A stretch of 63,498 nucleotides of DNA, the filler included. It is 7 parts of 7 records of this genome, joined end to end, with 100 filler letters (N's around TTAATTAATTAA, not from the genome) between each part and the next. Parts side by side here need not be neighbours in the genome. Positions count along the whole stretch, not along the records: positions 36,642 to 44,401 come from SRR31156797_35031; 6 more parts are not named here. The stretch is one strand, 5' to 3'. Position numbers and translations under genes: made by a program. Within the stretch, counting starts at the first letter, position 1. The number at the start of each line of letters is the position of its first letter. The notes beneath the pieces were generated by a model. That model was given only the letters and a program-made list of their open reading frames with translations. It was not told the DNA's origin and searched no databases. Shown here piece by piece: positions 1 through 63,498 of the stretch.

Positions 1-1
1 A

Positions 2-304
2 TGCGCGTCGGCTAACCCATACCTGGTTTTTGCGGCCACCTTTGCCGCGGGATTGGACGGCATCGAAAACAAGATCGACCCGGGCGATCCTTATATTGGT
101 GATTGCTACGGGAACGAGGAACTGCCGCCCATCCCGTCCACGCTCAGTGAAGCCCTTGATGAACTCGAAAAGGATGAGGTTATCTGCAATGCCATCGGGC
201 CGGAAATGGTCCAGGCTTTCACCGCGGTCAAGAGGGAAGAGATCGGGCGTTTCAACACATACATAACGGATTGGGAATTCAACGAATATTCCCACCATCT
301 GTAA
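2..304 (+). CDS. Glutamine synthetase family protein, C-terminal fragment (possibly gamma-glutamylmethylamide synthetase, GmaS-like)
   Basis: Frame open from window start: CASANPYLVFAATFAAGLDGIENKIDPG...IPSTLSEALDELEKD...ITDWEFNEY, a typical GS C-terminus. GmaS role is inferred from the adjacent mgsABC-like genes. Confidence 0.85.
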   Translation, partial: CASANPYLVFAATFAAGLDGIENKIDPGDPYIGDCYGNEELPPIPSTLSEALDELEKDEVICNAIGPEMVQAFTAVKREEIGRFNTYITDWEFNEYSHHL

Positions 305-365
305 ACCTTCGGCTTCGGCCCCGCCTGGCAAGGGCAGGACCGAGCCCGTCCGAATGGAGGGCGCC

Positions 366-1265
366 ATGTGCGGAATCGCAGCTCTGCTTCAGAGGGACGC
401 AGCCGATTTGGGGGCTAAACTCATTGACATGCTGAGGGAAATGGCCCACAGGGGCCGGGACGCCACCGGCTTGGCCTATTACGAGGACCGGGACTTGGCC
501 CAGGTGCGTGTGGCCATGCCGGACAAGGACCTGCTGCAGGTCCTCGAGTCGATCGTCGCCCGCCACGGCCGGTTGATTGATTCCCGCAGCTACCAGGGAA
601 AGGGAGTTTTCACCTTTTTCGAGGGTACGGTGGATGTGCTTGAGGACGACTTGGTCGGACTTCACAGAGCCATCGACGATCACCCGGACCTCTGCGTTCA
701 TTCCATCGGCCGACGGCTCAAGATTTACAAAGACGAGGGCACGGCCGAGGATCTGGCTCGCCGGCATGCAGTCCGGGCGGGAACCTGCTCCCACGGCATT
801 GGTCACGTACGTTTGGCAACGGAGAGCGTGGAAAACATCAACCTGGCCCATCCATTCACGTCATATCTGTATCCGGAACTGGCCATCGTCCACAACGGCC
901 AGTTTACAAATTACTTCAATACCCGCCGGAACATGGAAGCCAGAGGCGTCAAATTCAAGACGACCAATGACTCGGAAATGGCCGCCCATTTCCTTGCTTG
1001 GGAAATGGCGGAAAACAAACGAGATCTGGATGGGGCCATGGCCCGGGCTCAGGAAGAACTGGACGGGGTCTTCACCATCATCGCCTCCACGGTCGATCAG
1101 CTTGGGGCCTTCAGAGACCGACTGGGTTGGAAACCGGTGCTTTATTACGAACTGGATGACGGCGGCGTTTTGCTGGGCTCGGAGCAGATCGCACTGACGC
1201 CCGTTGTGGCGGATGTTTACGCCACTGAACTCGAGCCGGGAGGAGTGAAGGTATGGTCCGTTTAG
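366..1265 (+). CDS. Class II glutamine amidotransferase; N-methylglutamate synthase subunit A-like (MgsA/GlxB)
   Basis: MCGIA start (Ntn Cys) after GGAGG RBS; HRGRDATG, GIGHVRLATES, AHPF, VHNGQFTNY, NDSE motifs. Confidence 0.85.
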   Translation: MCGIAALLQRDAADLGAKLIDMLREMAHRGRDATGLAYYEDRDLAQVRVAMPDKDLLQVLESIVARHGRLIDSRSYQGKGVFTFFEGTVDVLEDDLVGLHRAIDDHPDLCVHSIGRRLKIYKDEGTAEDLARRHAVRAGTCSHGIGHVRLATESVENINLAHPFTSYLYPELAIVHNGQFTNYFNTRRNMEARGVKFKTTNDSEMAAHFLAWEMAENKRDLDGAMARAQEELDGVFTIIASTVDQLGAFRDRLGWKPVLYYELDDGGVLLGSEQIALTPVVADVYATELEPGGVKVWSV

Positions 1266-1951
1266 ACATCGGCGGGCTGTCGACCCGGGAGGTAAACCGG
1301 AAGCTCAAGGAGGCCGCCGCTTCCGACGACGAGATCGTCGTGGTCAACACTCATTCGGTGCATAACTTCGCCACCGCTCTCAAAGGATCGGTTAAAGTAA
1401 CCGTCGAAGGCAGCACCGGGTTCTACACCGGCGGCTTTCTTAGCGGCCCAAGCATACACGTCAAGGGCAACACCGGCTGGTACACCGGTGACAACATGAG
1501 TTCCGGCGAGATTGTGGTGGATATGAACACGGGCAGCAACTGCGCGCCCAGCATGATCGGCGGAACAATACTGGTTCGGGGCCACAGCGGCAGCCGAGCC
1601 GGATTCGGCATGAAAGGCGGAAACCTTATCGTCTGCGGCAACGTGGGTATGTGGGTGGGCCAGATGACTCTGGGCGGACGGATCATCCTTCTGGGTGAAG
1701 TCGGCACGGGTCTGGGCGAATCCATGTATCAGGGCGTCATCCATTGCGCCGACCCAAGCGCGGAAAAGAAGCTGGGCGGCAACGTCAAACTGACCGATAT
1801 GGAGGAATCCGAGCGCAAAGAAGTCGCGGCTCTTTTCTCAAAATACGGCATCGAACAAAACGTGGATGAGCTGAAAAGCGTGGCGCCCAAGGTATACGGC
1901 CGCCACGAGTATCATTTGTTCAAACCTACCCACAAGCAGGCGGTGAGTTAA
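1253..1951 (+). CDS. GltB/FwdC-like GXGXG beta-helix protein; MgsB/GlxC-like
   Basis: Repeated VxGxxGxxxGxxMxGG units; overlaps the upstream gene. Confidence 0.85.
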   Translation: MVRLDIGGLSTREVNRKLKEAAASDDEIVVVNTHSVHNFATALKGSVKVTVEGSTGFYTGGFLSGPSIHVKGNTGWYTGDNMSSGEIVVDMNTGSNCAPSMIGGTILVRGHSGSRAGFGMKGGNLIVCGNVGMWVGQMTLGGRIILLGEVGTGLGESMYQGVIHCADPSAEKKLGGNVKLTDMEESERKEVAALFSKYGIEQNVDELKSVAPKVYGRHEYHLFKPTHKQAVS

Positions 1952-3244
1952 ATGTCGGCCGAAGAGAAAAAAACCAAGGCCAAGGACGTCCAGCGGGGCG
2001 TCTGGAACGCGGAAACGATTTCCGAGGTCCGGTACAAGGCGGAAACCGGCAAACACAGAATCCGGGGTTGCGGATCAACACGATACTTCCCCAACTTCGA
2101 CGACCTGTTAGTCCTGCCCGCTCAGCTTTCACGCCTGTCCGTGGATACCTATCGAGAGGAGTGCCGCACTCAAACCGTTCTCGGCAGCCGGTACGCCAAA
2201 AAACCATTGGTTATCGAGACTCCGATCATGATATCGGGCATGAGCTACGGCGCGCTGAGCAAGGAAGCCAAGATCGCCCTGGCCAAATCCACCCAAATCG
2301 TGGGCACATCCATCAACAACGGCGAGGGCGGCCTGCTGCCGGAGGAAAGGGACAACTCTTACAAGCAGGTGGTTCAGATCCTACCCAGCCGGTTCGGGTT
2401 CTCCCTCGAGAGTATCGAGGCGGCCGACGCGTTGGAAATCATCGTGGGCATCGGCGCCAAGCCTGGACTGTCCGGACACCTGATGGGGTCCAAGATCTCA
2501 AAGGAGATCGCCGAGTTCAGGCAGATCCCCACGGGCATCGATTTGCACAGCCACCCCCGCCATGGAGATATCTTCGGTGCGGATGACATGATCCTTAAGA
2601 TAGAGCAACTGAGGGACGTGACCGATTTCGAGATTCCGATATTCGTGAAGATCGCGGCCGGCCGGGTCAAGGAGGACGTGAAAATCGCGGTCAAGACGGG
2701 CGTGGACGGCATCGTGATCGATGGCGCCGAAGGCGGCACCGGAGCCGCTCCCGTAGTGGCCTCCAAGCACCTGGGCATCCCTACCCTGCCCGCCCTGATC
2801 CAGGCTGTTCGGGCCTTGGAGGAAATGGGCGTCAAGGAGGAGATGAGTCTGATCGTTTCCGGCGGCATCAGGGACGGGGCGGACGTGGCCAAGGCCATGG
2901 CCCTGGGAGCCGATGCGGTCGCCCTGGGCACGGGAACCATGGTTGCCATGGGCTGTGCGGTCTGCCTGCGGTGTCACGAAGGCAAATGCGCCTTCGGAAT
3001 CGGCACACAAGACCCGGAACTCAGGGCAAAGTTGGATGTGGACGAAGCTGCCGAGCGTGTGGCCCGCTACATCAAGGGTATGACCCACGAAGCGGTTATC
3101 CTGGCCAAGGCCGCGGGGAAGACCGCCCTGGCAAACCTTGAACGGGAAGACATCCGTTCCATGACCCTCGAAGCCTGCGCCATGACGGGCATACCCCTGA
3201 TTGGAAGCAACTTTGTCTTCGGCGAACAATTCGGTTTCTGCTGA
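1952..3244 (+). CDS. FMN-binding glutamate synthase domain protein; MgsC/GlxD-like
   Basis: PIMISGMSYGALS, NGEGG, GAKPG, DGAEGGTGAAP, SGGIRDGADVAKAMALGAD, and CAVCLRCHEGKCAFGIGTQDPELR Fe-S motif. Confidence 0.9.
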   Translation: MSAEEKKTKAKDVQRGVWNAETISEVRYKAETGKHRIRGCGSTRYFPNFDDLLVLPAQLSRLSVDTYREECRTQTVLGSRYAKKPLVIETPIMISGMSYGALSKEAKIALAKSTQIVGTSINNGEGGLLPEERDNSYKQVVQILPSRFGFSLESIEAADALEIIVGIGAKPGLSGHLMGSKISKEIAEFRQIPTGIDLHSHPRHGDIFGADDMILKIEQLRDVTDFEIPIFVKIAAGRVKEDVKIAVKTGVDGIVIDGAEGGTGAAPVVASKHLGIPTLPALIQAVRALEEMGVKEEMSLIVSGGIRDGADVAKAMALGADAVALGTGTMVAMGCAVCLRCHEGKCAFGIGTQDPELRAKLDVDEAAERVARYIKGMTHEAVILAKAAGKTALANLEREDIRSMTLEACAMTGIPLIGSNFVFGEQFGFC

Positions 3245-3275
3245 TTTCGAAGCAAGGGCGAAAAAAATGCAAAGC

Positions 3276-3611
3276 ATGAGAATCCAACAACATCCGGTCC
3301 TTGGGGAAATCGAAAAAGGGCGCAAGGTGACATTCACCTTCGACGGGAAACCCATGGAAGGATATGAGGGCGAGCCCGTTGCCGCCGCACTCAGGGCGGT
3401 AGGTGTTTTGATCCATCGTTATACGTCAAAGAGGAAAGAGCCGAGAGGGGTGTTTTGCGCTATCGGCCGTTGCACGGATTGCGTCATGATAGTGGACGGC
3501 AGACTCAATGTCCGCACCTGCGTTGAACCTCTAAAAGAGGGCATGGATGTCAGGACTCAGTACGGACTTGGCCGCGACGCGCTGAATGAGGCGGGTCATG
3601 GACAGGGTTGA
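3276..3611 (+). CDS. [2Fe-2S] subunit of a sarcosine oxidase/proline dehydrogenase/HcnA-like complex
   Basis: MRIQQHPVLG, GEPVAAAL, RGVFCAIGRCTDCVMIVDG..NVRTC; alternative start at 3267. Confidence 0.85.
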   Translation: MRIQQHPVLGEIEKGRKVTFTFDGKPMEGYEGEPVAAALRAVGVLIHRYTSKRKEPRGVFCAIGRCTDCVMIVDGRLNVRTCVEPLKEGMDVRTQYGLGRDALNEAGHGQG

Positions 3612-4686
3612 GATGATCTGCGTCGGGGCCGGGCCGGCAGGCCTGGCCGGGGCAATTGAGGCTGCCCGCTACGGCGTGCAAGTGGTAGTGTACGACGAGA
3701 ACGACCGGCCGGGCGGACAACTTTTCAAACAGATCCACAAGTTCTTTGGATCAAAGGAACACCGGGCCATGGAACGGGGCGTCTCCATCGGGCGCGGCCT
3801 TCTGGAGGAGGCTCGGGACCTGGGCGTGGACGTCCGGCTGCATTCAACGGTATTGGGGATTTACGAAAACCGCGTCCTGAACGTAATGCTCCACGACCAT
3901 ATTCACCAGGCTCGCGCCGAACGATTGCTCGTAGCCACGGGAGCTTCGGAAAACATGATTCCCTTCCCCGGTTGGACGCTGCCCGGGGTGATCGGGGCCG
4001 GCGCGGCCCAGACCATGGCCAATATTCACGGCATTCGGCCTGGAACACGGCTGCTCATGGTGGGATCGGGCAACGTGGGCCTGGTGGTCGGCTACCAGAT
4101 GATACAGGCCGGCTGCCGTGTGGAAGCGGTGATAGACGCCGCACCCCGAATCGGCGGGTATGGCGTGCATGCGGCCAAGGCGGCCCGTTTCGGAGTGCCG
4201 TTTTATATGTCACACACAATCAAGAAGGCCATCGGTGAAACCCGGATCGAGGGAGCCGAAATTGTGGCCGTGGACGATAAATGGCAGCCGATCCCGGGAA
4301 CGGAAAAAGGTCTGGACGTGGATGCCATCTGCCTGGCTGTCGGCCTGAACCCCATGAATCAGTTGTTGCGGATGTCCGGATGCGCCATGTCGTGGTCCCC
4401 GGTTTTGGGCGGATACGTACCAGCCCATGACGAAAAACAGGAAACCACGATCTCCGGCATATACGTGGCCGGGGACGTATCCGGAATCGAGGAGGCCAGT
4501 ACGGCCATCATTGAAGGCCGGGCGGCCGGTCTGGCAGCGGCCCACAGCCTGGGATACCTGGACGACTCATCATTTGCGGTAAAACTGGCTGAACAAAATC
4601 AAAATATGATCGGCTTGCGAAGCGGTCCCCATGGGGAAAACCGCCGACTGGCCAAAGAAGAACTCTTCCGAGCCGCATCAAGGTGA
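3598..4686 (+). CDS. FAD/NAD(P)-binding oxidoreductase subunit (sarcosine oxidase alpha N-domain/HcnB-like)
   Basis: VGAGPAGLAGA, GGQLFKQIHKFFG, ATGASE, FPGWTLPGV, VGSGNVG, YVAGDVSGIEEA. Confidence 0.88.
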   Translation: MDRVEMICVGAGPAGLAGAIEAARYGVQVVVYDENDRPGGQLFKQIHKFFGSKEHRAMERGVSIGRGLLEEARDLGVDVRLHSTVLGIYENRVLNVMLHDHIHQARAERLLVATGASENMIPFPGWTLPGVIGAGAAQTMANIHGIRPGTRLLMVGSGNVGLVVGYQMIQAGCRVEAVIDAAPRIGGYGVHAAKAARFGVPFYMSHTIKKAIGETRIEGAEIVAVDDKWQPIPGTEKGLDVDAICLAVGLNPMNQLLRMSGCAMSWSPVLGGYVPAHDEKQETTISGIYVAGDVSGIEEASTAIIEGRAAGLAAAHSLGYLDDSSFAVKLAEQNQNMIGLRSGPHGENRRLAKEELFRAASR

Positions 4687-4690
4687 TCGT

Positions 4691-5194
4691 ATGACGCAAG
4701 GGCTTTCCAGAAACGGGTATTGGTCGGATGAAGAATTGCTAAACAATCCGGGCGCCCCCTCGGAACAGCGACGCCGTAAAGGGCCGGTGGCCGTGATCGA
4801 ATGCCTCGAACTCATCCCCTGCAACCCGTGCGAATCCAGTTGCCGGGTCGGGGCCATCGAGGTGGGATCGGATATCACCGCTCTGCCGAAACTTATCGAG
4901 GATAAATGCGTGGGTTGTTTGACCTGCGCGTTCATCTGCCCGGGCCAGGCCATCTTTCTGGTGGACGAGAGTTTGGAAAACGGACGGGCCGAAGTGACAA
5001 TGCCTTATGAATTTCTGCCTCCACCCGAAAAAGGCGAGGAGGTGATCGCTCTGGACCGGGCGGGCCGGGAACTCGGGCCCGCGACGGTTACAATAGTAAG
5101 ACTAACGGAAAAAATGGACCGGACCGCTTTGGTCTCAATCGAGATTCCCCGCGAATGGTCCATGATTGCACGAGCTTTTCGATTGAATAGATAA
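4691..5194 (+). CDS. 4Fe-4S dicluster subunit of the same dehydrogenase
   Basis: CLELIPCNPCESSC and CVGCLTCAFICPGQAI motifs; AGGTGA RBS. Confidence 0.85.
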   Translation: MTQGLSRNGYWSDEELLNNPGAPSEQRRRKGPVAVIECLELIPCNPCESSCRVGAIEVGSDITALPKLIEDKCVGCLTCAFICPGQAIFLVDESLENGRAEVTMPYEFLPPPEKGEEVIALDRAGRELGPATVTIVRLTEKMDRTALVSIEIPREWSMIARAFRLNR

Positions 5195-5217
5195 CACCCT
5201 TGGGGAGGTAACGAAAA

Positions 5218-5499
5218 ATGGCGGAACAAGCGTTGGGAATGGTTGAAACTCGGGGCCTCGTAGCGGCTATCGAAGCGGCCGATGCCATGGTCAAAGCGGC
5301 CAATGTCCGGTTAGTGGGCAAGGAACACGCCGGCGGCGGACTGGTTTCGATTTATGTCAGGGGCGACGTAGGCGCGGTAAAGGCGGCTACGGATGCCGGC
5401 GGCGCCGCCGCGCAACGCGTGGGAGACCTTGTATCGGTTCATGTCATCCCCAGGCCCCACGCGGACGTGGAAATGATTATTCCAAAACCGGCGAAATAA
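5218..5499 (+). CDS. BMC-H hexameric shell protein (PduA/EutM-like)
   Basis: [26 protein letters not shown]...[13 protein letters not shown]...VHVIPRPH. Confidence 0.97.
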
Positions 5500-5644
5500 A
5501 GATCCCGGGGGCGGAGGCAGAGACAATACAGGGTCGATGCACCGCCCATGGACGGACCCTGGTCGAAAACCGTCGTTGCCAATCCAAACCAGGATGCGCT
5601 GAACGGAACCGGCCGGGTGTACCGACTTGGTGAAGGAGGGCCAT

Positions 5645-5950
5645 ATGGCTTTGAACGTACAATTCATCACCCACCCCGGCAGAGGAGTCATCGACATACT
5701 CCAAAGCCGAATGGGCGCCGGAGCCAAAAAGGCGATGGAACTGGTGAATTTCAGTGCCGTCGGCCTGGTCCAGGGGCGGTTGGTGGACATGATGTACGCG
5801 GCCGACGTGGCGGAAAAGGCGGCGGATGTCCAGGTCTTCGACCTGAAGGGCAGTTGTCCCCAGCACCTGACCATGATCGGCATCTTCGGAGATATCGCCG
5901 CGGTCAGGGCCGGTCTGGACGCCATCGTCGGGGATGAAACCTTAAAGTAG
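5645..5950 (+). CDS. Divergent BMC-H shell protein, GrpU-like (putative Fe-S binding)
   Basis: AVGLVQG..DMMYAADVAEKAA..DLKGSCPQHL..IFGDIAAV; GxCPQ is the GrpU signature; GAAGGAGG RBS. Confidence 0.8.
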   Translation: MALNVQFITHPGRGVIDILQSRMGAGAKKAMELVNFSAVGLVQGRLVDMMYAADVAEKAADVQVFDLKGSCPQHLTMIGIFGDIAAVRAGLDAIVGDETLK

Positions 5951-5987
5951 AGCCTCGCTATCGAGGCTTGAAGTCAGGTGAGGCAAA

Positions 5988-6269
5988 ATGGTAATCGCCA
6001 AGGTGGTCGGCAATGTCTGGTCGACAAAAAAAAATCCGAAGATCAACGCGCTCAGACTGCTTTTCGTTCAGCCTTTGGACCGCAATATGGAGCCGGCCGG
6101 AGAAGTGCTTGTGGCAGCCGACGAGATCGGGGCCGGGATCGGCGAGATGGTGCTGGTCACCTTGGGGTCGCCCGCCCGGGACGCCCTCACTCGGAGCGGC
6201 GACCCGGCGCCTCTGGACGCCGCGGTGGTGGCCATCGTTGACAGTCTGGATCTACCGGAAACGGATTGA
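5988..6269 (+). CDS. BMC-P vertex pentamer (EutN/CcmL family)
   Basis: MVIAKVVGNVWSTKK...VAADEIGAGIGEMVLV..GSPAR...DAAVVAIVD. Confidence 0.95.
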   Translation: MVIAKVVGNVWSTKKNPKINALRLLFVQPLDRNMEPAGEVLVAADEIGAGIGEMVLVTLGSPARDALTRSGDPAPLDAAVVAIVDSLDLPETD

Positions 6270-6280
6270 GGATATAGTGA

Positions 6281-7618
6281 GTGAGTAAAACGGCCGACAT
6301 CATTGAGAAAGTCCGTAGCGCCGGAGTGGTGGGCGCTGGTGGGGCCGGTTTCCCAACCCACATCAAACTCGACGCCAAGGTTGAAGTTGTTCTGGCCAAC
6401 GGCGCTTCCTGTGAACCGTTACTGGCAAGTGATACATGGCTCATGGAGCATGAGGCCACAGCCGTCATCCGGGGTCTGACGTCGGTGATGGAAGCCGTGG
6501 GCGCGGCCGAGGGCAAGATCTGCCTCAAGGGCAAACACAAAGCGGCCATGAGCGCGGTTAACAAAGCAGTTGCCGCGTCCGGTCACAAGGGCCTGGAGGT
6601 TGTGGAACTCGGTGATTTCTACCCGGCCGGCGACGAGCAGGTCCTGGTGTATGAGGTTCTGGGCAGGGTAGTACCCGAAGGCGGCATTCCGCTCCAGGTG
6701 GGCGCCGTGGTCTGCAACATAGAATCATTGTATAACGTGACCCTGGCATTAGAGGAAGACCGGCCGGTAACCGACCGCTTCCTTACCGTAGCCGGCGAAG
6801 TGTCCCGACCGATAATCACGAGGATTCCGTTGGGCGTGCGGATCGGCGACGTTATCGATTTGGCCGGAGGCGCGAAGATTTCCGACTTCAAGGTCATTGT
6901 CGGCGGTCCCATGATGGGTCTGGTTACCGCCGACCTGGATATGCCGGTGACCAAAACCGCCAGCGGTCTTATTGTTCTCCCGCCGGGCCATAACGTGGCG
7001 GTCGGCAAGATGAAGGACCCGGATCGACTGATGTACGTCACCCGCGTAGCCTGTTGCCAATGCTCACGCTGCACGGACATGTGTCCGCGCAACCTGTTGG
7101 GTCACGCACTCAGGCCGCATCTCATCATGCGCCAACTGGGATCTCCAATGGGTATCAGCCAGGAAATCATGCAGGACGCCCTGATCTGTTCGGAATGCGG
7201 TATTTGCGAAAAATTCGCCTGCCCCATGATGATTTCCCCCCGAGAAGTCAATGCCCGGATCAAGCGTGAACTGATGACCGCCGGAGTAAAAAGGGATCCG
7301 CGCACCGAAGAATATCGGCCCTCACGTTTTCGCGATGTAAGGTATATCCCTACCTCGCGGCTCATCGAGCGACTTCAACTTCGGCCGTATGACTTTCACA
7401 CCGAATATTTGGAATCGGATTTTCAGCCGGACCGGGCGGCCATCCCGCTTAAGCAGCATCTGGGCGCGCCGGCCTTGCCGGTGGTTAAGGTCGGGGATAT
7501 GGTAAAAAAAGGCGATTTGATCGGCGAGATCCCCGAAGGCGCCCTTGGCGCCCGGATTCACGCCGGTATGGACGGCCGGGTGGAAGCCGTCTCGGACGCC
7601 GTGATCATTCAGAGATAA
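6281..7618 (+). CDS. pduS: PduS-like (RnfC-like) flavin/Fe-S oxidoreductase
   Basis: AGVVGAGGAGFPTHIK, NGASCEPLL, FYPAGDEQVLVYEV, GGPMMG, CCQCSRCTDMCPRNLLGH, CSECGICEKFACP, PLKQHLGAP. Confidence 0.9.
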   Translation: MSKTADIIEKVRSAGVVGAGGAGFPTHIKLDAKVEVVLANGASCEPLLASDTWLMEHEATAVIRGLTSVMEAVGAAEGKICLKGKHKAAMSAVNKAVAASGHKGLEVVELGDFYPAGDEQVLVYEVLGRVVPEGGIPLQVGAVVCNIESLYNVTLALEEDRPVTDRFLTVAGEVSRPIITRIPLGVRIGDVIDLAGGAKISDFKVIVGGPMMGLVTADLDMPVTKTASGLIVLPPGHNVAVGKMKDPDRLMYVTRVACCQCSRCTDMCPRNLLGHALRPHLIMRQLGSPMGISQEIMQDALICSECGICEKFACPMMISPREVNARIKRELMTAGVKRDPRTEEYRPSRFRDVRYIPTSRLIERLQLRPYDFHTEYLESDFQPDRAAIPLKQHLGAPALPVVKVGDMVKKGDLIGEIPEGALGARIHAGMDGRVEAVSDAVIIQR

Positions 7619-7627
7619 AGGACGGGA

Positions 7628-8188
7628 ATGACCAACATGGAATTTCGAGCTATCGGCCTGATCGAACTGCAAAGCGTCGCCACAGGCATCCTGTGCGCGG
7701 ATGAAATGATCAAGTCCGCCAGCGTCGATCTCATCCTCGCCCGGGCTATCTGCCCGGGGCGGTACATGGCCATGATTTCCGGAGATACCGGCGCCGTACA
7801 AAACGCCGTGGATGTTGGGCGCGAAAGGGCCGGCGAGTTTCTGGTGGATTGGTTTGTCATCCCCAATGTGCACCCCGACGTCTTCCCGGCTTTCAACTGC
7901 ACCACGCCCTTAGTGAACTTGCGTTCCCTGGGCGTCATCGAAACCTATTCCGCCGCCTCATGCATCACCGCCGCCGACGCCGCCGCCAAAGCCGGCGATA
8001 TAGATCTCATTGAAATCCGCTGCGCCACAGGCCTGGCCGGGAAATCCTTCGTCACCCTCACCGGGGACGTCGGTTCGGTCAACGCTTCGGTGGAAGCCGG
8101 TGTGGGCGCCATCATCGATACGGGATTGGTCATGAGCTACGTGGTCATTCCCGCGCCGAGCAAGGAACTTTACGGATCTCTGGCATGA
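7628..8188 (+). CDS. pduT: PduT-like BMC-T shell protein
   Basis: AIGLIELQSVATGI..ADEMIKSA, ICPGRY pore Cys, second domain LGVIETYSAAS..AADAAAKA; directly follows pduS. Confidence 0.9.
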   Translation: MTNMEFRAIGLIELQSVATGILCADEMIKSASVDLILARAICPGRYMAMISGDTGAVQNAVDVGRERAGEFLVDWFVIPNVHPDVFPAFNCTTPLVNLRSLGVIETYSAASCITAADAAAKAGDIDLIEIRCATGLAGKSFVTLTGDVGSVNASVEAGVGAIIDTGLVMSYVVIPAPSKELYGSLA

Positions 8189-9018
8189 AAGATATTGTGA
8201 AACATACAGCCGCGCTGGTGAACCGGCCCGACTCCTGGGATTTCGAAGGCGCGCGCACGCTCTACGCAGGAGTGGACGTAGGCACTTTCAAGATTGGTTT
8301 GATCGTGGTGGATGAGGAAGGACGGCCCCGTGCCGCGATGATCCGCCGGGCCGACGTCGTCAAGTCCGGCCTGGTGGTCGATTATTTTGGAGCGTTGACC
8401 TACGTCAGGGAAATGATCGGGGAACTCCGCTCAATTTCGCCCATTCCCATCGAGAAAGGGGCCACTTCATACCCGCCTCGGACCGAATCCGGAAACATTA
8501 ATACCACCCGTCACATATTGGAAGCGGTAGGCTTGGATGTCCTGAATATATTGGACGAACCCAGCGCGGCCAACCTGGTGCTCGGCCTTTCCGCCGGGGC
8601 CATCGTGGATGTGGGCGGCGGCACTACCGGCGTAGCCGTGATCGAGGACGGCCGGATCGTATACACCGACGACGAGGCCACCGGCGGGGTGCACCTGACG
8701 TTGGTTCTGGCGGGCGGCCTGGGAGTGGATTACGAGGAGGCCGAGCGGATCAAGATGGACAGGTCCAGGCAAGGGGAACTGCTGCCCATGGTGCTGCCGG
8801 TGATCGAGAAAATATCTACTATCGTCAACGGAGTTCTTCGGAAAAACAGGGCAGTGGACCGACTTTGCCTTGTTGGCGGCACAACGGAATTCGAGGGATT
8901 TGACAGGGTGATAGGGTCCATCTGCGGAATCGAGGCTTTTCGTCCGCCGTCGCCCCGGGTTGTGACCCCCCTCGGCATTGCCCTGTCCTGCCTGAAGAGT
9001 AACGGAGGCGTCCAATGA
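8185..9018 (+). CDS. eutJ: EutJ-family Hsp70/actin-like protein
   Basis: GVDVGT, VVKSGLVVDYFGA, LDEPSAA, VDVGGGTTG, DEATGGVHLTLVLAG, VTPLGIA. Confidence 0.92.
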   Translation: MKDIVKHTAALVNRPDSWDFEGARTLYAGVDVGTFKIGLIVVDEEGRPRAAMIRRADVVKSGLVVDYFGALTYVREMIGELRSISPIPIEKGATSYPPRTESGNINTTRHILEAVGLDVLNILDEPSAANLVLGLSAGAIVDVGGGTTGVAVIEDGRIVYTDDEATGGVHLTLVLAGGLGVDYEEAERIKMDRSRQGELLPMVLPVIEKISTIVNGVLRKNRAVDRLCLVGGTTEFEGFDRVIGSICGIEAFRPPSPRVVTPLGIALSCLKSNGGVQ

Positions 9019-9824
9019 GCACTCCGAGCAAAGCGGAAATCGGGCGAATCGTCAGAAGGGTGTTGGATGAGGTACTGAAAAACAGTGCTTCCATACCGGA
9101 GGCTTCCCCCAAATCCGGCCCTCGCGCGCTGATCGTTTACCACGGCGGCACGGCTCGCCTTGAAGAGGCCCGGAAAGAAACCGACCGGATCGGCGAGGCC
9201 AGCTTCAAGTCCGGTGTGTTAATTTCCGAAGCGGTTCGGGAAGACATATGCGGAATCGGTACCGACGGACGGCCCAGGGGGCAGTGCCAACTCGATACCG
9301 TCCCTCATCCCGGCCTGGAAACGGTATTGGAAAGGGCGGATGTCCTGGTTCTGCCGACCTTCTGCCTGACCGTGGCGGCCAAAGCAGTCCGGCTGGAATT
9401 TAGCGACCCTGACGCCGGGCTGGTGCTTTCGGCCCTGGTGCAAAACAAACCCGTGCTGGCGTCAAACGACGGATTTCTGGTGTTAGGTCGGTTGAAGAAC
9501 GAAAAACTGCGGATGGAATTCGACCGGATTCTTTCCGTTCTGGCCGACTGGGGGGTGACCTTTACGCCCACGGAAAAACTGGCCGACGAGTTCTTCCGGC
9601 TGATCGGTTCGAATAAAAAAGCCGATCCCGCACCGGTCTCCCCGGTCGCGTCATCCGCCCCGTTGGAAACCGGCGGCCTGAAGCTGATCTCCGCCAACGA
9701 CGTTCGCCGGGCGGTGAATGAAAAGAGAAAAGAAATCTTCCTTGCACCGGGCGGACTGATAACGCCATTGGCCCGGGATCTGGCCAAGGATTATTCAATA
9801 ACCATCAAATTGCATGGAGCTTGA
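9015..9824 (+). CDS. BMC-associated flavoprotein-like protein with N-terminal encapsulation-peptide-like helix
   Basis: N-terminal KAEIGRIVRRVLDEVLK amphipathic helix; ADVLVLPT...AAK...LVQNKPVLA core; C-terminal LISANDV...LITPLARDLAK module. Confidence 0.65.
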   Translation: MSTPSKAEIGRIVRRVLDEVLKNSASIPEASPKSGPRALIVYHGGTARLEEARKETDRIGEASFKSGVLISEAVREDICGIGTDGRPRGQCQLDTVPHPGLETVLERADVLVLPTFCLTVAAKAVRLEFSDPDAGLVLSALVQNKPVLASNDGFLVLGRLKNEKLRMEFDRILSVLADWGVTFTPTEKLADEFFRLIGSNKKADPAPVSPVASSAPLETGGLKLISANDVRRAVNEKRKEIFLAPGGLITPLARDLAKDYSITIKLHGA

Positions 9825-9827
9825 GGA

Positions 9828-10448
9828 ATGACCGAACTCCGAGCCTATTGTCACCTGGATCGCCTGCAACCCCAATTCTCGTCCCTATTGGCCAGCCGCT
9901 GCCGGGGCTTCATGCCCGTGGAGGGCATGGCCTCCCTGATCGTCGAGATCGCGCCGGGCGTCGAGATCAACCGGTTGACCGACATTTCCCTCAAGCTGAC
10001 CAATGCCAAGCCCGGGGAGATGATAGTTGAACGGCGTTACGGGATGCTGGAGATCCATTCGTTCGACCAGGAGGAGATTCTCCACGCCGGCCAGATGATC
10101 CTGGAGGAGCTTGGGCTCAGGGAGGATGACCGGCTGATGCCCAGCATCCTGACTACCAGCATCATCAACAAGATCGACCCGTACCAGGCGGTGATAATCA
10201 ACCGCAACAGTTCGGGGATGCTCATTCTGGGCGGGGACGACGTATACCTTCTGGAAGTGGCCCCGGCTGCCTATTCGGCATTGGCAGCCAATGAAGCGGA
10301 AAAGTTCACGGGAGTGAAGCTGGTGGACATGCGTTTTTACGGCGCGGCCGGTCGCGTCTACCTGGCCGGCGCCGAATCGGAAATACTGGCCGCGGCCCAA
10401 AAGGTTGTTGAAACGCTGAATACCGTAACGGGCCGACCCGGCAAGTAA
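9828..10448 (+). CDS. BMC-Tdp shell protein (CcmP/CsoS1D-like), copy 1
   Basis: ELRAYCHLDRLQPQF, VEIAPG, IVERRYGMLEIHS, LEVAPAAY..LAANEAEK, GAAGRVYLAG. Confidence 0.9.
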   Translation: MTELRAYCHLDRLQPQFSSLLASRCRGFMPVEGMASLIVEIAPGVEINRLTDISLKLTNAKPGEMIVERRYGMLEIHSFDQEEILHAGQMILEELGLREDDRLMPSILTTSIINKIDPYQAVIINRNSSGMLILGGDDVYLLEVAPAAYSALAANEAEKFTGVKLVDMRFYGAAGRVYLAGAESEILAAAQKVVETLNTVTGRPGK

Positions 10449-10475
10449 CAAGAATTGTAATAACGGAGCCCGATT

Positions 10476-11054
10476 ATGCCGATTTTCATATTCGCCCGAG
10501 ATGCACAGGACGTGGTCCTGGAAGGCGGCAAAAAGCTGGTCGTTCCTGAAAACGCCCGCATCACCATGGCCGCCCGGGAAGTGATCCGGGACTATGGCCT
10601 GGAAGTGGTTTACCAGCCGCCGGCCTCACCGATGCCCGCGGCGGCGCCGGAGCCTGTGGCGTCCTCGGCTGCTCCGGATGGGGATATCACGGATGAGGAC
10701 GTGGAAATCATTCTCGGCAGAGTGCTGGAACGCCTCGCCCTGGCCAAAGGTGAAAAAAAACCGGTTGCCGCGCCTTCCGTTGAACCGGCCGATGACGATG
10801 AATTGATCATCTGCAGGTGCGAGGAGATTACCAAGGGAGAGATTCGGGATGCCATCCGAACAGGCATGTCCACCCTCAACGGCGTCAAACGAGTTACTCG
10901 CGCCGGCATGGGTCTTTGCCAGGGCCAGACCTGTCAACGCCTGGTCACCCAAATCCTTTGCAGTGAGCTCGGCCTCGGCCCCGCCGACGTCGCCCCAACA
11001 ACCGCCCGCGCTCCGGTCCGCCCGGTTCCGCTTACGGCCCTGGCCTCGGGTTAG
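10476..11054 (+). CDS. BFD-like [2Fe-2S] dehydrogenase subunit fused to a BMC-type N-terminal module and putative encapsulation peptide
   Basis: C-terminal IICRCEEIT...KRVTRAGMGLCQGQTC...RAPVRPV; Pro/Ala linkers flank ITDEDVEIILGRVLERLALA. Confidence 0.85.
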   Translation: MPIFIFARDAQDVVLEGGKKLVVPENARITMAAREVIRDYGLEVVYQPPASPMPAAAPEPVASSAAPDGDITDEDVEIILGRVLERLALAKGEKKPVAAPSVEPADDDELIICRCEEITKGEIRDAIRTGMSTLNGVKRVTRAGMGLCQGQTCQRLVTQILCSELGLGPADVAPTTARAPVRPVPLTALASG

Positions 11055-11063
11055 GAGGGAAAC

Positions 11064-12269
11064 ATGCCCGAAACCGCGGATATTGTGATTATTGGCGGCG
11101 GCGTAATGGGTTGCGGCCTGGCCTACTTTCTGGCCAAGGAAGGCCTGCGCGCGGTTGTGATCGAAAAGTCGGACATCGGCGGCGAAGCCTCCGGCAGCAA
11201 CGGCGGGGGCGTTCGCCAATCGGCCCGGCACCTCAAGGAAATGCCCCTGGCCATGGCCAGCGTGAAGATGTACGAAACACTTCACGAAGAGCTGGGCATG
11301 GACGTGGAATATACCCAAAAAGGCAATTTGAGGCTCTGCGTTTCCGAGGCCGAAGTCGAATCCATGAAGAGCTCGGTGAAAAGCCAAAAAGCCGTCGGCC
11401 TTGACCTGGAGTTTCTGGACCGCAAACAGATTCTCGATATAAACCCGTACGTGGGTGAAAAGGTTATCGGCGCCAGTTGGTGCGCCACGGATGGCCACGT
11501 CAACCCGCTGCTGGTTACATATGGTTTTTTCAAAAGGGCAAAAGAGCGGGGCGCGACATTTCATACCCATGAAAAGGTGACCGATATCTTCTTTCGTCAG
11601 GGGCGTGTCCGGGGTGTTGTGACCGAACAGCGCGTCATCGAAACCGACACCGTGGTCAATGCCGCCGGTGTTGCCGGGCGGGAAATCGCCAACATGGTCG
11701 GGCTGGATATGCCCCTGCGCCCCATTTTTTCAGAGGCCTTGATCACGGAGCCTTATCCGGAACTGTTTCCCCAAATGGTGGGCCAGGCCGCCGGGCTTTT
11801 TTACGGCCGCCAGACCAAACACGGCTCCTTCTTCTGGGGCGGTTTCTCCGGCGACGAGCAGTTTATCCACCGGGGAGGAAAGCCTCTTTTCCACTATATC
11901 GGCCCGGTCATCGCCCGCATGGTAAACGACTATTTCCCCGTGCTTCGGGATCTGCACGCCATTCGCATGTGGTCCGGGCTGATCGCCGGCATGTCCGACG
12001 GGCTGCCTATTCTGGGTCTGGTCGAGGAGACGCCCGGATTCGTCTTTATGACCGGTTTTTCCGGGCACGGATTCGGCATCGCTCCGATCATAACCAAGCT
12101 GATGTCCGAACTCATTCTGGACTGCAAGCCTTCCATGCCCCTAAATGACTTTTGCTACACCCGCTTCCAGAAGAACGGCGAACTAGATTGCGCCTGCCAT
12201 AGCGGCGACGCCTGCGCGGTCCATTCGACGCTTTGCCCGAACAAGCGGGAATTTTTAAGGAATTTATAA
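11064..12269 (+). CDS. FAD-dependent amine/amino-acid oxidoreductase (DAO family; SoxB/MgdA/HcnC-like)
   Basis: IIGGGVMG, EASGSNGGGVR, DGHVNP, VVNAAG, MSDGLPILG, GFSGHGFGIAP. Confidence 0.9.
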   Translation: MPETADIVIIGGGVMGCGLAYFLAKEGLRAVVIEKSDIGGEASGSNGGGVRQSARHLKEMPLAMASVKMYETLHEELGMDVEYTQKGNLRLCVSEAEVESMKSSVKSQKAVGLDLEFLDRKQILDINPYVGEKVIGASWCATDGHVNPLLVTYGFFKRAKERGATFHTHEKVTDIFFRQGRVRGVVTEQRVIETDTVVNAAGVAGREIANMVGLDMPLRPIFSEALITEPYPELFPQMVGQAAGLFYGRQTKHGSFFWGGFSGDEQFIHRGGKPLFHYIGPVIARMVNDYFPVLRDLHAIRMWSGLIAGMSDGLPILGLVEETPGFVFMTGFSGHGFGIAPIITKLMSELILDCKPSMPLNDFCYTRFQKNGELDCACHSGDACAVHSTLCPNKREFLRNL

Positions 12270-12285
12270 ACAGGAGCTCCGTAAA

Positions 12286-12906
12286 ATGGTGGATCTGAGA
12301 GCTTACGCCATCATCGACCAACTCCAGCGGCAGTTTGTTGGCTTTATCGGTTCGACCGCCAAGGGGTACTACCCCGTGGCCGGTCAATCGGCTCTGTTCA
12401 TCGAAATCGCCCCGGGATTGGAAATCAATACGTTAACCAATGTCGTGCTGAAGAAATCAGGGGTGCTTCCGGGCGCCATGGTTGTTGAGCGTAACTTCGG
12501 GATGCTGGAAGTCCACGCCGACGACCCTTCGGACGTGAACGAGGCCGGGGCCGTCCTCCTCGAAAGCCTTGGGCTTCGGGAAGAGGACCGCATAAAACCG
12601 GAAATTTTATCATCGGTTGTCATCGAGCGGGCCGATCCGTTCATGGCCCAGATCGTCAACCGCTTTCGTAACGCCAACATGCTACAGAGCGACCAGACCA
12701 TGTACACATTGGAGATCGTGCCGGCCGGATATGCCGGTTTGGCCGCCAACGAGGCGGAAAAGGCCGCCGACATCACGCTTGTCCACGTAACAGTATTCGG
12801 GGCTTCGGGTCGTGTCTATCTGGCCGGGTCATCATCCGACATTCAAGCCGCCAAGGAAGCCGCCGAAAGCGCTTTGGCGGCCTTGACCGGGCGGGAGACC
12901 GGTTAA
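12286..12906 (+). CDS. BMC-Tdp shell protein, copy 2
   Basis: DLRAYAIIDQLQRQF, IEIAPG, VERNFGMLEVH, LEIVPAGYAGLAANEAEKAA, GASGRVYLAG. Confidence 0.9.
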   Translation: MVDLRAYAIIDQLQRQFVGFIGSTAKGYYPVAGQSALFIEIAPGLEINTLTNVVLKKSGVLPGAMVVERNFGMLEVHADDPSDVNEAGAVLLESLGLREEDRIKPEILSSVVIERADPFMAQIVNRFRNANMLQSDQTMYTLEIVPAGYAGLAANEAEKAADITLVHVTVFGASGRVYLAGSSSDIQAAKEAAESALAALTGRETG

Positions 12907-12928
12907 CCGGGTTTGTAAGGCAAAAATC

Positions 12929-13888
12929 ATGAGCGCCATGAGCAAACAAGATCTCCTCAAAAAAATAATTCGAATCTACCCCAAGCTTTCGAAGAAAAAA
13001 AAGCGAGTGGCCGACTATATCCTGTCCGACTACAAGAGTCTTTTCCTGACCACGGCCAAGGAGCTGGCCGCTATCTGCGAGGTTAGCGAACCCACCGTCA
13101 TCCGCTTCGTCGGCGACCTGGGATTCAACGGTTACATAGAGTTCGAACGATACATCAAAGGCCTCCTGCATGTGGAACTCACCAGCGTGGAACGGCTCGT
13201 CAAAACCAAACCCGCCAGCTCGGCAGCCACCACCCTGGAAGCCTACACCGATAATACCGTTAAAAATCTGGAAAACATGATCAACACCGTCTCGGCCGAG
13301 GAACTCGGCCGTCTGGCAATAGCCATTCACCGTGCGCCGGCCGTGATCGTGGCCGGTTTTCGGGCTTCGGCCGTTCTGGCCCAATATTTCGGGTATCTGT
13401 TGAGGAAGGTCCGCCATGATGTGTTCATCGAAACCACGGCCTCGGTTGACACATATGACCGCATTGCCTTGTCCGGCCCCGATGTAACTCTTGTGGTTAT
13501 CTGTTTTCCAAGGTATCCTGAAAAAACCATTGAACTCGCGAAATACGCACAAAAGTTCAAGACTCCGGTCATAGGCATTAGTGATATACCCAAATCTCCA
13601 ATAATATCGCTGTCCGATCAGTTTGTGGCGTTAGACATCGACGGGATCAGCTTTGTCGATCCTTTTGCTCATATCATCACCTTTCTGGGCGCCCTGATTC
13701 ATGAGATCACCTTTATTGATGAAGAAGCCACATTGAAGAGGCTCAAACAAATCGAGGCAGGCGTAAAGGAACGGGTGGAGTTCTACTCGCTTGAGGATGA
13801 AGGAATCCGGGATTACGATCCCCTGGAATTCCCGTCCCAGGAAGCCATCGCGCCCGGCACTGATTTTAGTCGAAATCAAAAACGGTAG
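12929..13888 (+). CDS. MurR/RpiR family transcriptional regulator
   Basis: LSKKKKRVADYIL..ELAAICEVSEPTVIRF..LGFNGY HTH, followed by an SIS domain (GFRAS, FPRYP, SDIPKSPI). Confidence 0.92.
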   Translation: MSAMSKQDLLKKIIRIYPKLSKKKKRVADYILSDYKSLFLTTAKELAAICEVSEPTVIRFVGDLGFNGYIEFERYIKGLLHVELTSVERLVKTKPASSAATTLEAYTDNTVKNLENMINTVSAEELGRLAIAIHRAPAVIVAGFRASAVLAQYFGYLLRKVRHDVFIETTASVDTYDRIALSGPDVTLVVICFPRYPEKTIELAKYAQKFKTPVIGISDIPKSPIISLSDQFVALDIDGISFVDPFAHIITFLGALIHEITFIDEEATLKRLKQIEAGVKERVEFYSLEDEGIRDYDPLEFPSQEAIAPGTDFSRNQKR

Positions 13889-13967
13889 ATCGACCGCATT
13901 AGGCGGGTGGATGAAATAAAGCGGAGTGTCCGATTGGGGAAGACTGCTCCCGATCGGCCCCCGACGA

Positions 13968-14067
13968 NNNNNNNNNNNNNNNNNNNNNNNNNNNNNNNNN
14001 NNNNNNNNNNNTTAATTAATTAANNNNNNNNNNNNNNNNNNNNNNNNNNNNNNNNNNNNNNNNNNNN
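13968..14067. other. Artificial contig linker
   Basis: N-run, TTAATTAATTAA (stops in all frames), N-run; base composition changes abruptly across it. Confidence 0.98.
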
Positions 14068-14069
14068 GT

Positions 14070-15389
14070 TTCGATTATTTTTTCCGGACCAATCCATTTA
14101 AAGGAGGATATACCGTTTTTGCCGGTCTCGATGATTTTCTTCAACTTTTATCAAATTTTAAATTCAGTAATTCAGATATAAAATTTCTTAAAAACCAGGG
14201 ATTTAAACCCGAATTTCTTGAATATTTAAAACACTTTCGTTTTTCGGGAGATATTTTCAGCGTAAAAGAAGGAGAAATAGTTTTTCCAAACGAGCCCATT
14301 GTAAGAGTAGAGGGAAATATAATCGAATGTCAGCTTGTTGAAAGTCTGCTTTTAAATATTTTAAATTTCGAATCGTTGATTGCAACAAAAGCTTTTCGCA
14401 TAAAACAAGTTGCCGGAGAAAGAATATTTTCTGATTTTGGACTGCGCAGGGCACAAGGTTTTGGAGCAATTCAGGCCAGCCGTGCTGCTTTTATCGGAGG
14501 AGCCTCATCTACATCAAATGTTCTGGCCGGGAAACTTTACAATATTCCTGTGTCGGGAACACAGGCACACAGCTGGATTCAAAGTTTCGATTCGGAGCTG
14601 GAAGCTTTTCGTGAATATGCAAAAAACCACCCGGGAAACACAACTTTACTGGTTGATACTTTTAATACATTAAATTCGGGAGTTCCTAACGCAATAATCA
14701 TTGCCAAAGAATTAGAAAAAGCAGGGTACCGTTTAAAAGCCATTCGCCTCGACAGCGGAGATCTGGCATATTTCAGCAGGAAAGCACGAAGATTACTTGA
14801 TGATGCCGGATTAAAATATGTAAAAATTGTAGCATCGAACCAGTTAAATGAATATGTTATTAAAAGCCTGTTAAAAGACCAGAATGCACCAATTGATATT
14901 TTTGGAGTTGGTACCGAAATGATTACCGGGAAAAGCGATGCTGCACTCGACGGAGTTTATAAGTTAACAACAATCAATAATATTCCGAAAATGAAAATAT
15001 CGGAAAATATTGAAAAAGTAACACTTCCAGGAATAAAACAAATATTCAGAATTTTTGATAAAGAGGGAAAGTTTTATCGGGATGCAATTTTACTTCAGGA
15101 TGAAAAAACTGAAAATGCAGATATAATTTATCACCCTGTTTATCAGGAAAAAAGCACTACTATAAAACACTTAAAATCAGAACCTCTTTTACATAAAGTT
15201 GTATACAAAGGAGAAGTTACCGTAAAAAAACAAACGCTTGTTCAAATAAAAAAATATCTAACTGAACGTGCAACACTTTTATCGGAAGAGCACAAACGGT
15301 TTATCAGCCCTCATTTATATAAAGTTGGAATTTCGAAAAAATTAATGGAAACCCGCAATATTTTAACCAGGCAATTAAAAACTACATAA
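14070..15389 (+). CDS. pncB: Nicotinate phosphoribosyltransferase (5' truncated)
   Basis: FDYFFRTNPFKGGY, DFGLRRAQG, GTQAHSWIQ, LLVDTFNTL, IRLDSGDLAY, GVYKL. Confidence 0.93.
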   Translation, partial: FDYFFRTNPFKGGYTVFAGLDDFLQLLSNFKFSNSDIKFLKNQGFKPEFLEYLKHFRFSGDIFSVKEGEIVFPNEPIVRVEGNIIECQLVESLLLNILNFESLIATKAFRIKQVAGERIFSDFGLRRAQGFGAIQASRAAFIGGASSTSNVLAGKLYNIPVSGTQAHSWIQSFDSELEAFREYAKNHPGNTTLLVDTFNTLNSGVPNAIIIAKELEKAGYRLKAIRLDSGDLAYFSRKARRLLDDAGLKYVKIVASNQLNEYVIKSLLKDQNAPIDIFGVGTEMITGKSDAALDGVYKLTTINNIPKMKISENIEKVTLPGIKQIFRIFDKEGKFYRDAILLQDEKTENADIIYHPVYQEKSTTIKHLKSEPLLHKVVYKGEVTVKKQTLVQIKKYLTERATLLSEEHKRFISPHLYKVGISKKLMETRNILTRQLKTT

Positions 15390-15401
15390 TGAATTGATTC
15401 A

Positions 15402-16499
15402 ATGAGCGAAATTATTCGACCCACACTGGTTATTGACAAAACAATTTGTCTGCAAAACATAGAAAAAATGGCAAAAAAAGCTGCGGAAAACAACATGCGT
15501 TTCCGCCCGCATTTTAAAACCCACCAGTCGGCTACAATAGGAGAATGGTTTAAAAAATTTGGAATAAATTCAATTACCGTTCCCTCGGTTGAAATGGCGG
15601 AATATTTTGCTTCGAACGGATGGAATGACATTACCATTGCATTTCCGGTTAACATTCTGGAAGTGGAAAATATAAACCGGTTGGCTGCCAATATAAAACT
15701 GAATATTTTAGTTGAAAACCCGGATTCAGCAAAATTCCTTTCAGAAAAAATAAAATACAAACTGGGCGTATATATAAAAATAGACACCGGATATAACCGA
15801 ACCGGAATTCCATCATCAAAAACCAGTTCTATCGATAATGTAATTAAAATATTGTTAGTCAATAAAAAGTTATCATTTAAAGGATTTCTAAGTCATACCG
15901 GACATACATACCAGGCACGTTCGACCAACGAAATTTTCAGTCGCCATTTCGATGCTCTGCTTAAAATGAAATCGTTAAAACAAAAATACAGGAACGCTTT
16001 TCCTTCTATTGAAATAAGTATGGGAGACACTCCGTCGTGCAGCATTTGCACCAATTTCGACGGGATTGATGAGATTCGGCCCGGCAACTTTATTTTTTAC
16101 GATTTAATGCAACAAAACCTAAGGGTTTGTGCTTTCGAAGATATTGCAGTTCGGTTAGTCTGTCCGGTGGTTGCCAAACATTTATCGCGAAACGAAATTG
16201 TGATTTACGGTGGTGCTGTTCATCTTTCAAAAGAATCGATAATTAATATAAACGGAAAGGAAATGTATGGCCGAATTGTTATACAGAAAGATGGTGAAAA
16301 AATCCTGCTCGATCCTTTGAATTATGTGGCAAAACTTTCTCAGGAACATGGTATTTTAAAAGTTACACAAAGTCAATTCAAGAATTTCCATATTGGCGAT
16401 TTGGTTGAAATTATTCCGATACATTCTTGTCTGACTGCGAATCTTGCAAAAAAATACATTACAGTTGAGGGTGAAGAAATTCTCACAATAAATTCTTAA
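15402..16499 (+). CDS. PLP fold-III enzyme, D-threonine aldolase/D-serine dehydratase-like
   Basis: FRPHFKTH, KIDTGYNRTG, GDTP, EIRPGNFIFYD, LSQEHG, PIHSCLTAN. Confidence 0.85.
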   Translation: MSEIIRPTLVIDKTICLQNIEKMAKKAAENNMRFRPHFKTHQSATIGEWFKKFGINSITVPSVEMAEYFASNGWNDITIAFPVNILEVENINRLAANIKLNILVENPDSAKFLSEKIKYKLGVYIKIDTGYNRTGIPSSKTSSIDNVIKILLVNKKLSFKGFLSHTGHTYQARSTNEIFSRHFDALLKMKSLKQKYRNAFPSIEISMGDTPSCSICTNFDGIDEIRPGNFIFYDLMQQNLRVCAFEDIAVRLVCPVVAKHLSRNEIVIYGGAVHLSKESIININGKEMYGRIVIQKDGEKILLDPLNYVAKLSQEHGILKVTQSQFKNFHIGDLVEIIPIHSCLTANLAKKYITVEGEEILTINS

Positions 16500-18304
16500 T
16501 TCAATTGTTCTGATAGTTCATCCAAGCGGGTTAATGCTTCCAGGTATGAAGTAATAGGGTACATTTTTTCATCGTACCACAGCGAGGCAAAATATAATCC
16601 GATTGGTGCCGATTTAAATCCATTTTCTTTGATATACAAATCCAGCCAATTTAAACCCATTAAACAAACATCCTTGTTTTTATCTGAAATTAACGCCGAA
16701 ACAGCGAGCGCTGTCTCTTCAATTGTTCCCTGAATATTTTTATTACCTCCCCAGCTACCATCCTCATTTTGTACTGAAACCAAAAAATTGTTCCCTTTTT
16801 GAATCATACTTCCAAGTTTCTTAATATCCGATTCAGAAAGCCAGTTATGTAAAACCGCATCTTTTAAATAAGTAACTACTTTTGCTGTTCCATACACCGG
16901 ATTTGAATGATCTTTTGTTTGCTGGTTTCCAAACCAAAGGGGCAGCCAACTTCCGTTTGCCGCTTGTTTTTTATCCAGGTAATTTACCGATCCTGAGAAA
17001 ATTCCTTTTAATAGTTTTAAATCTTTTGTTTCCAGCTCATTATTATAGGTATCTAAAACTGCCGAAACCGCTAACAAACAATGCCCGGTTAAATCGGCAC
17101 AACTTTGGTCGAACGGCAATTTCCCCCACCCCCTTGAAAATGTTGGAAATCCACCATCGCTGTTTCGCAGTTCGGTTAACCATTTTGCGCCAGCTAAAAC
17201 CTCAGTTTTTATTTTTTCTTTGGATTGAAGTTTTAAAAGAGCCAGAATTACCCCCGGCGTATCATCACCATCGGGAACCGAACCCGAGAAATTGGTCCAC
17301 CCCCAGCCGCCCGGGCCTGTTCCATTAAACAGATGAACTTTATTATTTTGAATCAATTTGAAATGTCTTGCAATTTTCTCCGTTTGTTCCGAAGAAATAT
17401 ATTGATTCAGATTATTGCAATACGCTTTTACCGAAAGCGAAGTTACCCAGGTCGATAAATCTACGTCAATTGGCCAGCCACCATCATTTCGTTGTGTTTT
17501 TTTCAGAAATAGTATTCCCTTTTTTACCACTTCTGTTTCAGCAAAACCCGAATTAATCAGGCTTAAAGCAACAAATGCCGTTAAAGGAATTGCTTCCAGA
17601 AATCCACCGCTTTCAGGCAACATCCGGTGTAATACAAGCATCGCTTTTTTAATGGAATATTTTCGGATAATCCGCCAAAACAAGTTCGATTTTTTCTTTT
17701 TGAAAACAACAATTCCTACCGCAACCAAAGCGGGGATTGCATAGCTTACTACACTTAAATTTAATAACCGGTAAAATTTACGTGGTAATAACGATAACTC
17801 GAAAGGTAGCTGTGGAATGTAATTAAAAGCATCTTCGCCTGGAACACCACAAAGTCCGCACATAGCTAAAATAGGTACCGAGAATGTGTAATCTTTTTTG
17901 TAATGAGCCAATATAAATTCAGCAACCTGTGGAGAATGCACATCAATTTTAAGGTTATTCAAATAACCCGCAATTTTTTGTTGTGCATATTTTGCCGGTT
18001 CATTATGAGAAGAATATAAATTTAATGCAGCATAAACAAGCAAACTGGTGCTCACATTTCCAGGACTTTCGGGTGTGTCGCCGTAACTTCCGTCGTCATT
18101 AATATTCTTTTCAAGCCAAAGAATTCCTTTAAGAATTTGTGCGGAATTTTTCTGTGCATCATCAAAATGAAGAGCTGCAACAGCAACAGCAACACCCAGC
18201 GCACTCGATGAAAGCCTGCCTTCCCAAAAACCTTCCGGATTTAATTCTGAAGCCACATATTTACCAACTTCATTTAATCTGTTTTGCACTTCCTTTTTTT
18301 TCAT
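16496..18304 (-). CDS. Squalene-hopene cyclase-like class II terpene cyclase
   Basis: WEGRLSSSAL, QW-type repeats (QRNDGGW, QAANGSW, QNEDGSW), DxDD motif VPDGDDT, DGGFPTF. Confidence 0.85.
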   Translation of the reverse strand: MKKKEVQNRLNEVGKYVASELNPEGFWEGRLSSSALGVAVAVAALHFDDAQKNSAQILKGILWLEKNINDDGSYGDTPESPGNVSTSLLVYAALNLYSSHNEPAKYAQQKIAGYLNNLKIDVHSPQVAEFILAHYKKDYTFSVPILAMCGLCGVPGEDAFNYIPQLPFELSLLPRKFYRLLNLSVVSYAIPALVAVGIVVFKKKKSNLFWRIIRKYSIKKAMLVLHRMLPESGGFLEAIPLTAFVALSLINSGFAETEVVKKGILFLKKTQRNDGGWPIDVDLSTWVTSLSVKAYCNNLNQYISSEQTEKIARHFKLIQNNKVHLFNGTGPGGWGWTNFSGSVPDGDDTPGVILALLKLQSKEKIKTEVLAGAKWLTELRNSDGGFPTFSRGWGKLPFDQSCADLTGHCLLAVSAVLDTYNNELETKDLKLLKGIFSGSVNYLDKKQAANGSWLPLWFGNQQTKDHSNPVYGTAKVVTYLKDAVLHNWLSESDIKKLGSMIQKGNNFLVSVQNEDGSWGGNKNIQGTIEETALAVSALISDKNKDVCLMGLNWLDLYIKENGFKSAPIGLYFASLWYDEKMYPITSYLEALTRLDELSEQLN

Positions 18305-18306
18305 TT

Positions 18307-19143
18307 TTATGAAAGTATCCCCAAAGTTAGTAATCCATAAAATGTATACTCCAAATCGCGCGAAGAATCTCCGTCGCCCGACAAAAAAGCTCCGTTATCA
18401 TAATTTTCCTGAACAAGATTCAGACAATCGGGAGTTACCAAACGCAAATCAGCACCCACATTTTTTAATGCAAAGAGTGCTACCGCAGTAGAAAGTAAAT
18501 CAGAATTTTCCTGTTCCTTAAAAACCTTAAATCCTTTTCCGGTTTCAAAATATTCCATCAGAATTTTGGTTTCCTGTTTCACTTTTTTACCGGTTAATGA
18601 TTTTGCTAAAAGTAGCGCAGCATAGAAACTACAAGGTAAATTATGTGGTGGCTTATAAAAACCAAGAAATAACTTTACCATAAAATAAACCACCCGGTTT
18701 TTTCCGTATAAAGCATCGAAACTCAGCATAAACAGGAAAAACCGATAAGCCACATTTATGTTTTTACCACCTCCTGAAACCCATTTAATTAATTTAAAAA
18801 CTGAGGGTTTATTAACGTCTTTTTTATTCAAAATCAGCCCGATTAAAAGCAGTGCAAATCTGTCGGCTATTTTCTTATCATTTAACTGAACGGTAGCGAT
18901 AAATTCTTTAAGGCGGTCCTGTTCAGAATCCAAAACCGTTGCTTTAGAAAGCCAGGCTCCGAACAATGAATAATATAAATCGGGTGTACCAGCACGATTT
19001 GTAAAAGCACCGTTTTTATGCTGCTGGCTTTTTACAAATTCAACAACATCTCCCCGACTTGTTTCATCGAGCAATAAAAAACCTTTTTCGATTGTAAAAA
19101 TGAATTGTTTGTAAACCGGATTGTATGATTTTTGGATTGCCAC
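18307..19143 (-). CDS. Prenyltransferase/squalene oxidase repeat protein
   Basis: SQQHKNGAF..DLYYSLFG, SDLLSTAVALF, DLEYTFYGLL. Confidence 0.75.
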   Translation of the reverse strand: MAIQKSYNPVYKQFIFTIEKGFLLLDETSRGDVVEFVKSQQHKNGAFTNRAGTPDLYYSLFGAWLSKATVLDSEQDRLKEFIATVQLNDKKIADRFALLLIGLILNKKDVNKPSVFKLIKWVSGGGKNINVAYRFFLFMLSFDALYGKNRVVYFMVKLFLGFYKPPHNLPCSFYAALLLAKSLTGKKVKQETKILMEYFETGKGFKVFKEQENSDLLSTAVALFALKNVGADLRLVTPDCLNLVQENYDNGAFLSGDGDSSRDLEYTFYGLLTLGILS

Positions 19144-19145
19144 CC

Positions 19146-20717
19146 TTAAGATTTAAAGACTTTTCCCATTACCCCGTATAAGCTAAGTCGTAGTTTCATA
19201 TTTTGCAGTTTATCCAGTTCTGCATAACATTTACCAATATATTCTTCCAGGTAATTCCCTGCAGTTTCTACGGTTTCGAAATCCTTAAAACTTTCGGCAA
19301 GAATATTTAAATCGCCGGTTTTTAATATAGTAGAAAAATTAGGAGTTTCACCATTCATATTTTGGTTCAACAAGGAAAGAAGAAATGGAAAATCGAATGC
19401 ATGTTTCAGCTCGTTTTCTTCATGGAATTCATTCAAATCATCCCTAATCTGGTATGCAATTCCAAACCACTCTGAAAACTTCTCCAAAACCGCTAGTTCG
19501 CTATCGGGAGCATTTCCTGCAATTGCCCCCATCAACAAGGCTACTTTTACCGCTTCTCCTGTTTTTTGCTCAAAAATCTCCAACACATCTTCCACTGTTT
19601 TTTCTTCCAGATTTTGAGTTAATAAAATATCAGCACCTTGCCCTTCAGAAAGTTTTAAATGCGAAGAAGCAACCACTTTTAAACATTTTGCCTGAACCTG
19701 GTCATTGCATGGTGCCGCAGATAAAAGCTGGTATCCTTTTCCGATAAGATAATCGCCAATATTTATGGCAACCGGAATACCTGCCGATTTATGCAAAGCC
19801 GGTTGTTCGTAACGAAAATCTTCGTTATCCTGAATATCGTCGTGAACCAGTGAAGCTTTATGAAAACATTCTATTACTATTGCTAATATAGATTGAATTT
19901 CTTCTGAAATTGTTTCGGCATAAGATTGATAAGCAATTGTTGACAGTAACGGGCGCATTCTTTGTCCACCCAACATCATAGTTTGTAATGCCAGTTTTTC
20001 AGTTTCGGTTTCTCTGGAAAAATAAGTTTTCAGGATTTCTTCTGAAAAATAATCTTCTACCTGGTTTTTAATAAGCGAAATTGAAAGCGGCTGAATATCT
20101 TTATTTTCTGAAATTTGTTCCATTTCTGAAAAAAGCCAGTCGTAATCGAGCGATGTATTAACGCAACCATCGTAAAGTAAAGGCAGTCCGATTACCGGAA
20201 CTGCTGCGCGACTTACCGGTTCAAACGAATTTTGCAAAACCGGCATACAACTCACACCAATTACTGCATCAATCGATCCCTCTTCTACCAAACCAATTGC
20301 AACTGTTGTTCCCTCGGCGACTAAAGTAGAATATCCTAATTCTTCAGCTTTCGCCAGGATATCATCAATCTGGCAACCTTTACAACCACCACAAATTAAT
20401 CCCAACTCATCAAAAACACCTTTACATTTAAGGTTATTTTTTAAACATTGTGGCAAAAGCAGCAATCGCCTGTGAAAAGGAGTTGCAGTTACAACCTCGC
20501 GCCAAATTTCATTGCCCATTAAAACCAGAGTGAAATCGAGGTACTCTTCATCCATACTCAAACGACTCAGCACAATACCCGACTGACTTTCAAGCACTTC
20601 AAAGTCGAGCGGTGGGCGAATTTCATTTTCAGAAACAAATAGAGCCACCTCCTTCCGTAATATTTCACGGATTTTTCTCTCTTTCGGAACTTTTAATATG
20701 CGTTTCTTTTTTGTCAT
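19146..20717 (-). CDS. DUF116-like Cys-rich domain fused to a polyprenyl diphosphate synthase
   Basis: RRLLLLPQCL..CGGCKGC..VIGVSC N-half; GGQRMRP, FHKASLVHDDIQD, EGQGAD, KTG, AYQIRDD C-half. Confidence 0.85.
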   Translation of the reverse strand: MTKKKRILKVPKERKIREILRKEVALFVSENEIRPPLDFEVLESQSGIVLSRLSMDEEYLDFTLVLMGNEIWREVVTATPFHRRLLLLPQCLKNNLKCKGVFDELGLICGGCKGCQIDDILAKAEELGYSTLVAEGTTVAIGLVEEGSIDAVIGVSCMPVLQNSFEPVSRAAVPVIGLPLLYDGCVNTSLDYDWLFSEMEQISENKDIQPLSISLIKNQVEDYFSEEILKTYFSRETETEKLALQTMMLGGQRMRPLLSTIAYQSYAETISEEIQSILAIVIECFHKASLVHDDIQDNEDFRYEQPALHKSAGIPVAINIGDYLIGKGYQLLSAAPCNDQVQAKCLKVVASSHLKLSEGQGADILLTQNLEEKTVEDVLEIFEQKTGEAVKVALLMGAIAGNAPDSELAVLEKFSEWFGIAYQIRDDLNEFHEENELKHAFDFPFLLSLLNQNMNGETPNFSTILKTGDLNILAESFKDFETVETAGNYLEEYIGKCYAELDKLQNMKLRLSLYGVMGKVFKS

Positions 20718-20720
20718 ATT

Positions 20721-20820
20721 NNNNNNNNNNNNNNNNNNNNNNNNNNNNNNNNNNNNNNNNNNNNTTAATTAATTAANNNNNNNNNNNNNNNNNNNNNNNN
20801 NNNNNNNNNNNNNNNNNNNN
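20721..20820. other. Artificial contig linker
   Basis: N-TTAATTAATTAA-N. Confidence 0.98.
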
Positions 20821-21716
20821 TGAATTGGATATTCCACACCCGACCATTTTTGAAAATTATAATCGAGATAAAGCGCATACTTATTTTTATTTTCGATACC
20901 CAGTCCAACGCCGAAAATATGAGGCACTTTTAAATATTCACTATCAAACTCTTCGCCTTGCACCAGCGAATAACTTTCATCGTAAACATTTAAAATATGA
21001 TTTGATTTTAAATTTTGCTGATTACTATACGTTACTCCAAGAGTATACTCAGAATTCTTTTTCTGAATTGCATATTGCAATCCGTATTCAAAATAGAAGC
21101 TTTTCAGAAAATCCTGACGAACTACCTGAAACTGTGGAACAATATCGGTTTGAACCACATTTTCGTTTTGTGTTAACGAGCCAAACAAAAATGAGGTATT
21201 AATTCCCAGCGATAAATTTTTCCCCAGTTTTACTGCGTTTCCAAAATAAAACTGTGTTATACCGCCACTTCCTTCGTAAACCGATGTATACGTATCACTC
21301 AATCCTTCAATATAATTCTCCTTGCTTATTGTATATCCCACACTGCTAAACGGAATAACACCCAGCGAGCCGGCAAGCCAGTCGGTATAACGAAATCCCA
21401 GGGCCATATAATTAAAGTTACCGGTAAACCCTGTGTTCGATTTTCCCGATGTACTTAAATTGTACAGTTTGCCTTCTACCCCGAATTCAAAAATTATTCG
21501 CTGACTGTCTAACGCGGTGTACGATGCCGGATTAATGCTATTCAGGTTATTCCCCGATTTCATTGCAATACCCGCTCCTCCCATTGCTTCACTTCTCCCA
21601 AATCCTTTTCGCTGCAATTCTCCCGGCCCGAAAATAGAATATGGCGAAACCGTATTTTGTCCAGAAAGTGAAATTCCGAATGTTATTGCAAAAAGGAATA
21701 TTAATAATTTTCTCAT
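20821..21716 (-). CDS. Outer-membrane beta-barrel protein, FadL-like (3' truncated)
   Basis: Signal peptide, SPYSIFGPG, AMGGAG, NPASY, PFSSVGY, GSGGI. Confidence 0.7.
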
Positions 21717-21756
21717 CTGTTTTCTGACTTAATGTATTGTATAAGTTTCGGAATTT

Positions 21757-23076
21757 CTAGTTGTAAAAAATGAAATATAATTTTAGCATTGGCCGATACG
21801 ACTCATTGCTTCTGGTATCAAAAATTAACCGTTCGGCCGAACTTTTAAAGTTATCGTCGGCTAAGCAAATAATTAGTCCATTTTCAGGGTCAAAATAGCC
21901 ATCGCTAAGTTCATCTTTTAAAAAATCGGTTATATCAAAAGTATACTGTGTATTTTTATGATATAGTTCATCTTCATAAAAATCGGCATAAACTGTTGCA
22001 TCGTTATCGTCCTGTATTTCAGAAACAAGCCGGTTATACTTGTCGGTGGTGTACAGCATTATTTCTTTCGGAAATCCAACTTGTGTTTCACTAAATGGGT
22101 ACGGTTTCAGGATAAGTTCTGCCCGGTAGAGAATATTTCTGTAATCGAGTTCCATTATGCGGTTCAATTCCGAAAAATCGACCCGGGTAACTAGTCCCGC
22201 CCCACCTTGCAAAAAAGCCATATCTCCGGTTTCTGAAGACGAGAGTTCAGTTTTTTGCGTTTCAAGGTTTTCAATTTCAGTCCCTGAACGATTTGCATTA
22301 ACACTGTTAAAACAAGTTGTGGCATCATACATCGAAAAGGAATACGAAGTTTCGGTACGAGTTTGCCCCGACAAATGAGTATATAAATTAAGCGAAACCA
22401 ACGAATCAACATTTTCGAACCCAATAATTGATGCATCTTCGTTTCCGGGAACTAGTGCAATTCCTTTAAAATAATCGATAAAATCTTCCGATGATGAAAT
22501 TTCATCGGCATTATCTTTCATCATTTGCATCAACAATTCTCCAAACGAATTATCGAGTTTAATTTCCAGTAAATCATCTTCGTTTGGTTCGGGAATAAAA
22601 CATTTACTCCCCAATGGAATTTCATCGTATCTAAATGTCGAGGTATTATATATGTAAGAATCGTCTGTTGCTTCTATTTCTTCTAACACTTCATGAACAT
22701 TTATGGATTGTTGCTTTAATGTATCTCCGTATGCCATTCCATTGTAATGCACAACCAATGTTAATGAGTCGAAAACAGCATCGTCATCAATCCCTTCATT
22801 ATCGGGTATATCCATTTGAAAATACGGAGTGGAACTAATCTCGCCAAGAAAATCATCAGTATATCTTCCAAAAAGCAAGTTTGCAGGCGATGACGAAGCA
22901 AATGAGTCGATTAAAATCGTTGACAAATGTACTGAAAATGTATCGAGCAGTGAGATATGGGTTTGAGGCGAAATAAAATTTTCGCCGATAGTTACCGAAG
23001 CCAGATCATTTTCATCGGTACAAGAAAGCAAGTATATAACCAACGATACCAGCAATAAGGTTTTTCCTTTATTCAT
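21757..23076 (-). CDS. DUF4270-like lipoprotein
   Basis: Lipobox LLSC, GRYTDDFLG, FDSLTL, YGDT, FIDYFKGI. Confidence 0.7.
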   Translation of the reverse strand: MNKGKTLLLVSLVIYLLSCTDENDLASVTIGENFISPQTHISLLDTFSVHLSTILIDSFASSSPANLLFGRYTDDFLGEISSTPYFQMDIPDNEGIDDDAVFDSLTLVVHYNGMAYGDTLKQQSINVHEVLEEIEATDDSYIYNTSTFRYDEIPLGSKCFIPEPNEDDLLEIKLDNSFGELLMQMMKDNADEISSSEDFIDYFKGIALVPGNEDASIIGFENVDSLVSLNLYTHLSGQTRTETSYSFSMYDATTCFNSVNANRSGTEIENLETQKTELSSSETGDMAFLQGGAGLVTRVDFSELNRIMELDYRNILYRAELILKPYPFSETQVGFPKEIMLYTTDKYNRLVSEIQDDNDATVYADFYEDELYHKNTQYTFDITDFLKDELSDGYFDPENGLIICLADDNFKSSAERLIFDTRSNESYRPMLKLYFIFYN

Positions 23077-23382
23077 TTTCTGTTTTGAAGTATGTTTCAG
23101 GCATCAAAAGAAGAGAAGAAAAGTTTTACCGGAAAGAATTATATACCAATGCCGCAATTATATAGATAAAGCCTGATAATGAAACTCTTTTAATCTTTAT
23201 TAACGGAAATAAAATGCTGTTTTCACCCAAAATAAAGGCTAAAAAGATAAAAAGCAGCGGTTCATCTATACTTATTCCCGGATGGTCTAAATTCCTTTTT
23301 TCTGAATGTTCAGACAGATACGTTTGCGTAGATATTTATTGAAAAACAAGCAAAAAACATTAGTAATTATAAAGAAACAGTC

Positions 23383-24390
23383 ATGAAAATTAATCATTCT
23401 ATTTTATTGCTTTTTTCCTTTTCCCTGCTTATTACATCATGTAATTCCGACGATGATGAAGATTTAATGGGGAACTGGTGGGAGTTGTCGGGTTTAGACG
23501 GAGTTTCCAGAAGCGATGCCGTTGGGTTTGTTATCGACTCGAAAGCATATATTGGTACCGGCTACGATGGAGAAGACCAGTTAAACGATTTTTGGGAGTA
23601 TAATCCGGAAACCAATAACTGGACTCAAAAAGCAGATTTCCCCGGTGTTGCCAGAAACGGCGCAATTGGAATGGCTATTGAAAACAAAGGTTATATAGGT
23701 ACCGGATTTGACAGTGAAAACGAACTTAACGATTTTTGGGAATATGCCCCGGAAACCAATACATGGGAAAGAAAAGCCGATTTTATAGGTGCTCCAAGAT
23801 ATGGTGCAACCGCTTTTGCAATAGACGACAAAGGATATGTTGGCACCGGTTACGACGATATTTATTACAAAGATTTCTATTCATACTCTCCGGCAACCGA
23901 TACATGGACAGCAATTAACAGTATTGGTGGTTCAAAACGTCGCGATGCTGCATCGTTTGTTATCAACGGAAAAGGTTATTTAGTATCGGGACTCGACAAC
24001 GGAGCCTACGAAAATGATCTTTGGGAATACGATCCGTCAACGGGTGTATGGACCGAAAAACGAAATATTTCGAATGCCACCGATTATAAATACGACAACG
24101 ATTACACAACAATCCAACGTATGGACGCTTCTGCATTTACCATTAACGGAAAAGGCTATATTACCTGCGGAAGTACCGGCTCGCTAATTAGTAATGTTTG
24201 GGAATACGACCCGTTAAATGATTTATGGGAAGAAAAAACAGCTTTTGAAGGAACAGCGCGAACACAAGCTGTTGGTTTTAGTGTTGGTTCGAAAGGATAT
24301 GTAGTTACCGGAAGAAGCTCAAGTTATTATTTATACGACCTTTTTTGTTTTGATCCGAATCAGGAATACGACGACAATGAAAATGACTAA
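23383..24390 (+). CDS. Kelch-repeat beta-propeller lipoprotein
   Basis: ITSC lipobox; about six R..A..F.I..KGYxGTG..DFWEY.P..W repeats. Confidence 0.88.
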   Translation: MKINHSILLLFSFSLLITSCNSDDDEDLMGNWWELSGLDGVSRSDAVGFVIDSKAYIGTGYDGEDQLNDFWEYNPETNNWTQKADFPGVARNGAIGMAIENKGYIGTGFDSENELNDFWEYAPETNTWERKADFIGAPRYGATAFAIDDKGYVGTGYDDIYYKDFYSYSPATDTWTAINSIGGSKRRDAASFVINGKGYLVSGLDNGAYENDLWEYDPSTGVWTEKRNISNATDYKYDNDYTTIQRMDASAFTINGKGYITCGSTGSLISNVWEYDPLNDLWEEKTAFEGTARTQAVGFSVGSKGYVVTGRSSSYYLYDLFCFDPNQEYDDNEND

Positions 24391-24721
24391 AAAAATATTG
24401 CTTCTTTCTGCTCATTCGTTCGTGGTTGTTTTGGTTCTTTTTATCATTAAGCTGGAAACCAAAAAATCGAATATTCATTCCACAGAACAGTTTAAAGTTG
24501 AAACATTTATAACTACTGATGGCGGATGGGGTTACCATATTTATGCCGGAGAAAAAAGGATAATTACACAAAATGTTATTCCTGCCATTCAAAAAACGAT
24601 TTCATTTCAAACAAAAAACGATGCTGAGAAAGCGGGAAACCTGGTAGTTTCGAAATTAAAAAAGAATAAACTACCCACACTAAAAACAGAAGAATTAGAA
24701 TTGTTGCAGATTGCTATTTAA
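24383..24721 (+). CDS. DUF4907-like protein
   Basis: GWGYHIY..IITQNVIPAI..FQTKNDAEKAGNLVVSKL..PT. Confidence 0.7.
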   Translation: MTKKILLLSAHSFVVVLVLFIIKLETKKSNIHSTEQFKVETFITTDGGWGYHIYAGEKRIITQNVIPAIQKTISFQTKNDAEKAGNLVVSKLKKNKLPTLKTEELELLQIAI

Positions 24722-25019
24722 CAACCAGTAAGTACAACAACAACAGAATTGCCGGAATAAAACCAAGCACAGATAATTGCCTCGCCTTTTGTCTGTGCTT
24801 TTCTTTTTCGGTAGCCAGATAAAATATTCCAAAGGGTAAAATAGCAATAAAAAAAACAGTGCCCAGGAAATTAAAAAACTCGTTTTTTGTAAAAAGTAAT
24901 TTGAACGAATTTGTATCTCCGTAAAAGTACCAGACTGCCAGCGCCAATACAACAGAAACCAAAAAAAGCATAAGCTTAAAAAACGGGCAATTGCATTTAT
25001 CTGTATTCATTTTTTTCAT
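24714..25019 (-). CDS. Hypothetical membrane protein
   Basis: Three hydrophobic segments; last gene of the minus-strand operon. Confidence 0.55.
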   Translation of the reverse strand: MKKMNTDKCNCPFFKLMLFLVSVVLALAVWYFYGDTNSFKLLFTKNEFFNFLGTVFFIAILPFGIFYLATEKEKHRQKARQLSVLGFIPAILLLLYLLVVK

Positions 25020-25046
25020 ATTTGTTTTTACCTGAAATTAACAAAA

Positions 25047-25853
25047 TTAATCTCCATTCTTTTGTATTATTATGGATTTCGCAGTAGAAGAAAAAGCCGA
25101 GAAATACCCCAGCGCGCCATTTGTAAAATTTGGATTTGGATTTGCCGGTGCAGCAGTTCCTGCTGAACCATCGCCAATAATTTCAGAAACAGCATCTAAA
25201 TAATTATAGGCAGCCTCATCGAGCGAAATTAGCTGATACCGAATTGTATCACCAACATTATATAACTTTCTGTAAATCCTTACTTCTACAAATTTACCGT
25301 CGGTATTCTTATCTTCAAAAAGTATTAAATCGTCGGAATCATCTTCCGGTTTATTATTTACAAAAATTCGTAATCGGTAAAAATTACGGGTTTCCGCCGG
25401 ATCGTGAAAATACAAATAAACATTATAACCGGTTTCAAACAACGAATTATCGGTATAAACTACCGAAAGGGAATCGATATCTACAGGCTCATTCAATCTG
25501 GAAACAGACTCATATATTTCATTTTCGTACTCTACCCGAAGTTTGTATTCTAATCTGGTAATTGAAAAAAAACTATCATGTTTATAATAACCATTTTGCT
25601 TTTCATCCAATTGAAAAATGCGCCCTTTATCGTCGGAAATGGTAACTGTTGCGCCCGAAATAATTTGCTCAGGCATGTCATCGAAATAACTTTTGGTTTT
25701 CGAAATTTTAACTTCAGCTGAATTAACTTTTTCCGAAAGCGAACCTTCTATTACAATTACCGGATTTGTTTCATTCAAATCGACATCAATAATTTTTTCG
25801 CAACCCAAAAGCAGCAAAACAAACAGAATTAATATGAAATTGTTTTTAGTCAT
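25047..25853 (-). CDS. DUF4249-like lipoprotein
   Basis: LLGCEKIIDVDL, VIEG, ANP..NF.NGALGYFSA; follows a TonB receptor. Confidence 0.8.
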   Translation of the reverse strand: MTKNNFILILFVLLLLGCEKIIDVDLNETNPVIVIEGSLSEKVNSAEVKISKTKSYFDDMPEQIISGATVTISDDKGRIFQLDEKQNGYYKHDSFFSITRLEYKLRVEYENEIYESVSRLNEPVDIDSLSVVYTDNSLFETGYNVYLYFHDPAETRNFYRLRIFVNNKPEDDSDDLILFEDKNTDGKFVEVRIYRKLYNVGDTIRYQLISLDEAAYNYLDAVSEIIGDGSAGTAAPANPNPNFTNGALGYFSAFSSTAKSIIIQKNGD

Positions 25854-25905
25854 TGTTTATTGGGCTGTGCGCTTTGGGCTTTGGGCTTTGCGTATTCATT
25901 TTGTT

Positions 25906-28227
25906 TTAAAATTTAAATTTATAACTAACCGAAGGAATTATTTTAAACAACGAAACCTGCACAGCTTCTGTTTCGCCCTGATTTTTTTCACTTTCCCTGA
26001 AATCGATATAATATGCATTTTCGCGTGCATACGCATTGTATATGGAAAAATTCCAGGCCGATTCGAATTTTTCTGTTTTTTTACGTTGCCAGGTTAATCC
26101 AATATCCAACCGGTGATAATCGGGCATTCGGTATCCGTTTCGTTCGGTGTAATATTCTACAATCTGGTTTTCAATTTCGTATCGCCCACTTGGGAAAGTA
26201 ACCGCATTTCCGGTATAAAATACCCAGGTAGCCGACAATTTAAGTTTTTCAGTTAAATCGTACATCCCTACAATTGAAAAATCGTGTGTCCGATCGTGCC
26301 TTGCGGGATACGGATTTCCGTTATTTATTTCATCGAACTGCCGCATTGTTTTCGACCACGTATAACTCAGCCATCCATTTAACCGGCCATAATTTCGTTT
26401 AACCATAAACTCTGCTCCATACGCCCAGCCTCTTCCAAAAACCAATTCGGCTTCCACCGTAGAATTAAAAACCAAATTAGCCCCGTTTTTATAATCGATT
26501 TGATTTTGAAGATCTTTATAATATAATTCTACTGATGATTCAAATTCGTTATTACTAAAATTTCTGAAATAGCCCACAGACACCTGATCGGAGATTTGAG
26601 GCTTTACATTGTCGCTGCTGGGCAACCATAAATCGGTGGGTGTAGTTGTGGTTGAATTCGATAACAAATGCAAAAACTGATACATGCGATTATACGATGT
26701 TTTTACCGAACTTTTTTTGTTGAACAAATAGGTAAAACTAACACGTGGTTCAATTCCGCCTTGTGTTTTTACAAATTCAAACGACTCCTTTTCTGTTGTA
26801 TTCAGCAACTCCCCGTTTTCATCGAATTCATAAAATTCTCCCGGACCAATATTGCTAAAAAGTGCCAGTCGCACTCCATAATACATTTTCAGTTTTTCAG
26901 AAATACTTTGATTATTTGAGAGATACCCCGCCCATTCAATTGCTTTTCGTTTTGAAATTTCACGCGGTCTGTAAATTGAACCTTCAGGTACGGTAATCTC
27001 TCCGGGTAATACATTGTGATATATTACATTCCCACCAAATTTCATGGTGTTTTTTGAATTTAAATAATATGAAAAATCCTGCTTCAGATTCCAATCGTTA
27101 ATCTCCGATCGAATATTTATATCGATATCGCTAAGCACATTTATTTCATACGAATAGTTGCTTAATATTAACGAAGTATTTGAAAACAATTTCCCGCTAA
27201 AGTTATGGTTCCAACGGAGGGTTCCGGTTTTGTTCCCCCAGTCGAATCCGAACTGATCGGAGAAGCTAAATTTATCGCGACCAAAATAACCCGATAAATA
27301 AATACGGTTCTTTTCGTTTATCTTATAATTGGTTTTGAGGTTCAGATCGTAAAAATACAAACCTGATTTTTTTAGCTCCTCATCGTTCGAAAAAACAAGA
27401 AACATATCGGCATAAGTTCTCCGGCCACTAATTATAAACGAACTTTTATCTTTTATAACCGGACCTTCAAAAGTAAGGTTCGAAGAAATTAATCCAACAT
27501 TTCCGTTTACACTGTACTTTTTCAGGTTCCCCTCTTTCATTTTAATATCGAAAACCGAAGATGCCCGTCCCCCAAATTCTGCAGGAATTGTTCCCTTTAA
27601 AAGATTTGCATTTTTCAACGATGCTGAATTAAAAACTGAAAAAAAGCCCATTAGATGCGATGCATTATATACCGGAGCCTCATCGAGTAAAATTAAATTC
27701 TGATCGATTCCGCCTCCACGAACATAAAATCCCGAGTTTCCCTCTCCGGCTGGTTTTACTCCCGGAGTTAACTGAATGGTTTTAAATACATCGTGTTCAC
27801 CAAAAATTACCGGAATGCTTTCAATTTGTTTGGGCTGCATTTTTACATTCCCCATTTCTACCGATGAAATATTCCTGTCGGCACGAATACCGGTTACCAT
27901 AATATTTTCTACCTCGTAACTTTTTTCTTCCAGGTTAATATGAAATATGGTATCGTTCACCAGATTAACAGCGACAGTTTGTGGATTATACCCTACATAC
28001 CGAAATTGTATTTTATGAATTCCTTTGGGAAGAGAAATCGAATAAAATCCATATCCATTAGAGATTGTTCCTGTATTTTCCAGTTCCTGTACAAAAATAG
28101 TAGCACCAATTAAATCTTCGCCCGACGAGGCATCTTTTACCGTCCCGCTCACTACAAAATTTTCCTGAGCAAAACCCAAAAAAACGGATATGGAAAGCAG
28201 CAGAATTAATACAGGTTTTCTGAACAT
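25906..28227 (-). CDS. TonB-dependent receptor
   Basis: N-terminal SGTVKD..GEDLIGA domain; plug YVRGGGIDQNLILLD, FGGRASSV; C-terminal YKFKF. Confidence 0.92.
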   Translation of the reverse strand: MFRKPVLILLLSISVFLGFAQENFVVSGTVKDASSGEDLIGATIFVQELENTGTISNGYGFYSISLPKGIHKIQFRYVGYNPQTVAVNLVNDTIFHINLEEKSYEVENIMVTGIRADRNISSVEMGNVKMQPKQIESIPVIFGEHDVFKTIQLTPGVKPAGEGNSGFYVRGGGIDQNLILLDEAPVYNASHLMGFFSVFNSASLKNANLLKGTIPAEFGGRASSVFDIKMKEGNLKKYSVNGNVGLISSNLTFEGPVIKDKSSFIISGRRTYADMFLVFSNDEELKKSGLYFYDLNLKTNYKINEKNRIYLSGYFGRDKFSFSDQFGFDWGNKTGTLRWNHNFSGKLFSNTSLILSNYSYEINVLSDIDINIRSEINDWNLKQDFSYYLNSKNTMKFGGNVIYHNVLPGEITVPEGSIYRPREISKRKAIEWAGYLSNNQSISEKLKMYYGVRLALFSNIGPGEFYEFDENGELLNTTEKESFEFVKTQGGIEPRVSFTYLFNKKSSVKTSYNRMYQFLHLLSNSTTTTPTDLWLPSSDNVKPQISDQVSVGYFRNFSNNEFESSVELYYKDLQNQIDYKNGANLVFNSTVEAELVFGRGWAYGAEFMVKRNYGRLNGWLSYTWSKTMRQFDEINNGNPYPARHDRTHDFSIVGMYDLTEKLKLSATWVFYTGNAVTFPSGRYEIENQIVEYYTERNGYRMPDYHRLDIGLTWQRKKTEKFESAWNFSIYNAYARENAYYIDFRESEKNQGETEAVQVSLFKIIPSVSYKFKF

Positions 28228-28387
28228 TTTTAATCTTAATCCGCTAAAATTAAGAATATTTTCTGTGTTTTTATGTTCGATTACAGATTATTGACATTCA
28301 TTCAAAGATGCCCGATAATATTAAAATTATTCAGGTTTAAACAATTTTCTCAGCAGGTAAAAACTTCCTTTAATTTTCACTTACATT

Positions 28388-30166
28388 TTAATAAATATCT
28401 TGCTGAAAACGTTTTTCTTTTTTTAGTTTTTTAATGTACTTCATAGCATGCTCTTCGCTAATACCACCCTGTGTTTGAATAATTTCGAGCAACGTTTTAT
28501 TTACATCTTTTGCCATCTTTTTCATATCGCCACATAAATAGACCGAGGCTCCTTCTTCAATCCATTTATAAATTTCCTGTTGATTTTCCCATAATTTATG
28601 CTGAACATATACTTTCTCTTTCTGATCTCTGGAAAAAGCCACATCCATTTTTTCAAGCTGATTTGTTTCCATATAATTTTGCCAGTCGGTTTGATATAAA
28701 AAATCCGACTTAAAATTCCGGTCACCAAAAAACAACCACGAATTTCCTTTAATCCCCTTTTGTTCGCGATGTTGCAAAAAGGCCCGATATGGAGCAATTC
28801 CTGTGCCGGCTCCCACCATTATTATTTTCGATCCGTTTTGTGGGAGTTTAAATGATGGATTTTTATCGATATAAATAGGAATCCGATCATCCACATCAAT
28901 ATTTTCGGCCAAATACGAAGAACAAGCACCAAGGCGAAGTCTGTTTTTTCTTTCGTAACGAACAACAGAAACAATGGCGTGAACCTGGTTTCCTACGTGT
29001 TCCTGGCTCGACGAGATGGAGTACAACCGCGGGGGCATCGGCCTTAAAATTTCAACCAGTTTGCCGGCATTCCAATTGTAGGGAAAATCTTCCAGAAGAT
29101 CCAATAAATCGTGACCAAACAAATATTCATCGAGCAATTTTTCATTCTGAAGCATTTCGCCCAACTCCTGGTTTTTTGTTTTTTCGAAATATTTTTGAAG
29201 TAAATCGAAAGACAATACTGTTATTTCCAAATGAAAAGTTAGTGCTTCAAACAATGTAAATTCCTCTTCGTTTACATCTACTTTCTGTCCGCGGCTAAAA
29301 CCGGTAACATCAAAAATCCGGTCGATAAGTGAAGCTGGGTTTTTAGTAAATATACCTACTGAATCACCGGGCTCGTATGTAATTCCGGAATCATCGAGCG
29401 ACAATTCCAGGTGATAAACTTCTTTTTCAGAATCGTTACCAGTGATTTTTATTTTTTCAAGTATAGTTGCTTTATAAGGATTCTTTTTGGAATATGCTGA
29501 TTTTGCCTGTTCTTCATTATTTTCCTCTTCAGCTTGCTCATCTTTTTCTGCCGGTTTTAGATTTACCAATAAATTATTCATCCACACTTCAGCATCCATT
29601 TCGTAATCTACATCGCATTTTACAAGCGGAGTAATTCTAAAGCCACCAAGTTCTCGAATTGCTAAATCAATATTTTCTCCTGTCTGACAATAATTTTTAT
29701 ACGATTTATCGCCTAACGCCAATACTGAATAACTGAGGTTTTCCAGTCGGGTTGCATCTTCTTCGGTTATAAAATTATAGAATTCTTCAGCCATATCGGG
29801 TGGATCTCCTTCGCCATGGGTACTAACAATTACCGCCAGATTCTCTTCTTCCTGCAAACGTTCGGCATCAAAATCGTACATATTTACAACGTTGCTTTTT
29901 ACACCTTTGAAAGCAGCTTTTTCGGCCAGTTTATCGGCCAACGACTTTGCATTCCCCGTTTCGGTACCGTAAATTATGGTAAGGTTTGCTTCTGTTAAAG
30001 GAATTTCCTCTGTCTTATTCTGTATTCTGTTTCCGCTATCTGCTCCTGCAAATCGTCCTTCGAAATAGCCATCGAGCCAGATTAACTGTTCCTGAGTAAT
30101 ATCTTTTAACAAATCGTGCAAGGCCAATTGTTGTTTCTCCGACAAAGGATTTGACTTTATGCCCAT
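28388..30166 (-). CDS. cysJ: Sulfite reductase [NADPH] flavoprotein alpha subunit-like (diflavin reductase)
   Basis: YGTETGNA, STHGEGDPP, ALGDKSY, PRLYSISS, GAGTGIAPYR, YVQH, YLCGD, RFQQDIY. Confidence 0.88.
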   Translation of the reverse strand: MGIKSNPLSEKQQLALHDLLKDITQEQLIWLDGYFEGRFAGADSGNRIQNKTEEIPLTEANLTIIYGTETGNAKSLADKLAEKAAFKGVKSNVVNMYDFDAERLQEEENLAVIVSTHGEGDPPDMAEEFYNFITEEDATRLENLSYSVLALGDKSYKNYCQTGENIDLAIRELGGFRITPLVKCDVDYEMDAEVWMNNLLVNLKPAEKDEQAEEENNEEQAKSAYSKKNPYKATILEKIKITGNDSEKEVYHLELSLDDSGITYEPGDSVGIFTKNPASLIDRIFDVTGFSRGQKVDVNEEEFTLFEALTFHLEITVLSFDLLQKYFEKTKNQELGEMLQNEKLLDEYLFGHDLLDLLEDFPYNWNAGKLVEILRPMPPRLYSISSSQEHVGNQVHAIVSVVRYERKNRLRLGACSSYLAENIDVDDRIPIYIDKNPSFKLPQNGSKIIMVGAGTGIAPYRAFLQHREQKGIKGNSWLFFGDRNFKSDFLYQTDWQNYMETNQLEKMDVAFSRDQKEKVYVQHKLWENQQEIYKWIEEGASVYLCGDMKKMAKDVNKTLLEIIQTQGGISEEHAMKYIKKLKKEKRFQQDIY

Positions 30167-30368
30167 ATCAATTATTCTTTCCGTTCTGTAACATTATTCT
30201 TTAAGCAGTTTCAACATTTTTTCACCCCCTATTGTTTGCTCGTTAAAGAATATTTTTTCGCAATCGTATTTATTTCAGAATAACAAATGCGTTTTATTTC
30301 GAAGTATGCAAGGGCCGAACAAAAAAAACAAATAACCCGATAACTAAACCACTATGCACTGGAAGTAC

Positions 30369-30468
30369 NNNNNNNNNNNNNNNNNNNNNNNNNNNNNNNN
30401 NNNNNNNNNNNNTTAATTAATTAANNNNNNNNNNNNNNNNNNNNNNNNNNNNNNNNNNNNNNNNNNNN
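30369..30468. other. Artificial contig linker
   Basis: N-TTAATTAATTAA-N. Confidence 0.98.
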
Positions 30469-31304
30469 GTGCCATTTCTGAATTTTATAAGCGATCTTTC
30501 CCGATCTTTCTGCTCCATGCCGCCATAAAAACTACTGTGCTGAATATTATTTTCGATTAGAAATTCACTAACTCTATGAATGGATTCTTTGTAATTACAA
30601 AAAATAATTCCGGGGTGGTTTCCGATGTGGTTCAACGCATTAACCAATGTTTCCAGTTTGTCTTTGTCAGGAGAGATAATTGTTTTTATTTTTAGTTCGG
30701 TTATTTCTTCATTTAAATAATTTATGTAGGTAGGATTTTTTAACCCTACAAACGAAGGAATAACTACTTCGTGAGTTGCCGAAGTAAGTATTTTCTTATT
30801 CACATCAGGAATAGCAGCCATTATTTTTTTCATCTCAGCTTCAAACCCTATTTCCAGCGATTTATCAAATTCATCGAGGACAAGAGCATTTATATTTTGA
30901 GTTGAAAAAGTTTCCCTTCTAATATGATCGGCAATTCTACCCGGTGTTCCAATAAGAATCGCCGGAGGATGGTTTAAATCCATTTTATCTTTGCTAAAAT
31001 TGCGTCCACCATAAAATGCATTGGTTTTATAACCTGTTCCCATTTCGCGGGTTACCTGTTCTATTTGAATTGCCAATTCGCGTGAAGGAACGAGTATTAG
31101 CATTTGAACTTCAGAACAACTGGCATTTAAATTGGCAATTAATGGCAACATAAATGCCAGGGTTTTTCCAGTTCCGGTGGGCGAAAGTAATACAATTTCA
31201 GAACGGGACTGAATAGCCAATCCTGCCTCTTTTTGCATAGGATTGAGTTTCTCAATATTCAATTTATCGAGAATATTCTTTTGATTCTTTTTTATTCCTG
31301 ACAT
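30469..31304 (-). CDS. DEAD/DEAH-box RNA helicase (3' truncated)
   Basis: SPTGTGKT, PSRELA, GTPGR, LDEFD, SAT, IIFCN. Confidence 0.92.
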
Positions 31305-31426
31305 GGCGCAAAGGTAATTTTTATTCTATAATACAATGGAGTTTACTTTTTTGCCTTTTTTCGAACAGAACCAATAAAAATGCTAAACAGAATTTGTAAT
31401 TGTCCCCGAAGTTCAGGATTTGCCCT

Positions 31427-32029
31427 TTACATCGAATGTTCAGGAAAGTATTTTAAAGTAACTGCCTTCACCTCTTCCACCCAGGTTTGTCTTTGTTTTA
31501 AATTGCTTGTAACTAAAATTCGAAACATTTTACGGTAAAATTGTTTTACTCCACATAAATCAAAAATGCAGTTTTTCCAAAGCGTTTCAAGCGGGTCTAG
31601 AAAAATGTTATTTTCTCTTTCCTTGCTGGTGTTCGAAGTATTAAATACAATTGCAGTTTTTGCTTTTAATAATCCAACCGGAACTCCCTCGCCACCGTCG
31701 CCTTCTTCGAAAGTGTATGCAACACCAGGTCTGATTACCCTGTCAATCCAACCTTTTAAAATGGCTGGTGGCTGTCCCCACCAGTTGGGATGAACAATTA
31801 TTATTGCGTCACTTTTTACCAGATCTTCACAATGCTTTTTTATGTTTTTGTCAATTTCTCTGTTTTTGGGGATTTCAGAAGCCACCAGAACAGGGTCAAA
31901 CTTTTCTTCGTATAAATCGTGAAATATTACTGAATGTCCGTTTTTAATTAGCTGTATTCTGCAGGTTTCAGCAATTGCATGGTTAAAACTGTTTTTGTCG
32001 GGGTGGGCTAGAATAATCAGTATTTTCAT
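31427..32029 (-). CDS. NAD(P)H-dependent quinone oxidoreductase (flavodoxin-2 fold)
   Basis: ILAHP..SFN, HDLY, HPNWWGQPPAILKGWIDRV. Confidence 0.9.
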   Translation of the reverse strand: MKILIILAHPDKNSFNHAIAETCRIQLIKNGHSVIFHDLYEEKFDPVLVASEIPKNREIDKNIKKHCEDLVKSDAIIIVHPNWWGQPPAILKGWIDRVIRPGVAYTFEEGDGGEGVPVGLLKAKTAIVFNTSNTSKERENNIFLDPLETLWKNCIFDLCGVKQFYRKMFRILVTSNLKQRQTWVEEVKAVTLKYFPEHSM

Positions 32030-32195
32030 GATGGATATTAATTCATGATAAAATTAATATTTTCCTGTTTATCAGGAAATTTATTATATGAACTGTTTGG
32101 CAGTAAACACCTAACTTAAATATAGAGCGACTTTATGGTTGAAAATAACCCTCCCTCTTTTTTAAAAAACAGGGAGAGTTTTTAAGATTTATTTA

Positions 32196-33038
32196 TTAAA
32201 AATTATTTACGACACAAAAAATAACATTATCACCATTCCATAAATCACTTTCAGGAAGAACATTTTTATGAAAGCTAAAATCAGAGAATCCAATTTCTGA
32301 TAGTTCTTTCCAAAGATCATTTTCGTTAAAAAAATGGGTATAGAAACGATATACTTTTACGTTGTCATTTGAATCGGTAACAATGTGTTGGTATAGAATT
32401 ACTTTTTCTTTTTCATATAAAAATGACGTTGAGAGTGCCAGGTAAGGTTGATTTTTCCAAAAACCATTTTCAGCGATTTCCCAATTTTTATCGGCAACTT
32501 TCTTTTCCAGGTTTTTATCGCTGTTTGCATCGAAAATAAAAGTACCTCCCGGTTTTAACCATTTTCTGATGTTGGTAAAAAGTATTTTCCGTTCCTGAGG
32601 TTTTAGAACGCAAAAATCGGTATAAATCAAAATAACCAAGTCAAACCGATTTTCTTTTAGTTCAAGCTGAAGATAATTTTCATTAACATAATGAATGTCG
32701 AGTTGTTTCTCTTTTGCTTGTTTTTGGGCATATTCAATTGAATTTTTTGAAAAATCGATACCCGTTACAACATGATTTTTTCGTGCAAAAAGTTCGGAGT
32801 ATAAACCCGGTCCGCAACCTAAATCGAGGATGTTTAGTTGCTGTTTTTTTGTTCTGGCTAAAATCCAGTTTACCGTTTTTACAATCGAACTTCTTTTGCG
32901 GCTGGCTAAATCAATTTCAGTATTCAGGTGCACTTCCAGCAATTGTTTTGAAATGTGTTCTTCTGTCCACATTACGGCAGTTCCAGGTGTGTACAATTCT
33001 GGTTTTGTTTTGTATTTTATTAATTCAGTAATTTTCAT
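32196..33038 (-). CDS. Class I SAM-dependent methyltransferase
   Basis: ILDLGCGPGLY, GIDFS, LKPGGTFIFD. Confidence 0.9.
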   Translation of the reverse strand: MKITELIKYKTKPELYTPGTAVMWTEEHISKQLLEVHLNTEIDLASRKRSSIVKTVNWILARTKKQQLNILDLGCGPGLYSELFARKNHVVTGIDFSKNSIEYAQKQAKEKQLDIHYVNENYLQLELKENRFDLVILIYTDFCVLKPQERKILFTNIRKWLKPGGTFIFDANSDKNLEKKVADKNWEIAENGFWKNQPYLALSTSFLYEKEKVILYQHIVTDSNDNVKVYRFYTHFFNENDLWKELSEIGFSDFSFHKNVLPESDLWNGDNVIFCVVNNF

Positions 33039-33282
33039 TTTGTTTTATTTTAAAGAATATCTTGCTGATTTCTTATTCTGGTAAAATATCGATAATGAAG
33101 CCAGCAATAATACGGTTTCAAATACGTAATATAAATTATAAAAAATGATAATTCAAGACAGAATGCATAACGAATAAATTCTTTCCTTTTCAGAGAAAGT
33201 GTCTTTATTTTTTTCCGGGAAGGGAAATGACGGTATGTTTTTTTACTTTTTGAAGTGAAACAAAGTTAATAAATGTATTTGT

Positions 33283-34026
33283 TTACATTAAATAAAATAT
33301 ACAATAAATCATACCCAGGTTAAAACCGGAATGACATAAAATAGCACCTAAAATGGAATTTGTATATCTTTTAAAAAATGAAAAAAGCAAGCTTACCAAG
33401 AACATAAAAGTGACCCAAATTAAAGCCGGAATAAAAAGAAATTTCCATTGGTTTGCGATATAAACAAGTCCAAAATGTGAAATGTGTGTAATAGCAAATG
33501 CCAAACCATCGATAACCGAAGCTTTTTTGTCGCCTACAGATTTTGTAAAGGCAGCGTGTACAATTCCCCTGAAAAACAGTTCTTCGCCAATAGGGCTAAA
33601 TACCATTCCAGTACCGGCCATTATTATGAATAATATTCTTTTATCGGCTTTATTAATTTCTGCCGGAATATTATACGATCTTCCAATGTAATTATACCAG
33701 TTTTCAAAACTGTTTCCATAAAGAAACTGGCCAATCCAGTAGAAAATAAAGCTTAAAACAAGCCCGGTAACGAATGCTAAAAAAAGCTGCCGGTATTTGT
33801 CAGACATTGTAAAGCCCGATTTTTTTTGCCCGTATTTATTCAGAAAAAGAAAAGGTACAATAGCAGAAATAACCATTATTAATCCGATAAAACTGTAGTT
33901 ATTATTTGCATTTGCCTGAAGGACCAGAAAAAAGCGGGGAATACAAATTAAAAAGATAAGAACAATTCCAAGTTTCCAGTTGAATTGAAAAAAACGGTTC
34001 CAGAAAGGCCTTAGTTCGTTATACAT
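33283..34026 (-). CDS. CPBP (CAAX/Abi) intramembrane metalloprotease
   Basis: EELFFRG, FAITH, ILCHSGFN; multiple transmembrane segments. Confidence 0.88.
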   Translation of the reverse strand: MYNELRPFWNRFFQFNWKLGIVLIFLICIPRFFLVLQANANNNYSFIGLIMVISAIVPFLFLNKYGQKKSGFTMSDKYRQLFLAFVTGLVLSFIFYWIGQFLYGNSFENWYNYIGRSYNIPAEINKADKRILFIIMAGTGMVFSPIGEELFFRGIVHAAFTKSVGDKKASVIDGLAFAITHISHFGLVYIANQWKFLFIPALIWVTFMFLVSLLFSFFKRYTNSILGAILCHSGFNLGMIYCIFYLM

Positions 34027-34056
34027 AATTATGTATTATCGGCAATTAATTGATGT

Positions 34057-34272
34057 TTACAGCCAGTATTGCGTGGCTACAATTATAAGAATAATTGCAA
34101 TAATTGTAATATAAGAATATGGACTCGCAAAATTAAAAGTTGAACCCATGGACGGATTATATTTAGGAACTATCAACCGTGGATCTTTTGTGTTGAAATA
34201 AAATGGGCCTTTCCAGTTTGAAGGATCTTTGCTAAAATCATTAGGAAGATCCTCATTCGGTTTATTTTTCAT
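34057..34272 (-). CDS. DUF5808-like small membrane protein
   Basis: WKGPFYFNTKDPRLIVPK..MGSTFNFA. Confidence 0.75.
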   Translation of the reverse strand: MKNKPNEDLPNDFSKDPSNWKGPFYFNTKDPRLIVPKYNPSMGSTFNFASPYSYITIIAIILIIVATQYWL

Positions 34273-34354
34273 TTTTAGGTTAAAGATTTTAATTTTATGG
34301 ATTCAGTTTTAAGAGGTATTGAAACCCGGTTTTAGAAATGCAATTTACAAATTG

Positions 34355-34978
34355 TTAATTTCTGTTTCGAAGTTTGGTGAAAATTTGTTTTGAATTGGTT
34401 TCAATCAACTGGTTCCACTTATCCGGACTTTCTACAAAAGCCAATGGTTTTGTTTGTACCGCACTGTCTCCTTCAAAATGAAAATGATTAAAATGGATAG
34501 TATCTTTTAAAATTGAATAATCGCCAACAAAATCGTTAATTACTTCGCCTTTATCTATGTATTCTTTGTACTTAAAAATGCCATTAATCAGGAACATTTC
34601 AATATACCCGTTTTCGGTGTTTGAAAAGTATTTTTTAGTGTTTGGACCACTAAAATTATTTAGTAGCAATTTAACCTTATTTCTTTTTGGGTTTTTTATG
34701 AAATATTTGATTCTTAGTTCATTTCCAATGGCCTGTTTTTCATCTTTTGTACCCAGTTTCTTAAAATCGATGTATTCCTTATTATCAACCGAATAAACAT
34801 ATTTTATTTTGCGATTAAAACTTTTTACCTCTTTTGATGGAAAAACATCAATTACTTTTCCTGAAACCATGGCTGTTTTTCTTGTTGAAATCATTTCATG
34901 CTCAATTCCAATCCAGCCAAGAAATACAAGTGCAATAACCAGTAAAATCCTAAAAATTAATGTACTTTTTATTTTCAT
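34355..34978 (-). CDS. Hypothetical membrane-anchored protein
   Basis: N-terminal transmembrane segment, GKVID..KYVYSVDNKEY. Confidence 0.55.
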   Translation of the reverse strand: MKIKSTLIFRILLVIALVFLGWIGIEHEMISTRKTAMVSGKVIDVFPSKEVKSFNRKIKYVYSVDNKEYIDFKKLGTKDEKQAIGNELRIKYFIKNPKRNKVKLLLNNFSGPNTKKYFSNTENGYIEMFLINGIFKYKEYIDKGEVINDFVGDYSILKDTIHFNHFHFEGDSAVQTKPLAFVESPDKWNQLIETNSKQIFTKLRNRN

Positions 34979-35339
34979 TTATCAAATTAGATTTCAACGA
35001 TTATTTTTAATATAGAAAATTGTTTTATGAACATTCTTGTCTGGATTTTTCAAAATTCCGGATTGAATTGATTCAATAATCAAGCCAAAAATGAAGATGT
35101 AAATTTATATGTTTTTATTTCTGTTTCAATAAATATAATTTCCTTCTTTTTGTTAATTTGTAATTTAATGGTAAGCTATTTTGATAGATAGTAATATGAA
35201 ATGCAATAAATTTTTGATTTGTTTAGTAATACCGGATTTTATGTTATAAAAGAGAATTGTAGAAATATTTTAAGATTATATTTATCTTAGTTTTTTTATG
35301 AAAAATTGTTGTTCTAACCGATTTGATAAATCAAAAAAC

Positions 35340-36541
35340 ATGACTAAAAAAACTACTATCCAATACTTGAAAAACGTATGGTTTATTTTTAGTGTAATTT
35401 TAATAATTACATGTTGTGCGCCAAAAGAAAAACCGGCAGTTGAAAACATAAAAAGCATTCAGGCGTTTACCGATTTATGTTTTTACGGTCAGAAACTTAC
35501 CCAGATTGATATTGTTTATGAAAAAAATGTGGACCTTTCTGAGGTGTCTGAATCTACTTACACGCTTTTGGATAGGGGATACGCTAATCCTGATTTTAAA
35601 AAAATAATGATTGAATCTGTTGAAGTAAACGGGCAGATTGTACAATTAAAGATAAATCAGGATACGGAAGCACAGGAAAATAATGCTCTTATTTACAGCG
35701 GCGATAATGCAACAGGTTCGCGAACAAAGAATCCGTTGGGATTATATCCAACCGGACCTTGGTACCGCGATATCAAAGGTATAATTCATTTTGGAGAAGA
35801 AGATTCCGGAGAATACAAGGCAAACACTACCGGTGAGGGTTATCAAACACGTCAATGTTTGGAACTAAAACTTTATCATGAAGGCGAAACTGAAGATATT
35901 GCCGCTGGTATGGCAAATCAGGATGGATCATATAACGCCGAAGGTATCTGGTTACCAACCATCGATATTAATTACGGAGAAGGTGGGTTTCAAACATTTG
36001 AAACATTAAATATTGAAGTCCCAACAACTGCAACCGATGGTGATGAATTTGTTAAAGGATGGGCTTATTTCCCGGAAAATTTTGATGAAAACCGGGAAGA
36101 AAAATACCCTCTTATAATAACAATTGCCGGTTATGGTATTTCGTACTGGAAACTTGAAGACGGAACAAACAATTTTGGTACAGGATTAAATTTTGATGGT
36201 TCAGGTTTTCGCTGGATGGGAAATGATGCCATAGTACTTAATATTCACGATCGCAGTCATACCGGTGGCGACAATTATAAATTCTATGAAGATGATTATA
36301 ATGTAATTCAGTATTTTATTGAGAATTATAATGCCGACTCGCAAGATATTACACTAACCGGAAACTCGCGTGGAACAATTGCTTGTAATACTATTGCTTC
36401 AACTTATCCAGGATTAATAAATACATTGGTACTCAACAATGGATCGATGGGAACCGGAATTGCAGGAAAAAATATGTTTGAAGGTGCCTGGACCGAAAAA
36501 GAATGGCAGGAAGCAGCAAAAAACGGAATGAGTATTTGGGC
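35340..36541 (+). CDS. Lipoprotein with C-terminal alpha/beta-hydrolase-like domain (3' truncated)
   Basis: ITCC lipobox; PENFDENREEKYPLII; GNSRG nucleophile elbow. Confidence 0.6.
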
Positions 36542-36641
36542 NNNNNNNNNNNNNNNNNNNNNNNNNNNNNNNNNNNNNNNNNNNNTTAATTAATTAANNN
36601 NNNNNNNNNNNNNNNNNNNNNNNNNNNNNNNNNNNNNNNNN
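36542..36641. other. Artificial contig linker
   Basis: N-TTAATTAATTAA-N. Confidence 0.98.
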
Positions 36642-38713
36642 AGCGCATAAAATGTTGTCTGGGCATTCTTCAGGATATCGTCCACCAAGGAAAACTGCGG
36701 CAGGATCTGGGGGTTGCCGGGAGAGAAGCGCAAGCTTTTTTCACCGTCCACCACGGTCTTCCCGAGCCCCAGGGCAATGTGGGCCACGCCGTCTTCGGAT
36801 TTCACGCGGGAAAAGGGATAGTAATCAATGGATTGGGCGACCCCTGATACGGCAGGGTAAAAATAGTCGCCATGCTGCTGGCCTGCAACGGCCTGGACAA
36901 TGACCGCCATGGAATCATGGAACGGATGGTTGGAGGTGCTCCGGTGGAACGCCTTGGCATCATCGTAGTAGGTGGAGGCAAAAACAAGCTTGATGGCGTT
37001 GGCCAGGTGACAGAGCCGCATGGACAGATCCGGATGATTGTTGGGAATCTTATAGGTTTTATAAAGACCCGCATAGGGCTGAAAATGGGCATCTTCCAAT
37101 TGGCTGGATGAGCGCACCGCCAGGGGAACCTTGAGCTGGGACAAAAACTCCTTGAGCTGCCGGATCAGCCATGACGGCAATTCCGCACGAAGGAAAACAT
37201 CCACCACCTCTTCCACGGGATGCTTCTGGCGTTCAAAATTCTCCAGGTTATTTTGGGCAATGAACGCCTCAAAAACATCCGTGCACAGGACCAGGGTCTT
37301 GGGGATCCGAATCTTGAATGCCGGATGGTTCTTATGGAGGTCGCCCGCCTTCTCCAGAAGTCCCGACATGAAAGCCAGGCCCCGGCCTTTGCCCCCCAGG
37401 GAGCCCTGGCCGATTTTGACGAACTCCTTGACGTCCGAATCAAAATAATTCTCGTTAAACGTCGACACCACGCCCTTGTGCTTGAATTTCCTCAACTCGT
37501 GGATACTGGTGATGATGAAATTCCTGAGCTCATCCGCGCAGCTGAAATCCTCGCTTTTGCAGGCCCTGAATTTCAGGGCAAGGTCGATTTCCGAACGGGC
37601 CATGAGCCAGGATGAAAAATGATCCCGGTCGGCATGGTAGTAGAGGGATTCATCGGGAATGGTGGGCAGCTTTGATTCCAGTTGCATCAGGGTGGTTGCG
37701 ATGTCTATGTTGCGGCCGTTGGGCATGCAGAAGACAAAATTACCGAACCCCAGATGGTTCAGGAAAAACATGCGGGTCACATGGAGCAGGTTGGGGTGAT
37801 TCTTGTCCAGAAACAGGGCGGGAATCCGGTCGGCCTTTTTACCGTTGTCCCTCTCTGAACTCATCAGGAGCAGGGGCATACCCGGGATCTCCCGGCGGAT
37901 GCCGGAAAACAGTTTAATGCCCGCTTCCGGATCAAGGCTGCCGTTCCTGGGCAGGCGCGTATCCGAGATGACGCACAGCAAATAATCCTTGTAGCGTTCA
38001 TACAGCGCCCGGGCCTGTTCGTAATTCTTTGCCAGGAGCAGTTTGGGCCTTGCCCGCATGGTCAGAAGCTTCATGCTGTCATTGAGATCCGTTTCAAGGA
38101 GCGCCTGGGTCTGGGTCACAATCTCCTTGTAGATGATGGGCAGCATGAAGGAATAGTACTCCGGGCAATCCTCCACCAGGATGACGACCCTTACATCGGC
38201 CAGACGGGTATCGTTGTCGACATTGACATGATCTTCGGCATTCTTGATGAGGGTGATGAGGAGGTCCGAATTGCCCGACCAGATGAAAATGGTATCAATG
38301 CCGTTGACGCACTGGGCATCATATCCCGCCGGAAGCGCCCGGATGCTCGGGGAGAGGAGAATGACCCTCAGATCCGGCTGAACAGCCTTGATTTCCCGGC
38401 CCAGGGAAAAAACATCCGTCTCCTTCAGGTGGGGCACGATCAGAACCAGGTCAAAATGTTTTTCAGCCAGCAGCTCAAGGGCTTCCCGGGCGGAAGAGGC
38501 GCCGGTGATGACCGGCGGATAGCGCAGGTTCAGTCCGCTGTATTCATTGATTATCCTGGATGCAATACTGCCATCCTCTTCCATGTTGAAAATGTTGTAG
38601 GGGCTTGAAATCAGGAGTATTTCCTTGATCTCATAGGTCATGATCTCCCGATAGATGCCGGGACGGGCATGATACTTACTGATCATTTTTCTGTTTTTTT
38701 CGCTTATCGTCAT
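36642..38713 (-). CDS. Receiver-like domains plus PEP/pyruvate-binding (PEP synthase/PPDK N-terminal) domain protein (3' truncated)
   Basis: EILLISSPY..MEEDG, VISD, IGQGSLGGKGRGLAF, PLAVRSSSQLED..QPYAGLYKT, SGVAQS; ATG at 38713 with GGAGG RBS. Confidence 0.85.
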
Positions 38714-39127
38714 GCGGTGCCTCCGCCGGAGAATTGAATCTTCATATGGATGTCGTCTCCACAATGTTTCAAGCCATGCTCCCCCAGGCTTCCCGGGGCG
38801 ATAATGCATGCAACATTCACGAATGAAAGTTGGACATGACTATCCGATATCGGCGCATTAGGCAACTCGACAAAACCACGGTCATAATGCGGTAAAAATC
38901 TACGCATTGCCCATATCCTTCGATCCTTGCAACAATGCGAATCACCTTGAAATATGGGCGTTTATAAGTCTGTTGAAAGACTCCACGGGACCATAAAGGA
39001 ACCGGTTGAAAAAAACACCCGGCTCCTTTATAGTCCCCGGCCGGGTGGCATAAAATCCACAACACTGTTAAATAAATGTCTGGGCAAAAGCAGACATCTC
39101 CCCCGGTTACGTCCTTAAGGAGGCTCC

Positions 39128-42100
39128 ATGGACATCCATTTAGACCCAAATGTATTGGCGGCAAAGAATACGGATATCATCAATACCGCCCAGCGCGTCA
39201 ATCTCGCCCCCGAAGTATTGTACGAGGCCGTCATCGACCTGTCGTCCCAAGGGCTCCTCACAGCCAGGTGCATCAACATGGCTGCCCACATTCTCCTGGA
39301 CCAGCTGGGCCTTCCCAACTATTTCTTCCGGAACATCGGGGTGGAATCCCTGAAACATCTGCTGGGCTCCATTGCCAACAGCATCACGGTGGAGGATGAC
39401 AAGGTCAGGCTTTTCGACCGGGTGGCCCACGTGGATTTCGGCCTGAAAAAGGGCGGTAATTTCCAGCGGCTCCGCATCGCCACCCGGGAGACCCGGGACG
39501 ACATGGAAAAACTCCTGGAGGACCTTATTGCCGGCCACAGCAGGGAATACTATTACAGCCCGAAAAACAATTATTACACTTACATTGTCCGGCCCGAAAC
39601 CGTCCGGGATTTCTCCGGGGATGACTTCAACGGGTCCAGGTTTCTGTTTTCCCTGGCCGGGGATTATGCGGCCACGCCGGAATCCACCCGCCAGCGTTAC
39701 GAATCCTTCCTGGCCGCCTGCCAGACATCGGTTACCCCCCTGATCGAGGTCTTTAATCTCCCGGAAACAGGCGAAACCCGCCTGATGTTCAACAGCGATT
39801 TTGCCCGTCCCCAGCTTCCCGCCCTGAGAAAACTGATGAACGATCACGGCTATGAACTGATCCGGGCCTATTGGGAACCCTACCGGGCCCAGTCCGATGT
39901 TCCCTCCTCCATCTGCTCCCTCTATATCCAGGGGGAACTGCCCAGGCGCAGGGAAGCGGCGCTTCGGGCCGACCTTGGCGCTTTTCTCTGCCTTGGCGTC
40001 AACAGCATGGAAACCCTTTATGTCACGGAAACGCTGACGTTCCGGGAAATGCTCTTTGCCAGCAATGCCGTGGGGTTCACCCATCTGTTCATTTTCAGGG
40101 AGAGCGATAACGCCGCGGACAGGGAAATCATTGAAGGCCTTGCCACCATGGATCAGAAGGATGTCTTTGCATCCCGGATCCAGAGTAACAACAAATCCAC
40201 CTACGGTTCGGACCTGATCCTGAAAACGGCAAAATCACACCCGGACCTGATAAAATTCCTTTACAACCTGTTTGACCGGCGGTTCAACCCCGCCCATAAA
40301 ACAAGGCCGGACCCTGACGCCCTTGCGGAAAAGCACCGGGAGTTCAAAAAGCTGATATCCACCCGGTTCATGGACAACAGTCTTGGATACGACATTTTCA
40401 ATTTCATGTTCAAGATGGTGGATTGCACCCTGAAAACCAATTTCTACAAGCCGGAGAAACGCTCCTTTGCCTTCCGCTTCGACAACCGGATCCTTGACCC
40501 CATTGTTTTCAGCCAGTTTGTTTACGGCATTTTCTATGTCAACGGCCATTATGCCTGCGGCACCCATCTCCGGGCCGGGGACATTGCCCGGGGCGGGCTC
40601 CGGCTGATCCGCGTCTCCGCTTCCAATCACGCCGCCGAGCTGGATAATGCCGTGCTGCTCAACTACGCCCTCGGCCCCAAGACCCAGCGCCTCAAGCATA
40701 AAGACATTTGTGAAAGCGGCTCAAAGGGCGTTGTGGTGCCCCATTCCCTGTATGCAGACTACTGCGGGGATGCCATTTCCGATTATACCGAAGGCATCAT
40801 GGACCTGGTGCTGGGAGACCCTTCCATCATCGATTATTTCGGAGAGCCGGAAATGGTTTTTTTTGATCCGGACGAAGGCACCGCCCCCTTCATGGATGCG
40901 GTCTCATTCAGGGCCAGGGACAGGGGCTACAACCACTGGCGCACCATCACCACCGGCAAAAGCTTCGGCATTCCCCACGGCACCTACGGCATGCTGGACA
41001 ACAACGACCTGTTCGGCCTGTTCAACCGCGGCAGCAACGGTGTCGAACTCCAGATCAATGAAAAATCCGTGACAACCACCCAAGACATGGATGAAATTTA
41101 TGATGCCATCGGCGGCCAAATCGCAACCAGCGGCATGGCCTCCTCCGGCATCATGAGCTCATTCAGGGCGCTGATCCGTCATTCGGGACACCGGGAAGAG
41201 GAGCTGAACCTGATGATGACCGGCGGCCCCGGCGGTGACCTGGGCGCCAACGTCATCCAATGCTACAAAGGCAATATCTGCCTGATTATTGACGGCGGCT
41301 CCGTATTGTTCGACCCCGACGGACTGGACAAGCGCGAACTCATAAAAATCGCGTTCATGCGCCACACATCTCCCCGGGCCGATTCCCTTGCCTATCCCGC
41401 CGAGAAGCTGGGCCCCCAGGGATTCAGGGTCCCCCTTTCGGCCAAAAACATCACCCTGCCGGACGGCACCTTTGTGGAAGAAGGCACCCTGTTCCACAGG
41501 CATTTTCTGTACGATCCGGCCAACCGAAAAAGAATCAGCCAGGCCAACATCCGGGCCTTTATCCCCTGCGGCGGATTCAAGGACACGATCCGCCACGGCA
41601 ATGTGAAACAGTTTGTCTCCATGTTCAAGGACCTTGAATTCATTGTCGAAGGCGCCAACGTATTTTTTGACAACGCATCCAGGCGGTATATCGCCGCCCA
41701 CACCGCCATCCGCCAGATCAAGGATTCAACGGCAAACAAGGGCGGTGTTTTCTCCAGCTCCATTGCCGAGGTCCTCACCGCCTTTCTACTTGGTGACGAC
41801 TACGAAGAAAAACTCCTCAACGACACCACCACCCGCTGGGCACTGATCCGGGACATCATGCTTCTGGTGGACGAGTATGCCACAGAGGAAACCATCATGC
41901 TCATCAGGCTCCATGAGGCCGACCGGTCCGTTCCCCTGTTCGTTCTGTCCGAACGGACCAGCGAACAGATTTACGCCTTCCAGGCCACCCTGTATAACCG
42001 GATTTCCAAACTCACAAGCAACCATGACCTGGTGTGGGGGGTGCTGGAACATTATATTCCCGGCATTCTGATCAGACGCCTGGGTAAAGAAAACATTTTG

Positions 42101-42259
42101 GACATCCTGAACTCAGGGGAACTCAAGCCCTACAGAGATGCCATCCTGACCAAAAAAATGGCATCCCTGGCCTTCTATAAATATGGCATCCAGTGGGAGG
42201 CATTCCTTGCAGACATTGACTACCGGTTTGAGGTGGCCTTGGCCAGTGCGGTGGACTGA
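39128..42259 (+). CDS. Large NAD-specific glutamate dehydrogenase (GDH2/GdhB-like)
   Basis: LKTNFY, DIARGGLRL, QRLKHKDICESGSKG, PDEGTA, TTGKS, MTGGPGGDLG, PCGG, IVEGANVF, KDSTANKGGV. Confidence 0.85.
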   Translation: MDIHLDPNVLAAKNTDIINTAQRVNLAPEVLYEAVIDLSSQGLLTARCINMAAHILLDQLGLPNYFFRNIGVESLKHLLGSIANSITVEDDKVRLFDRVAHVDFGLKKGGNFQRLRIATRETRDDMEKLLEDLIAGHSREYYYSPKNNYYTYIVRPETVRDFSGDDFNGSRFLFSLAGDYAATPESTRQRYESFLAACQTSVTPLIEVFNLPETGETRLMFNSDFARPQLPALRKLMNDHGYELIRAYWEPYRAQSDVPSSICSLYIQGELPRRREAALRADLGAFLCLGVNSMETLYVTETLTFREMLFASNAVGFTHLFIFRESDNAADREIIEGLATMDQKDVFASRIQSNNKSTYGSDLILKTAKSHPDLIKFLYNLFDRRFNPAHKTRPDPDALAEKHREFKKLISTRFMDNSLGYDIFNFMFKMVDCTLKTNFYKPEKRSFAFRFDNRILDPIVFSQFVYGIFYVNGHYACGTHLRAGDIARGGLRLIRVSASNHAAELDNAVLLNYALGPKTQRLKHKDICESGSKGVVVPHSLYADYCGDAISDYTEGIMDLVLGDPSIIDYFGEPEMVFFDPDEGTAPFMDAVSFRARDRGYNHWRTITTGKSFGIPHGTYGMLDNNDLFGLFNRGSNGVELQINEKSVTTTQDMDEIYDAIGGQIATSGMASSGIMSSFRALIRHSGHREEELNLMMTGGPGGDLGANVIQCYKGNICLIIDGGSVLFDPDGLDKRELIKIAFMRHTSPRADSLAYPAEKLGPQGFRVPLSAKNITLPDGTFVEEGTLFHRHFLYDPANRKRISQANIRAFIPCGGFKDTIRHGNVKQFVSMFKDLEFIVEGANVFFDNASRRYIAAHTAIRQIKDSTANKGGVFSSSIAEVLTAFLLGDDYEEKLLNDTTTRWALIRDIMLLVDEYATEETIMLIRLHEADRSVPLFVLSERTSEQIYAFQATLYNRISKLTSNHDLVWGVLEHYIPGILIRRLGKENILDILNSGELKPYRDAILTKKMASLAFYKYGIQWEAFLADIDYRFEVALASAVD

Positions 42260-42300
42260 TCTTGGCTGCCGGTCCTTTTCAACGATGCAAATACTGTTTT

Positions 42301-42318
42301 CACCGGTAAAAACCGGTG
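42301..42318 (+). terminator. Possible terminator hairpin after gdh
   Basis: CACCGGT-AAAA-ACCGGTG followed by TATTT. Confidence 0.4.
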
Positions 42319-42349
42319 TATTTCGCTTGTTGTGTTTAGTTTTCGGGGA

Positions 42350-42556
42350 TTGATTATAACGTCGGCCACTTTGGCCTGTCTTTTCAAAAAGTAAGAAATA
42401 ACATTGGATTACCTATCGTTGACAGCACTCCTGGTCGGTTTTCCGCATGGGCAACCCATAGGGAATCCGATATTGGGCGCTCTCAAATGCCCGTAATGCA
42501 ATGACATTTTTCAGTGCCTAAAGAAATAAGAACAAAGTGGTCGACGTTATAATCAA
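42350..42556. mobile_element. MITE-like element or internally deleted IS with 24-bp terminal inverted repeats
   Basis: TTGATTATAACGTCGGCCACTTTG (42350-42373) vs CAAAGTGGTCGACGTTATAATCAA (42533-42556), 23/24 complementary; no convincing gene inside. Confidence 0.6.
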
Positions 42557-42622
42557 CGCAGAAATTTCTAACCTCAATGGGTGCTTTAATTTGGATTATT
42601 TTCTCATAAAGATAAAAGTGAA

Positions 42623-42703
42623 GCCCGAGTGTCTGTAGTGTGTGTGCAGTTATGCTCAACCCAAATGATATAAAATATCGTTTGGGCCGTGTAGTGCTCG
42701 GGC
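42623..42703 (-). ncRNA. Putative DRT3-associated ncRNA core (true ends unknown)
   Basis: Begins 17 nt after the RT stop. GCCCGAG/CTCGGGC closing stem, inner hairpin CCCAAAcGATAT-TTT-ATATCaTTTGGG, and a CACACACAC tract at 42638-42646. Confidence 0.7.
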
Positions 42704-42720
42704 ATATGTAGCTAAACATA

Positions 42721-44400
42721 TTAATAAGCAGAACGCAACTCTTTTTTCTTTAAAAGCCTACGTATAGATAACTCATCCCAATCAACAAACCAATTGTTGC
42801 TCACCAGAGCTTTATACAAATCTTGTAACGACACTTTCGGTGAATAGCTATTTTCATAGGCAATTTTTAATATTGGTTTTTTAAATTGAGGTGATAGATA
42901 AGGACAACTCATAATGTCGAAAAGAAGATGCGTACATTCCGAATCTCTAAAAATATCATCGCAGTTTTTAATCTTTAATCTGGTAAATTTGCACAGTATC
43001 TTTTTTAAATTTGAATAATAATTGTCATCCTTAATGCAATAAAGGCCTACAATGATTTGAAAATAGTTTAAAGATTTTGTTGAGTCAGTTATGCCTATGA
43101 GTATCGACAAGTCTTTCTCTGTAACCTTTATATTGCTGTTCAACTCCTTAAGAGCTATGGCTAAATTTAATGTCTCTACTTTATCAGCTTTTTGGGGCAA
43201 TTGTTTTAGAGCGAATTTGGATTCAGACATGATTTTGTCTGTAATTAATATTTCGCTGTCATAGTCGAACTGTTTGGCCACTTTAGAAAAGTTGATTATT
43301 ATTTCGCTTAATAAAAAAGTTGCCCTAACTCTGCTATCCATCGAATATAAAAAATACGAAAGTTCTATTAAAATGAGAATGTATCTGCATAAATTGGCTG
43401 AAGTGTCTTCATCAAAACCAGTTTCTTCTCCTATGTGTAAAAAATCAAGAGATAATTTGCGTAAAATAGTTAAAAAATAACCGCTAATACTTTCGTAGTT
43501 GATTTTGTTTTTTTTTACTATTGATTTGAATTTTGTAATGTATGTATTTGATATTTTTGAATAAAAACTAAGATTCTTGTCTATCGTTAAAGTCTTTTCT
43601 TTAATGTTAAGAGATAGAGGGGCTTTTAGTTTTTCAAAAAAAGACCTTATTTCAAATTTTGACTGTGTAACACCCGTTAAAAAAGGTCTTTCAAAACTTT
43701 CGTCTTTAGACTCATTGATAAATAATTTGAATTTTGCCAACTCTTCTATAGCGATGGATTTGATTCTATCTATATCGTATGGATCATTGTAAAAGACAAA
43801 ATAATCATCAACATAGCGTTTGATTTCATAGTCAACCTTATTGCTTAATTTAATATCGCTAAGTCTGTTCTTTATATTATTATCAATCTTCTGCAATAAC
43901 ATTTCAGCGTAAATTCGTGAAAACTCAGGACCAATAACTATTCCATGTGAACGACTATAATTAAGGTTAATAATTAACTCTGAAAAGACTTCTTCAAAAG
44001 ACGTTGTATCTGTTGCTCCCTTGTGCTTATCTTCCCCTGTAATGGCGATCGGTAGCATCTCTGCTGAAAGGTTCTCAAAACATTTTGATATGTCAAATTT
44101 GTGGAGTCCTTTAAATTTTCGTTCTATTCTATGAAATTCATAAGAGTCGTAAAATTTATATAAAAAACTATATTTCTTGTATGTGAAAAAAGAACTTGCA
44201 TATATCGGTGTCGATTCGTCATTATCATCTTTGATGTCCACCCCTTCATCTTTAATTTTGCTCTCAATCTCTTCAGAAGAAGATTGGACGTAACTGTGCG
44301 CTAATTTGTAAGGGTGCCTTAAAGAATATTCACTGCCTGAACATCTGAATGTGATAAGTTCATTGTATTTTCGATAAAAATCACAGAAAAGATATTGATT
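42721..44400 (-). CDS. drt3b: Antiviral reverse transcriptase, Drt3b-like (5' truncated)
   Basis: Frame open to the contig edge (NQYLFCDFYRKY..SEYSLRHP); FDISKCF, GIVIGPEFSRIYAE, KRYVDDYFVF, LFINESK, ERPFLTGVT; C-terminal WFVDW..LLKKKELRSAY. Confidence 0.85.
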   Translation of the reverse strand, partial: NQYLFCDFYRKYNELITFRCSGSEYSLRHPYKLAHSYVQSSSEEIESKIKDEGVDIKDDNDESTPIYASSFFTYKKYSFLYKFYDSYEFHRIERKFKGLHKFDISKCFENLSAEMLPIAITGEDKHKGATDTTSFEEVFSELIINLNYSRSHGIVIGPEFSRIYAEMLLQKIDNNIKNRLSDIKLSNKVDYEIKRYVDDYFVFYNDPYDIDRIKSIAIEELAKFKLFINESKDESFERPFLTGVTQSKFEIRSFFEKLKAPLSLNIKEKTLTIDKNLSFYSKISNTYITKFKSIVKKNKINYESISGYFLTILRKLSLDFLHIGEETGFDEDTSANLCRYILILIELSYFLYSMDSRVRATFLLSEIIINFSKVAKQFDYDSEILITDKIMSESKFALKQLPQKADKVETLNLAIALKELNSNIKVTEKDLSILIGITDSTKSLNYFQIIVGLYCIKDDNYYSNLKKILCKFTRLKIKNCDDIFRDSECTHLLFDIMSCPYLSPQFKKPILKIAYENSYSPKVSLQDLYKALVSNNWFVDWDELSIRRLLKKKELRSAY

Positions 44401-44401
44401 G

Positions 44402-44501
44402 NNNNNNNNNNNNNNNNNNNNNNNNNNNNNNNNNNNNNNNNNNNNTTAATTAATTAANNNNNNNNNNNNNNNNNNNNNNNNNNNNNNNNNNNNNNNNNNN
44501 N
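44402..44501. other. Artificial contig linker
   Basis: N-TTAATTAATTAA-N. Confidence 0.98.
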
Positions 44502-44503
44502 AC

Positions 44504-45877
44504 ATCCGCAACCAGTGTTCCTGGGTCCACAAGGATGATACCGAATCCGCCACCCTTAAAGCCAAGGACCTTGTGCGCATGTCGGTGGCCAAGGCGGGAT
44601 TGCTGGAACCTCTTCCCGAGCCGGTCCTCAACATCGACCAGAATGCCCTGGTGATCGGGGGCGGCGTGGCCGGCATGGAGGCCGCCAAAAACCTGGCGGG
44701 ACAGGGATATTTCACCTATCTGGTGGAGCGGGAAGGGAAACTGGGCGGCAATGCCCGATCCCTCCACCAAACATGGCGGGGTGAGGATATTCAAGGTTAT
44801 CTTCACGGCCTGATTCAGGAGGTGGAAGCGGCTGAAAATATTGAAGTATGTTCGGGCGCTGAGATTACCGAAGTGGACGGCTTCGTGGGTAACTTCAAAA
44901 CCACCATTGAACAGGGACAGGAAAGCCGAACCCTGGAACACGGCGTCACCATCATGGCAACCGGGGCAACCGAATATGCCCCTGAGGATCCGGCCCTCAT
45001 TGAATCTTCCAGGGTCATGACCGGTCTTCAGTTACAGCAAGGCTTCGTCAAAGGAGACAGCCAGCTCAATGGCCTCGGCACAGCCGTTTTTCTCCAGTGC
45101 CACGGGTCCCGTATTCCGGAGCGGCCCTTCTGTTCCAAGGTATGCTGTACCCAGTCCATCAAGAGCGCCCTGGAACTGAAAAATAGAAACCCACGTATGC
45201 GCATCTACGTGGTTTACCGGGACATGCGGCCGTACGGTCTCAGGGAAGATCTGTACCGGGAAGCGAGAACCCGGGGCATCTCTTTTGTGCGCTACAATTT
45301 TGAAAAGGGGCTCAAGATAGCGCCCGGCGACCAGAAAGTGGAGATCAACTTTACCGATACGGTTTTCAGAAAAGATGTGACCATTCATTCGGATCTCCTG
45401 GTTCTGGCATCCGCCATCGTTCCGGAAAAAGAAAACCCCCTCTCACGATTTTACAAGGTGAGCCAGAACGAAGACGGTTTTTTCGCGGAAGCCCACGTCA
45501 AATTGCGACCCGTTGATTTCGCCACGGACGGCGTGTTTGTCTGCGGTCTGGCCCACTCCCCCAAACCCATCGACGAAAGCATCGCCCAGGCCCAGGCGGC
45601 ATCGGCAAGGGCCGTGACGCTCCTGTCGGCAAAGAGCTTGCCCGTAAGCGGAACGGTAGCGCAGGTAAACGCGCTCAATTGCAGCAGTTGTGAGGTTTGC
45701 GTCTCCATCTGTCCTTACTCGGCACCCAGGATGGATGAAAAAACCGGCAAGGCCGTGATCGAATCGACCCTGTGCAAGGGGTGCGGTCTGTGCGTGGCGT
45801 CGTGTCGTTCCGGTGCCCTGCATCTCAAAGGGTTTGAAACCTCGCAGATCATGGGTATGATCGACTGCGTTGGATGA
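44504..45877 (+). CDS. hdrA: Heterodisulfide reductase subunit A-like flavoprotein (5' truncated)
   Basis: IRNQCSWVH, LVIGGGVAG, QCHGSR..CSKVCC, EAHVKLRPVDF, two CxxCxxCxxxC motifs. Confidence 0.9.
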   Translation: MRNQCSWVHKDDTESATLKAKDLVRMSVAKAGLLEPLPEPVLNIDQNALVIGGGVAGMEAAKNLAGQGYFTYLVEREGKLGGNARSLHQTWRGEDIQGYLHGLIQEVEAAENIEVCSGAEITEVDGFVGNFKTTIEQGQESRTLEHGVTIMATGATEYAPEDPALIESSRVMTGLQLQQGFVKGDSQLNGLGTAVFLQCHGSRIPERPFCSKVCCTQSIKSALELKNRNPRMRIYVVYRDMRPYGLREDLYREARTRGISFVRYNFEKGLKIAPGDQKVEINFTDTVFRKDVTIHSDLLVLASAIVPEKENPLSRFYKVSQNEDGFFAEAHVKLRPVDFATDGVFVCGLAHSPKPIDESIAQAQAASARAVTLLSAKSLPVSGTVAQVNALNCSSCEVCVSICPYSAPRMDEKTGKAVIESTLCKGCGLCVASCRSGALHLKGFETSQIMGMIDCVG

Positions 45878-45898
45878 TGTAGCCCTCTCTGGCCTCTT

Positions 45899-45931
45899 AA
45901 CCGTTCACGGGTTGTGCCTGTGAACGGTTTT
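45899..45931 (+). terminator. Intrinsic terminator after hdrA
   Basis: AACCGTTCACGGG-TTGTG-CCTGTGAACGGTT followed by TTCTTCT. Confidence 0.75.
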
Positions 45932-45943
45932 CTTCTCAAACCG

Positions 45944-46084
45944 TAATTTCGTCGTTTATCCGCTTCTCTTCTCTACCTCCTGCGCGTTTTAAGATATAGA
46001 CGATCTTTTTGTGGCCGGTTTTCCTATCCAAAAAATAGGCGTGACGATGTCAGAATAATAATGGATATCCGTTGCTTTTTCACC
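45944..46084 (+). repeat. Diverged direct repeat, copy 1 (about 140 bp)
   Basis: Shares TAATTTC, TCTCTTCT, TTTTAAGATATAGA and AATAATAATGGATATCCGTTnCTTTTTCACC collinearly with 48481-48619. Confidence 0.75.
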
Positions 46085-48465
46085 CGCCAAAGAAGGATGA
46101 ATTAAACATTTTCGTAGACTCAATCAATGATATGCTTAAAAGAAAGAAACAAACTGAAAAAGAACTACGGGAAAGCGAGGCCAAATATAGAAAGCTTGTG
46201 GAGAACTCGCCCGCCATTGTCTACCAATTCATGATGACGCCGGATGGATCGTTTTCTTTTCCCTATATCAATGAAGCGGTAAACGAGGCGTTAGGCCTTT
46301 CCGCTCAGGATGTCATGAATGATTCAGAAACCTTTCTCGGCATAATACATCCCGATGATCGGGAAACCTTTCGGGAAAGGGTGCTGCATTCCGCTGATTC
46401 CCTAAAACCTTACCAACAGATTTTCCGGTGCTTGAAAGGCGGCGAAACGGTATGGATCGAGGCCCGCTCAGTACCGAACAAAATGGCCGACGGAAACGTC
46501 TTATGGGATGGTTACTTTAACGACATCTCTGAGCGGAAGCGTGCGGAAGAGGCACTCAGAACAGCAGAGGCCACCTATCGGAATATTTTTCTCAATTCTC
46601 AAATCGGTCTTTTCAGAACCGATATCAACACCGGCCAACTCCTTGATGCCAACGACACCGTCGCGGGGTTCATCGGATACAAAGACAGAGATGAACTTCT
46701 GAGTAAGCCTTTTCATATTGCAGAGCGTTACGTAGATCCGAAAGATCGTGAAAAAATAATCTCACTTTTGGAGGAAAACGGAGAATTCAAGGATTTCGAA
46801 ACCAGATTCAAACGAAACGACGGTTCCATCATATGGATACGTTATTCCGCCAAAATGGTTCCCGAAAAGGGATGGATCGAAGGGGTGTCCGAAGATATTA
46901 CGGATCAGAAGCAGGCTGAGATATCCCTTCGGGAGAGCGAGGAAAAGTTTTCCAAGTTTTTCTTCGCCAGCCCCACGTGGATGGCGATCACCCGCTTCAA
47001 AGACGGGGCCATTCTGGAGGTGAACAAAGCCTTTGAAAACATTACCGGGTTCAGTCGCAACGAAGCCATTGGACGGACATCCTTGGAATTGGGGCTCTGG
47101 CCCGAACCGAGACGGCGGGAACGGTACATGGCCCTTGCCCGGGAGAAAGGAGGCTTTCGAGAACAAGAAACCACATTCTACACCAAAGACGGAAAACCCA
47201 TCACAGCCCTTTGGTCCGCATACGCCATCGAGTTGGCGGGTGAGCGGTGTCTTCTCAGCACTGTCATGGATATGTCGGAACTCAAGCGGTCCAGAGATGA
47301 AAGGAAAAAGCTTGAAGACCGACTTCACCGGGCCCAAAAGATGGAAGCCATGGGGCTCCTTGCCGGTGGGGTTGCGCACGACTTGAACAACATTTTATCA
47401 GGGATTGTAGGCTATCCCGAATTGCTCTTGATGGACCTGCCGAAGGACAGCCCGCTCAGGAAACCCATACAGACCATAGCGGAATCCGGGATGCGGGCTG
47501 CCGAGGTGGTGGAGGACCTCTTGACCATCGCCAGGGGCGTGGTAACGGGAAAAGAGGCATTGAACCTCAACACCGTTGCCAAGGAATACCTGGACTCCGC
47601 CGAATTCGGAAATTTGGAAAAGACCTACGCATTTGTCCATTTCAGGTCCGAATTGGACCCGGACCTTTTGAACGTGAACGGTAGCGCCATCCACATCAAA
47701 AAAATGCTGATGAATCTGGTTCAGAACGCTACGGAAGCCATTGAAAGAAACGGTACCGTCACCATATGGACCCGTAATCGATACCTGGATGAACCGATCA
47801 GGGGTTATGAGGATGTACGTCAAGGGGAATATGCCGTCCTCACCGTGTCAGACGATGGTTCCGGCATCTCTCCCGGAGACATTGAGAGGATCTTTGAGCC
47901 GTTCTACACCAAGAAGGTCATGAATAGAAGCGGCACCGGGTTGGGGTTGGCGGTTGTTTGGAACACGGTCCAGGACCATAACGGATACATCAACGTCAAG
48001 AGCCATGAAAAGGGAACGGCTTTTGAACTCTACTTTCCTGTCACCAGAGAAAAAATCGCTGATGAAATGAAAGCGGTTGAACTGGAAGACTACCTGGGAA
48101 ACGGCGAGAAGATCCTGGTCGTTGATGACGAGGAGAGGCAAAGGGATATTGCCTGTAAGATGCTGACCAAATTGGGGTACAGCCCTGAAGCGGTCTCAAG
48201 CGGTGAAGAAGCCATTGTTTACTTGGCAGAGCACAAGGTTGATCTGATCGTCCTTGATATGATCATGCCGAAGGGAATCGACGGCCGGGAGACCTATGAG
48301 GAGATTGTAAGAATCCGCCCAAACCAGAAAACGATTATCGCCAGCGGGTATGCCAAAACCGAAGAAGTGGAAGCCGCCCAGGAGTTGGGCGCAGGCAAAT
48401 ACATCAAGAAACCCTACACATTTGAAAAACTGAGCATTACCATCAAAAAGGAATTGGAAGGCTAA
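46072..48465 (+). CDS. Hybrid sensor histidine kinase (three PAS domains, HisKA, HATPase, receiver); start uncertain
   Basis: LAGGVAHDLNNIL, NLVQNA, DDGSG, FEPFYTKK, GTGLGL, ILVVDDE..LDMIMP. Confidence 0.92.
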   Translation: MLFHPPKKDELNIFVDSINDMLKRKKQTEKELRESEAKYRKLVENSPAIVYQFMMTPDGSFSFPYINEAVNEALGLSAQDVMNDSETFLGIIHPDDRETFRERVLHSADSLKPYQQIFRCLKGGETVWIEARSVPNKMADGNVLWDGYFNDISERKRAEEALRTAEATYRNIFLNSQIGLFRTDINTGQLLDANDTVAGFIGYKDRDELLSKPFHIAERYVDPKDREKIISLLEENGEFKDFETRFKRNDGSIIWIRYSAKMVPEKGWIEGVSEDITDQKQAEISLRESEEKFSKFFFASPTWMAITRFKDGAILEVNKAFENITGFSRNEAIGRTSLELGLWPEPRRRERYMALAREKGGFREQETTFYTKDGKPITALWSAYAIELAGERCLLSTVMDMSELKRSRDERKKLEDRLHRAQKMEAMGLLAGGVAHDLNNILSGIVGYPELLLMDLPKDSPLRKPIQTIAESGMRAAEVVEDLLTIARGVVTGKEALNLNTVAKEYLDSAEFGNLEKTYAFVHFRSELDPDLLNVNGSAIHIKKMLMNLVQNATEAIERNGTVTIWTRNRYLDEPIRGYEDVRQGEYAVLTVSDDGSGISPGDIERIFEPFYTKKVMNRSGTGLGLAVVWNTVQDHNGYINVKSHEKGTAFELYFPVTREKIADEMKAVELEDYLGNGEKILVVDDEERQRDIACKMLTKLGYSPEAVSSGEEAIVYLAEHKVDLIVLDMIMPKGIDGRETYEEIVRIRPNQKTIIASGYAKTEEVEAAQELGAGKYIKKPYTFEKLSITIKKELEG

Positions 48466-48480
48466 GAAAACCGTTCTCAT

Positions 48481-48619
48481 TAATTTCTCTTTTTTATCCA
48501 CATCTCTTCTTTATCTCGTACGCATTTTAAGATATAGATGGTTCTTCTGACCCATTTTTTTATTCAATATTAAGCGCGACGCCGTCAAAATAATAATGGA
48601 TATCCGTTTCTTTTTCACC
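48481..48619 (+). repeat. Diverged direct repeat, copy 2, covering the start of the GNAT gene
   Basis: Collinear with 45944-46084. Confidence 0.75.
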
Positions 48620-49111
48620 GGACCGGATGAAACGCCCGGGACCGTTCTGGACCAGATCTGCGACCTCGTCGTGTCCGGCGGCGGCGTGGGCACATCCTGG
48701 CTCAGGGAGAACCTGGAACAGGCCTTTCTCATCGGATACGCCGTTTACGACGGCCGGGTGGTGGGAACTTCCACCCATAAATACCCGAAAGAGCGTTACC
48801 GGAAAAAGATCGAAGCCGAGACCGGGCTCGATCTTTCAGGTTTTCTGGAGCGGGGTTATACGGCGGTGGACCCGGAATTCCGGGATCTGGGCATCGGCGG
48901 GAAGGTGATTCAGGGGTTGATCGAAAGATCCGTGGGGCGAAAAATCTATGTCACCATCGACATGAACAATCCCTGGCCCTTAAGGATGACCTATCGGGTG
49001 GGGATGACGCTTGCCGCCCGGTTTATCAATGAGCGTACCGGGCATGAATTGGGGGTTTTTACCAATGAAACACCACCCCGAAACGTCTTTAAACCGACAA
49101 AAAATTGCTGA
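48596..49111 (+). CDS. GNAT-family acetyltransferase-like protein
   Basis: YTAVDPEFRDLGIG motif A. Confidence 0.7.
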   Translation: MDIRFFFTGPDETPGTVLDQICDLVVSGGGVGTSWLRENLEQAFLIGYAVYDGRVVGTSTHKYPKERYRKKIEAETGLDLSGFLERGYTAVDPEFRDLGIGGKVIQGLIERSVGRKIYVTIDMNNPWPLRMTYRVGMTLAARFINERTGHELGVFTNETPPRNVFKPTKNC

Positions 49112-49192
49112 GATATAAGATTATATCCCGAAAAAACAATATTTTACAAAAGTCCCATATACCTTTTTGAAACCGAAGAGCGAGATGATTCC

Positions 49193-50443
49193 ATGAAATT
49201 TTCCCATCTTTTTACCGGCAAACCGTACCATGAGATCGAAAAGAAAGCGGATGCCCTATTGCAAGCGGGCGAATACGGTTTTGCCAAACTTGAATATGAA
49301 AAGGCCTTGCTTAAATGGGCTAAGAAAACCCAGGAAGCGCCCGGGGCCGGAGATCAAATAGAGGCAAAAATCGTTCAATGCCAAGATGCCCTGGCCCTGG
49401 AACATAAGGAGGCTGCTGAGAATTTGGAGGAGTCCGGTCTCCATGAAGAGGCCGAAGATCTCTTGCTGCTCGCCCTGGAACTGGTCCAAAATAAACAGCT
49501 GGCCATCGAGATTGAAGAACTGCTGAAGAAGGTAAAGGCCCATTCCATTCCCCATGAAACGTCAGAGATGTTTGTTCCCGGGGAAGCGTCGGAAAGCAAA
49601 AGGGATTTCGTAATTCAAGAGTCCGGAGAGGAATATTTCGCCGCACTCATCAACACATTGCCCAAGACGGAGCAGGAGATCTATGGCGGCTATGGCGATC
49701 CCTTCAGGGAAGGGTATATAAAATTGAATCAGGGTCGTTTCGAAGAGGCCGTGGCACTATTGTCCCGAGCCCTGGAAGCCGATTCTTCACCGGCAGGCTT
49801 TATTCGGCTGGAACTGGCGACCGCCCATTTGAATCTTGGCAATCATTCCGAAGGTTGTACTCTACTGGAAGACTTTTTGAACGACCATCCCGAATCCCTC
49901 AGGGCCTATCCGCCCTTGTGCGAAATCTACTGGCAAAACAAACAGTTTGACCAAGCGCAACAATTGCTTGTGAATTGCCCCGACCCGCTACGCGATTCCC
50001 CCGTGATCCATTTGCTTATGGGTGAGACCCTGTTCCATGCCGGTCAATATCATGATGCTGAATCCCATTACCTGGGCTGCCTTGATTCTCATGGGTGGGA
50101 CGAGGCGATTGCCCTAGCCCTTGCAAAGACATTTGAAGCTCTGGGGTCAAAAGAGGAGGCGCGAAAGCAATACTCCGATGTTATCAACCGATGCCAGGGC
50201 TGTGGAAGCCGGGTTGATCCCCTTATCAAACAAAAATATGCGGATATGAGCTTGGAGACGGGAGATCATTCAACAAACATCCTGGAAATGTACCTGGGCC
50301 TGGTGCAGGAGATCCCTGAAAATCGTACGGACAATTATCAAAAAGTCAGCATGATTTACGAGCTGAATGGAAATGAAGAGGAAGCGATTCGATTTAAATC
50401 TTTTGCCGAACAATCGCAACCAAAGACCGCTGAAACTTCATGA
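49193..50443 (+). CDS. Tetratricopeptide repeat protein
   Basis: Multiple TPR-like helical repeats (GRFEEAVALLSRAL, GQYHDAESHY); CQGC motif. Confidence 0.75.
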   Translation: MKFSHLFTGKPYHEIEKKADALLQAGEYGFAKLEYEKALLKWAKKTQEAPGAGDQIEAKIVQCQDALALEHKEAAENLEESGLHEEAEDLLLLALELVQNKQLAIEIEELLKKVKAHSIPHETSEMFVPGEASESKRDFVIQESGEEYFAALINTLPKTEQEIYGGYGDPFREGYIKLNQGRFEEAVALLSRALEADSSPAGFIRLELATAHLNLGNHSEGCTLLEDFLNDHPESLRAYPPLCEIYWQNKQFDQAQQLLVNCPDPLRDSPVIHLLMGETLFHAGQYHDAESHYLGCLDSHGWDEAIALALAKTFEALGSKEEARKQYSDVINRCQGCGSRVDPLIKQKYADMSLETGDHSTNILEMYLGLVQEIPENRTDNYQKVSMIYELNGNEEEAIRFKSFAEQSQPKTAETS

Positions 50444-50589
50444 TGACGGCAGATTGTGATGAAATTTGAAAATGGTTGATTTCAACAAGTTTTATTCCTA
50501 TGAAGATAGAGAGATTGATGGTGTAAAGCAAAGCGACGCTATCGGATCTTGACAAATCAAATTCGATGGATTTGATAAGAGGCGCCAAT

Positions 50590-50895
50590 ATGAAGAAGAA
50601 ACCTTTAAGTTTGGAAGAAGTCCTCAGCGTTCTCAAAAAACGAAAAGCAAAGTTTAAAACCGCCTACGGAGTCACTGAAATAGGCATTTTTGGCTCTCTT
50701 GCCAGAGGAGAGGCAGTGCCGGACAGCGACGTGGATGTCGTTGTCAAAATGGCCAAACCGGATCTTTTCTTCATGGTTCACATCAAGGAAGAACTTGAAG
50801 GCGACTACAAGTCGAAGGTCGATATCGTTCATTACCGTGAGAAAATGAACGCCTTTTTAAAAAAGCGCATCGACCGGGAGGCCGTCTATGTTTGA
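50590..50895 (+). CDS. MntA-like minimal nucleotidyltransferase antitoxin
   Basis: IGIFGSLARGE..DSDVDVVV..KVDIV. Confidence 0.9.
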   Translation: MKKKPLSLEEVLSVLKKRKAKFKTAYGVTEIGIFGSLARGEAVPDSDVDVVVKMAKPDLFFMVHIKEELEGDYKSKVDIVHYREKMNAFLKKRIDREAVYV

Positions 50896-51256
50896 CCGCG
50901 ATCTAGCCAATGAAATACTTCGTCAAATATTGACCGCCGCAAACCGAATTGAACGAAGATGTGTCGGAGTCGCCAAGCCTGATGATTTTCTCCTTTCGGA
51001 AGAGGGCCTTGATAAGCTGGACGGCATTTGCATGATGCTGATCGCCATTGGCGAAAACCTGAAAAATTTCGATAGAGTAACAAGCCGTAAACTCCTTGCC
51101 CGTTATCCCGAAGTCGATTGGAAAGGCGCCAAGGGAATGCGCGACATTATCAGCCATCATTACTTTGATTTGAATGCCGAGGTTGTGTTCTCCATCTGTA
51201 AAGACCGCATTCCCGGTTTGATTGAAACAATAACGAAAATGAAGGCCGCACTGTAA
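50888..51256 (+). CDS. HepT-like (DUF86) HEPN ribonuclease toxin
   Basis: IGE, PEVDWK..GMRDIISHHYF (RX4HXY); overlaps the antitoxin gene. Confidence 0.9.
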   Translation: MFDRDLANEILRQILTAANRIERRCVGVAKPDDFLLSEEGLDKLDGICMMLIAIGENLKNFDRVTSRKLLARYPEVDWKGAKGMRDIISHHYFDLNAEVVFSICKDRIPGLIETITKMKAAL

Positions 51257-51982
51257 ATGGAATTTTTCGAATATACACAGGAAATTAAAACGAAACTACT
51301 TCACTTGGGTGCGGATTTGGCAGGGGTGGCTGATGTTGAGCCCTTAAAAGAGCTGAAGGTCAACCCGCCTGATTTACTGGATGGCTTTACGAGGGCCGTT
51401 TCCATGGCCGTTCAACTTCCCGTTTCCATCTTTGAAACCATACGGGACAAGCCCACGCCCATCTATAGCGCAACGTACCAGACCGCTAATGGCATTCTGG
51501 ATGAACTGGCATTTCGCGCATCCGTGCTCCTCCAAAAGCAAGGCTTTCACTCCCTCCCCATCCCGGCTTCCCAGGTCCTTGATAAAGAAAACTGGCACGC
51601 CGCCATCAGCCACAAGGCGGTGGGACGGATAGCCGGACTCGGATGGCAAGGGAAAAACCTTCTCCTCATAACCCCTCAATACGGGTCGAGAGTTCGTTTG
51701 GTCACGGTCCTTACGGAAGCGCCGCTCATAGCGGATACGCCGTTAAAGAACCGGTGCGGCAATTGCATGTTATGCCGCGATGCCTGTCCGGCAAAGGCAA
51801 TCAAAGGCGTGAACACATCGGATCACTACAAAAACAGGGATGAAGCCGTGCATCTTACCCTTTGTGCGGGAAAACTCACGGGCGAATATGCAAAACTGCC
51901 TGACATCGGCGCCCCCATTTGCGGCATCTGCATCAGGGTCTGCCCATTTGGCCGCAGGATAGGGAAGCGGGATTATGAGTAA
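51257..51982 (+). CDS. QueG-like double 4Fe-4S cluster protein
   Basis: GADLAGVA, SHKAVGRIAGLGWQGKN, GSRVRL, CGNCMLCRDACP, CGICIRVCP. Confidence 0.8.
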   Translation: MEFFEYTQEIKTKLLHLGADLAGVADVEPLKELKVNPPDLLDGFTRAVSMAVQLPVSIFETIRDKPTPIYSATYQTANGILDELAFRASVLLQKQGFHSLPIPASQVLDKENWHAAISHKAVGRIAGLGWQGKNLLLITPQYGSRVRLVTVLTEAPLIADTPLKNRCGNCMLCRDACPAKAIKGVNTSDHYKNRDEAVHLTLCAGKLTGEYAKLPDIGAPICGICIRVCPFGRRIGKRDYE

Positions 51983-52267
51983 TAAACGCTTTGGTCTCGG
52001 CGATGGTCTGGGCATAAGGGGACTAAACGGGTGCGTTATGGGATGAATCACTGCAGGCAAACAACAATACCAGACAACAGAGCAGGAAAACGCTTCGGCA
52101 AATTCGGGACATGGCATTCCTCCGGAAATTTTGGGTCGAAAAAAGGACCGCACGACACACAAAAGCAGTCATGAATTGCAATACAAACTCTATTTTTCCA
52201 AAACAAAAAGATATCGAAGTTCAGTTCCAACGGCAATCAATCCGAACCAATTATCATTTTGGAATAG

Positions 52268-52489
52268 TTAGTCCTTCCCTGGCCATTCAACGCCATCCTG
52301 TTCTTCAGAAAAGTAGCAGAATCTGTTCCACTCAAATTCTTTTAAAGAAACGGGGCATCGAAGTTTAACTTTACGTTCAGTCACATCCAGGACTTCCCAG
52401 TCTCCCTTTCGGGGGCCCCCCTCGATATAAATTTTCTGCCCTGCCTCAAAAGGATACGGCTTGAATATGATAACCCTGTGTTTAGCCAT
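52268..52489 (-). CDS. Small hypothetical protein
   Basis: ATG with AGGAGG RBS; MAKHRVIIFKPYPF..GDWEV..LRCP. Confidence 0.65.
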   Translation of the reverse strand: MAKHRVIIFKPYPFEAGQKIYIEGGPRKGDWEVLDVTERKVKLRCPVSLKEFEWNRFCYFSEEQDGVEWPGKD

Positions 52490-52752
52490 TGCATAAGCCT
52501 CCTGTAAACTGATCGATTCAGGTTCCCGAGGACGAAAACTTCGGTCCGGAGAAAAACCCAATTACCGTGAGAATCAGTCCCCACCATACCGAATGGTCAA
52601 ATATTTTCGCCTATTGGATAAACCTTGGGAAGAAAAATGTAAACTCTTTTTGCAGCGATTCCATTCTTAAAACTTGTGTTAACCGTTGGTACAGTGTGAT
52701 AATGGTATAAACATTATAATGCCCTGCTTTTTCGCACAGGGATTTTGGAGAA

Positions 52753-53331
52753 ATGATGATAAAAAAGAATTTTCACCCGGATAAAAAGCTCACCGCCGTT
52801 TGCGGGCTGTTCTGCCCGGCCTGTACCTTGTTTATCGGTACGGCGGAAAAGGAACCGCAGAGGCTGAAAGCCGTTGCGGATGTTTATCAAACACCCCCCG
52901 ATGTATGGGAATGTCACGGATGCCGTTCGGAAAAGCGCAGTTACTTCTGCAAGAATGAATGCAAAATGGTTGAATGCGCCAGTGAGAGAGGAATCGATTT
53001 TTGTGCGGAATGCGACGAATACCCATGTGATGAATTACGCGCATTCAAGGAAAAACGGCCCCACAGAATTGAGTTGTGGGAAAATCAGGAACGGATCAAA
53101 ACGGTGGGATACGCCCAATGGTTTGCAGAAATGGTTGCCCATTATGCCTGCCCCCGGTGCGGAACCATCAACTCCGCCTATGATCTTACGTGCCGGACAT
53201 GTGGATCAGAACCGAGTTGCGCCTATGTTGATCGGCATAAAAGTGAAATTCTCTCCTATTTGTCGAAAAAGAAAGGTGAGGCCAAAGGAAAAAACACCTA
53301 CCCCTCACACAAAAACCGAAGAAACCGCTGA
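52753..53331 (+). CDS. DUF3795-like Cys-rich protein
   Basis: CGLFCPAC, CHGC, FCAECDEYPC, CPRCG, CRTCG. Confidence 0.8.
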   Translation: MMIKKNFHPDKKLTAVCGLFCPACTLFIGTAEKEPQRLKAVADVYQTPPDVWECHGCRSEKRSYFCKNECKMVECASERGIDFCAECDEYPCDELRAFKEKRPHRIELWENQERIKTVGYAQWFAEMVAHYACPRCGTINSAYDLTCRTCGSEPSCAYVDRHKSEILSYLSKKKGEAKGKNTYPSHKNRRNR

Positions 53332-53972
53332 AAAACCGCACCTACCTTTTCCCGTTCCGAGAGAATAATCTCCTCCTTTTCGTCTAAAGACAACGGCAGG
53401 TCGATCCCTTTTAGTAGGCGGATCTGCAGTTGAATCTGTCGCCCATTCTCTTCCTCAAGTTCAAACAGGAGCCGGGTATAGTTATTCTCCGGAAGATCGA
53501 GAACCAGCGGCGAGGTTCGGATCTCCGACAGTAATGCATGGCTGAAAGCCAGAAACGCATATAATTGCACAGCCGTATCATCCATGGCAAAGTTCAGGCT
53601 GAAATGCTTCAGCAGATCTGTCCTGGCCGAGAAGTAAAAGGCGATTTCCCAGTACTTCACATAGACGAACGGATCCCATGTCCATTTTGTGGCTCTCCCA
53701 AGGAGGGTGCTTAACTCCGAATTCCTGTAGAGCTGCTGATGGAAAAACTTGTACGGAAGCCAATCCATGTTTTGATAGGCAACCTTGGGTAGAATAAGAG
53801 AATTGGCAAGTTGCGTGCTCTGCAGGAAAAGTGTAATCTTGGTCTGCTCCATTTCACCAAGGCCACGGTTCTTCAGATGCCTCGCCGCCCTTGCCAGCGC
53901 TGTTGTCAATTCATCTTCACGGTTTTTTTCTTCAGAACCCGGACCCTTATTGTCCCTTTCATTGTCTGCCAT
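53298..53972 (-). CDS. Hypothetical helical protein, last gene of the hydrolase run
   Basis: Long ORF co-oriented with the hydrolases; 3' end overlaps the DUF3795-like gene. Confidence 0.6.
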   Translation of the reverse strand: MADNERDNKGPGSEEKNREDELTTALARAARHLKNRGLGEMEQTKITLFLQSTQLANSLILPKVAYQNMDWLPYKFFHQQLYRNSELSTLLGRATKWTWDPFVYVKYWEIAFYFSARTDLLKHFSLNFAMDDTAVQLYAFLAFSHALLSEIRTSPLVLDLPENNYTRLLFELEEENGRQIQLQIRLLKGIDLPLSLDEKEEIILSEREKVGAVFQRFLRFLCEG

Positions 53973-54041
53973 GGCCCCCCCTGGGCGGAAAGCGGATATG
54001 TCGTTCAAACTCTTGCAGGTTTTGCGTTTGCCGCCTTTTCA

Positions 54042-54986
54042 TTACCTGTTCTTCTTTTTGGTTTTCTCTTTATTAATTATGGGGATGGCTCTCGTGTGAT
54101 CCCCTTCACAGGGGAAGAGGACATCTTCCGAATCCTCATCATCCGTTGCGATCCATACGGATTGATCGCCCATCCAGGTGTCACTCTCCACCCCGTGAAC
54201 AAAAAGGTCAAATATTCTGTTTGTGATCATCGGATATTCGATGGTAAAGGCATGATAGGCATGCTGAACAATAATAAGTTTTGAATTGGCGATGTTCAAT
54301 CGCATCAATTCGTGACACCATCTTGGGGTCAGATAGTCATGCTCTCCGTTTAAAATGATGGTGGGAACCTTGATCTTTTTCAGCTCCGGGGTGAAGCTTT
54401 TAAAACTGTTGATGGACTCCATGAGGTTCTGAATGGCGTATAGATCATTTCGGGCCAATGAAAGCTTGCGGAGGGCTTTCAGCTCCGCTTCATGCTCCTT
54501 TAAGTATTTCGGACTCAGGTTCACGGGCAACAACATATCCAGTAACATATTGAGGCCTACACGGGTTAATCCCCGGTACAGATTCACGCCCATCTGCCAG
54601 AGACGGTGATCCATCTCCGTAAACGCGCTCATTACAATGAGACCCCTGCACTGTTCCGGATAACGGATCCCGAACTGCAGTGTTGTTACGCCGCCGAAGG
54701 AGATCCCGGATATATAGGCCCCGTCCACCTGAATATGCTTCAAAAGATTATGCAATACATCGGCGTTCTCATTAAAGTTGATGTCCAGTATCGGTTTGAA
54801 GCTTCTCCCCTGCCCCAGAAGATCGAATGTGAGGGTCCGATATCCGATCTTGTTCAGATAATCGGTCTGGATTCCCCACAGGGCGGTGCTCTGGGTCAGG
54901 CCATTTACAAATACGATTAAGGGCTTATCCCGTTTTCCATTTAATTCATAATAGATATTGTGTTTCTTGTACTTCATGTACGGCAT
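54042..54986 (-). CDS. Alpha/beta hydrolase (enol-lactonase-like)
   Basis: FVNGL, DLLGQGRS, GISFGG, GEHDYLTP, AYHA. Confidence 0.88.
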   Translation of the reverse strand: MPYMKYKKHNIYYELNGKRDKPLIVFVNGLTQSTALWGIQTDYLNKIGYRTLTFDLLGQGRSFKPILDINFNENADVLHNLLKHIQVDGAYISGISFGGVTTLQFGIRYPEQCRGLIVMSAFTEMDHRLWQMGVNLYRGLTRVGLNMLLDMLLPVNLSPKYLKEHEAELKALRKLSLARNDLYAIQNLMESINSFKSFTPELKKIKVPTIILNGEHDYLTPRWCHELMRLNIANSKLIIVQHAYHAFTIEYPMITNRIFDLFVHGVESDTWMGDQSVWIATDDEDSEDVLFPCEGDHTRAIPIINKEKTKKKNR

Positions 54987-55011
54987 GATAAACCCTTCCC
55001 TTGTTCAATCC

Positions 55012-55869
55012 CTATGTTGACTGGAAATACGCTTTGAAGAACCTGGCGAATCTGTCGGGATCTTCCACATTGAGGGAATGCCCCACACCCGAGACAACCC
55101 GAAACTCACAGTTGGGAATCCGATCCGCCATCTCTTCCATATGTGCCTTTGGGATCCAGAGATCTCTGTCACCCCACAGGATCAGATGGGGATGTCCCAT
55201 TTCCCCTTGTCTATTTCTTAACGCTCCCGACCTGTATTCTTTTGTGAGATTAAAGGGTGTACCCATCCAGATACCGACGCTGTTTTGCATGGCCTTGTCG
55301 ATCAGAAGGTTATAGAGCGATTTTTGATCCTCTGACGTACCGGCGCTAAATTGCGGCGTTCTGCCGGATTCCAGGGATTCAGCCTGGAAGAGGGAAGGGG
55401 CCGCCGTGGCCATTACGGCATAGGTCATGTCCCTGCTATGCATCATGGATTGAAAGAGCCCCATATTCTCTTCCAGATCGAGCCCCATGGGCCCCACCGG
55501 ATCCAGACAGAAGACTTTGTCAAAAATTCCCGGTTCCATGAGCAGCATGTGGGTACAGATGATCCCTCCCGTGGAATGGTTGGCCAAATGGCATCTCTTT
55601 ATACCCAGTGCCTTGATGGCGTGGATCATATCCGTAGCGTGTTGCCCCATGGAATAGTTGCCGTAACCTGCATCCGGTTCCGGTTTTTCCGAATCCCCGC
55701 AACCCCGCCAGTCAAAGGCATAAACATGTAAATTTTCCGGGAGTTTCGGCCATACCAGATCCATCCATTCGACACAGCCCAGATTCCCGTGGACAAAAAC
55801 AATAACATTGTCGCCGGAGCCGTGTTCCACGTAGTGCAGTTTAACATCGCCTGCTTGTACGGTAGGCAT
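55012..55869 (-). CDS. Alpha/beta hydrolase
   Basis: FVHGN, DWRGCGDS, NHSTGG, WGDRD, GVGHS. Confidence 0.88.
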   Translation of the reverse strand: MPTVQAGDVKLHYVEHGSGDNVIVFVHGNLGCVEWMDLVWPKLPENLHVYAFDWRGCGDSEKPEPDAGYGNYSMGQHATDMIHAIKALGIKRCHLANHSTGGIICTHMLLMEPGIFDKVFCLDPVGPMGLDLEENMGLFQSMMHSRDMTYAVMATAAPSLFQAESLESGRTPQFSAGTSEDQKSLYNLLIDKAMQNSVGIWMGTPFNLTKEYRSGALRNRQGEMGHPHLILWGDRDLWIPKAHMEEMADRIPNCEFRVVSGVGHSLNVEDPDRFARFFKAYFQST

Positions 55870-55889
55870 TCTCTTTCCTCCTGCTTGAT

Positions 55890-57194
55890 CTATTTTGAGA
55901 ACACTTTTATGAATTTACCCAAACTCTTTTCATTTTGTGAGTAACCGAGACCAGCTTCTTTGAAGAAAGGTAAAATTTCATTTTGAACCAGATGGGGCGC
56001 CCGAAAGATGGAATAATGGGCCAACGGGTGTTCATAGGAAGCGATTTTTGCTCCCGGTATCTTCTCCGCCGTCCATTTGACGGTCTTGAAAATCACCCAG
56101 AGATCGTTTGTGGCGTGAACGATGAGCGTTTTGGCTTTGATTCGGTGAAGTTGGTCATCAATATCATAGTTAAGACAGGTTCTATTCCGGACAATGATAT
56201 CATTTGCATCAAGATCTTTCCGTCTTTTGAGATATCTCCCTTCATTTTTTTTGGGTTCCCAGGCAAAAACATACGGCAGGACCTCTTCCTCCCAGTCTTC
56301 TTCCACGCGATAATCGAAATCGTGGGCCGTAAGTTCCAGAATCGACCAGGCAAACATAAGGCCCTTTTTGGGGTGCCATTCCTTGGGAAGGTGATAGTAC
56401 TCCCCTTTGGTTTGCCGCCATACGGGATCGCTTTTTACCGCCTCATCCATGAGCATGAAAGTCCATCGCGCCACATTATCCGGAGATGAATTGGCACCGA
56501 TGGGGAGAATGGCTTCCACAAAGTCCGGATGAAGAATGCTCCAAACATAACAGAGTGCGCCTCCCATGGAGCCCCCCGTGGCGAGTTTTATTCGACCGAC
56601 GTTCAGCCTGTCTCTTAAAAGACGGTAATTGGCCTGAACAATGTCCATATAGGAATAATCGGGGAATTTCAGCCCCAGTCCGTCGCTCGGCTTACTGGCG
56701 CCCCACAATCCCAGGGAGTCCAGAAAAACCACATAATACTTTTCCGTATCGATCAGTTTCCCCGGACCCACAACGGCGCCTTGGGAAAATTCAGTTCCGG
56801 GTTGTCCCTCATACCAGAAGAAAACCATATCGCTGGCGTCTCCGGCGTAGTATGAATTGATGACGACGGCATTGATGATTTTCCCATCCTTATCGCGTTT
56901 GGGTCTCCCCACGGCAATATAGGCCACACGCAGCGGTGCCTCCCCCAGGGATTCCAGGGTGATGCCCCCTTCTCCGCCAAATTCATAAGAGGCTTCATCG
57001 CCGAACTTGTAGGCGCCGCCCAGTTTAAAACCGGGGATGGAAAAAAAATGCTTCAGGTGATGAAGGCTCTGCCTTGACGAAAACGGCGTGACGGGTTCGG
57101 CTGAATAACTGATTTCGTGAAGGATTAAAAAGGAGAAGAGAAAAACGGGCCATACGGTTCGCCTCAGTATGTTCTTATGAAATGCCTTTTTCAT
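55890..57194 (-). CDS. Secreted MetX-like alpha/beta hydrolase
   Basis: Signal peptide; GPGKLIDTEKYYVV, GASKPS, GGSMGG, NDLW, AHY. Confidence 0.85.
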   Translation of the reverse strand: MKKAFHKNILRRTVWPVFLFSFLILHEISYSAEPVTPFSSRQSLHHLKHFFSIPGFKLGGAYKFGDEASYEFGGEGGITLESLGEAPLRVAYIAVGRPKRDKDGKIINAVVINSYYAGDASDMVFFWYEGQPGTEFSQGAVVGPGKLIDTEKYYVVFLDSLGLWGASKPSDGLGLKFPDYSYMDIVQANYRLLRDRLNVGRIKLATGGSMGGALCYVWSILHPDFVEAILPIGANSSPDNVARWTFMLMDEAVKSDPVWRQTKGEYYHLPKEWHPKKGLMFAWSILELTAHDFDYRVEEDWEEEVLPYVFAWEPKKNEGRYLKRRKDLDANDIIVRNRTCLNYDIDDQLHRIKAKTLIVHATNDLWVIFKTVKWTAEKIPGAKIASYEHPLAHYSIFRAPHLVQNEILPFFKEAGLGYSQNEKSLGKFIKVFSK

Positions 57195-57290
57195 TGGATC
57201 CCTTGAAAAAAACCCGCCCGAGATGCATGAAAAAGTTGGAAAAGCGTATCCTTATGGGGATCCGCTTTTCCAACTTTTGTTTTCAGCGCC

Positions 57291-58382
57291 TTATTTGGAA
57301 AAGGCGCCCTTTTTCTTGAATCCGGACGCTGCTTTCTTGGATTGGGCGGCGATTTTCTTTTTTCCACCCAGGAATTGGGCGATCTCTTTGTCAAGTCTTT
57401 CCGGCACCTGAAAAACGGCATAATGGGCCAAAGCGCTTTCGAAACTGATGATTCTTGCGCCCGGGATTGCCGCCGCGGCCTTCTCCGCCCTGCTGTAAAT
57501 CAACCACTGATCATTCTTGATATGGATAACCAGGGTTCTGGCCTTGATTTTATGGAGAACCGGATAAATATCATAATCACTCCACTTCATGTTGCGGTAC
57601 CATAGATCGGCCGCATCATAAGCCTTGGCTTTGCTGTTGCACCAGGCAAGTTTTTCCAAAGGGACGTCCCATCGAAACACCTTGGGCGCCACCTTTTCCC
57701 AGGGCGTATTGGCCGTCAGGTCAAAGGAAAGGCCCGTATGGGCCAGGATGGACCAGTTGAACGCAACCCCCTGATTGGGGTGCTGCGCCTTGGGAAGATG
57801 GTAATAGTTACCCGGTTTGTCTTTGTATTTCCGCCATACGGGATCACTTTCCAAACCGTCGGTAGCCAGAGCAAAGAGCCAGCCCCCCACCGGATCATGC
57901 CCCCCGGCAGTGGCGCCGATGGGCATAATGGCCGCCACATATTCGGGATGGAGGAGCCCCCATACGTAGGCCTGGGTTCCTCCCATGGAAATACCGGTGG
58001 AGAGTACCACTTTGCCCACTTTCAGGTGGTCTTTGAGCAATCGGTAGTTCAGTTGGACCATGTCGTAATAGGAGTACCGGGGGAATTTGGTTCCGAGGCC
58101 CTGGCTCGGTTTGCTGGCCCCCCAAAGCCCCAGGGCATCCACCATGATTACAAAATACTTGTCCGTATCAAAGAGCAGCCCTTTTCCGATGGTGGGATTT
58201 TTAGACAAGGCCCTTCCGCCGCCATGATCATACCAGAAAAAATACATGGAGGATGAATCACCGGAATAATAGCTGTTGATCACGATGGCGTTGATGATCT
58301 CACCCTTGGCATTCCGTTTGGGGGTTCCCACGGCGATATAAGCGGTTTTAGCCGGTCCGGCGCCCAGGGACTCCAGGGTGAC
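57291..58382 (-). CDS. MetX-like alpha/beta hydrolase paralog (5' truncated)
   Basis: Open to the contig edge; FDTDKYFVI, GASKPS, GISMGG, NDQW, AHY; clearly similar to 55890-57194. Confidence 0.85.
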   Translation of the reverse strand, partial: VTLESLGAGPAKTAYIAVGTPKRNAKGEIINAIVINSYYSGDSSSMYFFWYDHGGGRALSKNPTIGKGLLFDTDKYFVIMVDALGLWGASKPSQGLGTKFPRYSYYDMVQLNYRLLKDHLKVGKVVLSTGISMGGTQAYVWGLLHPEYVAAIMPIGATAGGHDPVGGWLFALATDGLESDPVWRKYKDKPGNYYHLPKAQHPNQGVAFNWSILAHTGLSFDLTANTPWEKVAPKVFRWDVPLEKLAWCNSKAKAYDAADLWYRNMKWSDYDIYPVLHKIKARTLVIHIKNDQWLIYSRAEKAAAAIPGARIISFESALAHYAVFQVPERLDKEIAQFLGGKKKIAAQSKKAASGFKKKGAFSK

Positions 58383-58383
58383 G

Positions 58384-58483
58384 NNNNNNNNNNNNNNNNN
58401 NNNNNNNNNNNNNNNNNNNNNNNNNNNTTAATTAATTAANNNNNNNNNNNNNNNNNNNNNNNNNNNNNNNNNNNNNNNNNNNN
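58384..58483. other. Artificial contig linker
   Basis: N-TTAATTAATTAA-N. Confidence 0.98.
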
Positions 58484-58881
58484 TCGAAGTCCTTTTGTTT
58501 GAGCTTCTCGAAGACGGCCTCGCGCAGCGATTGTCGGTCCTCGTCACGGAAGGCGATCGCCTTGACGGGCTCGCTGATGCGCGTGCTGTGATTGATCTGG
58601 TTGAGCCCGTTGCGGATATTCTCGAGCGCCTTGGTCGCCTCTTCCATCTTGGCGCTGCTGTCACGCAGTGCGCCGACGATTCCGGAGACCTGGGAAAGGA
58701 TGGTCAGCAGGGCGATCAGGAAGATCAGAGAGCCGAGCAGGAATACGAGGTTGCGCACGGCGGCCGTTTGCTCGAAGATGTTGGTCGACAACGCGAGCGC
58801 CACAACGCTGACAAGGGTGATACCGATGACAACGATGTGCCACTTGAATTGCCACAACTGGCTGTCTTTCTGGGAGCTCAT
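58484..58881 (-). CDS. Hypothetical two-TM plus coiled-coil protein (3' truncated)
   Basis: AGGAGA RBS; two hydrophobic helices; consensus-like promoter upstream. Confidence 0.7.
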
Positions 58882-58931
58882 GTGTCTTCTCTCCTACTGG
58901 GTCGAAAACCGCATTACAGCCAACACCCTCC

Positions 58932-58960
58932 ATTATAGATATCGGCCATTCTAACGTCAA
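58932..58960 (-). promoter_or_regulatory. Sigma70-type promoter
   Basis: Minus strand TTGACG-17 nt-TATAAT, about 50 nt upstream of ATG 58881. Confidence 0.75.
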
Positions 58961-59134
58961 TCTAATAGACCGTGGCGTTTCAAACAGACCGAGTCCCAAA
59001 GAACAGGACGCTTGAGAGGCCTGGTTTATTCTAGCAGACACGGAATTTGGTGGCACCCTTCAGGGACGCTGGTGAGCCGGGAAGGCGGAGTGGAGAGCTG
59101 CGTGCCCCTTTGATTCGAGCATTGAGGACATGAA

Positions 59135-59168
59135 AAAAGAGCCGAAGTTGCGACCCTTCGGCTCTTTT
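59135..59168. terminator. Bidirectional-type intrinsic terminator
   Basis: AAAAGAGCCGAAG-TTGCGACC-CTTCGGCTCTTTT, a perfect 13-bp stem; downstream of the cupin gene. Confidence 0.75.
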
Positions 59169-59349
59169 AGAGACAGCTTTTCCACTACTGAAAATAGAGC
59201 AAAGTTATGATCTAAACAGCTGTCTCATGAACCAAGATATAGAAGAAAAGAGCACACGACCACACACCCTATTATACCGCGCCTGGCAGTTTGGGCAAGG
59301 AACTTTTTGGCGTGGCGCGGCGGTCGCCTGGCCGCGTGAGCCCGCCTTG

Positions 59350-59685
59350 TCAGTCGAGACTGGCCGGTGCGACGCAATAGATGTAGGCCAGGGGGGCTGA
59401 GCCGGTGTTTTCGACATCGTGGAGCGTCCTGGGGGGAATGTAGGCCACCTTGCCGGCGCCGACGATAAGGTGGTCGCTGTCGCCGATATGCACTTTTCCC
59501 TCACCGGCCAGGAAGACCAAGTGCTCCTCGTTGTCCTTCGTGCTGTGCTGGCCACATGACTTACCGGCTTCGAGGTAGACGCGGCCCGATTTCATGCCGT
59601 GCGTTTCCGGCACGCCCGGCAGCAGTCTCTGGAATTCCGGCTCATCGTTCAGCGTAACCGAAAAGGCCTTTCTTAATGACGCCAT
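59350..59685 (-). CDS. Cupin domain protein
   Basis: HSTKDNEEHLVFLAGEG, YIPPRTLHDVENTG. Confidence 0.88.
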   Translation of the reverse strand: MASLRKAFSVTLNDEPEFQRLLPGVPETHGMKSGRVYLEAGKSCGQHSTKDNEEHLVFLAGEGKVHIGDSDHLIVGAGKVAYIPPRTLHDVENTGSAPLAYIYCVAPASLD

Positions 59686-59848
59686 TAGTTCTCCTTATAA
59701 AAAAGCTGTGTTCACGCATTTTCAGTGCTGTAAATATGGGTTCGGCCGATTTCTGTCAACCGCCTTTGTTGATTTGCGGACGAGATTGGGCTACTCTTGG
59801 CCGAGCCGCTACGGGGTGAAACGTTGGTTTTTGGAGAACTCGGGCACT

Positions 59849-60568
59849 GTGACGCAGGAACTCAGAACACTTATACTGACCGCCGCTTCGATCGGTTTCT
59901 TTCATACGCTTTTCGGGCCGGACCACTATCTACCCTTCATCATGATGGCGTGGGCGCGACAATGGTCTGCCGCCAGGACCGCAGTGATCACCGTCATCTG
60001 CGCCGTGGGGCACATCGCCAGTTCAATTGTTCTCGGGCTGATCGGCGTCTTCTTCGGCCTAGCCCTCAAGGGGCTGGTAGGGACCGAATCGGTGCGGGGC
60101 GATCTGGCCGCGTGGCTGCTGACGGCCTTTGGCCTGGCGTATCTGATCTGGGGCATCAGATTGGTCTATCGCCGTCATCCGCATCAGCACCGACACCCGC
60201 ATTTGTCCGATGCCGAGCATCCGCACCAGCACGTGCACACCCATCTCGGGGAGCATGCCCACGTTCACGACAAGGAATCGGCCAAGACCGTCACGCCGTG
60301 GGTGCTATTCGTGATCTTCGTCTTTGGCCCGTGTGAGCCGCTCATTCCGCTGCTGATGTACCCTGCGGCCGAGAGCGGAACGCTCGACCTGCTCGTCGTG
60401 ACGGCTGTTTTCGGCATTGTCACGACGGCGACCATGCTCACGGCCGTGCTGCTCGGCCGGGCCGGCGTCGATTTCCTGCCCCTGAAGAAGGTTCAGCGCT
60501 ACAGCCACGCCCTGGCCGGCGGGAGTATCCTGCTCTGCGGTCTGGCCATTCTCTTTCTGGGGCTTTAG
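59849..60568 (+). CDS. His-rich membrane protein, RcnA/UreH-like nickel/cobalt transporter family
   Basis: GTG start after GGAGA; FHTLFGPDHYLPF, His-rich loop, FVFGPCEPLIP. Confidence 0.8.
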   Translation: MTQELRTLILTAASIGFFHTLFGPDHYLPFIMMAWARQWSAARTAVITVICAVGHIASSIVLGLIGVFFGLALKGLVGTESVRGDLAAWLLTAFGLAYLIWGIRLVYRRHPHQHRHPHLSDAEHPHQHVHTHLGEHAHVHDKESAKTVTPWVLFVIFVFGPCEPLIPLLMYPAAESGTLDLLVVTAVFGIVTTATMLTAVLLGRAGVDFLPLKKVQRYSHALAGGSILLCGLAILFLGL

Positions 60569-60711
60569 ACGGTCTCCCAGCGCCGACGCTCCCCCTTTAT
60601 CACCTGCCCGACGAACTCCTTCGGCAGAGGAACGCCGGCGGCGGACAGTCGGGAACCGAGCAGTGGCCGTCTGGCCGTGACACCCGTGGGTGGCGCAAGC
60701 GGCGATCCTGG

Positions 60712-61281
60712 TTACCGGAGATCGCAGGTCATCATACGGTCCAGCAGGACCAGCGCATCGTGAGGGCCGACCAGGGCTTCGACATTGGCCGTCCCCGCCA
60801 CCAACTCGGGAATCGCTGAGAGTTCCTGCCAGGCGCGCTGAAGCGCCGCCGTATGCTCGAGGTCGTTCGGAGGTGGGCCGAGCAGGTGTCTGGTCTTGGC
60901 GACCGCCACGAGTTGACGCGTCATGCGTTCGGCGTCAGCTATGCGTTCCTGGTCCTTGTGGATAGTGCTCGCGGTGAGCCCGGCCCCTTCGCGGAGGACG
61001 TGGCCGGCGGTGGCCTGTCGGATCTTCCGACGCGTTGGCCGGCCCTGGAGCTGAATCTTCTCGGGTAGGAGCCCGCCCTCGGCCGAGGCCAGCAGCGACC
61101 GCAACGCGGCGACACTTCCTGCCTGCGGCATTCGGTTCCTCTCCATGATCTGTTCCAGCTGCGACAGCCACTCGCGGGCCGCATCCGGAAAGCTCGCATC
61201 CCCGCGCTCCTGCCGGTCAATGAGCTTCGGAAGCCGGAGCAGCAAGCTCTGAATTTCTTCGAGATTGACGATGCGCAGCAT
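60712..61281 (-). CDS. Hypothetical helical protein
   Basis: Starts 7 nt after the upstream stop; GC-rich, like the surrounding genes. Confidence 0.65.
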   Translation of the reverse strand: MLRIVNLEEIQSLLLRLPKLIDRQERGDASFPDAAREWLSQLEQIMERNRMPQAGSVAALRSLLASAEGGLLPEKIQLQGRPTRRKIRQATAGHVLREGAGLTASTIHKDQERIADAERMTRQLVAVAKTRHLLGPPPNDLEHTAALQRAWQELSAIPELVAGTANVEALVGPHDALVLLDRMMTCDLR

Positions 61282-61288
61282 AGGCGGC

Positions 61289-61978
61289 CTACTCGATGAC
61301 CAGTCGGTCTTCCTGGCGATCTTCCCGCTCGATCGTGGTCCACTCCAAGCCTTCCTCGCTGACCTTCAGGTGCAGACGCACGACCGCGTCTCCGGCGGCC
61401 GCTTCGCGGATTTCCGCCGTGGTAACCAGCACCTGGAGCCGAGGCGGGGCTTTACGTAGCTTGAAGAACTCGCGCCGCGCCGCCTCCTCGATCGTGGCGC
61501 GGAGTTTGTCGGTACGTTCCGAGGGCCCCAGCGGGCTGGTGCCTATGATGGTCTCCAGTGCGGTACGGGTCAGCTCTTTCGCCACCCGGTTTACGTCAAC
61601 GGCGACCTCGGGCGGTTGGCCCAGTGCCGCCGTCGTCTTCGCTAGCGCTTCTACGAGTTTCTTTCTCAGCTCGGCCGCCAGCGGCACGCCTTCCTCGGTC
61701 AGCGTGCGCACGAGCAGGGCGTCAAATACCTTCCGCATGGCCGGCAAGGCGGGCGCGCCGCGTGCCGGTTCGTCGGCATTGCCCTCCTCCGCCTTGCTGA
61801 CGACCACCGGCACGTCCAACTCGACCGCGGGTAGCCGGAAGTGAGGGACCGGCATGTGCTTGAGCAGGGCATGGGAAGCGTACAACTCGGCCACGCGCAC
61901 GGCTTCGACGTCCGCTTGCATCCGCGCGATGGTCATTTCCGACATCAGGAGTCCAAGGTAGTCTCCGAGATAAGGCAT
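61289..61978 (-). CDS. Hypothetical protein of the DUF2589 operon
   Basis: GGAG RBS; MPYLGDYLG..ARMQAD..HMPVPHFRLP.VELDVPV. Confidence 0.7.
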   Translation of the reverse strand: MPYLGDYLGLLMSEMTIARMQADVEAVRVAELYASHALLKHMPVPHFRLPAVELDVPVVVSKAEEGNADEPARGAPALPAMRKVFDALLVRTLTEEGVPLAAELRKKLVEALAKTTAALGQPPEVAVDVNRVAKELTRTALETIIGTSPLGPSERTDKLRATIEEAARREFFKLRKAPPRLQVLVTTAEIREAAAGDAVVRLHLKVSEEGLEWTTIEREDRQEDRLVIE

Positions 61979-62330
61979 TCCAGTCTCCTCCGAGAAGTCA
62001 CGTCGAATCCAACAGGACCTTGTCTCTTGCTTGACGAGCAGCACGCGCCCGAGGCAATCCGCGGAGCGGCGTGCCTCAGACGGTGCTCACGGACAATCCC
62101 GCCTTCCATTCCGTTGGGACATCCGCTGATCGTGACGGTTCTTCGTCGCCTCTGGCCAATACACATTTATCCTACACGAACCGGCGCCAGAAGCCAAGCG
62201 CGGATCTCACTCCATCCCGCGCCTGGACCGCGCGATTGCAGTACGGGTCCTTTGGTGTAACCGCGGTTGGCTGCCGTGTCGGTCTCGCGGTCGTACGGGC
62301 GGTGCGCCGAGGCTCCTTGCAACCAAAGCA

Positions 62331-63221
62331 CTACTCGATGACCGGTGGCGGTGCCTTGACCGGCTGGCCTTTCATCGCGTCCTCGAGGATGCCGAGGATC
62401 TTCTCCATTCCGGCGGGCATTTCATCCTGTACCGCTTTGATGTGCACCGCCATGGAATAAGTCCTTTGGACATTCATTCCCTGTTGCGTGTTACGCTGAT
62501 AGGAGGTGGAGACTTTCAGTTTCGCTGACCCCCACAACCACCCGGCTTTGGCCTCCAACGACGCGTTGATCTTGAAACTGCTATCCGTCTTGCGATACTC
62601 AGTCGAATTGATCTTGGCGTTAAAATCAACGGTCGTCAGATCGATGCGAATGAAGGGAATGGGCAGCATGGCCAGGATCGGCACCTCGAGCATCATGTCT
62701 CGAATGACTGCCGGCACCTCCGGGGTATTGGCTACCGCCGTGGCCGCGGCTTGGCCACCTCCGGCCGCCGGCGGGGCGATACTCACGGTGGGGGCAGACG
62801 TGTAACCTGCACCGGCAGTGGTCATGTTGAAACCGGTTACGACGCCAGCGGCATCGATATTGGCTGTGGCCGTCGCTTGCGTGCCGCCAGCGGGCGGCGC
62901 TGAGATCGTGACCGCCGGGGCTGCTGCATAGCCCGATCCGCCGGCCACTACCGTGAGACTGACCGACCCGTCACCGGGGCCGACCGCCGGTTCGTAAGGC
63001 GAGACCTCCTTGGGATACTTGAAACGGACATAGATGGGATCGCCTACTTCGGACCCTTTTTCAGGATCCTGGTCACCGGCGGCCTTCTTGAATCCGACCT
63101 CCTTGATGAAGTTGACGGAACTGATCGCCGCCTGGGCTTGGGCGTTCACCACGGCGACGAGCGGTCCTCCGAGCATCGACTCGAAGTCAATAGTGGATAG
63201 CTCTTGTCCTGGCGTTGGCAT
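62331..63221 (-). CDS. DUF2589-like protein with an internal two-repeat insertion
   Basis: [61 protein letters not shown]. Confidence 0.8.
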
Positions 63222-63498
63222 TGTGCACCTCCTGTCAGTTTTACCACTTCCTTAACCCAGGCGACTGACGAATCAGCGGCCCGACATGAGCGATACGATG
63301 TTCCGCAAACGGGACGCCTTCAGCGTCCGTTGAACGACCAATGGGATGGGTGGCCCCGCAGTTTGTGCACTCCGTATAGCGCTCCAATGGCGTGAAGGTC
63401 CCGGTTCTGGTTACCGTTGCGCGGCCCCCCCACGATGCCGCGGAAACTGCCGTCCGGCAGCGGGCCGAAAAACAGGTCGCCCCGCCAGTGGATGGCCA

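Follow-up and report, generated by a model that had tools for sequence, protein, structure and literature searches.

What does a bacterial microcompartment (BMC) do when its shell genes are interleaved with enzymes of glutamate and amine metabolism, and is such a locus new? The question arises from a window of 63,498 nucleotides (the whole stretch of DNA that was analysed), which joins seven contigs with N/TTAATTAATTAA spacers. The locus spans 2-13888 of the first contig, which ends at 13967; the other six contigs are unrelated to it and have GC contents of 0.33-0.61. ORF calling, Pfam and NCBIfam confirmed all of the 19 co-oriented, closely packed plus-strand genes in the original prediction (Table 1). 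The locus is a genuine BMC gene cluster from an uncultured relative of sulfate reducers; the shell that it encodes probably encloses the conversion of an amine to an aldehyde.

Table 1. Genes of the microcompartment locus and the join that follows it.
Feature	Position	Strand	Evidence
GS-like gamma-glutamyl-amine ligase, 3′ end (100 aa)	2..304	+	PF00120, 102 bits
Class-II glutamine-amidotransferase subunit, MgsA-like	354..1265	+	GATase_6/7 matches
GXGXG subunit, MgsB-like	1253..1951	+	PF01493, 79 bits; 28% identity to R. etli MgsB
FMN glutamate-synthase-domain subunit, MgsC-like	1952..3244	+	PF01645, 354 bits
Small 2Fe-2S subunit, like HcnA or SoxA N-terminus	3201..3611	+	Fer2_4 PF13510, 103 bits
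FAD/NAD-type Pyr_redox_2 subunit, like SoxA middle part or HcnB	3586..4686	+	PF07992, 111 bits
Ferredoxin-like 4Fe-4S subunit	4631..5194	+	Fer4 families
BMC-H shell hexamer	5218..5499	+	PF00936, 98.9 bits; EutM-like, 131 bits
GrpU-like Fe-S BMC-H shell protein	5627..5950	+	PF00936, 34.2 bits (cut-off 24.5)
BMC-P vertex pentamer	5988..6269	+	PF03319, 99.3 bits
PduS-type flavin/Fe-S NADH dehydrogenase (MNdh)	6281..7618	+	Complex1_51K, SLBB, Fer4_17, RnfC_N
PduT-type tandem BMC-T with pore cysteine (BMC-T-SE)	7628..8188	+	Two BMC domains, 154 bits
EutJ-family actin-fold ATPase	8185..9018	+	NF011660, 288 bits (cut-off 182)
orf269, putative lumen-targeted 269-aa protein	9015..9824	+	EP-like helix in alignment
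CcmP-like double-stacking BMC-T, copy 1	9828..10448	+	NF053796, 232 bits, below cut-off of 340
BFD [2Fe-2S] + SO_alpha_A3 dehydrogenase subunit	10476..11054	+	PF04324, PF17806
DAO-family FAD dehydrogenase, catalytic beta-type subunit	11064..12269	+	PF01266, 247 bits
CcmP-like double-stacking BMC-T, copy 2	12286..12906	+	NF053796, 230 bits
RpiR/MurR-type regulator (HTH_6 + SIS)	12929..13888	+	PF01418, PF01380
Artificial contig-join spacer	13968..14067		N run, TTAATTAATTAA, N run

As originally described, the shell genes lie among a GS-like ligase, a GltB-derived trio and a flavin/Fe-S amine dehydrogenase, and the arrangement is conserved in many Desulfobacterales genomes. Shell genes stand beside the same enzymes in 26 of 36 informative related loci (those with 3.5 kb or more downstream of the GltS-like gene), and the mgs-like trio is syntenic with shell genes elsewhere too. 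Clustering by chance is ruled out. All 46 loci retain the trio, 40 of them together with the GS-like gene; a contig end cuts five of the other six. In one genome (G006) the dehydrogenase genes lie with the shell genes, and GS, trio and aldehyde dehydrogenase are on another contig.

The locus had been put forward as a candidate new metabolosome. It matches a type that is already catalogued, MIC6 (Sutter et al. 2021), or metabolosome with incomplete core 6 (PMC8217296). The match rests on the host family, on the order of the genes and the sizes of their products, and on the cargo HMMs specific to the type, and at this level no difference from MIC6 was detected. The cargo HMMs of the type are DAO and Fer2_BFD and its reference host belongs to the Desulfobacteraceae (PMC8217296). 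Both HMMs match here. The claim of novelty, which the original prediction had made dependent on the absence of a defined type, falls with the match to MIC6. The reference carries a GrpU-like BMC-H of 99 aa (labelled grpU-like1) and a CcmP-like BMC-T of 205 aa (labelled ccmPlike) (PMC8217296), and these genes are six genes apart in the reference and here alike. The catalogue assigns MIC6 no function, and its text makes no mention of GS or GOGAT-like enzymes for this type (PMC8217296).

The contig is truncated at both ends. Its start cuts the GS-like gene, full-length orthologues of which encode 442-479 aa, and its end lies 79 bp beyond the RpiR gene. Aldehyde dehydrogenase (AldDH), alcohol dehydrogenase and phosphotransacylase had been reported as missing, and none of them is found on the locus contig, but for AldDH this is an artefact of truncation: in 5/5 related genomes an EutE/PduP-type AldDH, its score above the cut-off of NF011927, is encoded 1-4 kb downstream. 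The locus is therefore taken to be a metabolosome of the AldDH kind, its core incomplete, and not a shell without the classical core. In keeping with MIC6, no phosphotransacylase or alcohol dehydrogenase was found beside the AldDH at related loci, and PduL is absent from 4/5 of these genomes. The nearest solved structures to the AldDH are BMC-type CoA-acylating enzymes, which act on C2-C3 aldehydes. A TRAP transporter is found downstream in 5/5 related genomes and RidA in 4/5; the position of the RpiR gene is conserved in 4/5 extended loci.

The shell proteins carry recognizable redox motifs. The pore of the GrpU-like protein, GSCPQH, fits the G-X-C-P-Q-N/H motif of GrpU, and that of the PduT-type protein, CPGRY, fits the BMC-T-SE motif C-P/S/A-G-K/R/S-Y/F (PMC6325248). 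A longer ORF overlapping the GrpU-like gene (5548-5937) reads as out-of-frame, and the BMC domain is in 5627-5950. The PduT-type gene adjoins that of PduS, an MNdh for which a role in NAD+ regeneration has been proposed (PMC11626177), and the motifs of the pair agree with the MNdh/BMC-T-SE model published for BMCs that contain AldDH but lack alcohol dehydrogenase. The first CcmP-like copy has more than 1000 environmental homologues. The product of orf269 consists of an N-terminal encapsulation-peptide (EP)-like helix, a flavoprotein-like middle domain and a C-terminal module of about 45 aa; it has no Pfam match, a weak match to TIGR02536 and an atlas lead (score 0.90) towards clusters of PF02441.

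EP-like amphipathic helices single out some of the enzymes as possible cargo. A strict pattern detects the helix on the BFD/SO_A3 subunit in 18/23 orthologues, the window's own copy not being among the matches, and on orf269 in 9/22; an N-terminal helix on the AldDH is seen by eye in 7/7. The same pattern gives no match at the termini of nine proteins (GS, trio and five others) and one match each in PduS and EutJ.

Gene content, synteny, the EP-like helices and the sequence motifs, with the lost ammonium site of the ligase and the Cys motif of the FMN subunit described below, are direct observations. From them we infer the chemistry, the substrate and the enzymes that sit within the shell as follows, a reading to which we give slightly better than even chances. 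The GS-like ligase would use ATP to couple a primary amine to glutamate, yielding a gamma-glutamyl amide. The trio would hydrolyse this amide at its class-II amidotransferase site, and its FMN/Fe-S site would reductively join the released amine to 2-oxoglutarate to give an N-alkylglutamate. A complex of the DAO, Pyr_redox_2, Fer2_4, Fer4 and BFD/SO_A3 proteins would oxidise the latter to glutamate and an aldehyde; we locate this step within the shell because the BFD subunit bears the EP-like helix. The encapsulated CoA-acylating AldDH, its gene lying past the contig end, would convert the aldehyde to acyl-CoA. PduS would take electrons from NADH and hand them to the Fe-S pore of PduT, possibly also to that of GrpU, restoring NAD+ without alcohol dehydrogenase. 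With phosphotransacylase missing, CoA and acyl-CoA may travel through the two gated CcmP-like trimers. The AldDH (5/5) and the aldehyde:ferredoxin oxidoreductase that takes its place in shell-less L029, L039 and L042 are evidence pointing to an aldehyde as product, as are the FrmA and FrmB genes upstream of L042 and L044, and glutamate dehydrogenase genes flanking L028 and L046 support glutamate recycling. Several features fit this route less well. The linked transporters (TRAP, Liv-type ABC and APC permease) are amino-acid or organic-acid types and suggest acidic or amino-acid-like solutes rather than simple amines; regulators of the RpiR/SIS type usually sense phosphosugars; neither the GS-like protein nor the trio has a terminal extension relative to shell-less orthologues; and the contig of the locus does not carry the AldDH gene.

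The first step draws on the active site of the ligase. Its metal, ATP and glutamate ligands are retained in 35/35 sequences and the ammonium-site residues are replaced (D50 and Y179 kept in 0/35, E327 changed to F in 35/35), just as they are in PuuA of E. coli and GlnT of R. etli. The protein has lost the ammonium site, and with the loss common to all 35 it cannot be an ordinary ammonia-assimilating GS. PuuA-like replacements would also suit a Puu-like route, in which a gamma-glutamylated amine is oxidised at its distal group by the DAO protein and then by AldDH, a C26 enzyme removes the glutamate and the trio is accessory. PuuB of the E. coli puu operon is likewise a DAO-family protein, GATase1/C26 genes occur in L059, L060 and L030 and upstream in L022 and L028 (a point against the preferred route), and next after the Acetobacterium cluster comes a gene resembling gamma-glutamyl cyclotransferase. 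Such a route is nevertheless quite improbable: it gives no role to a trio kept in 46/46 loci, the C26 gene is missing from 3/5 extended loci and BLASTP (E <= 1e-3) finds no match between the C26 proteins and PuuD of E. coli, the DAO subunit scores only 63 bits against PuuB (SoxB 107, 1Y56_B 173), and the AldDH belongs with the CoA-acylating EutE enzymes and not with PuuC.

The subunits of the trio run in the same order as MgsA/B/C of R. etli. The MgsA-like subunit, which aligns with its counterpart over the full length, keeps the N-terminal catalytic cysteine (Cys1); orthologue alignment puts its probable true start at 366 (MCGI...), about 12 nt past the longest-ORF start. The FMN subunit has a C-x2-C-x2-C-x4-C motif in 44/44 orthologues, at the site of the C-x5-C-x4-C of GltB; 2/2 canonical MgsC proteins linked to glnT lack the motif. 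The FMN subunit may therefore catalyse a different, reductant-dependent reaction, which counts against the preferred route.

The dehydrogenase is split among small subunits. Orthologues of the Fer2_4 protein are mostly 101-112 aa, its real start probably lying about 80 nt later, and those of the Fer4 protein 165-171 aa, with a probable start at 4691, about 60 nt after the longest-ORF start. The Pyr_redox_2 subunit aligns to positions 169-493 of the soxA model TIGR01372 and, among PDB structures, is best matched by 2GAG_A, the alpha subunit of sarcosine oxidase. Alignment shows a module of about 55 aa, a Pro/Ala linker and the EP-like helix upstream of the BFD/SO_alpha_A3 domains. The DAO subunit ends in a Cys-rich tail of about 29 aa with four cysteines, absent from Firmicutes orthologues; its best PDB match is 1Y56_B (173 bits), deposited as sarcosine oxidase, and the SoxB structure 2GAG_B scores 104 bits. 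Fusions in shell-less loci join Pyr_redox, BFD and SO_A3, Pyr_redox and Fer4, and (in L029, L039, L042 and L044) DAO and Fer4, so that the five proteins probably form one complex. No folate-binding domain, SoxD or SoxG was found in Pfam, NCBIfam or comparison with R. etli. By its domains the enzyme is HcnABC/proline-dehydrogenase-like and not the SoxBDAG type of N-methylglutamate dehydrogenase.

This architecture, which we take to be that of the HcnABC/opine dehydrogenase family, could instead oxidise an imported secondary amine directly (an opine-like N-carboxyalkyl amino acid, proline or hydroxyproline), GS and trio salvaging nitrogen. The match to 1Y56_B, presumably the beta subunit of an archaeal L-proline dehydrogenase, fits this better than the preferred route, and TRAP, Liv-type and APC transporters and RidA would suit amino-acid-like substrates and imine products. 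We regard it as a long shot: the GS-like protein has no ammonium site with which to salvage nitrogen, it is linked to trio and dehydrogenase even in shell-less genomes from three phyla, and an aldehyde-consuming AldDH or oxidoreductase is conserved beside the cluster. To our knowledge, no free aldehyde arises from the oxidation of proline or of most opines.

The locus had further been read as oxidising an N-methyl amino acid and confining the C1 product. Within the preferred route this corresponds to methylamine as substrate, with N-methylglutamate as intermediate and confined formaldehyde converted by AldDH to formyl-CoA, and it would give sulfate reducers a route of methylamine oxidation. 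The N-methylglutamate pathway is the only characterised one to combine a GS-like ligase with a split GltB-type trio. Genes for glutathione-dependent formaldehyde detoxification, FrmA (720 bits, cut-off 544) and FghA/FrmB (415, cut-off 282), lie upstream of shell-less L042 and L044; these are related genomes and amount to about one observation. Methylamine is not, as far as we know, a substrate of PLP transaminases, and this would explain the need for such an elaborate pathway. Radiotracer work suggests non-methanogenic methylamine oxidation in sulfate-rich sediment (bioRxiv 10.1101/2024.07.16.603764). We consider methylamine unlikely all the same. The expected grouping with GmaS is not seen: GS-like orthologues fall below the GlnA, GlnT and PuuA-type family cut-offs (314-328 against GlnT/GmaS, cut-off 469.6), form a clade of their own, and are no closer to glutamate-methylamine ligases (204-208 bits against solved structures) than to true GS (250 bits). 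The Cys motif of the FMN subunit, the type of the dehydrogenase, the transporters and the C2-C3 preference of the nearest AldDHs argue the same way. What stands of the proposed link to the N-methylglutamate pathway is a distant homology.

That pathway, on R. etli pRetNXC12c, shares with the locus a GS-like ligase without ammonium site (30-33% identity to GlnT, in a separate clade) beside the GltB-derived genes in A-B-C order (35, 28 and 48% identity), followed by a DAO-family dehydrogenase. It is aerobic, whereas the hosts here are anaerobes; its MgsC lacks the four-Cys motif; and its cluster carries sox, folD, purU and dmm genes. Here the dehydrogenase is the split HcnABC-like enzyme without folate domain, delta or gamma subunits, folD and purU are absent, and the genes are coupled to shell, CoA-acylating AldDH and PduS/PduT. 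The E. coli Puu pathway also has ATP-dependent gamma-glutamylation, a DAO-family oxidase, an aldehyde dehydrogenase and, as in some loci here, a C26-type amidotransferase, but no trio and no shell, and the matches are weak (PuuA 27-32%, PuuB 24%, PuuC 23%, PuuD none). With the HcnABC/opine/L-proline dehydrogenases (1Y56) the DAO beta, Pyr_redox_2 alpha, Fer2_4, BFD and ferredoxin modules are held in common; in the locus, however, alpha is split, BFD/SO_A3 is a separate protein with an EP-like helix, DAO has its four-Cys tail, and the genes are always linked to GS-like ligase and trio. Apart from the glycyl radical enzyme and activase, which are absent here, the 'redox-replete' GRM shells share GrpU-type and PduT-type Fe-S shell proteins, PduS, EutJ and an EutE/PduP-type AldDH with the locus, GrpU being otherwise almost exclusive to GRM loci (PMC6325248).

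Open reading frame calling with Pfam and NCBIfam scans places 19 co-oriented, tightly packed genes on the plus strand at 2-13888, and the gene inventory of the original prediction proved right. A GS-like gene is followed by three subunits of a glutamate-synthase-like enzyme (hereafter the trio), a set of flavin and Fe-S proteins and a full complement of shell genes. The BMC domain of the GrpU-like protein scores 34.2 bits (cut-off 24.5). A longer overlapping frame was considered for this gene and set aside, as it is out of frame and its Arg/Gly-rich translation is poorly conserved. The window consists of seven metagenome contigs (GC 0.33 to 0.61) joined by six 100-nt spacers, each an N run, TTAATTAATTAA and a second N run, and is not one replicon. 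The fall in GC near 14 kb, from about 0.58 to about 0.35, might be taken for horizontal transfer or a chimera; it arises because contigs were artificially joined there. The contig of the locus spans only 1-13967, so that the locus is truncated on either side, within the GS-like gene and 79 bp past the RpiR gene, and the context beyond is taken from related genomes only. The Pfam content of the other six contigs is unrelated to the locus, and no AldDH, RidA, TRAP or Liv genes were found on them. One of them (GC 0.37) carries a squalene-hopene-cyclase-like gene beside a polyprenyl synthetase-DUF116 fusion.

Features of the locus in gene order (assigned with Pfam and NCBIfam), followed by other features of the window and of related loci
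Feature	Position	Strand	Remark
GS-like gene		+	last 100 aa; cut by window start
Class-II amidotransferase (GATase) subunit	354-1265	+	trio
GXGXG subunit	1253-1951	+	trio
FMN glutamate-synthase-domain (GltS-like) subunit	1952-3244	+	trio
Fer2_4 protein		+	
Pyr_redox_2 protein		+	
Fer4 protein		+	
BMC-H		+	
GrpU-like BMC-H	5627-5950	+	pore motif GSCPQH
BMC-P		+	
PduS-like flavin/Fe-S protein		+	
PduT-like tandem BMC-T		+	pore sequence CPGRY
EutJ		+	
orf269	9015-9824	+	269 aa; no Pfam hit
CcmP-like BMC-T	9828-10448	+	206 aa
BFD/SO_alpha_A3 protein	10476-11054	+	
DAO-family flavoprotein	11064-12269	+	
Second CcmP-like BMC-T		+	
RpiR regulator		+	last gene
ORF rejected as GrpU-like gene	5548-5937		overlaps 5627-5950
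Shared module, orf269 copy	9690-9824		
Shared module, BFD/SO_A3 copy	10476-10640		
Spacers	13968-14067, 20721-20820, 30369-30468, 36542-36641, 44402-44501, 58384-58483		100 nt each
Squalene-hopene-cyclase-like gene and neighbour	16496-20717		another contig
NAD-glutamate-dehydrogenase-like gene	39128-42259		another contig; 1043 aa
ELFV_dehydrog protein, Desulfobacter curvatus	L046:14254-17382		1042 aa
Molybdopterin oxidoreductases, related loci	L058:7640-9712, L061:8107-10365		690-752 aa

A scan with the FMN subunit as query, one genome per species, yields 46 loci, mostly in Desulfobacterales or Thermodesulfobacteriota MAGs. Synteny was mapped by tblastn, and a locus counted as informative if at least 3.5 kb of sequence followed the GltS-like gene; 36 loci qualified. 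Shell genes lie beside the same enzymes in 26 of the 36, a positive outcome for the check on syntenic loci proposed with the original prediction. Most of the 26 share the gene order of the window; two Desulfobacula loci are rearranged. The GS-like gene accompanies the trio in 40/46 loci, the remaining six being five contig-end cuts and one rearrangement. Ten loci carry the enzyme set with no adjacent shell genes: four in SAR324 and unclassified Proteobacteria (L029, L039, L042, L044), four in Firmicutes (L040, L041, L043, L045), one in Desulfobacter curvatus (L046) and one in Desulfococcaceae HSG9 (L030). A search for a BMC-P gene in the genomes of L042, L039 and L046 found none. The HSG9 genome (G006, loci L030/L072) has the system on two contigs. 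GS and trio share one of them with two AldDH genes and with genes for LysE and a C26 amidotransferase; the second holds the shell genes in full together with PduS/PduT, orf269 and the subunits of the dehydrogenase, and gave no match for EutJ. Upstream, a Liv-type ABC transporter is present in L001, L007, L018 and L021, and unrelated divergent genes in other loci. L029 has an additional, divergent trio, 35/44/47% identical to the proteins of the window, which lies after the first trio and ahead of the genes for the dehydrogenase; an additional copy is also suggested for L042 and L044, whose core spans are longer. The Firmicutes loci encode a conserved 490-aa protein resembling an Xre-type regulator. 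Homologues of the shell trimer number more than 1000 proteins at E <= 1e-40 in environmental data. The locus is real, conserved, environmentally common and mechanistically interesting.

It is not a new metabolosome type, as had been suggested. The shell-protein trees of the BMC catalogue label Desulfobacteraceae 4484_190.3 as bmcType=MIC6, "metabolosome with incomplete core 6" (Sutter et al. 2021, PMC8217296 supplement). The MIC6 reference comprises B1H13_00910 (99 aa, grpU-like1) and B1H13_00940 (205 aa, ccmPlike), and the HMM table of the catalogue lists HMM01266_1_mic6 (DAO) and HMM04324_1_mic6 (Fer2_BFD) (PMC8217296). The window repeats both the order and the spacing of the reference, with the CcmP-like BMC-Tdp six genes after the GrpU-like BMC-H, in a Desulfobacteraceae setting. 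DAO (PF01266) and Fer2_BFD (PF04324), the type-specific cargo, were both found by Pfam. On the strength of gene order, protein sizes, the host family and the HMM labels, we assign the locus to MIC6. It therefore adds one more member to a catalogued type. The main text of the catalogue places MIC2-7 among the types without known function and makes no mention of GS, glutamate synthase or sarcosine oxidase (PMC8217296). Full-text literature searches found no function for MIC6, whose components the catalogue supplement may describe briefly, and no N-methylglutamate-like pathway tied to a microcompartment or to sulfate reducers.

A pfam00171 AldDH belongs to the definition of the "MIC" types (Sutter et al. 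2021, PMC8217296). In the related genomes it lies 1-4 kb past the locus ends as first fetched, a position beyond the end of the window contig (13967). The EutE-type model NF011927 (cut-off 403) gives matches of 518-537 bits in all five genomes searched, and the lack of a visible AldDH noted in the original prediction is probably due to the contig end. The nearest solved structures are BMC-type CoA-acylating enzymes (5JFL, 344 bits; 4C3S, 322 bits). The downstream order is DAO, BMC-T, RpiR, AldDH, RidA and DctPQM in G001; G002 starts in the same way and continues with DctPQM, AldDH, Mo-oxidoreductase and amidohydrolase; G003 has two AldDH genes, a C26-type amidotransferase, RidA and DctPQM; G004 has AldDH, the C26 gene, RidA and DctPQM; and G005 has AldDH, RidA, DctPQM and Mo-oxidoreductase. 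Since relatives carry AldDH and transporter genes downstream, the window contig probably stops just short of both. The Mo-oxidoreductases, of cytoplasmic molybdopterin type, close the extended locus in 2/5 genomes and resemble Fdh-alpha and PhsA below both cut-offs (Fdh-alpha 286-328 vs 666). The rest of a classical core, a phosphotransacylase (PduL or Pta) and an alcohol dehydrogenase, was not found: neither PTAC nor Fe-ADH occurs in the scanned flanks of related loci, and PduL is absent from 4/5 genomes, including the complete chromosome G001. In 4/5 genomes this is the sole BMC-P-containing locus.

The Fe-S pore motifs published for PduT and GrpU (Ferlez et al. 2019, PMC6325248) fit the pore sequences of both window proteins. 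For AldDH-containing BMCs, including 361 loci without alcohol dehydrogenase, PduS (MNdh) and PduT (BMC-T-SE) have been proposed to export electrons and regenerate NAD+ (Sutter et al. 2024, PMC11626177). The locus fits this description of NAD+ recycling, with a PduS-type gene beside a tandem BMC-T with pore Cys in an AldDH-containing BMC.

Shell-associated loci encode the BFD/SO_A3 domain as a protein of its own. It carries an N-terminal module of about 55 aa, a linker rich in Pro and Ala, and an amphipathic helix resembling encapsulation peptides (EP), DEDVEIILGRVLERL in the window. orf269 begins with a similar helix, SKAEIGRIVRRVLDEVL, has a flavoprotein-like middle (atlas PF02441 at score 0.90, a lead only) and ends in a module of about 45 aa similar to the BFD N-terminal module (BLASTP E = 0.001). 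This shared module of about 45-55 aa, with a consensus like ...APGG-ITPLARDLAK-Y-I-I, also lies within the region matched by TIGR02536 (eut_hyp) and may serve for docking to the shell or to a scaffold. By eye, all seven AldDH proteins from relatives start with an EP-type helix. A strict regular expression for the helix matches BFD in 18/23, orf269 in 9/22 and AldDH in 2/7 cases, PduS and EutJ once each, and none of the termini of GS, trio, Fer2_4, Pyr_redox, Fer4, DAO or RidA (0/10 to 0/44). GS and trio are of equal length in shell-associated and shell-less loci. In shell loci, DAO is extended at its C-terminus by about 29 aa containing four conserved Cys (C-x-C ... C ... CPNK), which may form a small metal or Fe-S site; Firmicutes orthologues lack this tail, and SAR324-type orthologues have a fused 4Fe-4S ferredoxin domain in its place. 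The helices, the pattern counts, the DAO tail and the split arrangement in G006 together point to the dehydrogenase and AldDH as putative lumen enzymes. Targeting-like helices are found on the dehydrogenase and AldDH and not on ligase and trio.

The dehydrogenase differs from the SoxBDAG-type enzyme of the reference N-methylglutamate cluster, a Rhizobium etli plasmid region with a soxBDAG-type dehydrogenase, GlxA regulator, mgsABC-type genes, glnT, purU, folD and dimethylamine monooxygenase. Fer2_4, Pyr_redox_2 and BFD/SO_A3 match, as separate proteins, only the N-terminal 600 residues of SoxA, and DAO shares 26% identity with the SoxB-type subunit. No folate-binding GCV_T domain, the C-terminal part of the alpha subunit, was found in the locus, nor SoxD (delta) or SoxG (gamma). 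Among solved structures, DAO scores highest with 1Y56_B (173 bits), which we take to be the beta subunit of Pyrococcus L-proline dehydrogenase. The set of a DAO beta, a Pyr_redox_2/BFD alpha and a Fer2_4 small subunit is that of the HcnABC/opine dehydrogenase family. Fusions in shell-less loci connect the pieces into a single complex: Pyr_redox+BFD+SO_A3 and DAO+Fer4 in SAR324-type loci, Pyr_redox+Fer4 in Firmicutes.

The GS-like protein shares 30-33% identity with R. etli GlnT, slightly above its identity to E. coli PuuA or GlnA, and all NCBIfam scores fall under the equivalog cut-offs: GlnA, 302-330 vs 429; GlnT (TIGR03105), 314-328 bits vs 469.6; and gamma-glutamylputrescine synthetase (NF045547), 260-293 bits vs 650. 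Among solved structures true GS (250 bits) ranks above glutamate-methylamine ligases (204-208 bits). A quick tree, based on a single GmaS reference and a less thorough search and with long reference branches, groups the locus proteins in a clade of their own, separate from GlnT, GlnA and PuuA; one row (G002_GS_C53) has a very long branch, suspected to reflect faulty ORF extraction. The ligase is thus not a GmaS/GlnT orthologue by model, structure matches or tree. For the ammonium site, 35 full-length locus proteins were aligned with E. coli GlnA, leaving out the window fragment, duplicates from represented genomes and ORFs open at one end. All 35 retain every ligand of the metals, ATP and glutamate. 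At D50, Y179 and E327, which we take to be the ammonium-site residues of GS (the list was checked on E. coli GlnA), all 35 have substitutions: D50 to A, V, S or C, Y179 to V, I, C or L, and E327 to F throughout. PuuA and R. etli GlnT are substituted at the same positions. Because these residues are replaced while the other ligands are kept, the alignment supports a predicted gamma-glutamyl-amine ligase rather than an ammonia-fixing GS.

The trio consists of three separate GltB-derived subunits in A-B-C order, and the amidotransferase subunit keeps its N-terminal catalytic Cys. The FMN subunit carries C-x2-C-x2-C-x4-C in 44/44 locus proteins, shell-less loci included, where E. coli GltB has C-x5-C-x4-C at the same position, presumably the [3Fe-4S] site of glutamate synthase. 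In contrast, MgsC from two glnT-linked clusters (R. etli and Ca. Mycobacterium methanotrophicum) has an insertion of about 25 residues and no Cys there. As the motif is present at the GltB position and absent from the MgsC references, the locus family probably has a redox partner for electron exchange, in the manner of glutamate synthase. A Burkholderia sp. PAMC 26561 plasmid (L075) encodes an intermediate form, which has the canonical insertion as well as Cys at the cluster site; its gene adjoins one for an APC permease, and the fetched region contains neither glnT nor sox genes.

The common denominator of the product evidence is a predicted aldehyde, because EutE-type AldDH, aldehyde:ferredoxin oxidoreductase and FrmA/FghA occur beside the clusters: the shell-less L029, L039 and L042 have a tungsten-type aldehyde:ferredoxin oxidoreductase, and FrmA/FghA formaldehyde-detoxification genes lie upstream in L042 and L044. 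RidA points to an imine intermediate. Glutamate dehydrogenase genes adjoin L028 and L046, which fits regeneration of 2-oxoglutarate. The protein directly after the shell-less Desulfobacter curvatus cluster has the same ELFV_dehydrog domain as the NAD-glutamate-dehydrogenase-like protein of the window, whose gene is unlinked to the locus contig. The transporters, of TRAP, Liv-type ABC or APC permease type, may import an acidic, amino-acid-like amine or co-substrates. The TRAP binding protein, amidohydrolases and aminotransferase gave generic NCBIfam hits and no ligand clue, and PDB matches of TRAP- and Liv-type binding proteins were uninformative on the ligand. On balance we lean slightly towards a pathway from amine through gamma-glutamyl amide and N-alkylglutamate to aldehyde and acyl-CoA, with no substrate fixed. 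Methylamine is the most interesting candidate, if an unlikely one.

Joined together, these readings give a speculative scheme that we hold to be improbable as a whole: MIC6 would be the first BMC with PLP-independent, ATP-driven removal of an amino group via N-alkylglutamate, redox-neutral and with electron export through Fe-S shell proteins. Electrons from the encapsulated flavin/Fe-S dehydrogenase would pass over Fe-S carriers to the Cys-cluster glutamate-synthase-like enzyme, and their return would make the conversion of amine to aldehyde redox-neutral. PduT and GrpU would export the electrons of AldDH. In the boldest form, methylamine would be the substrate and confined formaldehyde would be converted to formyl-CoA; marine Desulfobacterales would then oxidise a supposedly "non-competitive" methanogenic substrate. 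Should the substrate be methylamine or some other small amine, the locus would show which enzymes let sulfate reducers oxidise amines, a question raised and left unsettled by radiotracer studies (bioRxiv 10.1101/2024.07.16.603764). Several types in the microcompartment catalogue, MIC6 among them, have no assigned function, and the analysis offers a concrete enzyme logic for MIC6. As far as the literature searched goes, neither the functional reading nor the EP assignment nor the Cys-motif distinction seems to have been published. The enzymology is approachable, as cultured strains carry the shell-less cluster (Acetobacterium carbinolicum DSM 2925, Anaeromicropila populeti 743A and Desulfobacter curvatus DSM 3379).

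Of the interpretation as first proposed, the real and conserved locus stands, the new BMC type does not, the lack of a classical AldDH probably does not, and action on methylamine is no more than a candidate reading. Orthologues of the Puu enzymes were not found: the gamma-glutamylputrescine synthetase (PuuA) model stays under its cut-off, PuuB and PuuC share 24% and 23% identity with locus proteins, and PuuD gave no hit. Like the N-methylglutamate pathway, the locus has a trio that is collinear, at full length, with R. etli MgsA/B/C (35/28/48% identity). The identity with that pathway fails on a ligase under the GlnT cut-off, the Cys motif of the FMN subunit and a dehydrogenase that is not SoxBDAG. 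The reaction of the classical N-methylglutamate synthase is redox-neutral. It is the Cys-cluster variant of the MgsC-like subunit that separates the anaerobic family from the aerobic N-methylglutamate synthase.

Follow-up and report, generated by a model that had tools for sequence, protein, structure and literature searches.

The locus raises the question of what an amine dehydrogenase that is encoded by five genes, split by microcompartment shell genes and devoid of a folate-binding GcvT-like domain could produce. The initial annotation read the missing domain as a loss from SoxA/Mgd-type enzymes, which could lead to the release of free formaldehyde or of another reactive imine or aldehyde, and mentioned a resemblance to proline-dehydrogenase-type complexes as an alternative. 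The window, i.e. the whole stretch of DNA analysed (63,498 nucleotides), is made up of seven contigs separated by 100-base N/TTAATTAATTAA spacers. The locus contig (positions 1-13967; 13,967 bases) is cut at both ends, so genes missing at its ends are to be considered as cut off and not as absent. Profile searches (Pfam and NCBIfam) placed all five dehydrogenase genes on the + strand, within the following features:

2..304, +: glutamine-synthetase-family ligase, C-terminal 100 aa, cut by the contig start (Gln-synt_C, E 4e-29)
366..1265, +: class II amidotransferase subunit, GltB1/GlxB-like, starting Met-Cys (GATase_6/7)
1253..1951, +: GXGXG subunit, GltB3/GlxC-like (PF01493, E 3.8e-22)
1952..3244, +: FMN subunit, GltB2/GlxD-like, with a four-Cys iron-sulfur motif (Glu_synthase, E 1e-105)
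3276..3611, +: 2Fe-2S subunit (Fer2_4), like the SoxA N-terminus or HcnA (PF13510, E 1e-29; start according to homologues)
3586..4686, +: FAD/NAD(P)-binding subunit (PyrRedox), 366 aa, without BFD, A3 or GcvT parts (Pyr_redox_2, E 8e-32)
4691..5194, +: di-[4Fe-4S] ferredoxin-like subunit (Fer4) with a C-terminal domain of ~70 aa (Fer4 families; Cys motifs and start conserved)
5218..5499, +: BMC-H shell hexamer protein (PF00936, E 1.7e-28; EutM model, 131 bits)
5645..5950, +: GrpU-like BMC-H (BMC domain, E 2.6e-8)
5988..6269, +: BMC-P vertex protein (EutN_CcmL, E 1.7e-28)
6281..7618, +: PduS-like flavo-iron-sulfur protein (Complex1_51K, SLBB, Fer4_17, RnfC_N)
7628..8188, +: PduT-like tandem BMC-T (two BMC domains, E 9e-46; eut_PduT model, E 8e-37)
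8185..9018, +: EutJ-like actin-fold ATPase (PRK15080 EutJ, 288 bits against a cut-off of 182)
9015..9824, +: conserved cargo-like protein, 269 aa (no Pfam family)
9828..10448, +: CcmP-like double-domain BMC-T, copy 1 (NF053796, 232 bits)
10476..11054, +: BFD [2Fe-2S] and SoxA-A3 subunit (BFD-A3; Fer2_BFD, E 2.7e-14; SO_alpha_A3, E 1.6e-12)
11064..12269, +: DAO-family catalytic flavoprotein (DAO, E 4e-73; 1y56_B, E 1.2e-49)
12286..12906, +: CcmP-like double-domain BMC-T, copy 2 (NF053796, 230 bits)
12929..13888, +: RpiR/SIS-type transcription regulator (HTH_6 and SIS)
13968..14067, no strand: artificial spacer closing the locus contig (N runs flanking TTAATTAATTAA)

The Fer4 start at 4691 was taken from homologues, the longest ORF starting at 4631. 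An ORF at 5548-5937, suggested for the GrpU-like gene by an ORF list, was rejected because it is in the wrong frame; the true gene is the one at 5645-5950.

Domain searches and the recurring gene order confirmed that the five parts are real, conserved and split by eight genes. Five of these eight encode shell proteins, the other three being accessory. The same order is present in four genome loci (G045, G223, G240, G744) and in the majority of the 45 metagenome loci that reach at least 6 kb, a recurrence far beyond chance. A DAO of this type (65-72% identity) was found in 10 of the 401 sampled Desulfobacteria genomes, and 80 of 126 metagenome relatives were kept (65-74% identity). A set of 54 loci (45 of these 80 metagenome loci, of at least 6 kb, eight genome loci and the window) contained DAO in 53, CcmP-like proteins in 50, BFD-A3 in 48, RpiR in 46, the 269-aa protein in 40, aldehyde dehydrogenases in 39 (55 copies), PyrRedox and RidA in 29 each, Fer4 in 28, DctP in 23 and a class-I amidotransferase-like protein in 22, the counts of upstream genes being lowered by the limits of the 10-kb flank and of the contigs. 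The cluster is conserved in marine sulfate-reducing bacteria and is predicted to encode a five-piece iron-sulfur flavoenzyme together with glutamate-recycling enzymes. It shares BMC-H, BMC-P, BMC-T, PduS, EutJ and EutE/PduP-type aldehyde dehydrogenases with metabolosomes, including MIC6, and is most likely the core of a Desulfobacteria microcompartment of this catalogue type. Entries of the HMM table of the MIC catalogue (Sutter et al. 2021, PMC8217296) name DAO and Fer2_BFD models 'mic6', and an entry of its shell tree assigns a 99-aa grpU-like BMC-H of a Desulfobacteraceae genome to MIC6.

The absence of a GcvT-like domain noted in the initial annotation holds. Indeed, no match to the GCV_T, SoxD or SoxG families was detected in the 18 window ORFs (E <= 0.01) or among the ORFs scanned in related loci, and the genes found upstream are the amidotransferase/GXGXG/FMN trio and the glutamine-synthetase-family C-terminus, with no GcvT/SoxG partner. 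GCV_T matches occur in 5/5 carrier genomes, none of them on the locus-bearing contigs. The FAD/NAD(P) subunit is, as noticed earlier, about 360 aa long (366 aa). Nevertheless, the reading of a loss from SoxA/Mgd enzymes is contradicted by family placement, and the proline-dehydrogenase-type resemblance is the better one: the DAO subunit matches the beta subunit of Pyrococcus horikoshii L-proline dehydrogenase (1y56_B, residues 1-377) at E 1.2e-49 and SoxB at 1e-28, with 25.5% identity to R. etli SoxB. It is 40-41% identical to DAO proteins of non-compartment operons of the same class, which adjoin ornithine cyclodeaminase and in which Fer2_4, a fused PyrRedox-BFD-A3 and DAO are neighbours, and 30-34% identical to plasmid homologues located beside '(2Fe-2S)-binding' and 'FAD/NAD(P)-binding' genes. 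The dehydrogenase is therefore closer to archaeal proline dehydrogenase and to opine-oxidase/HcnABC-type enzymes than to sarcosine oxidase. This branch is not known to carry GcvT, so its lack is normal here.

The archaeal dye-linked L-proline dehydrogenase has a four-subunit alpha-beta-gamma-delta form with extra small Fe-S subunits. Like P. horikoshii PDH1 (1Y56), the locus enzyme has no folate domain; its DAO best matches chain B, and its alpha parts match chain A (PyrRedox, residues 109-258, E 9e-11, against 9e-20 for 2gag_A; BFD-A3, residues 408-491). It differs from PDH1 in that (i) alpha is distributed over three genes, with 6 kb between two of them and the third, (ii) DAO has an added C-terminal four-Cys tail, invariant across all full-length homologues listed, (iii) BFD-A3 has, in an alignment of nine homologues, a conserved N-terminal domain, a variable linker and a targeting-peptide-like helix, and (iv) the genes belong to a bacterial microcompartment cluster. 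The opine oxidase, D-hydroxyproline dehydrogenase and HCN synthase triads (OoxAB, LhpBEF, HcnABC), which oxidatively form imines from secondary amines or glycine, have the same domains (Fer2_4, Pyr_redox_2-BFD-A3, DAO); in contrast to them, the locus has a split alpha and an additional di-[4Fe-4S] subunit, and its enzyme is probably encapsulated and coupled to the ligase and the glutamate-synthase-like trio.

The N-methylglutamate pathway (GmaS, MgsABC/GlxBCD and the SoxBDAG-like MgdABCD) shares module logic and gene neighbours with the locus, namely a GS-family ligase, a three-subunit trio and a SoxA/SoxB-related dehydrogenase of the DAO type. The trio is 47-50% identical to that (GlxD) of N-methylglutamate clusters also holding glnT and soxBDAG, and some source annotations call close homologues 'methylamine-glutamate N-methyltransferase subunit C'. 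The amidotransferase keeps the N-terminal Cys of R. etli GlxB. The four-Cys motif of the FMN subunit is present in 18/18 compartment-locus homologues, and three of its Cys pair, when aligned, with those of the corresponding three-Cys GltA motif of 7mfm. Cys are also kept in 2/2 non-compartment loci of the phylum that were checked (G509, G541), whereas 3/3 proteobacterial GlxD lack them and have an insert of 16 aa; this retention of glutamate-synthase-type Fe-S ligands fits a true reductive glutamate synthase. The ligase, full-length in G223, G001 and G744, differs from that of the pathway: Asn replaces the catalytic Asp177 of GmaS and the flap Trp is missing (3/3 compartment loci), both residues being kept by 5/5 comparison ligases from N-methylglutamate-type clusters, and a passage of PMC7948447 describes Asp177 as 'strictly conserved'. 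It also lacks the flap region bearing the catalytic Glu of glutamine synthetase, scores 250-321 bits against a cut-off of 429, below all NCBIfam equivalog cut-offs, and coexists with a separate canonical GlnA (646-668 bits) in 5/5 carrier genomes.

Fuller relatives add the ligase, one or two CoA-acylating aldehyde dehydrogenases, RidA, a TRAP transporter and often a class-I amidotransferase-like protein; the window has no aldehyde dehydrogenases because the locus contig ends. Both aldehyde dehydrogenases score on an EutE/PduP-type model (527 and 516 bits against a cut-off of 403), and their N-termini form amphipathic helices that resemble, as judged by eye, known encapsulation peptides. Similar helices are present on BFD-A3 and on the 269-aa protein, and none was seen on the trio, PyrRedox, Fer2_4 or Fer4. 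The 269-aa protein consists of this helix, a flavoprotein (HFCD)-like core (model pLDDT 78.7; Foldseek UbiX/CoaC/EpiD, E ~5e-5, TM 0.55-0.63; atlas lead PF02441, 0.90) and a 45-aa C-terminal domain with a counterpart at the N-terminal end of the BFD/A3 protein. Neither a phosphotransacylase nor an alcohol dehydrogenase was found in the ORFs scanned.

Our leading, though tentative, explanation, which we consider a little less likely than not, is an N-methylglutamate-like pathway re-tooled for another amine, with a single split and encapsulated five-gene dehydrogenase. This enzyme, of the proline-dehydrogenase/opine-oxidase/HcnABC kind, would comprise the catalytic DAO, an alpha-like part in three genes (Fer2_4, the FAD/NAD(P) protein and BFD-A3) and the di-[4Fe-4S] protein. 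With the ligase and the trio it could form a route of the N-methylglutamate or saccharopine kind for an amine, probably anionic and imported by the TRAP system. In brief, the ligase would gamma-glutamylate the amine; the trio would transfer it to 2-oxoglutarate or glutamate to form an N-substituted glutamate, a secondary amine of the opine type; in the shell, the dehydrogenase would oxidise the substrate-side C-N bond; and hydrolysis of the imine, aided by RidA, would yield glutamate and an aldehyde that the targeted aldehyde dehydrogenases would convert to an acyl-CoA. Electrons would exit via iron-sulfur carriers (Fer4, PduS and the 2Fe-2S centres) and Fe-S shell proteins (PduT-like and GrpU-like, the G-S-C-P-Q-H motif of the latter being a probable Fe-S site at the pore) and not through an alcohol dehydrogenase. 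The reactive aldehyde or imine product proposed earlier is consistent with the RidA and aldehyde dehydrogenase genes located after the locus in relatives.

Another reading, which we consider unlikely, divides the five genes between two enzymes: Fer2_4, PyrRedox and Fer4 would act as the trio's reductase, linked to NAD(P)H or ferredoxin (a split GltD analogue), and BFD-A3 and DAO, always paired, a separate two-subunit dehydrogenase. The Fer2_4/PyrRedox/Fer4 block directly follows the FMN subunit in 15/16 listed loci containing the latter, and in the rearranged locus G001 it lies beside the trio with BFD-A3/DAO elsewhere, so the block could serve the trio and not DAO. The Fe-S ligands of the FMN subunit imply that an electron partner is needed, and PyrRedox matches models of the glutamate synthase small subunit (E 1e-11 to 3e-15). 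However, PyrRedox matches the SoxA-family model far better (positions 169-493, E 6e-41), Fer2_4, PyrRedox, BFD and A3 jointly reconstitute the first 600 residues of SoxA, and in the non-compartment operons the fused alpha adjoins DAO. Locus G787 also argues against it: the shell genes, PduS, PduT, EutJ, an aldehyde dehydrogenase and a Peptidase_C26 protein (2e-61) are all retained there, as is the trio (74% identity), but none of the five genes has a match on its 34.5-kb contig, and the best DAO match anywhere in this genome is 29-33% identical. It encodes instead a member of the Octopine_DH family (3.9e-33) that has a Gly/Ser/Pro linker as well as an N-terminal helix; in this one genome among the 401 sampled, a putative opine dehydrogenase bearing a predicted targeting peptide thus appears to replace all five genes, a natural replacement that supports the re-tooled pathway. 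A two-enzyme arrangement could be combined with either of the pathways considered below.

Direct oxidation of an imported imino or amino acid or of a preformed opine (the candidates being a marine opine, a D-amino acid, proline, hydroxyproline and glycine/sarcosine), the imine being hydrolysed by RidA and the ammonia recaptured by the ligase and the Fe-S/FMN trio as a dedicated GS-GOGAT pair, has a similarly low probability. Such an imported substrate is possible since the best solved relative of DAO is a proline dehydrogenase and its paralogues are found near genes for ornithine cyclodeaminase, for an amino-acid permease and, in G234, for RidA. The alignment of the FMN-subunit Cys with the glutamate synthase motif also suits this scheme, as do a binding protein closest to lactate and keto-acid binders (2zzv, 1.3e-27) and, in some loci, Amidohydro_3 or Liv-type amino-acid transport genes. 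Against it stand the canonical GlnA elsewhere in the carrier genomes, the missing catalytic segment and sub-threshold scores of the ligase, and the class-I amidotransferase/C26-like protein, which is typical of gamma-glutamylation pathways (PuuD, IpuF, TdnT); moreover, 2-oxo-acid products, glyoxylate or semialdehydes excepted, would need no CoA-acylating aldehyde dehydrogenases.

An encapsulated N-methylglutamate/sarcosine pathway for methylamine, with free formaldehyde confined by the shell and converted to formyl-CoA by the aldehyde dehydrogenase, draws on the trio's identity to GlxD and the annotation of close homologues, on the lack of GcvT, on many DAO-GcvT fusion genes (~820 aa) in carrier genomes that suggest a methylated-amine lifestyle, and on the corrinoid-protein and URO-D-type methyltransferase genes adjoining the G787 locus, but is improbable, as is the formaldehyde release first proposed, given the altered ligase, the distance of DAO from SoxB, TRAP or Liv-type uptake systems in the loci of relatives, which would be unneeded for methylamine, and a separate canonical cluster in the same phylum with a full-length SoxA including GCV_T (G509).

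For the re-tooled pathway, the nearest analogy of mechanism is saccharopine lysine breakdown, in which an amine and 2-oxoglutarate form an N-substituted glutamate that is cleaved on the other side to glutamate and an aldehyde; the chemistry would be the same, and the analogy is one of mechanism only, as saccharopine breakdown uses unrelated enzyme families, no ATP-dependent gamma-glutamylation and no compartment. The compartment would probably convert an amine to a reactive aldehyde and handle it safely. A passage of PMC8217296 lists MIC2-7 as types of unknown function with no obvious signature enzyme; a candidate signature enzyme set can now be named for what is most likely MIC6, a compartment type previously catalogued without known chemistry.

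The seven contigs of the window are joined by artificial 100-base spacers (N around TTAATTAATTAA; 13968-14067, 20721-20820, 30369-30468, 36542-36641, 44402-44501 and 58384-58483), and the locus under study is encoded on the first contig (1-13967, GC 0.58). The GC content of the pieces ranges overall from 0.33 to 0.61, and the genes on the other pieces are unrelated to the locus. Bacteroidota-style genes (DUF4270, DUF4249, TonB-dependent receptor) are found on the pieces of low GC. This GC spread and these genes give the record the look of a mixed or binned assembly; genes on either side of a spacer are not linked. On another contig, a 506-aa ORF (42721-44241, - strand) has a weak match to RVT_1 (E 1.2e-6), under the cut-off. 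A single + strand operon occupies the whole locus contig and is composed of the following genes:

2-304, +, glutamine-synthetase-family protein (the ligase), last 100 residues
366-1265, +, class II amidotransferase
1253-1951, +, GXGXG protein
1952-3244, +, FMN glutamate-synthase-domain protein (FMN subunit)
3276-3611, +, Fer2_4 protein
3586-4686, +, Pyr_redox_2 protein, 366 aa (PyrRedox)
4691-5194, +, di-cluster ferredoxin-like protein (Fer4)
5218-5499, +, BMC-H (PF00936)
5645-5950, +, GrpU-like BMC-H, 101 aa, divergent BMC domain (PF00936)
5988-6269, +, BMC-P (PF03319)
6281-7618, +, PduS-like protein
7628-8188, +, PduT-like protein (PF00936)
8185-9018, +, EutJ-like protein
9015-9824, +, 269-aa protein without family
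9828-10448, +, CcmP-like BMC-T, copy 1
10476-11054, +, BFD + SoxA-A3 protein (BFD-A3)
11064-12269, +, DAO flavoprotein
12286-12906, +, CcmP-like BMC-T, copy 2
12929-13888, +, RpiR/SIS regulator

The initial annotation had described a five-part amine dehydrogenase at 3276-5194 and 10476-12269, with an FAD/NAD subunit of about 360 aa and eight genes in between, and the gene calls agree with it on each of these points. The GrpU-like BMC-H contains a G-S-C-P-Q-H motif and is conserved in related loci at this position, flanked by BMC-H and BMC-P. The ORF at 5548-5937, although the longest there, was discarded as a gene, being in the wrong frame with an Arg/Gly/Pro-rich translation. The predicted structure of the 269-aa protein comprises a targeting-peptide-like N-terminal helix and a UbiX/CoaC/EpiD-like flavoprotein core, and the sequence pattern of its C-terminal domain of about 45 aa is repeated at the N-terminus of BFD-A3 (10476-10610).

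The best solved relative of the DAO subunit is chain B of the L-proline dehydrogenase of P. horikoshii (1y56_B, 1.2e-49, residues 1-377), in line with the resemblance to proline-dehydrogenase-type complexes noticed at the outset; matches to glycine oxidase (1.7e-31) and SoxB (1e-28) follow, and identity to the SoxB of a true N-methylglutamate cluster is 25.5%. PyrRedox matches SoxA (2gag_A, 9e-20) and 1y56_A (9e-11), and the C-terminal half of BFD-A3 matches residues 408-491 of 1y56_A and 448-562 of SoxA. Along the SoxA-family model, Fer2_4 covers positions 9-99, PyrRedox 169-493 and BFD-A3 521-597, and no protein of the locus covers positions 600-996. Indeed, the domain search confirmed that no GcvT-like domain is encoded at the locus: GCV_T, SoxD and SoxG have no Pfam match among the 18 window ORFs, PF01571 and PF08669 are absent from these ORFs and from the locus contigs of five genomes carrying the same microcompartment locus (carriers), and the intergenic gaps of the window locus are too short for additional genes. 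Unlike SoxBDAG/MgdABCD, the locus dehydrogenase thus lacks the C-terminal GcvT-like folate-binding domain of the alpha subunit as well as the small delta and gamma subunits (SoxD, SoxG). Its domain set (DAO; FAD/NAD, BFD and A3; Fer2_4; no folate domain) is the same as that of the proline-dehydrogenase/opine-oxidase/HcnABC enzymes, on separate genes. Among relatives, three genomes with a DAO protein at 40-41% identity have operons of a non-compartment type; two of these were annotated and encode an ornithine cyclodeaminase, Fer2_4, a fused PyrRedox-BFD-A3 protein and DAO, with an amino-acid permease nearby and, in one of the two, RidA. Proteobacterial plasmids encode homologues with the same triad (DAO 30-34% identical). 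In view of the solved-relative matches, the fused paralogues and the plasmid triads, the dehydrogenase is, by sequence, a member of the proline-dehydrogenase/opine-oxidase/HcnABC branch; its subunits may form a single complex that oxidises a secondary amine or imino acid.

To our knowledge, this branch never has a GcvT domain, so that its absence is the family norm and not a deletion. The initial interpretation is supported in part: the data agree with a product that is an aldehyde or imine and with a setting resembling the N-methylglutamate pathway, but not with the loss of a folate domain or the release of formaldehyde. Three features of the locus are new with respect to the branch: the alpha subunit is divided among three genes, BFD-A3 has an N-terminal 45-aa domain followed by a variable linker and an amphipathic helix, and DAO ends in an invariant C-terminal four-Cys tail (CxC-x5-C-x6/7-CP, residues about 376-401, window 12190-12269). 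This tail lies beyond the part that aligns with the beta chain of the solved proline dehydrogenase, a part ending at residue 377, and could bind an extra metal or Fe-S site. GCV_T genes do occur in the five carrier genomes, many of them as open frames of about 820 aa and all of them off the contigs bearing the locus. In three carriers (G001, G223, G401), up to eight matches each were found, many in open frames of about 810-1080 aa; these fit DAO-GcvT fusions of the dimethylglycine/sarcosine-dehydrogenase kind, which suggests that carriers may use methylated amines broadly with folate, outside the compartment.

A related variant locus in genome G787, the only one of its type among the 401 genomes sampled, bears on how the five genes work together. 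It encodes BMC-H, BMC-P, PduS, PduT, EutJ, a CcmP-like protein, an aldehyde dehydrogenase, a Peptidase_C26 protein (2e-61) and the trio formed by the amidotransferase, GXGXG and FMN subunits, at 74% identity. Its 34.5-kb contig has no tblastn match to Fer2_4, PyrRedox, Fer4, BFD-A3 or DAO, and the best DAO match in the entire genome has 29-33% identity. The five genes are replaced, between shell genes, by one for an Octopine_DH-family protein (L133:5358-6641, 3.9e-33), whose 40-residue N-terminal extension (an amphipathic helix and a Gly/Ser/Pro linker) resembles an encapsulation peptide; the other 19 matches to this protein have at most 39% identity. This joint loss of the five genes, with an opine dehydrogenase in their stead, is the main argument for treating the five as a single functional unit, whose substrate would be an opine-like secondary amine produced by the trio. 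The Octopine_DH gene is followed by genes for a corrinoid protein and a URO-D-type methyltransferase.

The trio (366-3244) has all three parts of MgsABC/GlxBCD, namely a class II amidotransferase retaining the N-terminal Cys (Cys1), as in GlxB, a GXGXG protein and an FMN domain, and would by sequence be their counterpart. Its FMN subunit is 47-50% identical to GlxD proteins on rhizobial and other plasmids, whose genes adjoin glxB, glxC, glnT and soxBDAG or folate genes of the N-methylglutamate pathway. A CX2CX2CX4C motif is found in the FMN subunit of all 18 compartment loci. Three Cys residues of this motif align with the three in the corresponding GltA motif of the glutamate synthase of B. 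subtilis (7mfm), which are ligands of the 3Fe-4S cluster in that enzyme. In contrast, the three proteobacterial GlxD proteins compared (3/3) have no Cys at this site and a 16-residue insert. The motif was nevertheless dropped as proof against an N-methylglutamate synthase, since the Cys is kept in both non-compartment loci of the phylum that were checked (G509 and G541). As for glutamate synthase itself, PyrRedox matches small-subunit (GltD-type) models weakly, and no GltD gene is encoded in the locus. The G509 locus is an N-methylglutamate-type cluster (L131:9241-14537) with the trio at 47% identity, a full-length SoxA (Fer2_4, Pyr_redox_2, A3, GCV_T, GCV_T_C), a DAO protein and a GmaS-type ligase keeping Asp177. 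In G541, a 1050-aa ORF without Pfam match lies beside DAO, and this locus was left out of the SoxA comparison.

Upstream of the trio, the ligase scores 321 bits with the GlnA model (cut-off 429) and 320 bits with the type-III model, also under its cut-off, and a canonical GlnA (646-668 bits) is encoded elsewhere in all five carrier genomes. Excerpts of PMC7948447 give Asp177, Glu186 and Arg312 as catalytic residues of GmaS, name a Trp at the site of the flap Glu, and describe Asp177 as strictly conserved and proposed to deprotonate methylamine. Three compartment-type ligases were aligned with five GmaS-type ligases; of its own ligase, the window has just the last 100 residues. In the compartment-type ligases, the Asp177 position is Asn (3/3), the Asp-Ala of GmaS is replaced by Phe-Phe, and the flap is six residues shorter, with neither the GmaS Trp nor the synthetase Glu; Glu186 is retained. 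The Asp and the Trp are both retained in the five comparison proteins. As judged from these residues and scores, the ligase is neither GlnA nor GmaS.

Shell genes of both PF00936 and PF03319 families are present in one locus, together with two CcmP-like BMC-T, which identifies a bacterial microcompartment locus, probably of the metabolosome kind. The parts of the microcompartment catalogue consulted (Sutter et al. 2021, PMC8217296) name 'mic6' HMMs for DAO and Fer2_BFD, assign to MIC6 a 99-aa grpU-like BMC-H from a Desulfobacteraceae genome, and treat MIC2-7 as types of unknown function in which an aldehyde dehydrogenase is present and an obvious signature enzyme is missing. The locus is therefore probably MIC6, an assignment made from HMM names and one tree entry; in those parts of the catalogue, this compartment type is already listed and its chemistry unexplained. 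Literature searches returned no paper on microcompartments with N-methylglutamate chemistry, with glutamate synthase plus sarcosine oxidase, with such gamma-glutamyl pathways or with opine dehydrogenase, nor on Desulfobacula compartments of this type; under the name 'MIC6', only mitochondrial papers were found. A reading of neighbouring molybdopterin oxidoreductases as formate dehydrogenases was rejected as evidence: their scores of 284-339 bits stay below the cut-off of 666 and are matched by those on a thiosulfate reductase model.

Relatives of the locus were searched in genomes and metagenomes. The genome scan yielded one relative in an uncultured Desulfobacula genome (one of 60 pattern matches confirmed). 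Among the 401 sampled genomes of the class, 13 matched at E <= 1e-60, ten being 65-72% identical and three 40-41%. In metagenomes, 126 relatives came up, and the 80 retained as the best of these are 65-74% identical. By tblastn with the window proteins, the gene order of the window was recovered in G045, G223, G240 and G744 and partially in G185, G313, G335 and G401, while G001 is rearranged; G744 has the complete gene set on one 2.6-Mb contig. ORFs were clustered over 54 loci (45 of the best 80 metagenome loci, at least 6 kb long, eight genome loci and the window).

Protein clusters, by number of the 54 loci in which they occur. Upstream genes are undercounted, lying >10 kb from the DAO anchor on contigs of which many are short, and the greedy ORF caller sometimes chose antisense ORFs over small genes.
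DAO: 53
CcmP-like: 50
BFD-A3: 48
RpiR: 46
PduT/BMC: 43
269-aa protein: 40
EutJ: 39
Aldehyde dehydrogenase: 39 (55 copies)
PduS: 38
RidA: 29
PyrRedox: 29
Fer4: 28
BMC-P: 27
DctP / DctM / DctQ: 23 / 21 / 20
Class-I amidotransferase-like: 22
FMN subunit: 18
OYE-type: 9
Amidohydro_3: 7

Downstream of RpiR, the loci of relatives continue with genes for RidA, DctPQM and one or two aldehyde dehydrogenases, frequently accompanied by an OYE-type and a class-I amidotransferase-like gene; a Liv-type ABC system replaces TRAP in two loci. The window has no aldehyde dehydrogenase gene, as the locus contig stops at 13967. In relatives, both pass the EutE/PduP-type model, and their N-terminal helices resemble, by eye, known encapsulation peptides. 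Some relatives add a cyclophilin-like/DUF3830 protein (weak Cucumopine_C match, E 6e-4, under the cut-off), an Amidohydro_3 protein or the Liv-type transporter in place of TRAP (L023:12976-13839, L089:7887-8333, L110:6661-8394, L106:17180-21171), and these additions may be clues to the substrate. Class-I amidotransferase/C26-like proteins occur in gamma-glutamyl pathways (PuuD, IpuF, TdnT), and the recurring protein of this kind fits such a pathway by analogy.

In most metabolosomes, the aldehyde comes from a B12 or glycyl-radical enzyme, or from an aldolase. Here, the only plausible source at the locus is the flavo-iron-sulfur amine dehydrogenase, fed by the glutamine-synthetase-like ligase and the glutamate-synthase-like trio. 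In the proposed route, parallel to the N-methylglutamate and saccharopine pathways, the ligase would gamma-glutamylate the amine, the trio would transfer it to 2-oxoglutarate or glutamate to give an opine-like N-substituted glutamate, the encapsulated dehydrogenase would oxidise the substrate-side C-N bond, and imine hydrolysis with RidA would release an aldehyde, to be converted into acyl-CoA. The ORFs scanned include neither an alcohol dehydrogenase nor a phosphotransacylase, and redox balance would more likely depend on PduS, on Fe-S carriers and on the PduT-like and GrpU-like proteins of the shell, whose motifs presumably have an Fe-S role. Two other readings were weighed. An imported imino or amino acid might be oxidised directly, with a GS-GOGAT pair recapturing nitrogen, as the affinity of DAO to proline dehydrogenase and the lactate/keto-acid-like character of the binding protein would allow. 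The Fer2_4/PyrRedox/Fer4 block might instead be the reductase of the trio: it adjoins the FMN subunit in 15 of 16 loci and remains with the trio in the rearranged G001, while the joint disappearance of the five genes in G787 points to one unit. A complex prediction of FMN subunit, PyrRedox and Fer4 speaks neither for nor against binding, as its score was no lower with the FMN subunit replaced.

In summary, we tentatively propose, as a possibility still on the doubtful side, that this widespread compartment of marine sulfate reducers performs a PLP-independent, glutamate-cycling deamination and that its Fe-S shell proteins pass electrons across the shell. If true, a compartment type of 'unknown function' would gain testable chemistry and metabolosomes a new class of signature enzyme, N-methylglutamate/opine logic would be seen adapted to anaerobes and to encapsulation, the locus would offer a natural system for electron movement across a protein shell, and an abundant marine amine would have a new sink under anaerobic conditions. 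The FMN subunit alone has >120 database clusters at 82-92% identity; the pathway is accordingly a common one among sediment communities and may have a bearing on how amines and nitrogen are turned over there.

Follow-up and report, generated by a model that had tools for sequence, protein, structure and literature searches.

In the DRT3 (UG3 + UG8) anti-phage system of Escherichia coli, the noncoding RNA (ncRNA) encoded downstream of drt3b has a loop with the conserved sequence 5'-ACACAC-3' (Wang et al. 2026, PMC13174585). According to that paper, mutation of this loop abolishes both defence and poly(dTdG), which is made by Drt3a on the ACACAC template. In the same account, poly(dCdA) synthesis by Drt3b needs no nucleic-acid template, Y666 serving as the primer and E22 and R241 as the gate; a stem-loop beside the template limits read-through. 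The structure of DRT3a with its RNA is described in a preprint (10.64898/2026.06.29.735271) as having two anchored stem-loops which frame the template, and Deng et al. (2026, Science) are cited by a commentary and by a preprint on DRT10 for a 6:6:6 complex. The template RNAs of DRT10 and DRT9 and telomerase RNA resemble that of DRT3 in possessing a short internal template, held by anchored stems and reused for tandem repeats. All three differ from DRT3 in reverse transcriptase clade, template and product, DRT10 making a 7-nt repeat and DRT9 poly-dA, and among the four systems a second reverse transcriptase for the complementary strand is found only in DRT3.

The window analysed here is a stretch of DNA of 63,498 bases. 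An element on its minus strand, at approximately 42615-42709 (core 42623-42703), is in all probability (about 0.88) the ncRNA gene of a DRT3 system. Four lines of evidence from the present analysis bear on this identity: the nature of the adjoining gene (drt3b), the fold of the RNA, the conserved position and AC tract, and RNA homology to four relatives.

A close published counterpart is the 161-nt EcoDRT3 ncRNA of E. coli ECOR12 (PMC13174585, Table S3). As given there it shares with the window's RNA a position in cis, immediately behind drt3b and on its strand, and begins with the 5' strand of a closing stem, which encloses the core and a single-stranded AC template; in both, the template has a hairpin directly on its 5' side and is connected to the closing stem by a short joiner. 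The two RNAs differ in the size of the core, with 133 nt between the closing-stem strands and an ACACAC template in E. coli versus 81 nt and ACACACAC in the window. In E. coli the template-side hairpin is stem-loop 4 and a separate terminator hairpin follows, whereas the window's RNA has one long hairpin and a 3-bp hairpin and is without a terminator hairpin. Outside the tract no sequence likeness between the published EcoDRT3 ncRNA and the window's RNA was found. The E. coli RNA belongs to the long form described below, its published first bases being the closing-stem 5' strand that was computed in two identical viral-contig loci (L205, L206).

The drt3b gene and the contig end

The original prediction placed the element directly after a reverse transcriptase, and the adjoining gene was identified as drt3b by PADLOC, tblastn and matches in the PDB. 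The PADLOC match (PDLC02176, E 1.1e-148) covers profile positions 140-651 of 651, and begins at position 140 because the drt3b frame runs into the end of the contig at 44401. Pfam RVT_1 scored 28.9 bits in this open reading frame, slightly below the cut-off of 29.6. The PDB matches were 26cz_A (E 2.4e-80) and 9z6y/9z6z, "Drt3b reverse transcriptase" (E 2.6e-61); 26cz_A is taken to be the tagged E. coli Drt3b of Wang et al. (PMC13174585), since its residues fit the numbering of that paper at an offset of 108. The window's protein is 34% identical to the Drt3b of E. coli EC261.

Using tblastn, two full-length homologs aligned from their residue 93 or 115 to the end, reaching 44397-44400. The visible part of drt3b comprises 559 open codons and about the first 80-115 residues are missing. 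In the PDB alignment the YVDD motif is intact, as are the residues corresponding to EcoDRT3b D182, I183, F187, R241 and the priming Tyr666; the counterparts of the published gate residues E22 and R71 belong to the missing N-terminus.

The window consists of seven contigs with six N44-TTAATTAATTAA-N44 joints (13968-14067, 20721-20820, 30369-30468, 36542-36641, 44402-44501 and 58384-58483). Its segments have G+C contents between 0.33 and 0.61, and the bin may be mixed. Genes on opposite sides of a joint are not adjacent in the cell, and the oxidoreductase gene past the 44402 joint is part of a different contig. A 12,870-nt contig of DNA run X1, possibly the window's own source, spans 42300-44401 with zero differences; it extends approximately 9 kb past 44401 and only approximately 1.8 kb the other way, so the assemblies break at different places. 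Since it runs past 44401, drt3b was cut by the assembly and not in the cell. Among the sequencing runs listed as containing this stretch, X1 is the only one, and there is no RNA run.

A DRT3 locus with two reverse transcriptases had been proposed. Drt3b is present in part, but the second enzyme is not: no Drt3a was found anywhere in the window by tblastn with two Drt3a queries, the contig ending inside drt3b. Judged by the related loci, the DNA upstream of 44401 would hold the rest of drt3b followed by drt3a, and probably also a SLATT effector gene.

It is decidedly unlikely that the RNA gene, though genuine, belongs to a dead remnant which has lost drt3a or in which drt3b is truly truncated. 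A remnant might look like this, with only a partial drt3b and no drt3a in view, in an AT-rich island of foreign DNA at a contig end. The break in drt3b coincides, however, with the artificial joint, and the X1 contig continues past it; the visible codons are all open, with the catalytic and priming residues kept, and the RNA retains all of the parts modelled in its relatives (R2, below).

The element was said to stand out in AT-rich DNA, and the local G+C content is indeed 0.30-0.36 versus 0.52-0.60 in the flanking genes. The island made up of drt3b and the RNA (42260-44401) has 26-36% G+C and the adjoining housekeeping-type genes 52-60%; its neighbours are a 1043-codon glutamate dehydrogenase and a PPDK-like protein with a receiver domain. 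The low G+C content of the island fits horizontal acquisition. There is no tRNA on the element's contig. No promoter-like site was found upstream of the element, the single nearby one on the minus strand lying downstream, which fits co-transcription with drt3b.

Sequence and fold of the element

Read from the window, the minus-strand bases at 42623-42720 are exactly those of the original prediction, which had described a GC-rich closing stem enclosing a hairpin and an unpaired AC tract. RNA folding confirmed this arrangement in the core. Over 42615-42730 the minimum free energy (MFE) computed with ViennaRNA is -33.0 kcal/mol, versus -16.7 +/- 3.0 for 200 dinucleotide shuffles (z -5.47; 0/200 as good), and neither the MFE nor the centroid structure pairs the AC tract. 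When the sequence is folded within 281 nt, the centroid retains the structure, with a z of only -2.1. The core begins 18 nt past the drt3b stop codon on the same strand, and the AC tract 75 nt past it. The parts of the RNA are listed in Table 1.

Table 1. Features at the putative DRT3 ncRNA gene, and SLATT genes of related loci (positions refer to the window unless a locus is named)
Feature	Position	Strand	Basis or remark
drt3b (UG8-type reverse transcriptase), 3' part only	42721..44401	-	PADLOC, Pfam, tblastn, PDB
drt3b stop codon	42721-42723	-
Small 6-bp hairpin overlapping the last base of the drt3b stop codon	42704..42721	-	fold
ncRNA, extent by covariance model match	42615..42709	-	R2, 35.4 bits, E 9.2e-7
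P1, 5' strand of closing stem, GCCCGAG, 7 bp with CUCGGGC	42697..42703	-	fold, covariation
J1, single-stranded 7-nt joiner, CACUACA	42690..42696	-	unpaired in fold; several columns invariant
P2, long hairpin, ~14 bp, two bulges	42657..42689	-	fold
Single A between P2 and P3		-
P3, mini-hairpin, 3 bp, GCA / UAAC / UGC, abuts template	42646..42655	-	fold
Template ACACACAC, single-stranded	42638..42645	-	fold, conservation
AC tract as originally delimited, CACACACAC	42638-42646	-	includes last C of P3 at 42646
J3, 8-nt joiner UACAGACA, template to P1	42630..42637	-	fold, alignment
Second CACUACA	42634-42640	-
P1, 3' strand, CUCGGGC	42623..42629	-	fold, covariation
Contig joint, 44 N + TTAATTAATTAA + 44 N	44402..44501	.	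G+C differs across joint
SLATT genes of relatives	L139:1018-1608, L135:848-1486, L141:883-1497, L156:853-1536, L173:892-1536, L216:997-1587, L217:1091-1597

Taken singly, the components are less striking. The 9-mer CACACACAC occurs once in the window, counting both strands, against an expectation of 0.18, and one or more copies are present in 15 of 100 shuffles. The closing stem by itself is modestly unusual, its score being reached by 72 of 2000 flank shuffles. P3 is weak by itself (3 bp); by eye, a hairpin ends at the first template base in all four of the relatives compared below, and P3 is likely to be the template boundary. At the place of the small hairpin beside the drt3b stop codon, short palindromes were seen by eye in two of these relatives (L215 and L216).

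Relationship to RNAs of Vibrio, Aliivibrio, Psychromonas and Alishewanella

A protein search with the window's Drt3b gave a best match of 71% identity, followed by a group at 48-52% from Vibrio, Aliivibrio, Psychromonas, Pseudoalteromonas and Photobacterium. On the tree the protein is sister to the Drt3b of Alishewanella (L139; support 0.999); it is 50-51% identical to the Vibrio-group proteins, and 44-51% across the four relatives used below. A scan of viral contigs with the closest protein alignment found nothing.

As a check on the original prediction a covariance model had been proposed, built from the regions downstream of drt3b homologs. Such a model, R2, was made from four loci with the window excluded: Vibrio anguillarum (L215), Aliivibrio logei (L216), Psychromonas (L217) and Alishewanella (L139). 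It matched the element over its full length (model positions 1-85; Table 1). R2 has four source sequences, two of which are almost identical, and its E-values are rough. With filters off this was the only significant match on either strand of the whole window, the next best having an E-value of 5. In a search of 424 kb from 50 sources the window's element was recovered with an E-value of 6.1e-6; beyond the training sequences the only further matches were a locus from Enterobacter (E 0.26) and an echo of L139 on the reverse strand (E 0.05).

In the five-sequence alignment 97.5% of the P1 cells pair and three of the eight pairs show compensatory double changes, a result reached by 4 of 500 shuffles. 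Likeness of the flanks to single relatives, with the tract excluded, was not significant; the best, to L139, was reached by 296 of 3000 shuffles.

The RNAs of all four relatives share the order P1, 7-nt J1, P2, P3 abutting the template, 8-nt J3 and P1, with a nearly identical P1 and with J1 and J3 conserved. The counterparts of J1 are AACUAUA, AAUUAUA, UAUUAUA and AAAUAUA, and those of J3 are UACACUUA, UACACUCA and UAAAGAUA. P2 differs, being about three times longer in the window (~14 bp versus 4-5 bp), and the R2 alignment places a 25-nt insertion in the window's P2 loop. The window's RNA belongs to a compact subfamily, defined here, with a core of 57-81 nt versus 133 nt in E. coli.

The original prediction also drew attention to CACTACA, said to occur twice. 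Both copies are present, but the exact repeat alone is not significant, about 0.26 repeated 7-mers being expected in 98 nt by estimate. The two CACUACA copies map to J1 and to the border of template and J3, and coincide with positions conserved in the four nearest relatives, which there have NAYUAYA and CAC-UAMA; the exact duplication is peculiar to the window's copy in the five-sequence alignment. A role for the repeat in pairing or realignment was rejected: the two copies, being of the same sense, are unable to pair, and none of the relatives has the exact repeat.

Conservation of the AC tract after drt3b

Loci with drt3b were gathered from genome, metagenome and viral collections. Those with a truncated C-terminus, insufficient DNA downstream or a duplicate downstream sequence were left out, as was the E. 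coli locus L214; the count covers 132 unique loci in which the Drt3b C-terminus is complete and 300 nt or more of DNA follows the gene. Conservation of the AC tract in homologs, on which the original prediction depended, was borne out: (AC)3 or longer was present on the same strand within 400 nt in 128 of the 132 loci, 125 of them within 200 nt. Among control windows of 400 nt from the same loci, (AC)3 or longer was found in 165 of 3438 (4.8%). The four exceptions (L057, L147, L035 and L043) have CACACA, ACACGC or CACACG at the expected place, and may be decayed copies or templates giving a different or shorter repeat.

This conservation bears on whether the element is only a terminator, or a stabilising 3' structure, of drt3b, in which the AC tract is incidental. 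Such a structure might be read from the GC-rich long-range stem and the pyrimidine/U-rich tail 3' of it, and no separate terminator hairpin follows the element, as one does past the closing stem in relatives from E. coli, Enterobacter, Aeromonas and Pseudomonas. Yet the terminator scan predicted no minus-strand site in 42200-43000, the tract recurs in 128/132 loci versus 4.8% of controls, and the relatives have kept both the joiners and the placement of the tract between P3 and P1. We regard a purely terminating function as very improbable; a terminator role is in any case compatible with a template role.

It is extremely improbable that the stretch is protein-coding. A 78-codon open reading frame (42483-42719, minus strand) starts immediately behind the drt3b stop codon and extends across the element, but it has no Pfam or PADLOC family, and the tract lies inside a same-strand open reading frame of at least 60 codons in only 28 of the 128 loci, where the median longest frame is 37 codons. 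The changes in P1 are, moreover, compensatory in the manner of an RNA, and the frame is probably spurious. The chance that a dinucleotide microsatellite merely happens to lie beside fortuitous hairpins is negligible: although such a 9-mer (15/100) and the stem alone (72/2000) do arise in shuffled sequence, the element lies less than 100 nt from the drt3b stop on the right strand, with a fold z of -5.5, an R2 match of E 9e-7 and a tract conserved family-wide.

Short-form and long-form RNAs

In most loci, those of the short form, the tract lies 24-56 nt after the stop codon. The short form comprises most of the loci from Bacteroidota, Alphaproteobacteria, Acidobacteriota and Pseudomonas, and is represented by alignment A1, which holds 58 non-redundant sequences out of 95 such loci (example L019:5487-5627). 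A1 supports a closing stem, a template-abutting hairpin, a terminal hairpin and a pseudoknot; 89.9% of its cells pair and double changes occur in 23/23 pairs, a result reached by 0/500 shuffles. The pseudoknot joins a YCCGYYC motif just past the closing stem to the GGGRCGG loop of the terminal hairpin through 6 pairs, 92% paired and all with double changes. A literature search for DRT3 with a pseudoknot found no description, although the supplements of the preprints may hold more.

Like the window's RNA, the short-form RNA follows drt3b and has a closing stem enclosing a CACACAC template just before its 3' strand. It is unlike the window's RNA in the closeness of the tract to the stop codon and in its pseudoknot, and R1, the covariance model built from the 58 sequences of A1, did not match the element on the window's contig with filters off. 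R1 likewise gave no match in L002, L046, L049 and L051, where the tract sits 128-357 nt from the stop codon; on the Drt3b tree these four loci and the window form a separate clade.

Long-form RNAs have a long-range closing stem, with the tract close to its 3' strand. Conservation of the stems in homologs, a further point of the original prediction, was seen in part: 34 of the 53 long-form loci have a closing stem enclosing the tract that outscores 95 or more of 100 shuffles. An AAUAC motif noticed by eye in some long-form RNAs was dropped, being present in only 21 of 54. The MAFFT alignments of these heterogeneous RNAs (A3, A4) were structurally meaningless and were not used for a model. Rfam 15 held no matching family; at E-values up to 1 it gave only two chance microRNA-like matches elsewhere.

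SLATT genes and island context

A SLATT gene (RT-associated; PADLOC PDLC03819, E 4e-17 to 6e-33) lies directly upstream of drt3a in all seven of the nearest relatives examined (Table 1). In some it overlaps drt3a, and the operon reads SLATT-drt3a-drt3b-ncRNA. The order SLATT-drt3a-drt3b is seen in L215, L216, L217 and L139, whereas the window's contig ends before that position. The DRT3 locus of E. coli EC261 (L214) has no SLATT gene; it lies between tRNA-Thr with an integrase and P4-like satellite genes. In Alishewanella a tRNA-Arg (L139:4899-4975) is found approximately 100 nt after the RNA on the opposite strand, and it seems that DRT3 islands integrate at sites linked to tRNA genes.

The DRT10 preprint mentions DRT3 loci linked to SLATT and cites cluster 7 of Mestre et al. 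(2022). A literature search for DRT3 with SLATT found neither the RNA of this branch nor the role of SLATT described, though preprint supplements may hold more. With considerable doubt, a joint reading may be offered. There would be a SLATT-coupled branch of DRT3, mostly in marine Gammaproteobacteria, with an RNA pared down to the closing stem, one hairpin, the boundary mini-hairpin and the AC tract; J1 (NAYUAYA) and J3 (UAMA...A) would be real protein contacts, the length of P2 would be free, and the GT/AC DNA would switch on the membrane SLATT effector instead of the RecBCD-linked route of E. coli.

Proposed mechanism

It had been predicted that the AC tract is copied repeatedly into poly(GT) and that the second reverse transcriptase makes poly(AC). 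This scheme agrees with the E. coli findings of PMC13174585 and would apply to the window's copy by homology, the enzymology of which we infer from the published E. coli work. The drt3b visible in the window would, by the same published account, encode the enzyme which needs no RNA template; the reader of the RNA would be Drt3a.

The RNA would probably be made as a 3' extension of the drt3b transcript. In the folded molecule P1 and P3 would frame the single-stranded ACACACAC, and by analogy they fit the two template-flanking anchors, with approximately 17 single-stranded nucleotides between them. Drt3a would bind the RNA and copy the tract repeatedly, slipping back on the repeat to give poly(dTdG), and Drt3b, primed from its C-terminal tyrosine, would produce poly(dCdA) without a nucleic-acid template. 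The two strands would then anneal to GT/AC double-stranded DNA, which would be tied to growth arrest during infection.

Significance

The type of RNA, its template and the two-enzyme mechanism were already published in 2026, and there is little new in them for the field. For the window, the element marks what is predicted to be an unannotated functional RNA gene, and the adjoining partial reverse transcriptase would be part of a DRT3 defence island and not a stray retroelement. The RNA helps to define a compact RNA subfamily of SLATT-bearing DRT3 operons which is invisible to the short-form model. Comparison within this subfamily separates the parts that are kept (P1, J1, P3, the template and J3) from P2, which is freely variable, and this may be useful for a minimal DRT3 scaffold or for better search models.
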